From the UHGV virus genome UHGV-0388612: a DNA stretch of 17,813 bases. One strand, written 5' to 3'. The notes below the pieces were generated by a model. That model was not told the DNA's origin. It saw only the letters and a list, made by a program, of their open reading frames with translations, and made no database searches. The stretch comes from a virus. Positions within the stretch are counted from its first letter, which is position 1, and each line of letters begins with the position of its first letter. The position numbers and the translations under genes were made by a program. Positions 1 through 17,813 of the stretch are shown here, in pieces.

Positions 1-79
1 GTGATGATCATAATCCCATCCTAACAATATCCCGAAACCAGTTGTTGAGCTTCATGGACTCGTACCGCACGCACCCCAT

Positions 80-328
80 CTATGGCATCCATTGAACAAC
101 GCTTTTACGTACAGGAACAACTTTGAAGATTGTGTGCAAGGATGTGGGTGCCTGTTTGCATCGTTTATTGTAGTGCTTTATAGCCTTGTCCTTATCTGTG
201 AACGAAACGATAAGTTCACCGTCGCACCAGTATTCGTACTTAACATCCTCATGCGCAGATAGCATAGATGCTCCTTTCGTATTTGAATCAGTACATTCTA
301 CAAAATCATAGAAGCCACGCTTGCGCAT
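80..328 (-). CDS. hypothetical small Cys-containing protein (82 aa)
   Basis: ATG-initiated ORF MRKRGFYDFVECTD... at the distal end of the terminal cassette. The composition looks protein-like. The Shine-Dalgarno is weak (GGGGAT about 10 nt upstream). It overlaps the preceding ORF by 31 nt in another frame. Confidence 0.35.
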   Translation of the reverse strand: MRKRGFYDFVECTDSNTKGASMLSAHEDVKYEYWCDGELIVSFTDKDKAIKHYNKRCKQAPTSLHTIFKVVPVRKSVVQWMP

Positions 329-600
329 ATTCCAATCATCCCCATCGTCATACCGATAACCGCAAGTTTTAAGTTCCTTTCTGTTCTTGTCATCATTTCA
401 ACATCAACCCGTCCAATTCGTGTGTACAAATCATCACAAGTCTTTGAAATGGAATCGAACTGCTCACGACGTGTACCAATCTCGTCCTGCAAGTCATCAT
501 TCAAATCAAGCATCATGCTGTTGTACTTGTCCTGAATGGAACTCACTGTACCCATCTGTGGCTCGTTCGGTGTCTCAAACTCCATGAACTCTGCAACCAT
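298..600 (-). CDS. hypothetical protein with C-terminal hydrophobic segment (about 100 aa)
   Basis: The ORF-track entry 298..696 begins at a GTG. I prefer the internal ATG at 598-600 (MVAEFMEFETPNEP...), which directly abuts the stop of the upstream 60-aa membrane ORF (602-604) and is preceded by GGGGGTAAG. The C-terminus LKLAVIGMTMGMIGICASVASMIL is TM-like. Confidence 0.4.
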   Translation of the reverse strand: MVAEFMEFETPNEPQMGTVSSIQDKYNSMMLDLNDDLQDEIGTRREQFDSISKTCDDLYTRIGRVDVEMMTRTERNLKLAVIGMTMGMIGICASVASMIL

Positions 601-601
601 C

Positions 602-784
602 TTACCCCCAATACGCGAACTGATAACAAACCAACAGGCATCCGATAATGACGATGCCCACACCTGCACGTGCTGCGCGTATGTTCTCGCGCTCACGTCT
701 CCAACACGTGTTGCAATCCGTGCTTGTCAACGAACAATAGACTAGCGCGGTACCGAACAGAATCACGGCTATGCAGACTAGCAT
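602..784 (-). CDS. small membrane protein, two predicted TM helices (60 aa)
   Basis: ATG at 782-784 overlaps the stop of the upstream 95-aa ORF by 7 nt (778-784), suggesting coupling. It has two hydrophobic stretches (LVCIAVILFGTALVYCSL and GVGIVIIGCLLVCYQFAYWG) separated by a charged loop RRERENIRAAR. Confidence 0.45.
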   Translation of the reverse strand: MLVCIAVILFGTALVYCSLTSTDCNTCWRRERENIRAARAGVGIVIIGCLLVCYQFAYWG

Positions 785-1065
785 TTCTTCCCCGTCACCG
801 TTGAAACGTACTCGAAGAACTCGTTCACATCACTGTCCATGTCGAACATGATTCCGCTCAACGGTTCGCTGGTTTTCGGCTTAACCCTAGTGGTGAACCC
901 GCTCTCCTTCCCGTCCATGTACTCGATAATCTCGAACAGTTCCTTGCTGGCGCAAATCAGCAGCCCGTCACCACCAGCTTGCTCTTCCATGAGAAGTTCC
1001 AACGGGCAACACTTGTGGAGTATGTACACCTCTCCGTCACGGTAGGAATAGAACAACTTACCCAT
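778..1065 (-). CDS. hypothetical acidic protein (95 aa), first gene after terminator/promoter junction
   Basis: ATG at 1063-1065 with SD GAAAGGA 7 nt upstream. A sigma-A-like promoter lies about 35 nt upstream. Confidence 0.5.
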   Translation of the reverse strand: MGKLFYSYRDGEVYILHKCCPLELLMEEQAGGDGLLICASKELFEIIEYMDGKESGFTTRVKPKTSEPLSGIMFDMDSDVNEFFEYVSTVTGKKC

Positions 1066-1101
1066 AGCACAGTCCTTTCAATCGGTTTTGCCTGCAATAG
1101 T

Positions 1102-1130
1102 ATAGTATCAAAAACCACTTGCCTTGTCAA
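1102..1130 (-). promoter_or_regulatory. sigma-A-like promoter: TTGACA, 17-nt spacer, extended -10 TGaTACTAT
   Basis: Minus-strand read: TTGACA (1130..1125), AGGCAAGTGGTTTTTGA, TACTAT (1107..1102). The predicted TSS is about 30 nt upstream of the ATG at 1065. The -35 overlaps the U-tract of the preceding terminator. Confidence 0.5.
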
Positions 1131-1160
1131 GAAGAAAAGCAGCCCTCTTCCGAGGGCTGC
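1131..1160 (-). terminator. Rho-independent terminator after endolysin gene
   Basis: Perfect 9-bp GC stem GCAGCCCTC / GAGGGCTGC with a 4-nt loop, followed on the minus strand by UUUUCUUCUUG. It begins 3 nt after the endolysin stop (1164-1166). Confidence 0.7.
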
Positions 1161-1163
1161 AAG

Positions 1164-2111
1164 CTAGATGCCGTAATACACGCTGTTCACATAGTCCTGC
1201 ACAGTCTGGTAGTCATAACCAGCAGCCGTAAGGCGGTCGTACCTGTCCTGACCGTTTCCGTAGTTGCCAAGGTACACGTCGTATGCAACGTCGGCAATCC
1301 AATCGGAACCAGTTGAACCGCCGCCGATGCCGTAATACACACGGTTCACATAGTCCTGCACGGTCTGATAGTCATAACCAGCAGCTTCAAGATTGTACTG
1401 TCGCTCTGGCTGGTTTCCGTACCATCCCTGCAACACACCGTATGCGGCTTCCTCGATGCTGCCAGGAACAGGCGCTTCTGGCGTATCGGGTGCGGAACCC
1501 TCGCCATCGTCATAGGTCATAGCAGACGGGTTGTCGAGGTAATACTGAACAAGGTTCTCGAAATCGCCCCAAGTCTTGCCCCACTTTGCGAAGTACGGAA
1601 TAGGGTCAACGTGGTCTGTGCCGCCCCACACGTAACGCGCTTCGTTGTGGGACACCATTCTGTCGATGCCCCAACCCTGCTGGTTGAGGTACACGGCGCA
1701 CCATTGCGCCGCCGTGTCGAATCCAACCTCGAAGTCGTGCTGGTTGGTGGCTTCGCAAATCTCGATGCCGACGCTGTACCAGTTTCCGTTGCCAACGTGC
1801 CACGCAACGGCGTTTCCGCTCATGGTCTGGTACACCGTGCCGCCGTCAGTCCAGTCGACGACCCAATGAGCCATAGGCGCATCATTGCCCATTCGCTGCC
1901 AATACTGAACATGGTTCCAAGCTGTCGCACCCTCGTTAGCAGTGGAATGCACCACAAGGTTCTGCGGTTGGAACCAACCGTGGCCGTCCGCAATGATGTT
2001 GTCGTATTCCGTCCATGCGTATGCGGGCGCGGCTGTGCCGACCAGCATAGCGAACACGGCAAGCGCCGTGATTGCGCCGATTCTAAGACGCTTCATAAAA
2101 GTGCCGATCAT
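1164..2111 (-). CDS. endolysin: Sec-type signal peptide + Amidase_2 (PGRP-like N-acetylmuramoyl-L-alanine amidase) + 2 CW_7 cell-wall-binding repeats
   Basis: Preferred start is the ATG at 2109-2111 (MIGTFMKRLRIGAITALAVFAMLVGTAAPAYA|WTEYD), with SD GGAGGG 5 nt upstream. It has an n-region, h-region and AYA cleavage motif typical of a signal peptide. The catalytic region carries an Amidase_2-like block (WHVGNGNWYSVGIEICE ... VSHNEA). The C-terminus holds two 40-aa repeats ...GN(Y/W)GNGx(D/E)RxxRLxAAGYDYQTVQDYVN..., matching the CW_7 motif known from pneumococcal phage Cpl-7-type lysins. Confidence 0.85.
   Translation of the reverse strand: MIGTFMKRLRIGAITALAVFAMLVGTAAPAYAWTEYDNIIADGHGWFQPQNLVVHSTANEGATAWNHVQYWQRMGNDAPMAHWVVDWTDGGTVYQTMSGNAVAWHVGNGNWYSVGIEICEATNQHDFEVGFDTAAQWCAVYLNQQGWGIDRMVSHNEARYVWGGTDHVDPIPYFAKWGKTWGDFENLVQYYLDNPSAMTYDDGEGSAPDTPEAPVPGSIEEAAYGVLQGWYGNQPERQYNLEAAGYDYQTVQDYVNRVYYGIGGGSTGSDWIADVAYDVYLGNYGNGQDRYDRLTAAGYDYQTVQDYVNSVYYGI
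1170..1390. repeat. tandem DNA repeat (units about 1170-1231 and 1329-1390, period 159 nt, about 90% identical) encoding the two CW_7 modules
   Basis: gccgtaatacacgctgttcacatagtcctgcacagtctggtagtcataaccagcagc versus gccgtaatacacacggttcacatagtcctgcacggtctgatagtcataaccagcagc, read directly from the sequence. Confidence 0.75.
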
Positions 2112-2112
2112 T

Positions 2113-2295
2113 CTAACCCTCCATCTTGTCCACATGGTCATCGAACTTCGTGGTGAGCGCGGTAATGGCAAGCGTGAGGTCTTTCAGCGTGTCGTTCATC
2201 TTGACGTAAAGCCACCCCATGAAGCAGCAAGCCACGATAGGGAACCCCACGCTGCCGATAGCCGTGATCACCATATCGAACGTAGTAGTGTCCAT
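2113..2295 (-). CDS. putative holin (60 aa, single TM)
   Basis: Strong SD GGAAGGAGG 6 nt upstream of the ATG at 2293-2295. One 24-aa hydrophobic helix (MVITAIGSVGFPIVACCFMGWLYV) is followed by a charged C-terminal tail. Its stop lies 1 nt from the endolysin start. The call is by position and architecture only. Confidence 0.5.
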   Translation of the reverse strand: MDTTTFDMVITAIGSVGFPIVACCFMGWLYVKMNDTLKDLTLAITALTTKFDDHVDKMEG

Positions 2296-2308
2296 TTCAA
2301 CCTCCTTC

Positions 2309-3334
2309 CTAAAATCCCAGATAGTCGAACACGTTGTTGAAGAACTCTCGCGTCTCGATAGTGTCGAAGAACACGCTTCCCTGCATGTACAGCTTGCGAA
2401 CGCTTCTCAACACGACACTAGACTTCTCTATCATAAGCAGGTTAGGCTGCATATCCGATTTTGTCAAGACGTAAACAAGAGCATCCTTCGGGTACCTGCT
2501 TGAAACGTAGTAGGCACCTTCCGTGTAGTCCACCCAAACACCGACCGTCCTGTTGTCGAACCGCAACGCGAAGTAGAATCTCGCTTCCTCCGATTTCTTG
2601 GCGATGAACTTGTCGTTGTCATCGTAGAACATGTTTCCCACTGCGTAATCGTAATAGGACGTTCCACGTATCATCTGACCGAATCTTGTCGTGTCCACGT
2701 GCGCCCTGAACCGATCGCTCTGCACAATCTCTACACACATGTACCCTTTGTGCGCCATGAGAAAGCGCTTTCCCTTCCTCGGCTTCAACCTCCATCCGAT
2801 GAAGTACGGATTGGTGAGCGCCACGGCGTTAGCCATGAACATAACCTTAACCCTGTCCTGAAATCGGTCAACCGTGTTGTAGAAGTCTTGGAACTGCTTC
2901 AACTCGTTTTGCAAGTAATGCAGCGAACCCTTGTCAATGATGAACTCGTCAAATCCTATCATATCAACGTCGGGATAGGGTACAGACTTTTTGGTCAGCG
3001 CGTTTGCCAACGTGATGAAGAAACATAGCACGCGCCATTTCTCTGGCTTTTCATCACCTATCGCAACCTTTCTGATGTACCCTTTCATTCCCTCAACTTT
3101 GAACTCCCACGATGGGAAGCGGTCAACAATATCCTGAAAGAACTCCTGCTTGTCATCGAACTCCGACTTGTATCTGCGCAAGTATATGAACTGCTTACCA
3201 GTCTTTATGAAATGCCTGATTCGTTTGTACTTGAAATCATACGTCTTGCCAGTGCCACGCCCGCCGATAACGAAATTGAACATAGCGTTGCGCGTCATAA
3301 TGTCGTGAGAATCGTAATACATGCTGTCGCTCAT
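2309..3334 (-). CDS. DNA packaging ATPase (phi29 gp16 family)
   Basis: Similarity along the length to phi29 gp16. Walker A is FNFVIGGRGTGKTY (phi29 NFVIGARGIGKSY). Walker B is MIGFDEF (phi29 TIVFDEF). Also FIYLRRYK, NPYF and GVWVD blocks match. The chosen start is the ATG at 3332-3334 (MSDSMYYD...), which overlaps the upstream stop as ATGA. The first in-frame ATG at 3355 has no SD. Confidence 0.9.
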   Translation of the reverse strand: MSDSMYYDSHDIMTRNAMFNFVIGGRGTGKTYDFKYKRIRHFIKTGKQFIYLRRYKSEFDDKQEFFQDIVDRFPSWEFKVEGMKGYIRKVAIGDEKPEKWRVLCFFITLANALTKKSVPYPDVDMIGFDEFIIDKGSLHYLQNELKQFQDFYNTVDRFQDRVKVMFMANAVALTNPYFIGWRLKPRKGKRFLMAHKGYMCVEIVQSDRFRAHVDTTRFGQMIRGTSYYDYAVGNMFYDDNDKFIAKKSEEARFYFALRFDNRTVGVWVDYTEGAYYVSSRYPKDALVYVLTKSDMQPNLLMIEKSSVVLRSVRKLYMQGSVFFDTIETREFFNNVFDYLGF

Positions 3335-4602
3335 AGGTACCGTCTCACCTCCCAATAATACATGTACCGTGGATAGTTCCTAGCATCGGTTGTGGTTTGG
3401 TCTGGTCCGTAATCGGGTCCACCATGTCCCCAAAGTTCATTGTTGCCCATGTACAGTTCAACGTGGTCAAATGAGCCGTTCCAACCATTCCACATAATCA
3501 GCACCAAATCGGCTGGCTCCATATCCTCGATGGGTAGGTTGTCACCAGAATAGCCGCTTGCTATCTTCGTCCCCTTGCCCGCCATAGCGCCCGTCCACGT
3601 GCCAACGTCGATTCCAGCAACCTGCTGGTACGCGAACCACACCGTAGAAGAACAGTCACCATATCCGCTGCTTATGGGGTCAAGCCGTCCAGCACCCTGC
3701 GAGTACGCGAACCTGTCAAGCCATGAGCGGTACAATTCGCATATGGCGTTCTGCGCTTCGCTTCCGCTCTCCGAACCGCCGCCCTCGTTGCCGCCGCCAA
3801 TGTCAGTTCCGTTCGCGTTGTACCCGTTAATCCAAACCTGTCCAGATGCGGGATAGAATATAACGCCTTTTTCGTACTCGTCTCTGCCATATAATATGAG
3901 TGTATCGCCATTTTGAATTATGTACCCCAACTTGCTTTCTTCTGTGCTAATCCCAGGGTTGTTGCCCCCCGGCGTTGTGTCAACGTCTCCGCTCTGACCG
4001 AAATCAGGCGGGTTGCTCTCACCGTCCCAATCCTTCAATCTCTGGTACACGGTGTTGTAGCGATTCCTGTACTGCCCAAGAACTCCGTGGTTCATGCAAA
4101 CGGTGTAAATCCTATCGAGGTCGGCGCTGCCGCCCGCCGTCGCTATCACCTGCCCCGCACTTGCTGGTGATTGATGGTACATGCTCATTGCGAAAATCAA
4201 CGGTTTAGGATAGGACTGACTCATGCCCCAATTTTCAAGCGTTGTGATGTACCCCTCGAAATCCACAATCGCCTGATTCTCTTGAATAACGTGGTTCTCT
4301 TTTTCTTGGAAAACAGTTATGATGCTGTTTCCCTCGTCCCTGTTAAGGTACCTGCTAGTCCACCATGTACTACCAGCATCATGGGATTCAATGTCCGAAC
4401 GCAACGAAGCAGCCAACTGCCCGTAGGCAGTTGGCATTTCGTTTTTGATGCGGTTGAGCAGCGCAGCAGCCCGTGTACCATACCACTGCATCATCCCTAT
4501 CGTGATAGGGTCGTTGTAGTTCACGGCAGTCCAATTCCAGTTGGATTCTACCTCGCCGATAACGTACATGGCATAATAGCATATGGTTCTGGTACTTGGC
4601 AT
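3331..4602 (-). CDS. tail-associated peptidoglycan hydrolase (phi29 gp13 position): N-terminal lysozyme-like domain, Gly-rich linker, C-terminal NlpC/P60-like cysteine peptidase
   Basis: N-terminus GEVESNWNW...GMMQWYG resembles the lysozyme-like (glutamate-dependent) tail lysin fold. A GGGNEGGGSESGSE linker follows. The C-terminus carries YGDCSSTVWFAY ... FDHVELYMG, a Cys...His arrangement typical of NlpC/P60. SD AAGGAGTGA sits 3 nt upstream of the ATG at 4600-4602. Confidence 0.7.
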   Translation of the reverse strand: MPSTRTICYYAMYVIGEVESNWNWTAVNYNDPITIGMMQWYGTRAAALLNRIKNEMPTAYGQLAASLRSDIESHDAGSTWWTSRYLNRDEGNSIITVFQEKENHVIQENQAIVDFEGYITTLENWGMSQSYPKPLIFAMSMYHQSPASAGQVIATAGGSADLDRIYTVCMNHGVLGQYRNRYNTVYQRLKDWDGESNPPDFGQSGDVDTTPGGNNPGISTEESKLGYIIQNGDTLILYGRDEYEKGVIFYPASGQVWINGYNANGTDIGGGNEGGGSESGSEAQNAICELYRSWLDRFAYSQGAGRLDPISSGYGDCSSTVWFAYQQVAGIDVGTWTGAMAGKGTKIASGYSGDNLPIEDMEPADLVLIMWNGWNGSFDHVELYMGNNELWGHGGPDYGPDQTTTDARNYPRYMYYWEVRRYL

Positions 4603-4612
4603 CGTTCACTCC

Positions 4613-5539
4613 TTACTGCGCGCCGAAGTACACAAGCCCAACGCCGTTTACCGTTCCAGCACTGTGCGCTTGGGAATCCCAAACTGACAGTTTCACCGCA
4701 CCGCTGGGATAGACGTGCAAGATGCCCCAACCGCTGAAACAGGATTGCGACATCAATCGCGTGGGTCGGTACCCTTCGGGAACGGTGCCAAGCGCGGTGT
4801 TTATCCAGTTGCCGCTGCCAGAAGTGTTGAGAGATGTGTTGTCAAGCTGCACGCTGACAACCTTGGTAATGCTGTTGGCATAAACGGAAAACGTGCCAGA
4901 ACCAGAGATACCGTCACTGTAATTAACGGTCTTAGCTGCAATAAGAGGCTTGGGAGCAAGCGCGCTTCTAAGCTCGTTAATCTGGTCTGCGACCATCTTC
5001 GGCGATGCCGCAGTGCCAGTGGACGCAGCAGCCGCGCCGTCGTCCACAACCTTCAAATGCCCGAAGTTCGTAGACGAACCCTGACCATAGGTGTTGGCGG
5101 TGCTTGCGTGATCGGTCGGTGCTTTCCCGTTCACGGCAGTCTGCAATCCGTTAATGTCGTTCTGCGCTTCCGTGATATCGCCCTCTGCCGCGGTCACGCG
5201 ACCAGTGAGCGACGTAACGTCGGATTGCGTGTCCGCAATGCCGCTCTCGTTGGTCTTTGCGAGGGAAAGCGCGTCATTAGCCGTCTTTTGAACGTCCGTG
5301 ATTTGCGTCCCGTGCGTCTCCACAGTGGATTCCAGCGCCGAAATGCCCTTCTGCGCTTCGGTCATCTGCGTTTGCAGCGTGAGAACGTTGGCGTTGGCGT
5401 TGGTAACGTCATCCGCGCTCTTCTTCATCTGCGTGTCAATCTTTCCCATTGCGGCGTTGTACTGGTCACGCAGGTTCGGCTTGTCAGCCGAAGCGTACAG
5501 GTCAAGATTGTAGTTCGGCGTGTATTCCGTAGCCATCAT
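4613..5539 (-). CDS. tail fibre / receptor-binding protein, long paralog (308 aa): conserved N-terminal anchor, Ala/Thr/Gln-rich coiled-coil stalk, beta-rich C-terminal head
   Basis: N-terminal 39 aa are about 56% identical to the adjacent 119-aa ORF (MMATEYTPNYNLDLYASADKPNLRDQYNAAMGKIDTQMK). The central region has a heptad-like TQ/AE-rich sequence. The C-terminus ends ...GLVYFGAQ like its paralog (GIVYFKPAS). It shares an identical 24-nt start/RBS element with the paralog. Confidence 0.6.
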   Translation of the reverse strand: MMATEYTPNYNLDLYASADKPNLRDQYNAAMGKIDTQMKKSADDVTNANANVLTLQTQMTEAQKGISALESTVETHGTQITDVQKTANDALSLAKTNESGIADTQSDVTSLTGRVTAAEGDITEAQNDINGLQTAVNGKAPTDHASTANTYGQGSSTNFGHLKVVDDGAAAASTGTAASPKMVADQINELRSALAPKPLIAAKTVNYSDGISGSGTFSVYANSITKVVSVQLDNTSLNTSGSGNWINTALGTVPEGYRPTRLMSQSCFSGWGILHVYPSGAVKLSVWDSQAHSAGTVNGVGLVYFGAQ

Positions 5540-5555
5540 TCACTCCCTTCTACGA
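5532..5555. repeat. 24-nt perfect direct repeat copy 1 (gccatcattcactcccttctacga) spanning start codons and RBS of fibre gene 2
   Basis: Identical to 5902-5925. On the minus strand it reads TCGTAGAAGGGAGTGAATGATGGC (SD AAGGGAGTGA plus ATGATG). Confidence 0.85.
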
Positions 5556-5909
5556 TGCGGGCTTGAAGTACACAATGCCCGCTTTGGTCACTTTTGCTTC
5601 CGACAACTGCTGCACAGTCAGAGTTGTGTCGTTATCTTGCGGCTTAAACGAACCGCCTTCCAAATTGGCCACCCTGCCCGTGAGCGCGGTGATTGCCGCT
5701 TCGTTCGCGTTAGCCGTTTCCAACGCGCTGTCTGCTGTGGACTTAGCCGTACCTGCCGCCGACGTTGCGGATGCCGCTTCGTCGGAATTGGCTTTCATCT
5801 GCGTGTCGATTTTCTCCATCGCCTGATTGTACGCACCCGTAAGGTCTGGCGCGTCCGTGTCGGCGTAAGTCGGCAACTGATAGTTAGTCGTTGGCGTTCC
5901 TGCCATCAT
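5550..5909 (-). CDS. tail fibre / receptor-binding protein, short paralog (119 aa)
   Basis: N-terminus MMAGTPTTNYQLPTYADTDAPDLTGAYNQAMEKIDTQMK is paralogous to the 308-aa protein, followed by an Ala-rich stretch and a short C-terminal domain. Its start overlaps the upstream stop (ATGA). Confidence 0.55.
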   Translation of the reverse strand: MMAGTPTTNYQLPTYADTDAPDLTGAYNQAMEKIDTQMKANSDEAASATSAAGTAKSTADSALETANANEAAITALTGRVANLEGGSFKPQDNDTTLTVQQLSEAKVTKAGIVYFKPAS

Positions 5910-5925
5910 TCACTCCCTTCTACGA
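5902..5925. repeat. 24-nt perfect direct repeat copy 2 at start of fibre gene 1
   Basis: Identical to 5532-5555. Confidence 0.85.
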
Positions 5926-6508
5926 AGTACCCGTCCCGCACCTCACCGTTAGCGAGAATCGAGCATGTCAGCTTCCCATCGAGCGGCGGTGCGCCGTCGT
6001 ATGTGATGCCCTCTGGCACGAAATCGTCCCCCATGAGGTACCCGCTGAAAACGGCCAATCCACGAACATTCAAGCCGCATTCCGCAAGCTGGTCAACGGT
6101 CAAGTCAAGCTGCGCGAGCGTGTCAACGGTGATTGCATGTACCGTAACGTCGTTGAAGAAATCTCGCATTGCGCGAACGTTGCCCGTGTACCTGCCAACC
6201 GTGACGTTCCAGATAAGCAAGCCAACCTGCGAACCTGCAATCAGGTCGCGCAACTCCTTGTCCAGCTTGGCAATCTCCGAATCCGTGTACCCTTCAAGCT
6301 GTTCAGTCTGCGCTACCTGCTCCGCATGAATCTGGCTCTTGAAGTCATCGAACTCAACCGTGGTCACAAAATCGCTGTCGATGTTGGCAATCTTGCCGAA
6401 CAGACAAGCGATCTGCTGCTCCACGGATAGCGATTCGTCGTACACTAGCGGGGTTGTAATCTGGTTGCACGTTCGCCCGCCGCCAAGAAACGGATAGTAG
6501 ATTCCCAT
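5906..6508 (-). CDS. hypothetical tail/neck structural protein (200 aa) between lower collar and fibres
   Basis: The track ORF begins with GTG. The preferred ATG at 6506-6508 (MGIYYPFLGGGRT...) has SD GGGAGGTGA 5 nt upstream, and that SD overlaps the gp11-like stop. I recognise no homolog. Its position suggests a fibre adaptor or appendage-anchor role. Confidence 0.5.
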   Translation of the reverse strand: MGIYYPFLGGGRTCNQITTPLVYDESLSVEQQIACLFGKIANIDSDFVTTVEFDDFKSQIHAEQVAQTEQLEGYTDSEIAKLDKELRDLIAGSQVGLLIWNVTVGRYTGNVRAMRDFFNDVTVHAITVDTLAQLDLTVDQLAECGLNVRGLAVFSGYLMGDDFVPEGITYDGAPPLDGKLTCSILANGEVRDGYFVEGSE

Positions 6509-6521
6509 AAATCTCACCTCC

Positions 6522-7274
6522 CTAAAGCGCGTTCCAATAATCAGTGTATATACCCATGAAAAGCTCGTTCAAATCGCCTATAACCATCATGTCGATGTTC
6601 AGGAACGTCTCACGGAACTGCATGAGGGCTTGTGCCTTGGTGATACCCGATATGCCGCTCACGTGCGTGACGTAATCCTCCAACGTCTTTGAACTCGCCT
6701 TCGTGGTGTCGCTTGCTTCGCTTTCCGCATTGCTGTCCTGCTCACTCGTTCCCTTCGCAGTCGTGTTGCTCGTGCTGTCAGTGAGGTTGGTCGCGTAGTC
6801 CTCGTTCCCAGAAAGCTGCATCTGCGGTGTCGTGCTTACCACGGTTCGCGCCGTGCTGTCGGTGTCGTTCACCGTCTCGCTCGTTGCCTTGGTAGCCGTG
6901 TTCTCGGTACGCGAATAGTCCCTAGACTGGTCAGACGTTCCGCTCGTGCTTCCCTCCGTGCGCATGTCATAGTTGCTGAACGGGTCGAAATCCTGCAACG
7001 CGCTCTTGTACAGTTGATTGTAGAACGGCATAATCTCGTTCATCTTGCGGTTCAGAAAACGCCTGAAAAGCGCGGGAGTCTCCTGCCCAATCTCTCGAAA
7101 GAAGAAATGCTCAACAATCTTCGCGTTCAGCGGCGCACGGTATTCTTCATCGAAAATGGGGTATTTGTCAAGCCCCAAATCGAATCCGTTTTCGACAAGC
7201 GAACCCAACTCCACCGTGAAGATTGCCCCACGATGATAGGGAACGCCGCACTCTCCGTCCTCGTACAAACTCAT
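6522..7274 (-). CDS. lower collar protein (phi29 gp11 position), Ser/Thr-rich central region
   Basis: Called by position, immediately after the connector gene. The start ATG overlaps the connector stop (ATGA). SD GGAGGTG is 7 nt upstream. The low-complexity ST-rich middle is compatible with long beta-hairpin collar proteins. I could not confirm homology from memory. Confidence 0.55.
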   Translation of the reverse strand: MSLYEDGECGVPYHRGAIFTVELGSLVENGFDLGLDKYPIFDEEYRAPLNAKIVEHFFFREIGQETPALFRRFLNRKMNEIMPFYNQLYKSALQDFDPFSNYDMRTEGSTSGTSDQSRDYSRTENTATKATSETVNDTDSTARTVVSTTPQMQLSGNEDYATNLTDSTSNTTAKGTSEQDSNAESEASDTTKASSKTLEDYVTHVSGISGITKAQALMQFRETFLNIDMMVIGDLNELFMGIYTDYWNAL

Positions 7275-8170
7275 AACCCAGCACCTCCATCCGTCTGAAC
7301 CTCGGGGTCAGCCATGAGAAGCACGTTCATGTTCTGGCTAGAAACGTCCTTGTTCATGTCGCACCAAACCTCAAGCCCATACTTGCGGTTAATCTGCCTG
7401 CACGCTTCGCGTCTGCAATTCAGGCGAATAAGGCGGTTCGCTTCAATCTGACCGTTGTTCGCTTCAACCTCGGCGCTCTGAACTCGCTCCGCTTTGCTGA
7501 TGTTCGTGTTCTCGATGCCGAAGTACGTCATAATCTCTGCCCAAACCGTCTGCTTTGCTTTGAGCAGTTCGGGCGTGATGAACGGCGCACCAGAACTAAG
7601 GTAGGTAATCTGCGATGGGTCGAACATTCCGTCAGCGCCCACGATGATAGGCTCGTTGCCCACATACTGCTTCATAAGGTTCTGAATGGTCAACCGCTGC
7701 GATTCAGGGACAACCGCGAATATTGGCATCTTCTGGCTCATAAGGTTCACGTCCACGGTTCTGTCAATGTCCGCAAGCCTACGCGCGTAGATTCGCATTG
7801 CGTTAATGTCTGGTCTGCGCAGATAGTTGTTCCAGATGGGTACACATTCGGTAGACTTCAACCGACGATGAAAGCCGTTAGTGCCGTATGCGATATACGC
7901 AAGCGGATTCTGGTACATGTTAATCTGCCCAGACGGTGCGCCCATCGTAGAGAAATAAGCATCGTACTCGTCATCCCAGAAAAACACGCTCATTCCGCGA
8001 TTGAAAAGTGTCAGTTCGAGAAAGCGCTGGTCAATCTCCGTCGGCAATCCCTCCCAACGGTATATCGCGCAAGCCATCTGCTCCAACATTTCATAGTACA
8101 TGCGGTACTGCAAGTTGTTCATTTCAGCAGACTGCCACGTGTTGCGCTTGCCCTTGCGATTCCTTCCCAT
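7271..8170 (-). CDS. head-tail connector / portal (phi29 gp10 family)
   Basis: Recognisable blocks against phi29 gp10: RREACRQINRKYGLEV versus REEACEKINELYGLNV, and GNEPIIV versus GNAPVIF. The N-terminal MGRNRKGKRNTWQS versus MARKRSNTYRS is also similar. SD GAAGGGGGTG precedes the ATG at 8168-8170, which overlaps the gp9 stop (TGATG). Confidence 0.9.
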   Translation of the reverse strand: MGRNRKGKRNTWQSAEMNNLQYRMYYEMLEQMACAIYRWEGLPTEIDQRFLELTLFNRGMSVFFWDDEYDAYFSTMGAPSGQINMYQNPLAYIAYGTNGFHRRLKSTECVPIWNNYLRRPDINAMRIYARRLADIDRTVDVNLMSQKMPIFAVVPESQRLTIQNLMKQYVGNEPIIVGADGMFDPSQITYLSSGAPFITPELLKAKQTVWAEIMTYFGIENTNISKAERVQSAEVEANNGQIEANRLIRLNCRREACRQINRKYGLEVWCDMNKDVSSQNMNVLLMADPEVQTDGGAGL

Positions 8171-10347
8171 CAGTAACGCACCCCCTTCACAGGCTCGTTG
8201 TCGGCTAGGTCAATCTTGTACATTTTATCAGGGTCGCTCCAAACTGTCACGCCCTTTTCAAAAATGCCCCTGATGCTCTCCTTGAACAGTTCGGGAACCT
8301 CGCTTGTCGAAAGCGAAACGCTCTGCATCTTCCAATACGTGAAGTTCTCCATGCACTTCAAGTCGGCGGGCGGCACAATCCAACGGTTCACGTAGTAGCC
8401 GTAGCGCAGCCAGAAATCGCCAACCTGACGCAGGAAGTTCAGCTTCAACCTCTTGAACTTCAACCGCACGCCCATGTACCCCTTGCAGAAGTTGAACGCA
8501 TCGCCGCCGTTCTGTCCCGAAGTGGACGGCTGCGTGAGCCGCGCATCCTGAACCTTTGCCTGAATACCCTGAATAGCCGTCTCGTAGTCCCCGTTCGCGG
8601 CGTACACGGCATAGTCATAGTTCGTGTCCCTCATGTACCCCTGCAAGCCGATGTTGTTCTGCGTGGTCGCGGTAGCCGCGCCAACCTGCGTCGCGGTAGT
8701 CCTGTTAATCCAGTCGGCGTTCAGCGCGGTGTTCGCACCAGCGAGCGCCATGTTGGCAACGTCCGCGGCGGCACCGCCGAAGTTGCCAGATGCAAGGCTG
8801 CCAACAGCGCCAACGCCAGACGAAATCATGGACGAAGCGCCGTTCCACAGGTTCTTCTCCTGCGATATTCCGCTCAATGCCCAGTTCGCCTGATTGGCTA
8901 CCTGCTGGTTCGCCCATGCGTTCTGCATGTTCGCCCCGCTCTGGTTGAACGAAAGCTGCGCTGCCGTAAGCGACTTCTGCTGTGACCAATCTGCTGCGGC
9001 GAACTGGTACGCAAGCCTGTTTCGGTTCGATGCCATATAATATATGTACTGATTGTTCACAAGCGAGAACTGCGGAAAGTTGCTGAACTGAATGGCTATG
9101 TCCAAACCCTCTTGGTTGGACTCCGAATGCGGGAACGATTCGCCGCTAGGAAGATAGTAGTCAGCATCAACGCTGCCGCCAACCCCGTTGGCTGTGTTGT
9201 ACCCCGTCACATACGAATAGCCTCGAATGTCGGGAGGTGACACAACCGTCTCCGTGACAATAAGTATGCTGTCCTGACCTTGGTACGAGTTAATCTGCAA
9301 GCATTCGGGCTTCAGCACAATCTCGCCGCCGTTGTACGCCGTCATTTCAATAACGCAGTACGGTGACGTGTAGAACTTCAAAAGGTTCTTGTACCGCTCG
9401 GGAATATGGAACATGTCCATAACGTGCATCAGGTGCAACGATGTGATGTTCTCGGCTGGTGTTTCTGGCATACGAAGCATAGGGATTCCCGCAACGGTCG
9501 TTTCCGTGGCGTTCTGAACGAAACGTGCAGGAACCACCGTAACCATGCTGATGCACTGCGAAACCCACGGCGCATCTTGCAGCTTCTTCATCAACTCCAA
9601 GAAGTTCCCGCTGTTGCAAGCGTACACCGCCGAACCAGACGGCATACCGTCGTTGACGGAACCAGTAGCCGTTTTGAGCGTCGGGTTTGACACGCTGCCG
9701 AACCCAGCAGTTAAATCAGCGGTGCACATGATAACGATGTACGGCGGTTCATTGAGAAAGTTGTCGATTGCGAGGTCTGTAATCTCGTACTCGTCACCTA
9801 TGTTCAAACCCTCCGCATCTGTCATGTACTCCGAAAGGTTGTAGATGGTGCTGTTCTCGTTGGCGATTCCGATGTGACCCTTGTTCACGTAGCAAAGGTC
9901 GAAGCTGATTCTGTCGTAGTATGTCATCCACACGTCAAGCTGCACATTCACCTGCGTGGTGTTCGGCGCTATGTACTTCGCGTCGTTCACGAAGTAGTAG
10001 AAAACGTCTGGCTGTCTGCCGCCAGACGGAGGTACGGGTTGCAGCGGGTTCTTCACAACCATGTAGTTGCAACGTGTAACCATGTCAAAGGGCGCGTTCA
10101 CGCGGATAGGCTCGCCGTATCGAAGATATACAAGCCCGTTCAGCGTGAACGCATACCCGTCAACGGAGCGGGACGCGAAATAAGCGTCCCGCTCCTTGTC
10201 GGAATCAAAGCGCACCACGTCACGGTACGAAGAATCCCACGGCACGTTGCACATGAGAATAGACGTGTTCGGTGTCCATACCGAATAGTTAAACCTATTC
10301 TCGTACTCATAGATGTTCTCTGGCAACCCAGGGAAATCTTGTGCCAT
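8170..10347 (-). CDS. tail knob / distal tube protein (phi29 gp9 family)
   Basis: N-terminal and C-terminal blocks resemble phi29 gp9 (GYYVNRW versus GYKINRV, GVTVWSDPD versus GITLWHTDN). There is an internal Gly/Ala/Ser-rich flexible loop (SSMISSGVGAVGSLASGNFGGAAADVANMALAGANT) like the gp9 membrane-active loop. SD AAGGAG is 6 nt upstream. Confidence 0.85.
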   Translation of the reverse strand: MAQDFPGLPENIYEYENRFNYSVWTPNTSILMCNVPWDSSYRDVVRFDSDKERDAYFASRSVDGYAFTLNGLVYLRYGEPIRVNAPFDMVTRCNYMVVKNPLQPVPPSGGRQPDVFYYFVNDAKYIAPNTTQVNVQLDVWMTYYDRISFDLCYVNKGHIGIANENSTIYNLSEYMTDAEGLNIGDEYEITDLAIDNFLNEPPYIVIMCTADLTAGFGSVSNPTLKTATGSVNDGMPSGSAVYACNSGNFLELMKKLQDAPWVSQCISMVTVVPARFVQNATETTVAGIPMLRMPETPAENITSLHLMHVMDMFHIPERYKNLLKFYTSPYCVIEMTAYNGGEIVLKPECLQINSYQGQDSILIVTETVVSPPDIRGYSYVTGYNTANGVGGSVDADYYLPSGESFPHSESNQEGLDIAIQFSNFPQFSLVNNQYIYYMASNRNRLAYQFAAADWSQQKSLTAAQLSFNQSGANMQNAWANQQVANQANWALSGISQEKNLWNGASSMISSGVGAVGSLASGNFGGAAADVANMALAGANTALNADWINRTTATQVGAATATTQNNIGLQGYMRDTNYDYAVYAANGDYETAIQGIQAKVQDARLTQPSTSGQNGGDAFNFCKGYMGVRLKFKRLKLNFLRQVGDFWLRYGYYVNRWIVPPADLKCMENFTYWKMQSVSLSTSEVPELFKESIRGIFEKGVTVWSDPDKMYKIDLADNEPVKGVRY

Positions 10348-10357
10348 GACTTACTCC

Positions 10358-11803
10358 TTAGCCTGCGGACGTGTACGCCTTGTCAATGCCGATAATCAAA
10401 TCCTTGTGCTGGTACACCTGCGAACCCATCGCAACGGTCGGGTCAATGTAAGTGCTGGTCGCAGTAACGGTAACGTTCTCCGCAATCTCGTCCTCGGCAA
10501 CGTGAAGAACGCCCTCGGCATCCACGAACGTGCCCAGCTTCAACCGAACGCCGCCGCTCTCAACACCCGTGTTGTTCGCGGTGATTGCGAACGTGCAGCC
10601 CTGCGGAACCGTGTACCCCTCCGTCTCGGGCGTTACGGTGCCCTGAACCGTGGCGATAAGGCGCGTCTTTCCACCGCGCTCTGCGTAAGTGGGTTTCACT
10701 CCGTCAACCTCCGCATAGTCGAGCGTAACACCAGTTGCCTTAATGGCGGGAACAGTCACGCTGGTGCCAGCTTCCGTGGTGAACATGACTGCGTTCACGA
10801 AACGGGACACGGAATAGATGCCGTGGTGATGCAGCCAGTAGTTCCACGAAATCGCCTTGGGATTGCGGATGCTCTCGAAGTCGATAAGCGTGTCCGCACA
10901 CATGAAGAAATCGCGGTCGCACAGAATGGCTTGGCAACCGTCGATGCCGAAATCGTCAATCTCGATAACGCGCATCTTGAAGTCGGCTGCGGATGCGTTG
11001 AACGCGAACGCGATAACGTTAACGTCGAGCATAGCCACGAACTCGGGAGTTGCGAACAGAACAAGGTCGTTGTTGTTCGTGAACGTCGGCGCACCTGCGG
11101 CGTTGTACTGTCCAGAAAGAAAGCGCATCTTGCCCGCCATCGAGCGCACGGCTTCCGTAATCGCCATAGCATCGTCCTGCTTCTCCGAACGGGTTGCAGC
11201 AGCCGACGCATCGGGAACCTGCACCTTGTAGAAGCCGTCGATTCGCGCGTACTCTGCGAAAAGGTTGCGCATGATAAGGTACTCGTCCCAGTAGTCGGAC
11301 GTGTACGGCGTTTCCATGATGCGCCCCACGAGGTCTTGCAGCCCGTAGTCGGTCAAGAACGCACGACGCAGAAGCATGTCGTTGATGGTCAACTCGTAGT
11401 AGTCCTGACGGTTGATGCTGTGAAAGTTGCTCATAACGTCGGGCGCGTGGCAAGCGAACACGTCATCATAGCACTTGTTCGGATCGTAGCGCTTAGCCTG
11501 AATCAGCGTGGTGGCAAGTTCCTCGATAGTCTCGCCGTACTGCATCATGCCGCGCTTGAACTGCGCGAGCGGGTTAGTCCAAACCTTGCTCTTGATGACG
11601 ACGTCTCCGATGCGGTTCACAAGCGCGTCGATGAACTCGTTCATCATAGGGCGGTATTCGAGCAGGTTGTTCACCGTCTCGGTAATGTCACCCTGCGTCG
11701 CAGCAGGAATGCGCTGCTGGTACGCGAACGAAGCATCGGTGCGAATCGCGTTCAAAATCTGCGCGTTCGTCGCGTTCAGCGTCTTGATAGTCTTAGTTGC
11801 CAT
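10358..11803 (-). CDS. major capsid protein (phi29 gp8 family, HK97-like with C-terminal Ig-like domain)
   Basis: Blocks LVNRIGDVVI versus LVDRIGLVVI, and RNPKAISWNYWLHHHGIYSVSRFVNAVMF versus [29 protein letters not shown]. The start is the ATG at 11801-11803 (MATKTIKTLNATNAQILNAIR, compare phi29 ...SYDIVNAIR) with SD AAGGAGGA 8 nt upstream. The track start at 11893 is an upstream GTG/ATG extension without an SD. Confidence 0.9.
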   Translation of the reverse strand: MATKTIKTLNATNAQILNAIRTDASFAYQQRIPAATQGDITETVNNLLEYRPMMNEFIDALVNRIGDVVIKSKVWTNPLAQFKRGMMQYGETIEELATTLIQAKRYDPNKCYDDVFACHAPDVMSNFHSINRQDYYELTINDMLLRRAFLTDYGLQDLVGRIMETPYTSDYWDEYLIMRNLFAEYARIDGFYKVQVPDASAAATRSEKQDDAMAITEAVRSMAGKMRFLSGQYNAAGAPTFTNNNDLVLFATPEFVAMLDVNVIAFAFNASAADFKMRVIEIDDFGIDGCQAILCDRDFFMCADTLIDFESIRNPKAISWNYWLHHHGIYSVSRFVNAVMFTTEAGTSVTVPAIKATGVTLDYAEVDGVKPTYAERGGKTRLIATVQGTVTPETEGYTVPQGCTFAITANNTGVESGGVRLKLGTFVDAEGVLHVAEDEIAENVTVTATSTYIDPTVAMGSQVYQHKDLIIGIDKAYTSAG

Positions 11804-12134
11804 TGTTGCTGTCCTCCTTGTCATCGGTGAAAAGGTTGTCGATGTGGTACACGGTGCCGTCATCGTCCACGTCCTCAACGACAACACCGTCACCGTCGTT
11901 GTCGGCGGGAATCTGCATCAGCAGGTCATAGTTGCGAGCCTTCAAACTCTGAATGTCAGCCTTCATGGCTTCCTCGTTCGACGCATACTCGCTCATGCGG
12001 GCTTCCGCAGAACTTCGGTACTCGTCGGCATCCGCTCCCCGCTTAGCCATGTCCGTGAGGAACGTCTCTGCGGTCGCGTACTCGCCATCCTCCATCCTCT
12101 CACGGAGCCAAGCGAGCAAATCCTCTAGGTTCAT
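11793..12134 (-). CDS. scaffolding protein (phi29 gp7 position; 113 aa, acidic, helical)
   Basis: ATG at 12132-12134 (MNLEDLLAWLRERMEDGEY...) with SD GGAAGGAGAAG. It overlaps the MCP start by 11 nt. Composition and position match gp7. The longer track ORF (to 12215) runs into the structured non-coding region. Confidence 0.6.
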   Translation of the reverse strand: MNLEDLLAWLRERMEDGEYATAETFLTDMAKRGADADEYRSSAEARMSEYASNEEAMKADIQSLKARNYDLLMQIPADNDGDGVVVEDVDDDGTVYHIDNLFTDDKEDSNNGN

Positions 12135-12146
12135 GTTCTTCTCCTT

Positions 12147-12192
12147 CCAACAAAATAGCCCCCGCCATCTGGTTGTGACCGTGGCGAGGGCT
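12147..12192 (-). terminator. intrinsic-terminator-like hairpin immediately upstream of the scaffold gene RBS
   Basis: Minus strand: AGCCCUCGCCA (12192..12182), a 14-nt loop, UGGCGGGGGCU (12167..12157). This is an 11-bp stem with one G-U pair, followed by CUAUUUUGUUGG. Confidence 0.5.
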
Positions 12193-12317
12193 GACTGTGC
12201 TGGTGATATTGCCATTCCCGAAACGCCGCCGCTGCTAATGCGGCTCGCACTCGTGCGGGCGGTATCACCCGTAGCAACCCCGCATCGGTCATCGTCCAGA
12301 CGGATTGGGTATCACCA
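12147..12317 (-). ncRNA. candidate about 170-nt structured non-coding RNA (pRNA-like packaging RNA, or an attenuator leader)
   Basis: A promoter TTGACA-17-TATGTT lies immediately upstream and an intrinsic terminator lies at the 3' end. The sequence is GC-rich with multiple nested inverted repeats: GGUGAUA (12316..12310) pairs with UAUCACC (about 12209..12203); CGCC...GGCG encloses two hairpins, CGCA-CGAG-UGCG and GCCGC-AUUAGCA-GCGGC. No ORF is supported in this stretch. The length is close to the 174-nt phi29 pRNA. Confidence 0.3.
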
Positions 12318-12322
12318 TAGCC

Positions 12323-12351
12323 AACATAACCCACTTCGCAAGCACTGTCAA
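12323..12351 (-). promoter_or_regulatory. sigma-A-like promoter TTGACA(12351..12346)-17 nt-TATGTT(12328..12323)
   Basis: Read from the sequence. The -35 overlaps the RHH gene stop codon. It is oriented toward the structured region and the late genes. Confidence 0.45.
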
Positions 12352-12515
12352 GCACTCGCGTTCATTTTCACCAGATCAATCGAATCGGAGTAGGCGTTCA
12401 AAAACTGCGAGATTGCGACGCGCACCAGATACGATATGGGCAGGTTCTCCCTCTCGCCAATCTCCTTCAACTGCTCGTACATGGATTCGTCAATCCTGAA
12501 ACTGCGCTCAATCAT
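12348..12515 (-). CDS. ribbon-helix-helix (Arc/MetJ/CopG-like) DNA-binding protein, 55 aa
   Basis: Not in the ORF track because it is under 60 aa. The ATG at 12513-12515 has a perfect SD AGGAGGT 6 nt upstream and lies 12 nt after the DNAP stop. The sequence is MIERSFRIDESMYEQLKEIGERENLPISYLVRVAISQFLNAYSDSIDLVKMNASA. It has an N-terminal beta-strand with alternating residues (RSFRID), then two helices, the RHH signature. Confidence 0.6.
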   Translation of the reverse strand: MIERSFRIDESMYEQLKEIGERENLPISYLVRVAISQFLNAYSDSIDLVKMNASA

Positions 12516-12529
12516 TGCTGTACCTCCTA

Positions 12530-14242
12530 TCAGGTGAGCGTGAACGTTATGGGTTCGAGCACTATACCACCCCTAACGTGCCTTGGCTTCAACTTCCCGT
12601 GAAGCTGCAAGCCCCTCTTGAAACTGTCGAACGTCACCATGCGCTTCAACTCCTCTGGCATACCGGCGCACTTAACGTCATCGAACGGCTGAACGTCAAC
12701 CATCCTGTATTCGCCATCAACCATCTTGCCAACCTGATATATTCTCTCCATGTACGTCTTAGCCCTGATATATTTAGCCATGCTGAAATTGCTCTCATGC
12801 TTCCACGCGCCCAAACGTGTAGGATGCACCTCCAAACCCTCGGGAATGTCTGTGCCGCAAATGTGTATGCTGTCCGTGTCACAGTACATGAACCTATCGT
12901 ATACGCTTTGCGCTGCATTGATGGTCTTGTACCTAGCCCATGCGGTAATAAAGCAACCCATAGGCGTGTACACGGGGTCGCGCGTCTCTTTCTCTCCCAA
13001 TCTGTACCCAACTGAACCGTCCTCTTTCAAGTAAGGCAGTTTCGGCGTAACGTCGGGGTTCGTGGCGAACTTGCCATAAAGTGAGTTCAACATGAGCTTC
13101 GCAAGCTGTCGCAAACCGCCCGTGGTAGTTTCTTTAATGTGCATCCAATAGTCTATGTAATCTTTGAACAGCCCAGTGGCTTGCTCGAACATGTACCCGC
13201 CGTTGTACGAAAACACCGTCACGTCGTACTGCTGCATGAGTATTTCCAAGTCTATGTTGGTCAAAGCCAACTCAACTGTTCCCTCCGTGTCATGGATGTA
13301 CTCCGTTTCGGAGAAAAACGGGTTGTTCTTAATCTGCAACGTGGGGAGGTGGTCGGGCTTCAACTTGCAATGGCAGGTGAGGAATTGAATGTACAGGGGA
13401 TATTGGGGGTTGTCCTTGTACTCTCCGTGGAAATATATCGGCTGCCCGATTGGCAACGGTCTGTTGTACATAACGTCGGGGTACAGCGAGTTAACGTCAA
13501 ACGCAGCCCCGTAGCCCTGCAACCTGTCCTCGTGTTCCTCGTCAGCCTGAAACCTAGGGTTCGCGTATGTGTAGCCGCCGCGATACGCCTTGCGTATCAT
13601 CGCGTCCATTTCCAGATGAATCTTAGGGAACCAGTCATCCCACTTCGAGCCTATTATGTCCTTGTACCCGTTGAGCGCGTCGCTTCCGATGGTAAGCCTG
13701 TCAAGCCCCTTGCCGAACTGCTGATGCAGCGCCCTAGCGACGATCTGAACGTCGTTCCTGATGTAGTCTCGTTCCTGCGCTGTCAACTCGTGACCTATGG
13801 GGCGGTACTCCGTATAGTCAATCTCCAACTTGGATATGGGGAGGTCGAAAGCCTTTGCAATCTGCGATACCTTCATGGGGAGTTTCTTCAAGCTGTCTTT
13901 GAATGTGCAGGTTAGCGCTTTCTTCTTGCCCTTCTTCTCAAAGCAAACCTTCATCTGATAGAACTTGCCCATGTTTGATATGAGCGTTTTGAAAGTCTTT
14001 GTCCTCGCCTTTTCGCTGTACTCAAATCCGTTGGTCAGCAGGTACCATATAATGAACTCACAATCGAATGCAGCATTGTGGAAATAATATGTACCGCCGT
14101 GAACCTTGCAGAAATCAAGAAACGTGGCAATGTCCGTTCCATAGCTTAGTGCGTCGGGGTTGTCAATCTCGCACACGCACCACGCCCAAACGCGACAATC
14201 ATTTATATCTATGGTTGTCTCGAAGTCTGCGGCGTACTCCAT
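12530..14242 (-). CDS. protein-primed family B DNA polymerase (phi29 gp2 family)
   Basis: High similarity over the full length to phi29 DNAP. Motifs present: Exo I DFETT; Exo II YFHNAAFDCEFI; Exo III YIRNDVQI; motif A DVNSLYP; motif B KLMLNSLYGKF; motif C YCDTDS; plus YNGGYMFEQATGLFKDYIDYW and PVYTPMGCFITAWARY blocks. Confidence 0.95.
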   Translation of the reverse strand: MEYAADFETTIDINDCRVWAWCVCEIDNPDALSYGTDIATFLDFCKVHGGTYYFHNAAFDCEFIIWYLLTNGFEYSEKARTKTFKTLISNMGKFYQMKVCFEKKGKKKALTCTFKDSLKKLPMKVSQIAKAFDLPISKLEIDYTEYRPIGHELTAQERDYIRNDVQIVARALHQQFGKGLDRLTIGSDALNGYKDIIGSKWDDWFPKIHLEMDAMIRKAYRGGYTYANPRFQADEEHEDRLQGYGAAFDVNSLYPDVMYNRPLPIGQPIYFHGEYKDNPQYPLYIQFLTCHCKLKPDHLPTLQIKNNPFFSETEYIHDTEGTVELALTNIDLEILMQQYDVTVFSYNGGYMFEQATGLFKDYIDYWMHIKETTTGGLRQLAKLMLNSLYGKFATNPDVTPKLPYLKEDGSVGYRLGEKETRDPVYTPMGCFITAWARYKTINAAQSVYDRFMYCDTDSIHICGTDIPEGLEVHPTRLGAWKHESNFSMAKYIRAKTYMERIYQVGKMVDGEYRMVDVQPFDDVKCAGMPEELKRMVTFDSFKRGLQLHGKLKPRHVRGGIVLEPITFTLT

Positions 14243-14244
14243 AG

Positions 14245-15060
14245 CTACCTACGTTTTTTGCTTTTACGCTTGCGTTTTCCGGTCTGCTTCTTGGGGTACT
14301 GGTTCTGAACCTGTTGAATGGTCAGTATCATATGCTCTTTCTGCGCTTCATCGTCCATAGCGTCAGCCTGCGCGCCCATAACGTTATCGCGGTCGGTGTT
14401 TATGTACCTGTAATAAAGGGGGACGAAGTTTGTGAAGTTCTGCAACGCAAACAGTTGTTCGTTGCTCAACTTCCTAATCATGTTGGGTATTCGCGGGTCG
14501 TTGAACGTCGCGGCGTGTTCCAAAAGGTTCTTGCGAAGCTGCGTTATCCGCTTGCGCTGGTACGTCGGGGATAGTTCGCGCTTCAAAATCTGCGATCGCT
14601 TCCGCAAATCCGCTTCGCTGCGTATCTGCTCGGGGAGTAGTTGGCGCTGATAGTCTATGTTGCCGAACGGCAAGCCCTTAACATGAGCCATAGCCGAACG
14701 CATCCCCAATGTTGTATCGCTCTCGCCGTAGGCGGTTAGGAACGGATGCGCGGCGAACTTCTGCCAATATCTGTTATGTTCCCTGTTCCATTGCCTTTCA
14801 AGCCGTTTGTAATCCCTATAAGCCGTGTACGGTATCGGGGTACCGTCGCGCCCCGCGACAAAACGTGTCGAACGTGATATGAACTTTTCCAACTGGTTGG
14901 CGTATGAGTTTAGCACCCTCGTGTTCGACGGGTCAACCGTCCTGAACGGCTCTACGCTGCCCGTCCTTATGCCCTTGTTCTGCAATCTCTTGATTTTGCG
15001 CCGCGCCCTCCGTTCTGCATCCGCAACACGGGCGCGGGCGTTCTCGTTAGCCTTGGTCAT
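14245..15060 (-). CDS. terminal protein (phi29 gp3 position), strongly basic C-terminal tail
   Basis: Immediately upstream of and translationally coupled to the DNAP (stop TAG, then CT, then ATG). SD AAGGAGGTGA is 4 nt upstream of the ATG at 15058-15060. The length is 271 aa (phi29 TP is 266 aa). It is rich in R/K/Q and helical in character. It ends in KKQTGKRKRKSKKRR. Confidence 0.6.
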   Translation of the reverse strand: MTKANENARARVADAERRARRKIKRLQNKGIRTGSVEPFRTVDPSNTRVLNSYANQLEKFISRSTRFVAGRDGTPIPYTAYRDYKRLERQWNREHNRYWQKFAAHPFLTAYGESDTTLGMRSAMAHVKGLPFGNIDYQRQLLPEQIRSEADLRKRSQILKRELSPTYQRKRITQLRKNLLEHAATFNDPRIPNMIRKLSNEQLFALQNFTNFVPLYYRYINTDRDNVMGAQADAMDDEAQKEHMILTIQQVQNQYPKKQTGKRKRKSKKRR

Positions 15061-15073
15061 CGGCTCACCTCCT

Positions 15074-15104
15074 TAACAGAAAGGGCGGGCATTTCGCCCG
15101 CCCT
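15074..15104 (-). terminator. intra-operon hairpin terminator/attenuator between SSB and terminal-protein genes
   Basis: Perfect 9-bp stem AGGGCGGGC / GCCCGCCCT (15082-15104) with a 5-nt loop, followed on the minus strand by UUUCUGUU and then the TP SD. Confidence 0.5.
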
Positions 15105-15129
15105 CGCGTTCCGCTCTGCTTCGGGGTGG

Positions 15130-15546
15130 TTACTTGTGGCGCTGCAAGCTGGTGAACTTGTACCCGTTGCGCCCCTGCTTCTTCACAACTTCGAACTTGA
15201 TTGCGGGATTCCACGGCGGGCAACCTACGATGCTGAAAAGGTTCTTCATCGAGGTTTCAACGCCCGTGCTGGTGCATCCGTAGGCATCGCCCTTCGGGGT
15301 GATAAGCACGATGCGATTGCGCTGCATAATCTCACCCGTCGCATTGTCGGTCATTTCCACGGGCTGAATAATGACGTTCTCAACCTCAACGACCTTCCCC
15401 ACCATGTCATCGAGGGAGAGGGAGTTAGAAACAGCCTCGTAAATGTCCAGCCTGTCCTCTTGCGTCTCCGCATGAATCGAGCAATACATGCCCTTAACCA
15501 TATCGGGCGCGTCGTTCGTGATGGTCGCAAGTTCGGTGTTCTCCAT
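15130..15546 (-). CDS. single-stranded DNA-binding protein (phi29 p5-like)
   Basis: The N-terminus MENT... is identical to phi29 p5, and the C-terminus ...YKFTSLQRHK resembles p5 ...VFFSLQLSL. Size is 138 aa versus 124 aa. It sits between the p6-like and TP genes. SD AAAGGA is 7 nt upstream. Confidence 0.65.
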   Translation of the reverse strand: MENTELATITNDAPDMVKGMYCSIHAETQEDRLDIYEAVSNSLSLDDMVGKVVEVENVIIQPVEMTDNATGEIMQRNRIVLITPKGDAYGCTSTGVETSMKNLFSIVGCPPWNPAIKFEVVKKQGRNGYKFTSLQRHK

Positions 15547-15566
15547 GTCTTTTTCCTTTCGTTCAT

Positions 15567-15586
15567 GGGCGGCGTTTTCGCCGCCC
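15567..15586 (-). promoter_or_regulatory. GC hairpin (GGGCGGCG-UUUU-CGCCGCCC) between p6-like and SSB genes, no U-tract
   Basis: Perfect 8-bp stem. It is related in sequence to the hairpin at 15082-15104. On the transcribed strand it is followed by the SSB RBS rather than U's. It may be a processing or stability element, or a weak terminator. Confidence 0.4.
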
Positions 15587-15597
15587 GCTCTACCGTG

Positions 15598-15858
15598 TTA
15601 GTCCTCGTCCGCTTCTGTCGCGTCGCAAGGGGTGCCGTACTTCTTGAAGTCCTCAAACGTCATCTTGTACAGCTGCTCATGCTCCACAACGTCAACGGCT
15701 GCAAAACTAGGCTCCTGCTTGCGAATGAGCGCTTGAGCGGTGTTCAGGCCGCACTTCTTGTCAAGCTGATAGGCAACCTGCACGGGCTGACCGTCCTTGA
15801 TAACGTACCCGCGCACCTCCGTGCTTGTGAACTTCTTCTGAATCGTGTTGCGTGCCAT
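15598..15858 (-). CDS. small early protein, candidate dsDNA-binding/nucleoid protein (phi29 p6-like), acidic C-terminus
   Basis: First gene after a near-consensus promoter. It is 86 aa with an acidic tail (CDATEADED), like p6. SD GGAAAGGA is 7 nt upstream. It lies upstream of the SSB as in the phi29 gene 6-5 order. Confidence 0.5.
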   Translation of the reverse strand: MARNTIQKKFTSTEVRGYVIKDGQPVQVAYQLDKKCGLNTAQALIRKQEPSFAAVDVVEHEQLYKMTFEDFKKYGTPCDATEADED

Positions 15859-15898
15859 GATAAAATCCTTTCCGTTGTGTACCTTAATGGCAACTCAT

Positions 15899-15927
15899 AT
15901 ATTACGCCTTTCGGTGCGGCTTGTCAA
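15899..15927 (-). promoter_or_regulatory. early promoter TTGACA(15927..15922)-17 nt-TAATAT(15904..15899)
   Basis: Read from the sequence. The predicted TSS is about 34 nt upstream of the p6-like ATG. A second TTGCAA hexamer lies 20 nt further upstream. Confidence 0.55.
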
Positions 15928-16109
15928 GTATTAAAACCCACTTGCAAGCCGATCCACAAAACCTACATAATTGGGGAGCTAGTCCGCATCATCAATCTTG
16001 ATGACCGCATACCATACCTCCGTGATAGTCGATAATCTTACGAACGTTCTTTTCCAATTTAGTCTCCATTGTACTACCCCTTTCTAACAGATGGGCATGT
16101 TGCCTAAAT

Positions 16110-16298
16110 TTAAAAATATAGAATTAAATCCCTTTTAAACTCCCTTTCATCCATGCCAGCTATATAGCCTTTTTCAGCCCAATAGCTCAAATGTTTAGGA
16201 ACGCTTCCATGCTCGTGCATATCACCGTTCGCTTTGATGAAACCATGAAGCTTTGAAAGCTCGTATCCATTTAAATAATCTTGCTTTTCTTGTTTCAT
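16110..16298 (-). CDS. hypothetical protein (62 aa) in AT-rich early region
   Basis: ATG at 16296-16298 (MKQEKQDYLNGYELSKLHGF...) with GGGGGT 4 nt upstream. The track ORF starts at a TTG 15 nt further up. Confidence 0.4.
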   Translation of the reverse strand: MKQEKQDYLNGYELSKLHGFIKANGDMHEHGSVPKHLSYWAEKGYIAGMDEREFKRDLILYF

Positions 16299-16371
16299 CG
16301 ATACCCCCTGCAAATGTAAACCATTCCGATTGCATATGCTATGATGGCGAATATGGTTTCCGGGTTCATAG

Positions 16372-16530
16372 TCACCCTACTTTCTTCATGGAAACGAAAA
16401 CGTAAGACGGATGTTTTTCCATGAATTGAAGATATTCGCATGCTGCTTTGATCGTATCACAGTGCATATGTTTAAGCTCGTAAACCCCGGTTTCTTTGTT
16501 GAGTTGGTAATATTTGATTACGTAGAACAT
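16372..16530 (-). CDS. hypothetical small protein (52 aa), below ORF-track cutoff
   Basis: The ATG at 16528-16530 is preceded by a strong SD AAAGGAG at 6 nt. The sequence is MFYVIKYYQLNKETGVYELKHMHCDTIKAACEYLQFMEKHPSYVFVSMKKVG. Confidence 0.4.
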   Translation of the reverse strand: MFYVIKYYQLNKETGVYELKHMHCDTIKAACEYLQFMEKHPSYVFVSMKKVG

Positions 16531-16595
16531 GGTAGGCTCCTTTGACTTGTTTAACTGACACTTACATTGATAGCGAGAATCACGTCCATCGTTGC

Positions 16596-16913
16596 CTACT
16601 CAACAATGCCCGCAGCAAACCAATACGGGCTATCATCGTCCGCACCTTTCGCCGTCGCGCGAATATCGGCAGCGCTCATATCGGGCACGAAGTCGCAAAA
16701 ATCATTGATGAACGCATGTACATGCTTCCACGTGGTTACGCTGTAGTCATAGCGCGGAAGCAGATAGCAACGCATCTTGCAGAACACAGCCACACGCGAC
16801 GCATACGAGGTGAGAACGTACGCATTTTCAAGATGGATGTTCTCGCCATTCTCAAGCCTTAGCGTGATGGATGCCACATGTTCAACGGTGGCGCTCATGT
16901 TGCGGAGTTTCAT
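16596..16913 (-). CDS. hypothetical protein (105 aa), first gene downstream of the minus-strand promoter at 16963-16991
   Basis: ATG at 16911-16913 (MKLRNMSATVEHV...) with SD GAAAGGA 6 nt upstream. The track ORF extends 15 codons further upstream without an SD. Confidence 0.5.
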   Translation of the reverse strand: MKLRNMSATVEHVASITLRLENGENIHLENAYVLTSYASRVAVFCKMRCYLLPRYDYSVTTWKHVHAFINDFCDFVPDMSAADIRATAKGADDDSPYWFAAGIVE

Positions 16914-16962
16914 TTTCGTTCCTTTCTGTTGTATTCTAGCGCCTTCCCTTCGGCGCAATTAC

Positions 16963-16991
16963 AATATACGCCACTATGTACCACTTTGCAA
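16963..16991 (-). promoter_or_regulatory. promoter TTGCAA(16991..16986)-17 nt-TATATT(16968..16963), minus strand
   Basis: Read from the sequence. The TSS is about 43 nt upstream of the ATG at 16913. The -35 hexamer is self-complementary. A 5-bp GC hairpin (16940-16957) lies in the leader. Confidence 0.5.
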
Positions 16992-17053
16992 TAGCTGTTT
17001 ATGTTCTCCATATTTCCTACATAAAGCCGCATAATCCACTTGAAAATATGTAC

Positions 17054-17082
17054 TTGACAACTGTACACGATTGTTATATTAT
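17054..17082 (+). promoter_or_regulatory. divergent plus-strand promoter TTGACA(17054-17059)-17 nt-TATTAT(17077-17082)
   Basis: Read from the sequence. The TSS is about 22 nt upstream of the ATG at 17111. The AT-rich 17071-17085 also offers TGtTATATT. Confidence 0.5.
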
Positions 17083-17110
17083 AATAGTACACCAACCGAA
17101 AGGAGTAACA

Positions 17111-17362
17111 ATGTACAGCACCAGCGAACAGGTATACACAGCGGCTAACAACCTCACTGACAATATAGGCGGCTTCTTTAGCGAACTGCTGCGGCTGCTG
17201 TTCACGCTGATTGATACGCTTATAGAGTGCGCTATGTATGTCTTTGATTGCGTCACAAGTAACCCCGTTCTACTGCTTGCGTTCGTCGTGTGCTTCATGT
17301 ACTATATACGCCGCAAGTATTATGTGCATAGTGTGAAGCCTAAGCGTGTACGTAAGCAATAA
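17111..17362 (+). CDS. small membrane protein (83 aa), the only well-supported plus-strand gene
   Basis: SD AAAGGAGT is 4 nt upstream of the ATG. The sequence is MYSTSEQVYTAANNLTDNIGGFFSELLRLLFTLIDTLIECAMYVFDCVTSNPVLLLAFVVCFMYYIRRKYYVHSVKPKRVRKQ. It has a hydrophobic helix (PVLLLAFVVCFMYYI) followed by a basic tail. Confidence 0.55.
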   Translation: MYSTSEQVYTAANNLTDNIGGFFSELLRLLFTLIDTLIECAMYVFDCVTSNPVLLLAFVVCFMYYIRRKYYVHSVKPKRVRKQ

Positions 17363-17374
17363 CATAATATGTAC

Positions 17375-17403
17375 TTGCATATGCTCACCACCTATGCTAT
17401 AAT
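17375..17403 (+). promoter_or_regulatory. promoter TTGCAT(17375-17380)-17 nt-TATAAT(17398-17403), plus strand
   Basis: Consensus -10, read from the sequence. The TSS is about 21 nt upstream of the ATG at 17431. Confidence 0.55.
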
Positions 17404-17430
17404 ATAGTCACAAAGAAAGGAGATATACAT

Positions 17431-17610
17431 ATGAATGATGTTGTTATTGTTCCTCATGTGCTCCCTAACCCGTACAAGACTGCGGCGCTGGGGAGGTACA
17501 TGGGGAACGGAGGGAACAAAGTACAACATTATCGCCGTAGACGGCGACTAGCGCTGATTATAACCGGCTCAGCCATCAGTAATACCTCCCCAACTGTTTC
17601 ATGTACTTGA
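17431..17610 (+). CDS. hypothetical small protein (59 aa) with Arg-rich segment
   Basis: SD AGGAG is 8 nt upstream. The sequence is MNDVVIVPHVLPNPYKTAALGRYMGNGGNKVQHYRRRRRLALIITGSAISNTSPTVSCT. Its 3' end overlaps the convergent minus ORF by 35 nt. Confidence 0.4.
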   Translation: MNDVVIVPHVLPNPYKTAALGRYMGNGGNKVQHYRRRRRLALIITGSAISNTSPTVSCT

Positions 17611-17797
17611 TGAACTGTCGAAGATGGTACTGAGCTTCTTTTCCAACTTCCGGGTCTGATACTTCCAGCTGCTTCTTCCCGGTGTCGCATATTCTTATCT
17701 GTACAGTGGCGGATATATACATATCAGTTTCAACCGTGTATTTAACATCTTCGATTTTATAAACATTATCCTCGATGATCTGAATAGTATCTACCAT
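17576..17797 (-). CDS. hypothetical protein (at least 73 aa), possibly N-terminally truncated by the window edge
   Basis: The sequence looks protein-like (MVDTIQIIEDNVYKIEDVKYTVETDMYISATVQIRICDTGKKQLEVSDPEVGKEAQYHLRQFIKYMKQLGRYY). There is no SD before the ATG at 17797. The reading frame stays open to the window end, so the true start may lie outside. Confidence 0.35.
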   Translation of the reverse strand: MVDTIQIIEDNVYKIEDVKYTVETDMYISATVQIRICDTGKKQLEVSDPEVGKEAQYHLRQFIKYMKQLGRYY

Positions 17798-17813
17798 GTC
17801 GCCATTCTTAGTC

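Follow-up and report, generated by a model that had tools for sequence, protein, structure and literature searches.

An already known gene layout in a falsely circularised genome of a phi29-like phage, probably of Eggerthella or a close relative

The window, the whole stretch of 17,813 nucleotides analysed here (UHGV virus genome UHGV-0388612), carries the genes of a phi29-like phage in an order that departs from that of phi29. Does this order represent a new genome architecture? The preliminary description called it distinct unless a relative with the same layout had already been described. We found that the layout is already annotated in Actinomyces phage Av-1, Arthrobacter phage Mendel, and Eggerthella phage LE1-1, for which the same gene order and orientation have been deposited; the window is colinear gene by gene with Av-1 and Mendel. 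The layout is thus of the Av-1/Anjalivirus type, which is ordinary and already known. The window very probably represents an essentially complete genome, about 17.9 kb long, of a phi29-like protein-primed podovirus that is lytic and probably infects the gut bacterium Eggerthella or a close relative. The real molecule would be linear, bounded by inverted terminal repeats (ITRs) of about 75 bp, and was falsely circularised in the assembly. The lineage of this phage is common among the IMG/VR virus contigs.

Family matches in Pfam and PHROG were obtained for every core gene (Table 1), which bears out the phi29-type gene content, and the identification as a phi29-like protein-primed podovirus of a Gram-positive host was upheld. 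In the ORF list, every large ORF is on the minus strand; the replication module precedes the late module and runs in the same direction. The genome had been described as fully co-directional; this holds for all large ORFs but not for the 83-aa gene at 17111-17362, on the plus strand. The GC content (52.0%) is above that of phi29 (40.0%), as had been noted, and the ATGA and TGATG stop/start overlaps are present at 8170, 7271-7274, 5906-5909, and 3331-3334.

Table 1. Features of the window, listed in gene orientation from the left genome end
Feature	Coordinates	Strand	Evidence or remark
Inverted terminal repeat, single copy	17449..17510	.	Positions 14-75 of the ~75-nt ITR of relatives
orf83, small membrane protein, 83 aa	17111..17362	+	AAAGGAG ribosome-binding site
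orf105, early small protein	16596..16913	-	phrog_5643, E 2e-7; conserved in 13 relatives
LE1-1-like module, contains orf52 (16372-16530)	16316..16566	-	90% DNA identity to LE1-1 left end
Putative early promoter	15899..15949	-	TTGACA-17-TAATAT at 15927-15899
p6-like dsDNA-binding protein (weak assignment)	15598..15858	-	phrog_6370, E 3.4e-4; conserved in 23 relatives
phi29-type SSB	15130..15546	-	PF17427 Phi29_Phage_SSB, 9e-15
Putative terminal protein	14245..15060	-	phrog_6358 'DNA terminal protein', 5e-6
Protein-primed family-B DNA polymerase	12530..14242	-	PF03175 DNA_pol_B_2, 4e-76
Ribbon-helix-helix (RHH, Arc-like) DNA-binding protein	12348..12515	-	PF01402, 3e-6; phrog_3180, 8e-11
Second promoter (putative)	12323..12351	-	TTGACA-17-TATGTT, GCTTGCGAAGTGGGTT in spacer
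Conserved structured RNA, ~170 nt	12150..12319	-	Covariation
orf113, scaffold-like by position	11793..12134	-	Conserved in 35 loci
Major capsid protein	10358..11803	-	PF25622 Phi29_MCP, 1e-109
Tail knob (gp9-like)	8170..10347	-	PF20934 + PF16838 (phi29_gp9_C, Caud_tail_N)
Connector / upper collar (gp10-like)	7271..8170	-	PF05352 Phage_connector, 3e-56
Lower collar (gp11-like)	6522..7274	-	phrog_3225, 6e-38
Three tail-accessory ORFs: orf203 (5906-6517), orf119 (5550-5909), orf308 (4613-5539)	4613..6517	-	
Tail-associated peptidoglycan hydrolase (gp13 analogue)	3331..4602	-	PF00877 NlpC/P60 at C-terminus; phrog_1015 (tail protein with lysin activity)
gp16-type DNA packaging ATPase	2309..3334	-	PF05894 Podovirus_Gp16, 9e-72
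Holin	2113..2295	-	phrog_4898, 3e-7
Endolysin	1164..2111	-	Amidase_2 + two CW_7 repeats (repeat D2)
Predicted intrinsic terminator after lysis genes	1139..1160	-	9-bp GC-rich hairpin + T run
Right-end small genes orf95, orf60 (membrane), orf100, orf82	80..1065	-	Conserved in L048-L051
Non-functional remnant, last 23 codons of LE1-1-type ATPase gene	8..79	-	97% DNA identity to LE1-1
orf73, last gene before right end	17576..17797	-	88% aa identity to LE1-1 LE11_20

In gene orientation, the map begins with the left ITR (near 17510), followed by the leftward membrane-protein gene, a putative divergent promoter region, and small early genes. After the putative early promoter come the genes for the p6-like protein, SSB, terminal protein, DNA polymerase, and RHH regulator, and then a second putative promoter and the structured RNA of about 170 nt. 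The late operon comprises the genes for the scaffold-like protein, the capsid, the tail knob, the connector, the lower collar, the fibre proteins, the tail lysin, the ATPase, the holin, and a secreted amidase. Beyond a predicted terminator, a putative promoter and five small right-end genes lead to the right ITR, which is absent from the window.

The sole opposite-strand gene, orf83, points towards the left genome end and has a putative promoter at 17054-17082 (TTGACA-17-TATTAT, 11/12 match); in 10 relatives it is conserved and likewise opposed to the other genes, at amino acid identities from 98% down to about 30%. At the putative early promoter, the upstream motif GCTTGCAAGTGGGTT sits within an imperfect palindrome. 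The terminal protein had no match in Pfam or PDB; a weak PHROG match and its position directly upstream of the polymerase gene, as in Av-1 and phi29, suggest the putative assignment, and it is 27% identical to Mendel gp7. The full-length polymerase is 53% identical to that of Hungatella phage CH17P1. The RHH gene closes the early operon, and Mendel has an RHH gene at the equivalent position. The -10 position of the second promoter is conserved in all relatives, and the RHH protein together with the shared 15-16-nt motif may constitute an early/late switch.

The stretch 12135-12350, where the preliminary description suspected a chimeric junction or coverage break, proved to be a conserved RNA element, and contigs 98% identical to the window run through it. 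In this RNA, the 5' and 3' ends of a domain of about 118 nt pair with each other and so close it; a hairpin and then a U run come after it. In our model, 94% of cells are paired, compared with 35-53% in shifted control pairings, and 23 of the 47 pairs are changed on both sides. A UGCUA strand is complementary to a UAGCA loop, and both covary such that complementarity is kept as they change. We found no conserved ORF in the region and no Rfam match, and the model detected no RNA in Mendel. The element is a candidate prohead RNA and/or late-operon leader. Like the phi29 prohead RNA, it is about 170 nt long, has its own (here putative) promoter, and places an end-closed domain of about 118 nt before a 3' hairpin domain. 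Positions 44-48, just 5' of a hairpin, are complementary to positions 83-87, which form the apical loop of the hairpin that follows; in the phi29 prohead RNA, the loop pair is at positions 45-48 and 82-85. Unlike the phi29 prohead RNA, which has three helices at the junction, the present RNA has four or five, and it lies between the early and late genes, where the first late gene's ribosome-binding site comes directly after it. The LE1-1 RNA has a three-way junction of the phi29 prohead-RNA shape and is located upstream of the ATPase gene instead of between the early and late genes. The conserved folded RNA of the window may be of greater interest than the layout.

Among the late genes, orf113 had no family match in PHROG or Pfam; over 57 amino acid residues, it is 35% identical to Mendel gene 10, a small ORF just upstream of the Mendel capsid gene. 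The best isolate matches of the capsid protein are from Arthrobacter and Curtobacterium phages (about 40%). Only 10 nt separate the capsid stop from the knob start, confirming that no head-fibre gene lies between them. The two paralogs reported in the fibre region are likewise real: the 119-aa and 308-aa ORFs are 35% identical (E 6e-14) and share an identical 24-nt ribosome-binding-site/start region (repeat D4). The larger one is a coiled-coil fibre protein, whose coiled coil resembles P22 gp26 (4lin, E 4e-6) and whose C-terminal domain varies between close relatives. The tail hydrolase is 34% identical to the Av-1 'antireceptor' gp14. The N-terminus of the endolysin reads, by eye, as a Sec-type signal sequence. 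The lysis genes do follow the ATPase gene, and a strong terminator is predicted after them; however, it does not close the genome, because a putative promoter (1130-1102) and five small ORFs on the same strand come after it.

Positions 80 and 17797, between which the genome had been described, are not linear genome ends: related linear contigs, and LE1-1 as well, run without interruption across the point where positions 17813 and 1 meet. The real ends mapped to about 17508, and the related linear contigs ended in a hairpin-forming ITR of about 75 bp. Linear contig 3300045988_017072 (L007 and L048) crosses the 17813/1 point and has the same 56 nt inverted at both ends, adjoining Nextera adapter sequence, and seven independent contigs end 0-3 nt from a common terminal sequence (ACACTCTGGCCCCCC, ACTATGGCCCCCC, or TATGCCCCCC). 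The outermost bases are approximate, since assemblies lose bases at the termini. The ITR copy in the window is in left-end orientation and forms a hairpin of about 20 bp; a second, inverted copy was not found in the window. A truly circular or circularly permuted genome, packaged by headfuls or maintained in a plasmid-like form, would also make the window ends contiguous in relatives, and the LE1-1 record is labelled circular. We nevertheless consider a biological circular order very unlikely: some of the independent linear contigs that share the end sequence with inverted repeats end directly at adapters, terminal inverted repeats also occur in the LE1-1 record and its relatives, the window encodes a protein-primed polymerase and a gp16-type ATPase, and its gene list includes no terminase small subunit. 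Furthermore, the 24-mer at the junction of the window occurs in no IMG/VR contig. The junction at about 17505-17510 is a real assembly artefact of the window, and the ITRs of the relatives suggest protein-primed replication of a linear genome. We infer the assembler's route to this junction, which simple k-mer collapse does not fully explain because the ITR hairpin arms are not exact complements. The window opens at an arbitrary point of the false circle.

Three stretches match Eggerthella lenta phage LE1-1 at the DNA level (251 nt, 90%; 262 nt, 84%; 79 nt, 97%), although identities between core proteins are only 31-44% in the direct comparison. These short modules of 84-97% identity, including the dead ATPase gene end, suggest that the host is probably Eggerthella or a close relative; recombination with LE1-1 is the sole basis of this assignment, the lysin and fibre giving no host signal. 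The module at 16316-16566 lies within a variable slot (16019-16599); contigs that are otherwise 98% identical to the window carry a replacement there. The closest relatives lack this module, which might conceivably stem from co-assembly with an LE1-1-like phage; phages of that kind abound in the same IMG/VR data. That the window as a whole is a chimera of two co-occurring Eggerthella podoviruses, with the LE1-1-like pieces as artefacts rather than recombinants, is unlikely, given that the right-end module (17551-17812 plus 1-79) recurs in two independent contigs, L048 and L051, where its junctions are the same, that the identities to LE1-1 fall short of 100%, and that own-lineage sequence flanks each module on both sides, which would require two crossovers per module. 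As for an architecture not seen before, in which the early operon is inverted, the lysis cassette relocated, and the head fibre lost, the early operon does run inverted relative to phi29, with genes 14/15 after gene 16, and the best isolate matches are no more than 40-53% identical. Even so, we regard this reading as extremely improbable. Av-1, Mendel, and LE1-1 share the order, the strand, the position of holin and lysin after the ATPase, and the absence of the head fibre, and a related polymerase is found in 42 IMG/VR loci, several of them 97-99% identical, and these loci are colinear with the window; about 40 relatives, some of them 98-99% identical, are already in IMG/VR. Gene-order rearrangements are frequent among phi29-like phages, according to a 2024 review of 2115 sequences (PMC11476376).

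Av-1 (Dybvigvirus Av1, NC_009643; 17.2 kb, 49.5% GC) is annotated on one strand with SSB, TP, pol, head, tail, collars, antireceptor, terminase, holA, holB, and lysA. Like the window, it has a small ORF, a promoter, and a scaffold-position ORF between the polymerase and capsid genes, and lacks a head fibre. Its core proteins are colinear with and 32-47% identical to those of the window, with no detectable DNA similarity between the two. Av-1 differs in having opposite-strand small genes (ORFs A-D) at the right end, whereas the single one of the window is at the left end, in its type of lysin, and in its packaging RNA, which its record places at the right end. In Mendel and Anjali (Anjalivirus), the left-end small genes point leftward and all others rightward, as in the window. 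The polymerase gene is followed by an RHH gene, a structured gap of about 170 nt, a strong hairpin, a scaffold-position ORF, and the capsid gene, and the ATPase gene by membrane proteins and an amidase; the absence of a head fibre is stated for Mendel. These phages give the best isolate matches for capsid (40%) and tail (36%), but they infect soil Micrococcaceae, have 59.8% GC, and carry additional tail and esterase genes after the lysin.

LE1-1 (Guelinviridae, MW679025), of human-gut or sewage source, likewise carries its 23 annotated genes on a single strand, has lysis-type genes behind the ATPase gene and no head fibre, and contains a unit of promoter, folded RNA, hairpin, and ribosome-binding site. 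However, its core proteins are just 26-44% identical to those of the window, a holin and a lysozyme also precede the ATPase, and its terminal sequences are different. Finally, phi29 (Salasmaviridae) has the same core gene set and keeps the late order 7 to 13, with identities to the window of 50% for the full-length polymerase, 36% for the ATPase, 32% for the capsid protein, and 31% for the connector. It differs in that its early operon (6 to 1) diverges from the late operon and gene 16 comes after genes 14 and 15; it also possesses a head fibre (8.5), the appendage gp12, an ITR of 6 bp, and a prohead RNA encoded at the left end of a genome with 40% GC.

Above all, a structured RNA is worth recording in this genome, together with its true termini and an exchange of DNA with Eggerthella phage LE1-1. 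The gap between the ribbon-helix-helix (RHH) gene, the last early gene, and orf113, the gene in the scaffold position, is 213 nt long in the window and 210-218 nt long across 27 relatives, and its conservation exceeds that of the genes on either side. The gap holds no reading frame shared by the relatives; a 74-aa ORF at 12131-12355 was dismissed as non-coding, all frames being closed both in L022 and in L032. The RNA is located on the minus strand at 12150-12319 (about 170 nt). Its conserved block begins about 7 nt past a position-conserved -10 element and ends at its 3' side with a hairpin and a U run, 12 nt ahead of the ribosome-binding site of orf113. Folding by RNAalifold and by a covariance model (R1) gave a domain of about 118 nt, whose own 5' and 3' ends are paired, followed by the 3' hairpin. 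With R1, each relative whose polymerase is at least 66% identical yielded exactly one copy per genome.

In the curated structure, 94.3% of cells pair, as against 35-53% when the partners are shifted by 1-3 columns, changes on both sides occur in 23 of the 47 pairs, and none of 500 shuffles reached the observed values; these figures come from an alignment that was fitted to the model and that covers only about five independent lineages. In the window, UGCUA, a 5-nt strand just 5' of a conserved hairpin, is complementary to UAGCA in the apical loop of the next hairpin. This pair covaries among the relatives: it is UGCCA/UGGCA in L028, GCCA/UGGC in L032, and CCC/GGG in the L023-L031 group. At column pair 51/89, 12 sequences have U-A and 7 have C-G. 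Watson-Crick complementarity between the two loops is kept by covariation, as in a prohead (packaging) RNA, and would fit pairing either inside one molecule or between molecules.

We found another folded RNA in LE1-1 (L001), in a 209-nt gap ahead of the ATPase region. This RNA, at L001 12537-12700, folds as a three-way junction with the shape of the phi29 prohead RNA and consists of a closing helix, a long helix with a 5' internal loop, a GUGAAA hairpin, and a second hairpin. It is also present upstream of the ATPase gene in 34 related contigs (L060-L094), and in all 35 LE1-1-like contigs complementarity persists between the internal loop and the loop of the second hairpin, while the sequences change from GGGC/GCCC to GUGCA/UGCAC. 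The top match of a model of the LE1-1 RNA (R2) was at the RNA locus of L028, a weak match of 12 bits (E ~0.1); homology of the window RNA and the LE1-1 RNA is only hinted at. The three-way-junction RNA is unannotated in the GenBank record of LE1-1.

The window and LE1-1 have the same unit of promoter, folded RNA, hairpin, and ribosome-binding site, and in these two lineages the unit stands before different genes, which favours an RNA acting in trans. The phi29-type packaging motor is the obvious client of such an RNA. We consider it slightly less likely than not that both RNAs are prohead RNAs; they would then be the first covariation-supported prohead-RNA family outside the Bacillus phages, and the window-lineage RNA, located at the early/late boundary, would double as leader of the late operon. 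The main rival explanation, which we consider somewhat less likely again, is that the RNA at 12150-12319 acts in cis as a leader, such as an attenuator of the late operon or an antiterminator of the put type. Its position, directly between a promoter and a terminator-like hairpin, is the one expected of such a leader.

R1 gave nothing significant in Actinomyces phage Av-1, Arthrobacter phage Mendel, LE1-1, or the Hungatella phage CH17P1. Rfam returned neither a prohead RNA nor any other credible family for the whole window and its sub-regions; it likewise fails to find the packaging RNA that the Av-1 record annotates, and its negative result for the window therefore carries little weight. To our knowledge, prohead RNA has been demonstrated experimentally in Bacillus phages only. 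Up to now it has been considered exclusive to these phages (PMC11476376). If the prohead-RNA interpretation is true, work on packaging motors and on RNA nanotechnology would gain two new sequence families in which the loop-loop covariation arose naturally.

Corresponding gaps were observed in Mendel (L004 4934-5105) and Av-1 (L003 4471-4611), after an RHH gene or a small ORF and before the gene in the scaffold position; there, a closed domain is followed by a very strong hairpin right before the ribosome-binding site. Elsewhere in the window, the left-end region 17363-17510 was rejected as a prohead-RNA site, its structure being the hairpin of the inverted terminal repeat (ITR). The gap at 15859-16109 was also rejected as an RNA site; only about 110 nt of it are conserved, and these hold a promoter and a palindrome.

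The preliminary description had placed a phi29-like genome at 80-17797. These positions are not the ends of a linear genome: the segments 17551-17812 and 1-79 are adjacent in LE1-1 and in the related linear IMG/VR contigs L048 and L051, and the window is a falsely circularised assembly. Contig 3300045988_017072 (L007, left part; L048, right part) has the same 56 nt inverted at both ends, abutting a Nextera adapter, and this ITR grows to about 75 nt in longer contigs. The near-identical relatives, with an inverted repeat of 56-75 nt at both ends of linear contigs, thus conform to the linear genomes of 15-20 kb with ITRs that phi29-like podoviruses have, and seven independent contigs end 0-3 nt from a common terminal sequence. 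The ITR (window 17449-17510, L009:1-75, and the last 75 nt of L051) begins with a conserved sequence, ACACTCTGGCCCCCC or ACTATGGCCCCCC; it is nearly palindromic in itself and folds into a hairpin of about 20 bp. In the window, one ITR copy is present in the left-end orientation (17449-17510), and no inverted partner was found. The window junction at 17505-17510 reads CCTCCGTTCC followed by CCATGTACC, and the 24-mer across it is absent from all IMG/VR contigs. Because the ITR is a near-palindromic hairpin and the right-end unique sequence matches the outer ITR at 11 of 13 positions, exactly at the switch point between them, we infer that the junction is an assembly path through the repeat. A break had also been suspected at 12135-12350, where contigs of 98% identity in fact run unbroken from 5181 to 16019. 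For the whole IMG/VR clade, the real genome ends and an ITR of about 75 bp that forms a hairpin are now defined, which helps to correct contigs miscalled circular and places the replication origins.

Several further observations concern the ends of contigs. At the right end, the ITR palindrome reaches into unique sequence. Nextera or TruSeq adapters abut the phage termini at L007:1-44, in the last 44 nt of L048, at L026:1-48, at the right ends of L061 and L079, and at L044:1-50. A 19.1-kb relative (contig 3300045988_054355) has an unrelated left 3.7 kb (L008:1-3771) encoding lipoprotein-like proteins on the other strand, and is probably chimeric. The GenBank record of LE1-1 is labelled circular, with an inverted repeat near both ends (L001 1-43 and 15902-15944), and the right ends of related contigs (L067, L068, L081, and L084) continue to a shared terminus, AGTATAAAAGTAAATCTGACACCC. 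Because of these repeats and this common terminus, the LE1-1 genome is probably linear and slightly truncated in the record.

Judging from the gene set and the termini, replication would be protein-primed, starting from the ITRs by means of the terminal protein and the polymerase. Transcription would start from a divergent promoter pair near the left end, from an early promoter at 15927-15899 that would drive the genes of the p6-like protein, SSB, terminal protein, polymerase, and RHH protein, and from a promoter at 12351-12323 ahead of the RNA and the late operon. After the lysis genes, where a strong terminator had been described, a GC-rich hairpin of 9 bp and a T run form a putative terminator at 1160-1139. 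It does not mark the genome end: it is followed by a putative right-end promoter (1130-1102) and five further small ORFs on the same strand. A motif of 15-16 nt, GCTTGC(G)AAGTGGGTT, has only two copies in the window (minus strand, 12328-12343 and 15935-15949; none expected by chance), one just upstream of the early -35 element and the other within the spacer of the promoter at 12351-12323. We speculate that the RHH protein, encoded between the two copies, is a candidate binder of this putative operator and a functional analogue of phi29 p4.

The isolation host of LE1-1 was Eggerthella lenta DSM 2243. This species is a drug-metabolising gut bacterium for which few phages are known. The window and LE1-1 have three stretches of DNA in common, of 251 nt (90% identity), 262 nt (84%), and 79 nt (97%). 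An LE1-1-like module (16316-16566) occupies a slot at 16019-16599, the contents of which are replaced in the closest relatives. Within the 79-nt stretch, at 8-79 on the minus strand, a 72-nt remnant of an LE1-1-type packaging ATPase gene (the last 23 residues, 97% identical to LE1-1) lies out of context, directly after the stop codon of orf82, a small right-end gene. The remnant is a recombination scar, and it shows that the module of orf73, another small right-end gene, derives from a genome of the LE1-1 type. The exchange shows recombination between two deeply diverged phi29-like lineages and provides a lead to the host. Recent exchange despite core-protein identities of only about 26-44% argues for a common host, and Eggerthella or another member of the Eggerthellaceae is rather likely to be the host of the window phage. 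Searches of the endolysin against species genomes matched only the CW_7 repeats, in Abiotrophia and Ruminiclostridium, and searches of the lysin and the fibre against a phage collection gave no host signal, so that these searches added no independent support. Four phages of E. lenta smaller than 20 kb are mentioned in the Gut Phage Biobank paper. phiKL11 and PMBT5 were rejected as relatives; their papers describe larger, unrelated phages.

ORF calling with Pfam and PHROGs recovered the complete phi29-type gene set on the minus strand, including the capsid, gp9 tail knob, gp10 connector, and gp11 lower collar families (see the table). The terminal protein candidate had no match in Pfam, and a PDB sequence search gave no support either. 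By its polymerase, structural proteins, and packaging ATPase, and by the ITRs of its near-identical relatives, the window belongs to the broad group of phi29-like protein-primed podoviruses (Salasmaviridae, Rountreeviridae, Guelinviridae, Dybvigvirus, and Anjalivirus).

Genes of the window with family matches (Pfam and PHROGs)
Feature	Coordinates	Strand	Support
p6-like dsDNA-binding protein	15598-15858	-	PHROGs 3e-4, weak
Phi29_Phage_SSB	15130-15546	-	Pfam 9e-15
Putative terminal protein	14245-15060	-	PHROGs phrog_6358, E 5e-6; adjoins polymerase gene
DNA_pol_B_2, protein-primed family-B polymerase	12530-14242	-	PF03175, Pfam 4e-76
Arc-like RHH protein	12348-12515	-	PHROGs
Phi29_MCP, capsid	10358-11803	-	PF25622, Pfam 1e-109
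gp9 tail-knob domains	8170-10347	-	Pfam, PF20934
Phage_connector, gp10 type	7271-8170	-	PF05352, Pfam 3e-56
Lower collar, gp11 type	6522-7274	-	PHROGs, phrog_3225
Tail protein with lysin activity	3331-4602	-	PHROGs
Podovirus_Gp16 packaging ATPase	2309-3334	-	PF05894, 9e-72; profile positions 1-326 of 331
Holin	2113-2295	-	PHROGs
Endolysin, Amidase_2 and two CW_7 repeats	1164-2111	-	Pfam

Most details of the preliminary description were borne out. The lysis genes follow the ATPase gene; only 10 nt separate the capsid gene from the tail-knob gene, so that no head-fibre gene stands between them; four gene junctions are stop/start overlaps of the ATGA or TGATG type; and the GC content is 52.0%, above the 40.0% of phi29. 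The two small paralogs are ORFs of 119 and 308 aa (E 6e-14), with a duplicated ribosome-binding site and start region. The C-terminal half of orf308 (4616-5001, minus strand) is swapped or has diverged strongly in contigs that are otherwise 98% identical, showing 76-91% identity or no match, and its coiled coil resembles that of P22 gp26. This swapping is typical of a receptor-binding domain and, with the coiled coil, is consistent with orf308 being a receptor-binding fibre. The endolysin N-terminus (2015-2111, minus strand) begins with MIGTFMKRLRIGAITALAVFAMLVGTAAPAYA followed by W and, read by eye, resembles a Sec-type signal peptide whose cleavage site is of the AxA type; judged from this apparent signal peptide, the lysin may be exported without need of the holin.

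The genome is not fully co-directional as claimed. One gene, at 17111-17362 on the plus strand, encodes an 83-aa membrane protein and runs the opposite way. Its ribosome-binding site is strong, no other promoter match in the window is as good as the one it has (TTGACA-17-TATTAT, 17054-17082), and the gene is kept on the opposite strand in 10 relatives, down to about 30% identity. Identities to proteins of isolated phages are low (polymerase 44-53%, capsid 31-40%, and ATPase 25-40%). Among isolates, the window represents a new lineage of genus level or higher. In IMG/VR, by contrast, a related polymerase is already present at 42 loci, and at several of them it is 97-99% identical.

phi29 does have the divergent map described. 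The window falls outside the Salasmaviridae, the phi29 family proper, which has a divergent early operon at the left and lysis genes ahead of the ATPase gene, in gene order and in pairwise identity, with 50% for the polymerase (residues 3-569, against phi29) and 25-36% for the other core proteins. Pairwise identity of its core proteins to those of LE1-1 (Guelinviridae) is 26-44%. The observed layout is largely real, but its interpretation as a distinct new architecture is not supported, as relatives with the same layout have already been described, and the layout adds little beyond one more uncultivated gut phage. Frequent rearrangement of gene order was noted in a 2024 survey of 2115 phi29-like sequences (PMC11476376). 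The Av-1 record lists, on one strand, ssb, TP, pol, head, tail, upper collar, adaptor, ORF13, antireceptor, terminase, holA, holB, and lysA. Mendel, which like Av-1 is colinear with the window gene by gene, has small leftward genes at the left end and all other genes rightward, with an RHH gene after the polymerase gene, and in LE1-1 all 23 annotated genes are on one strand. The window accordingly has a layout of the known Av-1 / Anjalivirus type, in which the replication module is upstream of and co-directional with the late module and the lysis genes follow the ATPase gene.

Follow-up and report, generated by a model that had tools for sequence, protein, structure and literature searches.

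The element between the early and late gene blocks of this phage genome is probably the gene for a divergent prohead (packaging) RNA (pRNA) of the phi29 type. It was analyzed within the window, the whole stretch of 17,813 nucleotides of the viral genome UHGV-0388612. The phage is small, phi29-like and of human-gut origin. A pRNA-like packaging RNA had been proposed here in the initial annotation. The proposal is upheld by a conserved fold, covariation between two loops, a promoter, a 3' hairpin, synteny and the motor genes, and the function itself is suggested by analogy with phi29. The transcription unit consists of the following parts.

12323..12351, minus strand: sigma-70-type promoter, TTGACA (12351..12346), a 17-nt spacer and TATGTT (12328..12323), with 10 of 12 consensus positions
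12202..12316, minus strand: domain I, the structured core of 115 nt, recognized by covariation and by covariance models R1 (121.1 bits) and R2 (119.9 bits)
12193..12201, minus strand: single-stranded linker AGCACAGUC, 9 nt, which joins domain I to the 3' hairpin
12147..12192, minus strand: domain II, an 11-bp GC-rich hairpin (12192..12157) followed by a U-tract, read from the sequence and from folding

The promoter is present as initially claimed, on the minus strand. The consensus scan finds 28 promoter-like sites in the whole window, against 15.0 +/- 4.4 expected, so the TTGACA-17-TATGTT site by itself is weak evidence. In about 15 of the 18 related lineages, a near-consensus -35/-10 pair precedes the first paired base by 6-12 nt. 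This conserved promoter of its own, as judged from its placement, sets the 5' end of the RNA at the closing helix. With its predicted start near 12318-12316 and the U-tract near 12148, the transcript measures roughly 170 nt on the minus strand, which agrees with the pRNA-like length claimed for it.

Domain I is the single match of R1 and R2 in the window. Its length stays within 111-120 nt across the lineages, and relatives with 58-99% DNA polymerase identity have retained an RNA of equal length at this locus. Its strands and helices are listed below.

12310..12316, minus strand: helix A1, 5' strand GGUGAUA, pairing with 12208..12202
12202..12208, minus strand: helix A1, 3' strand UAUCACC, pairing with 12316..12310
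12302..12308, minus strand: helices A2 and A3, 5' strands CCA (12308..12306) and UCC (12304..12302), with an A.A mismatch between them
12212..12218, minus strand: helices A2 and A3, 3' strands GGA (12218..12216) and UGG (12214..12212)
12288..12301, minus strand: hairpin B, GUC UGGACGAU GAC, 90% paired, one pair with a double change
12254..12284, minus strand: C-bulge-E arm, identified by covariation
12272..12276, minus strand: UGCUA in the bulge, the CE-loop-like strand, identified by loop-loop pairing
12228..12244, minus strand: hairpin D, GCCGC, loop AUUAGCA, GCGGC, 93.5% paired, double changes in 5 of 5 pairs
12233..12237, minus strand: D-loop strand UAGCA, the complement of UGCUA (12276..12272)

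Aligning the RNA with that of related phages had been proposed as a check, and the alignment of 24 sequences shows helix-specific covariation. Over the whole structure, 92.4% of cells are paired, compared with 74.5% in shuffles, and 27 of the 35 pairs vary on both sides. Covariation scores 0.515, falling to 0.04-0.10 when the partners are slid. Because of the G.U pairs, the strand is fixed as minus. The end-to-end helix GGUGAUA/UAUCACC noted initially (12316..12310 with 12208..12202) is backed by compensatory changes: 95.8% of the cells of helix A1 are paired, five of its seven pairs change on both sides, and the variants include GGUGACA/UGUCACU, GGUGGCA/UGCCACU, GGUGGUU/AACCACC and GAGCGGG/CCCGCUC. 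In helices A2 and A3, 95.1% of cells are paired and all six pairs change on both sides, which gives a helix A of 13 pairs, 11 of them with double-sided changes. C12309 is bulged, and the A.A mismatch is formed by 12305 and 12215.

The C-bulge-E arm consists of helix C (UGCGGG, 12284..12279, with CCCGCA, 12259..12254; 95.8% paired, double changes in 5/6 pairs), a bulge of seven nucleotides (GUUGCUA, 12278..12272) and helix E (CGG/CCG, hexaloop GUGAUA at 12268..12263; 100% paired, 3/3 double changes). The most conserved stretch of the RNA, GGGUGA.ACC, lies in this hexaloop hairpin. Hairpin B is weakly supported; it is lengthened to 4-5 bp in lineages L019-23 and L024. The junction therefore holds three interior hairpins (B, C-bulge-E and D) and not the two initially described. 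Two further pairings were considered and rejected. An extension of hairpin D through the junction strands (columns 72-75/108-111) is 69% paired, no better than in shuffles. The second copy of GGUGAUA, in the E loop, pairs with UAUCACC in the minimum free energy (MFE) fold of the window, and the compensatory changes follow the 5'-terminal copy.

Folding, the other structural check initially suggested, gave a divided answer. The MFE fold of the full transcript of the window is a non-modular alternative, whereas the unconstrained fold in most relatives consists of domain I and an independent terminator hairpin. It is the modular fold, rather than the window's own MFE fold, that comparison with the relatives supports.

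The bulge and the D loop are complementary, and their cognate pairs change together: UGCUA/UAGCA, CGCUA/UAGCG, GGCUA/UAGCC, AGCAA/UUGCU, UACGC/GCGUA, GCGA/UCGC, CAGC/GCUG and GCCA/UGGC. In the raw register, 76% of cells are paired in this loop-loop interaction. Cognate loops score 4.66 and non-cognate loops 3.61, and only 2 of 100,000 permutations gave an equally high value. Since the interaction is absent from the covariance model, this test is independent of it. Loop complementarity kept through sequence change, as read from these alignments, is a hallmark of the interlocking CE and D loops of pRNA. By analogy, the loops of the window RNA would pair between molecules.

The 3' domain has the composition initially claimed, as both direct reading and folding (-27.0 kcal/mol) show. 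Its stem pairs AGCCCUCGCCA (12192..12182) with UGGCGGGGGCU (12167..12157), 11 bp including one G.U, and is followed by the U-tract AUUUUGUUGG (12156..12147), of which 12156..12149 is the U-run AUUUUGUU. A GC-rich hairpin thus stands directly before a U-run at 12192..12147, the arrangement of an intrinsic terminator. The consensus terminator scan permits loops of 3-8 nt and has no entry here because the loop is 14 nt. All 18 lineages keep the domain II hairpin, and 15 keep the U-run. The linker is 8-13 nt in the nine of 18 lineages where RNAfold leaves it unpaired and is partly paired in the others.

The genes flanking the RNA, and the two products that it would be expected to meet in the packaging motor, are the following.

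12348..12515, minus strand: 55-aa Arc/CopG-type ribbon-helix-helix protein, the upstream neighbor (phrog_3180, 7.9e-11; PF01402)
11793..12134, minus strand: 113-aa protein in the scaffold-protein position, the downstream neighbor and first gene of the late block, with the RBS AAGGAG at 12146..12141
2309..3355, minus strand: gp16-like packaging ATPase, the presumed RNA partner (PF05894, 242.8 bits, profile positions 1-326 of 331)
7271..8170, minus strand: gp10-like connector (upper collar), where the RNA presumably docks (PF05352, 191.4 bits)

The ATPase and connector assignments made initially are confirmed by these two family matches. The N-terminus of the connector, MGRNRKGKRN, is strongly basic. 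In phi29, the gp16/gp10 motor depends on pRNA. The gene order of the window is p6-like protein, SSB, terminal protein, DNA polymerase and a small gene, after which come the RNA's own promoter and the RNA. The polymerase shares 49.6% identity with its phi29 counterpart. The Arc/CopG-type gene is the last of the early (replication) block. A family search with the 113-aa protein returned no match; its gene lies ahead of that of the major capsid protein, a position conserved in relatives.

A related RNA with the GCUACGGGGUGAAAUCCGC motif (bulge and E hairpin) occurs in the sister clade to which the cultured Hungatella phage CH17P1 belongs. It is not annotated in the CH17P1 record (OP172758). In its unconstrained fold, a long A helix leads into a three-way junction with a C-bulge-E arm and a D hairpin. 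Its bulge and D loop also covary in their complementarity, with values as high in 44 of 100,000 permutations. R2 gives weak matches (16.8-19.2 bits) at exactly this RNA locus in lineages L140-L144, and a search of CH17P1 and nine sister loci with Rfam returned nothing relevant. The sister RNA shares with the window RNA the helix order, the covarying loops, the promoter, the terminator and the post-polymerase position. At 104-113 nt it is shorter; its A helix is long and uninterrupted, its three-way junction is a true one, and hairpin B is missing. Its closing helix and U-run are themselves terminator-like, so that there is no separate domain II. It lies directly after the polymerase gene and before the packaging ATPase gene, not at the late operon, whereas the window RNA precedes the scaffold gene. 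In lineage L024, another gene intervenes between the RNA and the scaffold gene. With downstream genes that vary in this way, the RNA tracks the polymerase gene.

Model R1 was built from 13 sequences and tested on lineages left out of the building. It returned full-length matches at the same locus in unseen lineages L119 (53.7 bits), L123 (53), L117 (39.5), L028/29 (36) and L122 (35), and R2 matches the unseen L120 at 26.3 bits. Unrelated viral DNA carrying the short sequence motif, 476 kb in all, gave no match with R1, and neither model matches L030-L042, whose polymerases are 28-50% identical. Among cultured phages (50,697 phage records), a BLAST search with the RNA found no match, and the polymerase search returned thousands of homologues. 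Most of the 72 loci from a degenerate DNA pattern scan of IMG/VR are chance matches by the covariance model. The Rfam matches to D12-methyl, Atu_C7 and SorX (22.6 bits) in the window were likewise set aside as chance, and the tRNA/tmRNA search found none.

A different, though improbable, reading treats the element as the structured 5' leader of the late mRNA, acting in cis, in which an intramolecular pseudoknot of bulge and D loop binds a phage or host factor and the hairpin meters transcription of the scaffold, capsid and tail genes as an early-to-late gate. Only some 13 nt separate the terminator from the RBS that opens the late block, and no second promoter intervenes. The hairpin persists without a U-tract in L020-23/27, L122 and L123, where transcription must read through. 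The gene for the Arc-like repressor ends within the -35 box, its stop codon TGA falling in the hexamer, and the long single-stranded strands around hairpin D (9 nt each) could permit the loops to kiss within one molecule. Against this reading, there is no conserved alternative pairing that competes with the terminator, since most lineages fold as domain I and a separate hairpin, and the alternative fold is confined to the window group and absent from other lineages. Lineages L117, L119 and L123, in which helix C is changed, show no matching change in the terminator. Antiterminator models, which call for a conserved and mutually exclusive pairing with the 5' strand of the terminator, were rejected for this reason, and the terminator/antiterminator gate offered initially as an alternative fails together with them; the hairpin is kept even where the U-tract is not. 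The placement of the RNA before other genes in the sister clade, where it ends in its own terminator-like helix, and in L024 also speaks against a leader of the late operon. The promoter is close to consensus and of constitutive type, which sets it apart from late promoters that need an activator, such as A3 of phi29. Attenuating leaders (riboswitch, T-box or protein-dependent) are likewise structured RNAs between a promoter and an intrinsic terminator ahead of an operon. The window RNA differs from them in lacking a conserved antiterminator/terminator alternative and any riboswitch, T-box or leader family match in Rfam, and in having relatives that precede different genes.

The two roles need not be separate. 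With no other promoter before the late genes and three lineages without a U-tract, the RNA could be a 5' leader instead of, or in addition to, a packaging RNA. It is conceivable, although we hold it doubtful, that the RNA is both a packaging RNA and an obligatory leader of the late operon, so that all late transcription passes through the pRNA gene. If so, the balance of stopping and reading through at the domain II hairpin would determine how much pRNA is made relative to capsid and motor proteins, and lineages without the U-tract would need the pRNA to be cut from the 5' end of the late mRNA. A structural RNA would then be coupled to the early-to-late switch, an arrangement not known in phi29, and pRNA-dependent packaging would be widespread in phages of gut anaerobes rather than a peculiarity of Bacillus phages.

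It is also unlikely that the element is a trans-acting small RNA unrelated to packaging, pRNA-like in shape only, with a role in sequestering a host protein, in protein-primed replication or in anti-defence. This reading draws on the covariance models, which show no homology to Bacillus pRNA. The search with RF00044 proposed in the initial annotation returned no match on the window at the gathering level (100 bits) or at E <= 10, including 11900-12600, so the RNA is not a member of the Rfam family as modelled. The same model scored the PZA pRNA at 144.7 bits as a positive control, and R2 has no match to the PZA pRNA. With neither model reaching the other's RNA, homology with the Bacillus pRNAs is not demonstrated and only the architecture is shared. 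In addition, the highly conserved hexaloop hairpin resembles a protein-binding site, and the gene for the RNA closes the replication module. A role outside packaging would, however, need a chance coincidence of the closing helix, the C-bulge-E arm, hairpin D, the loop covariation, the two-domain size and the post-polymerase position, all in a phage with a phi29-like polymerase and a gp16/gp10 motor. The element is not the only sizeable non-coding stretch, as had been claimed, because 15859-16109 (251 nt) and 17363-17575 are also without convincing genes. Nevertheless, folding the other non-coding gaps of the window, and searching the longest near-identical contig (19,127 nt) with R2 and Rfam, yielded no second pRNA candidate, in line with the initial statement that no obvious pRNA lies elsewhere.

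An ordinary intergenic spacer with a promoter and a terminator but no functional RNA, its structure mere GC-richness, is hardly credible: domain I alone does fold unremarkably (z -1.5 against mononucleotide shuffles) and the z of -2.83 for the full transcript belongs to a fold other than the conserved one, but the strong helix-specific covariation that collapses in the slid controls, the length held across the range of polymerase identity, the recovery of unseen lineages by the model and a nucleotide conservation above that of the neighboring genes all stand against it. In L017, the DNA identity of domain I is 94%, compared with 78-81% for the flanking genes, and in L113 it is 90% compared with 76-81%; the DNA conservation of domain I at least equals that of its flanks. 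An overlapping ORF of 53/74 aa was rejected as coding, as a 1-nt insertion breaks its frame in L008 and it is absent in L018/L019.

Returning to the packaging RNA, we propose the following mechanism. The host RNA polymerase would initiate at the conserved sigma-70-type promoter, placing the 5' end of the transcript at helix A or no more than a few bases from it, and most transcripts would end at the GC hairpin and U-tract, giving the RNA of about 170 nt. Domain I would close by pairing its own 5' and 3' ends as helix A, with the C-bulge-E arm and the D hairpin emerging from the junction. By analogy with phi29, the bulge of one RNA would pair with the D loop of the next, and the ring built from several copies would encircle the empty prohead's connector. 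The E loop, which is conserved, and the junction would face the prohead, and the A helices would point outward and dock the gp16-like ATPase, which may then pump the terminal-protein-capped DNA into the head. From the same analogy, we infer that the RNA binds to proheads and that packaging requires it; pRNA as a functional class forms a ring on the prohead, is needed to package the DNA and is missing from the mature virion.

To our knowledge, pRNA has so far been described in Bacillus phages only, and reviews treat it as a curiosity of phi29 and its relatives. The latest structure-based search added Bacillus-group phages only (PMC12670572). The sample sources, and the fact that the nearest isolate is a Hungatella phage, suggest that the hosts of the window phage and its relatives are gut anaerobes. 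If our reading is correct, the RNA-dependent packaging motor extends well beyond Bacillus, into a large human-gut family of phi29-like phages, and RF00044 misses most of the diversity of the family. The many natural variants of the interlocking loops and junction would bear on the disputed motor mechanism and ring stoichiometry and would serve RNA nanotechnology, and CH17P1 would provide a cultured system for direct tests. As to the origin of pRNA, the loop pairing, the E hairpin and the closing helix would be its constant elements, and the three-way junction, the CCA bulge and the length of helix A its variable ones.

The window RNA was compared with the Rfam family RF00044 (Phage_pRNA) and with the pRNAs of Bacillus phages phi29, PZA, M2/Nf, B103, SF5 and GA-1, by the criteria that have been used for calling new pRNAs (PMC5066667; PMC12670572). 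Several features set it apart. Its GC content is 62%, compared with 41% for Bacillus pRNA. Helix A is interrupted and has about 13 bp, against about 22 bp in phi29, and it lacks the CCA bulge that contacts the ATPase in phi29, having instead one bulged C and the A.A mismatch. The tight U-rich three-way junction is replaced by 9-nt junction strands and the extra hairpin B, which has no counterpart in phi29 pRNA. In place of AACC/GGUU, the loops pair through 4-6 bp centered on an invariant GC core. The gene is flanked by early and late blocks that run in one direction and immediately precedes the scaffold gene, whereas phi29-type pRNA genes lie at a genome end.

The likenesses concern the overall plan. 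Both RNAs belong to phi29-like terminal-protein genomes with a gp16 ATPase and a gp10 connector, and each has a host-type promoter to itself, located beyond the DNA polymerase gene where the early block ends; the order is polymerase, gene 1 cluster and pRNA in PZA and phi29, and polymerase, small gene and RNA in the window. In both, domain I is closed by a helix of the 5' and 3' ends and followed by a single-stranded linker and a 3' hairpin domain. The phi29 pRNA is divided into a 117-nt domain I, a 13-nt linker and a 44-nt domain II (PMC5066667), to which the 115, 9 and about 46 nt of the window RNA, about 170 nt in total, correspond. The elements follow the same order as in the structure line of RF00044, namely A, C, bulge, E with its 6-nt loop, C', D and A', and the pairing strands occupy the same places in both, directly 5' of helix E and on the 3' side of the D loop.

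Judging from sequence, the feature is genuine: selection maintains it as a minus-strand RNA, and the same strand carries all recognisable genes of the window. In minus-strand order the layout is as follows.

Small early genes, minus strand, first in order
15858..15598, minus strand, p6-like dsDNA-binding protein
15546..15130, minus strand, SSB
15060..14245, minus strand, terminal protein
14242..12530, minus strand, protein-primed DNA polymerase
12515..12348, minus strand, Arc/CopG-type protein of 55 aa
12347..12135, minus strand, gap holding the RNA element
12134..11793, minus strand, 113-aa protein in the scaffold position
Between scaffold-position gene and connector, minus strand, major capsid protein and tail protein
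8170..7271, minus strand, upper collar/connector (gp10-like)
After the connector, minus strand, lower collar
3355..2309, minus strand, gp16-like ATPase
Listed last, with the ATPase, minus strand, endolysin

Identity of the polymerase is 49.6% to the phi29 enzyme and 52.9% to that of CH17P1, a cultured Hungatella phage. Complete phi29-type genomes carry an inverted terminal repeat at their ends. Such a repeat was not found between the window ends (1-60 against 17754-17813), and near-identical contigs are up to 19,127 nt long; the true genome termini are therefore probably missing from the window. Downstream of the endolysin gene, before the three small ORFs that end the window, lies a strong terminator-like hairpin on the minus strand (GCAGCCCTC GGAA GAGGGCTGC plus a T-run, 1160..1139), directly followed by a promoter on that strand, TTGACA-17-TACTAT preceded upstream by TG (1130..1102).

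Relatives, from human-gut viral contigs, were gathered by a polymerase scan of IMG/VR (42 loci, 28-99% identity; L-numbers denote these contigs or loci) and from a polymerase protein search, which revealed a very large family and from which 11 further contigs were taken (58-86% identity). Down to about 58% identity, all relatives have a gap of about 190-240 nt, free of genes, directly upstream of the scaffold gene. L024 has one additional gene between gap and scaffold gene, the RNA of L117 is overlapped by a small ORF called there, and L028/29 and L119 keep the gap and lack the Arc-like gene. The TGA stop of the Arc/CopG-type gene (12348-12350) falls inside the -35 TTGACA (12346-12351) of the RNA promoter, an overlap also present in most relatives. 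At about 48% polymerase identity (L032-L037), the gap after the RHH gene is only 141 nt (e.g., L032 4724-4864) and holds a hairpin, a promoter-like site and a second hairpin; neither our first- nor our second-generation covariance model (R1, R2) matched within 10 kb around that locus.

Aligning the homologous gaps, a check proposed in the initial annotation, did bring out covariation. Run on a plain MAFFT alignment, RNAalifold found the closing helix and the C/E hairpin, with compensatory changes in 13 of 24 pairs. With the structure of the core, domain I, fixed on the sequence of the window (helices A1, A2, A3, B, C, E and D), a covariance model was built from 13 sequences. It gave one match in the window (12316..12202, 121 bits) and full-length matches in unseen lineages, at the same locus each time; the second-generation model gained L120 (26.3 bits, E 0.004). 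In 476 kb of viral DNA that is unrelated and has only a short sequence motif in common, no match scored above 18 bits.

Matches of the 13-sequence model in unseen lineages
L119: 53.7 bits
L123: 53 bits
L117: 39.5 bits
L028/29: ~36 bits
L122: 35 bits

In a 24-sequence alignment, which was fitted to the model structure and so somewhat inflates support for the nested helices, standard pairs fill 92.4% of cells (74.5% in shuffles), 27 of the 35 pairs change on both sides, and the covariation score of 0.515 drops to 0.04-0.10 once partners are slid by 1-3 columns. Since these slid controls collapse and unseen lineages are recovered, we regard the signal as real. The frequent G.U pairs would read C.A on the opposite strand, which identifies the minus strand as the transcript. 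Across all lineages, the closing helix spans 111-118 nt from 5' strand to 3' strand. Hairpin B pairs well and hardly covaries; a pairing between the two 9-nt junction strands was tried and found no support.

The 7-nt C/E bulge GUUGCUA (12278..12272) contains UGCUA, and the 7-nt D loop AUUAGCA (12239..12233) contains UAGCA. The two sequences change jointly across lineages.

Bulge and D-loop sequences in relatives
L118: bulge CGCUA, D loop UAGCG
L123: bulge GGCUA, D loop UAGCC
L119: bulge AGCAA, D loop UUGCU
L120: bulge UACGC, D loop GCGUA
L117: bulge GCGA, D loop UCGC
L122: bulge CAGC, D loop GCUG
L116, L028: bulge GCCA, D loop UGGC
L024: bulge UGCCA, D loop UGGCA
L019-23: bulge CCC, D loop GGG

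Such loop-loop pairing is an independent test because a pseudoknot lies beyond what a covariance model represents. In the raw register 76% of cells are paired, and complementarity is higher for cognate than for non-cognate bulge and loop (mean 4.66 vs 3.61; 2 of 100,000 permutations as high). Given the long junction strands, the two might pair within one molecule.

The predicted promoter TTGACA-17-TATGTT is present at 12351..12323, and the 11-bp GC hairpin with AUUUUGUU at 12192..12149, where it was read from the sequence and folding agrees; a consensus scan overlooked it because its loop is 14 nt. Both strands of the proposed end-to-end helix were also located (5' GGUGAUA, 12316..12310; 3' UAUCACC, 12208..12202). 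Folded alone, the window transcript is stable (-76.6 kcal/mol, z -2.83), non-modular and unlike the conserved structure, so folding by itself neither proves nor describes the element. GGUGAUACC occurs twice, in the 5' strand of helix A (12316-12308) and at the top of the E hairpin (12270-12262), making an alternative window fold possible in which the latter pairs with UAUCACC; covariation in the relatives backs the 5'-terminal copy only.

About 15 of the 18 lineages conserve a near-consensus -35/-10 pair at 6-12 nt upstream of helix A, and the small repressor-like Arc/CopG protein might regulate this promoter. The 3' hairpin domain recurs in all 18 examined lineages, its stems varying in sequence. 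In L020-L023, L027, L122 and L123 the conserved GC hairpin has no U-run (e.g., L020 3040-3100, GUUCGCAUAU; L122 4900-4960, CACCGAUGUA; L123 4440-4500, GAACUAGCGA), and there the RNA has to be co-transcribed with the late genes or ended by another mechanism.

No second match to R1, R2 or RF00044 (Rfam Phage_pRNA) was found in the window, nor a second R2 or Rfam pRNA candidate in the longest near-identical contig (19,127 nt). Region 17363-17575, near the early genome end among doubtful small ORFs, has unusually stable folds on both strands: z is about -4.3 against mononucleotide shuffles and -2.90 against dinucleotide shuffles, none of the 200 being as good. Within it lie the hairpin GUCGCCGUCUACGGCGAU and another, imperfect one of about 60 nt, and it shows no pRNA-like closing helix, junction or model match.

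In CH17P1 (L125, OP172758, 13640-13800), a 235-nt gap between the polymerase gene and a 'DNA packaging protein' gene holds TTGACA-17-TAACAT and a 104-nt RNA (z -3.72) with an 11-bp 5'/3' closing helix, followed by a U-run. This RNA contains GCUACGGGGUGAAAUCCGC, near-identical to the bulge-plus-E-hairpin sequence of the window. All CH17P1 relatives have such an RNA at the same place, in L126-L176 just downstream of the polymerase match and ahead of the gp16-like ATPase gene; CH17P1 and dozens of related viral contigs carry an unannotated promoter, pRNA-shaped RNA (104-113 nt) and terminator. Unconstrained minimum-free-energy folds give the textbook pRNA shape: helix A is long, the junction is three-way, helix C carries a bulge of 6-7 nt, and an E hairpin and a D hairpin (loop of 6-7 nt) are present. 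RNAalifold recovered the core. Bulge and D loop again match (GCUA/UAGC, UGCUA/UAGCA, GUCA/UGAC, AAUCA/UGAUU, UCCA/UGGA, UACCA/UGGUA, UAAUCA/UGAUUA), and their complementarity covaries (44 of 100,000 permutations as high). Rfam searches of CH17P1 and sister loci left the RNA undetected; R2 on 203 kb of these loci gave sub-threshold matches (16.8-19.2 bits) solely at the RNA position.

By all criteria testable in sequence, the window RNA probably works like a phi29-type prohead RNA, one of the two roles suggested in the initial annotation. A leader role, alone or additional to packaging, may apply, because the RNA directly abuts the late genes with no further promoter between and some lineages lack the U-run. 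That it is purely a cis-acting late leader is nevertheless unlikely: the CH17P1 clade keeps the RNA after the polymerase gene despite a different downstream gene, which fits a trans-acting RNA better. We give no more credence to a different trans-acting role. Absence of function is highly improbable in view of the strong covariation, the collapsed controls and the recovered lineages.

RF00044, suggested earlier as a check, found no match in the window even at E <= 10, and neither did tRNA, tmRNA or any other Rfam family; as a positive control it scores the PZA pRNA at 144.7 bits. The window RNA is thus outside RF00044 as modelled, and its helix A and junction are non-canonical. By the RF00044 structure line, PZA pRNA runs A, C, 9-nt bulge, E, 6-nt loop, C', UUU, D hairpin, A'. 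Its known interlocking nucleotides are AACC, immediately 5' of helix E, and GGUU, in the 3' part of the D loop. Element order, the 6-nt E loop and the positions of the pairing strands are shared by the window RNA. In the RefSeq record of Bacillus phage PZA (L124, NC_001423.1) the pRNA at 4883-5000 is unannotated, and the early block is written in late-gene orientation, so that ORF 0 and the scaffold gene flank the pRNA; the layout that results looks like the window phage's true gene order, but in PZA it stems from the record.

The 174-nt phi29 pRNA comprises domain I (117 nt), a linker (13 nt) and domain II (44 nt); its CE and D loops pair intermolecularly into a ring on the prohead, its A helices touch the ATPase, and pRNAs conserve structure at a mere 12% sequence identity (PMC5066667). 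The window RNA has a domain I of 115 nt and a linker of 9 nt. Its helix A, of about 13 bp, is without the CCA bulge through which phi29 pRNA contacts gp16, and it has one hairpin more than a canonical pRNA. Common descent with Bacillus pRNAs is plausible, and we put it no higher because neither RF00044 nor our own models bridge the two groups. A structure-based search using the criteria applied here (conserved 2D structure, covarying paired left- and right-hand loops, gp10 and gp16 in the genome) reported new pRNAs in Bacillus-group phages only (PMC12670572). With the putative pRNA described here, RNAs of this kind would no longer be confined to Bacillus phages but would extend to a large family of gut phages, of which CH17P1 is a cultured representative for direct tests. 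In phi29 and PZA, the early operon ends with the pRNA gene, which has a promoter of its own and comes after the polymerase gene and the small gene 1 cluster; likewise, in the window one small gene separates the polymerase gene from the RNA gene, which again has a promoter of its own.

Follow-up and report, generated by a model that had tools for sequence, protein, structure and literature searches.

A predicted ribbon-helix-helix regulator and a pRNA-shaped RNA at the end of the early operon of a phi29-like gut phage

The last cistron of the early operon in the virus genome UHGV-0388612 (17,813 nt, referred to as the window in the following) is a real gene under purifying selection. Judged by its sequence profile and its modelled fold, the 55-residue protein that it encodes is a member of the ribbon-helix-helix (RHH) family, ordinary as a protein and of a very common kind, and it is probably a transcription factor. 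The gene ends within a promoter, referred to here as P_RNA, whose first product, as predicted, is not the late mRNA but an RNA of about 167 nt (12316-12149) that ends at its own terminator. By analogy, P_RNA corresponds to the phi29 promoter A1, which serves the packaging RNA (pRNA), and not to the late promoter A3; being near-consensus and apparently constitutive, it is a poor candidate target of the RHH protein and not its obvious one. A p4-like activation of the adjacent late promoter by the RHH protein, as envisaged in the preliminary description of this locus, is not supported. What we tentatively propose, as a reading that falls somewhat short of an even chance, is that the protein is a feedback repressor of early promoters, acting as a tetramer on a candidate motif; its oligomeric state, its binding to this motif and the sign of its regulation are what we infer here.

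The window represents a phi29-like podophage genome that is compact and has almost every gene on the minus strand. Its closest isolate is the Eggerthella phage LE1-1 (Guelinviridae), with a DNA coverage of just 2%. In the direction of transcription, the early operon is composed of the promoter P_E2 and the genes for a p6-like double-stranded DNA-binding protein, a phi29-type single-stranded DNA-binding protein (SSB), the terminal protein (TP), the DNA polymerase and the RHH protein. The first cistron (15598..15858, minus strand) matches phrog_6370 'dsDNA binding protein' with an E-value of 3.4e-4, and the N-terminus of its product (MARN...) is kept in relatives. SSB (15130-15546) and TP (14245-15060) were assigned with Pfam and PHROG and are adjacent, as had been described before, and the protein-primed family B DNA polymerase (12530..14242, minus strand; PF03175, 257 bits) is encoded directly upstream of the RHH gene. 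On the other side lies the first late gene (11793..12134, minus strand), which encodes a protein of 113 residues that is scaffold-like by position only, without a family match in the Pfam and PHROG searches; it has the Shine-Dalgarno sequence GGAAGGAG (12148..12141) and is followed by the major capsid gene. The downstream capsid, tail, connector and gp16 ATPase genes were recognised via gene calls in relatives. The late operon ends at a terminator (1160..1139), and a promoter-like site (1130..1102) follows just after it. The placement of the RHH gene at the 3' end of the replication operon, at an early/late junction with a genuine promoter, was thus borne out.

The RHH gene occupies 12348..12515 on the minus strand, from the ATG at 12515..12513 to the TGA at 12350..12348, and its translation reads MIERSFRIDESMYEQLKEIGERENLPISYLVRVAISQFLNAYSDSIDLVKMNASA. 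The perfect Shine-Dalgarno sequence AGGAGGT noted earlier is indeed present, at 12522..12528 on the same strand, 6 nt before the ATG and 2 nt past the polymerase stop codon (12532..12530), and homologues in all clades have similarly strong ones. We found 60 clusters of homologous proteins of 47-72 residues, nearly all of 49-65, in which the frame is kept and the length is similar. In every contig or locus examined, the gene follows the polymerase gene and is itself followed by a gap of about 200 nt, the scaffold-like gene and the capsid gene. Over the first 42 codons, the dN/dS ratio is 0.03-0.30, with synonymous sites close to saturation, and the N-terminal strand, M-I/V-E-R-S-x-R, is almost invariant, with E3, R4, S5 and R7 invariant across clades. 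The gene is unannotated in this window, as had been stated, but a homologue (P0045) already carries the name 'Transcriptional regulator, RHH-like, CopG [Bacteriophage sp.]' in NCBI. A tblastn search of the protein against 50,697 phage records returned only chance-level matches to Sulfolobus viruses, and we found no paper on this protein or on the neighbouring RNA.

The RHH signature noted in the preliminary description is corroborated by profile searches. The protein scores 27.6 bits against Pfam RHH_1 (PF01402; curated cut-off 20.5, E 2.6e-6) and 23.4 bits against RHH_3 (PF12651; cut-off 21.6), and its best PHROG match is phrog_3180 'Arc-like repressor' (E 7.9e-11). In an alignment-based AlphaFold2 single-chain model with a mean pLDDT of 84, residues 1-9 are extended and residues 10-23 and 27-53 form helices; the extended segment is not scored as a strand, which is expected for a monomer. 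In a Foldseek search of the PDB, the top 12 matches were all RHH proteins, among them ORF56 of pRN1, CopG, CopA(SO), CdbA, AmrZ, PutA and Arc; the E-values are weak, as expected at 55 residues, with the best match (2k9i) reaching a probability of 0.97 and an E-value of 0.028. The best match to a PDB profile was likewise ORF56 (2k9i, E 0.037).

The stop codon of the gene is embedded in the -35 element of the downstream promoter, just as had been read from the sequence: its TGA falls within the TTGACA (12351..12346) of a sigma-70-type promoter (12323..12351, minus strand), which continues with a 17-nt spacer and the -10 hexamer TATGTT (12328..12323) and matches the consensus at 10 of 12 positions. 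This overlap between gene end and -35 is found in most clades, and most of them have the consensus TTGACA as well, so that P_RNA should need no activator, unlike phi29 A3. Inspection by eye places -35 and -10 hexamers 5-9 nt ahead of the 5' end of the RNA in 17 of 17 diverse relatives. No conserved operator is visible at P_RNA, where neither spacer nor discriminator is shared between clades even though the DNA-reading N-terminal strand of the RHH protein hardly varies. Two relatives, L081 and L082, have the promoter and the RNA and lack the RHH gene. In each genome, the k-mers that the RNA promoter shares with other regions amounted to noise.

The 213-nt gap behind the RHH gene (12135-12347) is far better conserved than the flanking coding DNA. 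For instance, its first 65 nt are identical in a relative (L002) whose RHH protein is just 58% identical, and between the window and another relative (L018) only 1 of the 115 bases of the RNA core differs, although the synonymous sites of the RHH gene are saturated. This core (12202..12316, minus strand), supported by a covariance model (R1) and by covariation, is followed by a linker and a 3' hairpin. Its 5' and 3' ends pair into helices P1 and P1b, with P1a as a small hairpin; helix P2 has a bulge of 7 nt on its 5' side (GUUGCUA) and bears another small hairpin, P2a (CGG-GUGAUA-CCG), and P3 is a hairpin with a loop, UAGCA, complementary to the bulge in P2. The 3' domain (12149..12192, minus strand) resembles an intrinsic terminator, with a GC-rich hairpin (AGCCCTCGCCA...TGGCGGGGGCT) plus ATTTTGTT, and ends both the RNA and the early operon 14 nt short of the first late start codon; it was read from the sequence, since its loop exceeds the 3-8 nt limit of the terminator scanner, which therefore does not list it. 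The hairpin is found in all relatives, with compensatory changes. Among the 17 diverse relatives, the RNA starts with GGUG and consists of a core of 113-118 nt, an unconserved linker of 9-12 nt and a GC-rich hairpin with a U-run, the hairpin stopping about 12-20 nt before the Shine-Dalgarno sequence and start codon that open the first late gene.

The proposed fold was evaluated on a MAFFT alignment (A4) of 14 distinct RNA cores. In these 14 cores, 90% of the paired cells hold standard pairs, as opposed to 35-48% when the partners are slid by 1-3 columns, and 14 pairs are altered on both sides, compared with 6.6±1.6 in shuffled alignments, a count reached in 0 of 500 shuffles. The pairing between bulge and loop (UUGCUA with UAGCAG) has compensated variants in relatives (UGCCA:UGGCA, ACGC:GCGU and UUGCC:GGCAA), and its complementarity gives a self score of 4.58, compared with 3.04±0.19 for shuffled loops. 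Model R1 scores 136 bits and finds a single copy in the window, and it detects the RNA right behind the polymerase or RHH gene in every relative with a polymerase identity of at least about 58%. The RHH gene and this RNA unit occur together in nearly all close relatives.

Rfam contains no match to this RNA, neither for the whole window at E<=1 nor for 12100-12400 at E<=10, and D12-methyl, mir-35 and Atu_C7 were set aside as chance-level hits. A search of the RNA core against 185,579 species genomes likewise gave no match, and with it no prophage or host clue, and seven matches outside the clade in a 17-mer search of IMG/VR were unrelated, apparently coding chance matches. We also considered the two direct copies and one inverted copy of GGTGATACC as RHH operators and discarded them: the outer two are the strands of P1 and covary (GGUGGUU/AACCACC and others), and the inner one is a hairpin loop. 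A riboswitch-like antiterminator was rejected as well, given that the linker is unconserved and that core and terminator fold independently in 11 of 17 minimum free energy (MFE) folds; an alternative pairing in the MFE fold of the window is not conserved, and we found no conserved antiterminator. Since in the window's clade there is no room for another promoter ahead of the late genes, late transcription would have to pass through the terminator of the RNA, and the late genes would be reached by read-through.

RNAs of this shape also appear in more distant relatives. Clades at 46-52% polymerase identity have the polymerase, promoter-like hexamers (identified by eye) and an RNA of 96-110 nt with the same shape, and many of these clades carry the gp16 ATPase gene directly behind it. 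Their small post-polymerase ORFs look RHH-like by eye and were not accepted as such, as Pfam gave only sub-threshold hints. LE1-1, which can be cultured on Eggerthella lenta DSM 2243, has neither an RHH gene nor a gap behind the polymerase gene; an unannotated plain three-way RNA is found at 12540-12636 of its genome, flanked by the lysozyme gene on one side and by LE11_18 and the encapsidation ATPase gene on the other, so that the RNA gene is one gene away from the latter. Its bulge (GGGGC) is complementary to its loop (GCCCC), and its hexaloop is GUGAAA. In single-sequence folds of these divergent RNAs, nine of ten from the distant relatives and LE1-1 adopted the plain three-way topology unconstrained, with bulge-loop complementarity of 2-6 nt, as did phi29 pRNA, which served as control; the topology arose in 2 of 2000 shuffles, neither with at least four complementary bases. 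An alignment of the divergent three-way RNAs (MAFFT with RNAalifold) recovered two small hairpins and nothing else. The 3' neighbour of the RNA gene thus varies between the scaffold gene, the ATPase gene and LE11_18, which argues against a cis-acting leader of one operon. Together with the adjacency to the ATPase gene, this variability points, by association, to a trans-acting packaging RNA, a function that we consider slightly likelier than its absence.

If the RHH protein regulates transcription, the early promoters offer a candidate target. The motif (GC)AAGTGG-N6-ATACT is imperfectly palindromic, and its half-sites lie 11 bp apart from centre to centre. One copy (AGTGG-GTTTTA-ATACT, 15927..15942, minus strand) abuts the -35 element of the early promoter P_E2 (15927..15899), which drives the RHH operon, and a second (AGTGG-TTTTTG-ATACT, 1104..1119, minus strand) lies inside the spacer and -10 region of the promoter-like site at 1130..1102. 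These two exact occurrences, both on the transcribed strand and at promoter-like sites, compare with 0.02 expected and were matched in 0 of 200 shuffles, a post hoc statistic in that this clade is also the one that supplied the pattern. The motif occurs once or twice per genome in 28 RHH-positive loci of several clades, always on the transcribed strand of the early region, while the RHH-negative loci contain one exact match, presumably by chance; this co-occurrence is confounded by phylogeny. L081 and L082, which have the RNA and no RHH gene, lack the motif, too. The divergent RHH-positive clades L083-L085, L056 and L058 have degenerate versions of it or none, and its left half-site, AGTGG, is invariant across clades.

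Most RHH proteins, such as CopG, Arc, omega and antitoxins, are repressors that bind short repeated operators as dimers of dimers. On this model, the protein would be translated last from the P_E2 operon, would bind as a dimer of dimers to a short repeated operator, predicted to be AGTGG-N6-ATACT at two early promoters, one of them driving its own operon, and would repress transcription. Its accumulation would throttle early transcription and so provide both autoregulation and early shut-off, while P_RNA would remain constitutive and the late genes would be expressed via read-through of the terminator of the pRNA-shaped RNA.

Several points weigh against this model. The site at P_E2 is centred near -44, where it could equally serve activation. 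The motif could also be a promoter UP-like element, as its centre is A/T-rich. Its binder could also be the p6-like protein, the product of another early ORF or a host protein.

The alternative that survives best holds that the RHH protein controls the promoter over its own stop codon (12351..12323), either activating it in the manner of p4 or repressing it, and thereby times the RNA and the late genes. The overlap of the gene end with the -35 element in most clades and the joint occurrence of RHH gene and RNA unit in nearly all close relatives fit such a role, and the subclade to which the window belongs has AGTG(C/G) three times as a direct repeat across the -35 and spacer of P_RNA, at spacings of 10 and 11 bp; a relative (L021) has a fourth copy through a 10-bp duplication. 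These repeats leave room for a local role of the protein at P_RNA, but they are confined to one subclade. Moreover, a promoter with a consensus TTGACA and a good -10 has no need of an activator, its spacer and discriminator vary wholly between clades in spite of the invariant DNA-reading strand, and the protein bears no similarity to p4. Finally, promoter and RNA persist where the RHH gene is missing, as in L081, L082 and those distant clades that have the RNA directly behind the polymerase gene. Taken together, we regard this alternative as unlikely.

Less probable still, in our estimate, is a non-transcriptional function, be it as an accessory DNA- or RNA-binding protein in protein-primed replication or packaging, perhaps in concert with the nearby RNA, as an antitoxin-like protein or as an anti-defence protein. 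The gene sits in a variable slot between polymerase and RNA, which in phi29 is taken up by genes for small accessory proteins, p56 (a UDG inhibitor) among them; its linkage to the RNA gene is tight, and one homologue is named as a RelBE/DinJ antitoxin component by JGI. A toxin-like partner ORF, on the other hand, is absent, as the neighbours in every locus are the polymerase gene and the non-coding RNA; the Pfam and PHROG matches are to repressor classes; and, to our knowledge, RNA-binding RHH proteins are not established. That the ORF might be a chance frame, conserved on account of overlapping promoter or polymerase 3'-end signals, is suggested by its shortness and by the promoter at its 3' end, and is effectively refuted by the dN/dS values at saturated synonymous sites, the above-threshold Pfam scores, the strong Shine-Dalgarno sequences in all clades and the 60 clusters that keep the frame.

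A further reading, to which we assign an even chance of being correct, concerns the RNA. P_RNA would make the pRNA of this lineage, and pRNA-type RNAs, instead of being restricted to the phi29-like phages of Bacillus, would be widespread in uncultured gut phi29-like podophages, always after the polymerase gene and in many cases with the gp16 ATPase gene as the next one. For the clade of the window, the terminator of the RNA would be the gate for all late transcription, with the RHH protein attached as an accessory early regulator.

By itself, the RHH protein is one more predicted regulator with candidate operators, in the poorly studied gut phages related to LE1-1. The RNA is of wider interest. 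A 2024 review (PMC11476376) states that, as far as is currently known, only phi29 and its relatives among the Bacillus phages have a pRNA. The covarying RNA described here, which resembles pRNA in domain plan, helix order, bulge-loop complementarity and gene position, appears in the window, in LE1-1 and in many distant relatives, a family that the current literature does not place outside Bacillus phages. Should it be a packaging RNA, the origin and the necessity of pRNA in gp16-type motors would become testable in new systems, many natural variants would become available of a self-assembling RNA that is used in RNA nanotechnology, and a genome layout would emerge in which late expression depends on read-through of the pRNA terminator.

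Among the known systems, phi29 p4 is the one to which the RHH protein had originally been likened, as a functional analogue in late transcription. Of this proposal, the plausible regulator stands, but not the activator of a late promoter, given the lack of similarity to p4, the differing gene position and the consensus -35 of the promoter. Both are small DNA-binding proteins encoded in the early operons of phi29-like phages, with unrelated folds and sequences: in a comparison with hhalign, the probability of a match was 0.7%, and none of the early ORFs tested matches PF05464 (Phi-29_GP4), on which phi29 p4 itself scores 215 bits, in agreement with the earlier statement that the window has no p4-like gene. 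The early operon of phi29 has the order A2c-6-5-4-3-2, and that of the window is the same minus gene 4, which in phi29 lies between genes 5 (SSB) and 3 (TP); the RHH gene follows the polymerase gene, the equivalent of gene 2. Furthermore, p4 activates a late promoter, A3, that has no -35 box, whereas the promoter next to the RHH gene has TTGACA and a 17-nt spacer. The recurrence of an operator-like motif only at early promoters fits an early-promoter repressor, and if the predicted operator is right, the RHH protein would share with p4 its repression of early promoters only.

Closer parallels in fold are CopG of plasmid pMV158 and ORF56 of the Sulfolobus plasmid pRN1, minimal repressors of their own operons that, like the RHH protein, have about 45-55 residues in a strand-helix-helix arrangement and provide its top fold matches (2k9i, 1b01 and 1ea4). 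Here, too, the gene sits in the operon that we propose it to repress. It is the last cistron, however, whereas the CopG gene is the first of its operon; it belongs to the replication operon of a lytic phage and not to a plasmid copy-control system, and the operator is a predicted one. Arc and Mnt of phage P22 are phage-encoded RHH proteins, as is the one described here. The half-sites of the Arc operator are about 11 bp apart, much as in our candidate operator; the context lacks an immI-like antirepressor, in contrast to Arc, and identity to Arc is negligible (7-15% in the Foldseek alignments).

For the RNA, the likeness to phi29 pRNA, which is required for DNA packaging, binds the prohead connector and the ATPase and has intermolecular pairing as its hallmark, is architectural and positional and not a demonstrable sequence homology, since the covariance models do not detect each other's RNAs: the pRNA model RF00044, on which phi29 pRNA scores 145 bits, has no match in 12100-12400 at E<=10 or in the whole window at E<=1, and R1 has none on phi29. 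In position, phi29 pRNA is transcribed from a promoter of its own, A1, located where the early operon ends, behind the polymerase gene and a few small ORFs (PMC6266182). P_RNA takes up the same place and is the positional counterpart of A1, which lies at 328-356 of phi29, ahead of the pRNA start at 320; unlike phi29 pRNA, the RNA of the window adjoins late genes on the same strand. In size, the 117-nt domain I, 13-nt unstructured linker and 44-nt 3' domain II of phi29 pRNA (PMC5066667) are paralleled by 115, 9-12 and about 44 nt in the RNA of the window. In structure, phi29 pRNA has, according to the Rfam structure line, an A helix formed by its ends, a C helix, a 9-nt 5' bulge and a 4-bp E hairpin with a hexaloop; the strand then returns directly, and the loop of the D hairpin that follows is paired with the bulge. 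The RNA of the window differs in an extra hairpin, P1a, which makes its junction four-way rather than three-way, and in a longer D-like hairpin, while its covariation-backed fold has the same order of helices, with a bulge of 7 nt.

Following the 55-aa ribbon-helix-helix (RHH) gene, the minus strand of the window encodes a conserved structured RNA of ~167 nt (12149-12316), which has its own promoter and its own terminator; the late genes begin 14 nt past this terminator. A search of the whole window and of 12100-12400 against Rfam returned no family for this RNA. A three-way pRNA-like RNA, i.e. one without the extra hairpin P1a of the window RNA, lies unannotated in Eggerthella phage LE1-1 (MW679025, 12540-12636), within an unannotated gap (12524-12732). 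It features the bulge GGGGC, the loop GCCCC and the hairpin CCCG-GUGAAA-CGGG, has an MFE z-score of -3.8, and is neighbored by the lysozyme gene on one side and by LE11_18 and the encapsidation ATPase gene on the other. Distantly related metagenomic phages of the phi29-like type (polymerase 46-52% identical) have promoter-like hexamers and a pRNA-shaped RNA of 96-110 nt after the polymerase gene (loci L088, 11269-11371; L093, 11678-11787; L101, 11665-11769; L102, 11670-11777; L105, 5373-5469; L122, 4483-4578; L125, 4789-4885; L126, 4500-4595; L134, 4685-4782), and in many of these phages, the gene for the gp16 packaging ATPase is located immediately 3' of the RNA.

Both early promoter-like sites of the window carry an exact copy of AGTGG-N6-ATACT (15927-15942 and 1104-1119, minus strand). 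This motif, which we consider a candidate operator, is also present in related genomes, again in their early regions. It is absent from two RHH-less relatives, L081 and L082 (polymerase 66% identical), in which the structured RNA comes straight after the polymerase gene (4292-4435 and 4115-4258, respectively). In other clades, this post-polymerase slot holds unrelated small ORFs (L132, 4807-4974; L127, 4498-4665; L112, 4340-4567; L118, 4690-4935; L121, 3793-4041; L100, 4203-4580), several of which resemble RHH or HTH proteins by eye, with Pfam scores that are sub-threshold only. The RHH stop and -35 region itself carries a 10-bp tandem duplication (AGTGCTTGAC) in one relative (L021, 3150-3210), which thereby has four AGTG repeats instead of three. 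In another (L056, 2842-4559), gene calling splits the polymerase into two ORFs of 389 and 183 aa, probably owing to a frameshift or an assembly error.

The ends of the window bear no inverted terminal repeats, an early promoter (1102-1130) is found immediately after the late-operon terminator (1160..1139), and related contigs begin near this same promoter. These features suggest that the window is a linear, protein-primed genome that was assembled in circularly permuted form.

The replication operon is headed by a p6-like gene (15598-15858, minus strand), which is kept in relatives and whose 86-aa product (MARNTIQKKF...) matches phrog_6370, 'dsDNA binding protein'. Further along, the genes for SSB and the terminal protein are separated by 69 nt, within which lies a terminator-like hairpin, GGGCGAAATGCCCGCCC plus TTTCTGTT (15083-15099, minus strand). 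This hairpin recalls the internal terminator in gene 4 of phi29, which favors the expression of p5 and p6 (PMC11476376). The structured RNA, in turn, corresponds to the phi29 pRNA in how its domains are laid out, in the order of its helices, in the complementarity of bulge and loop, and in the position of its gene.
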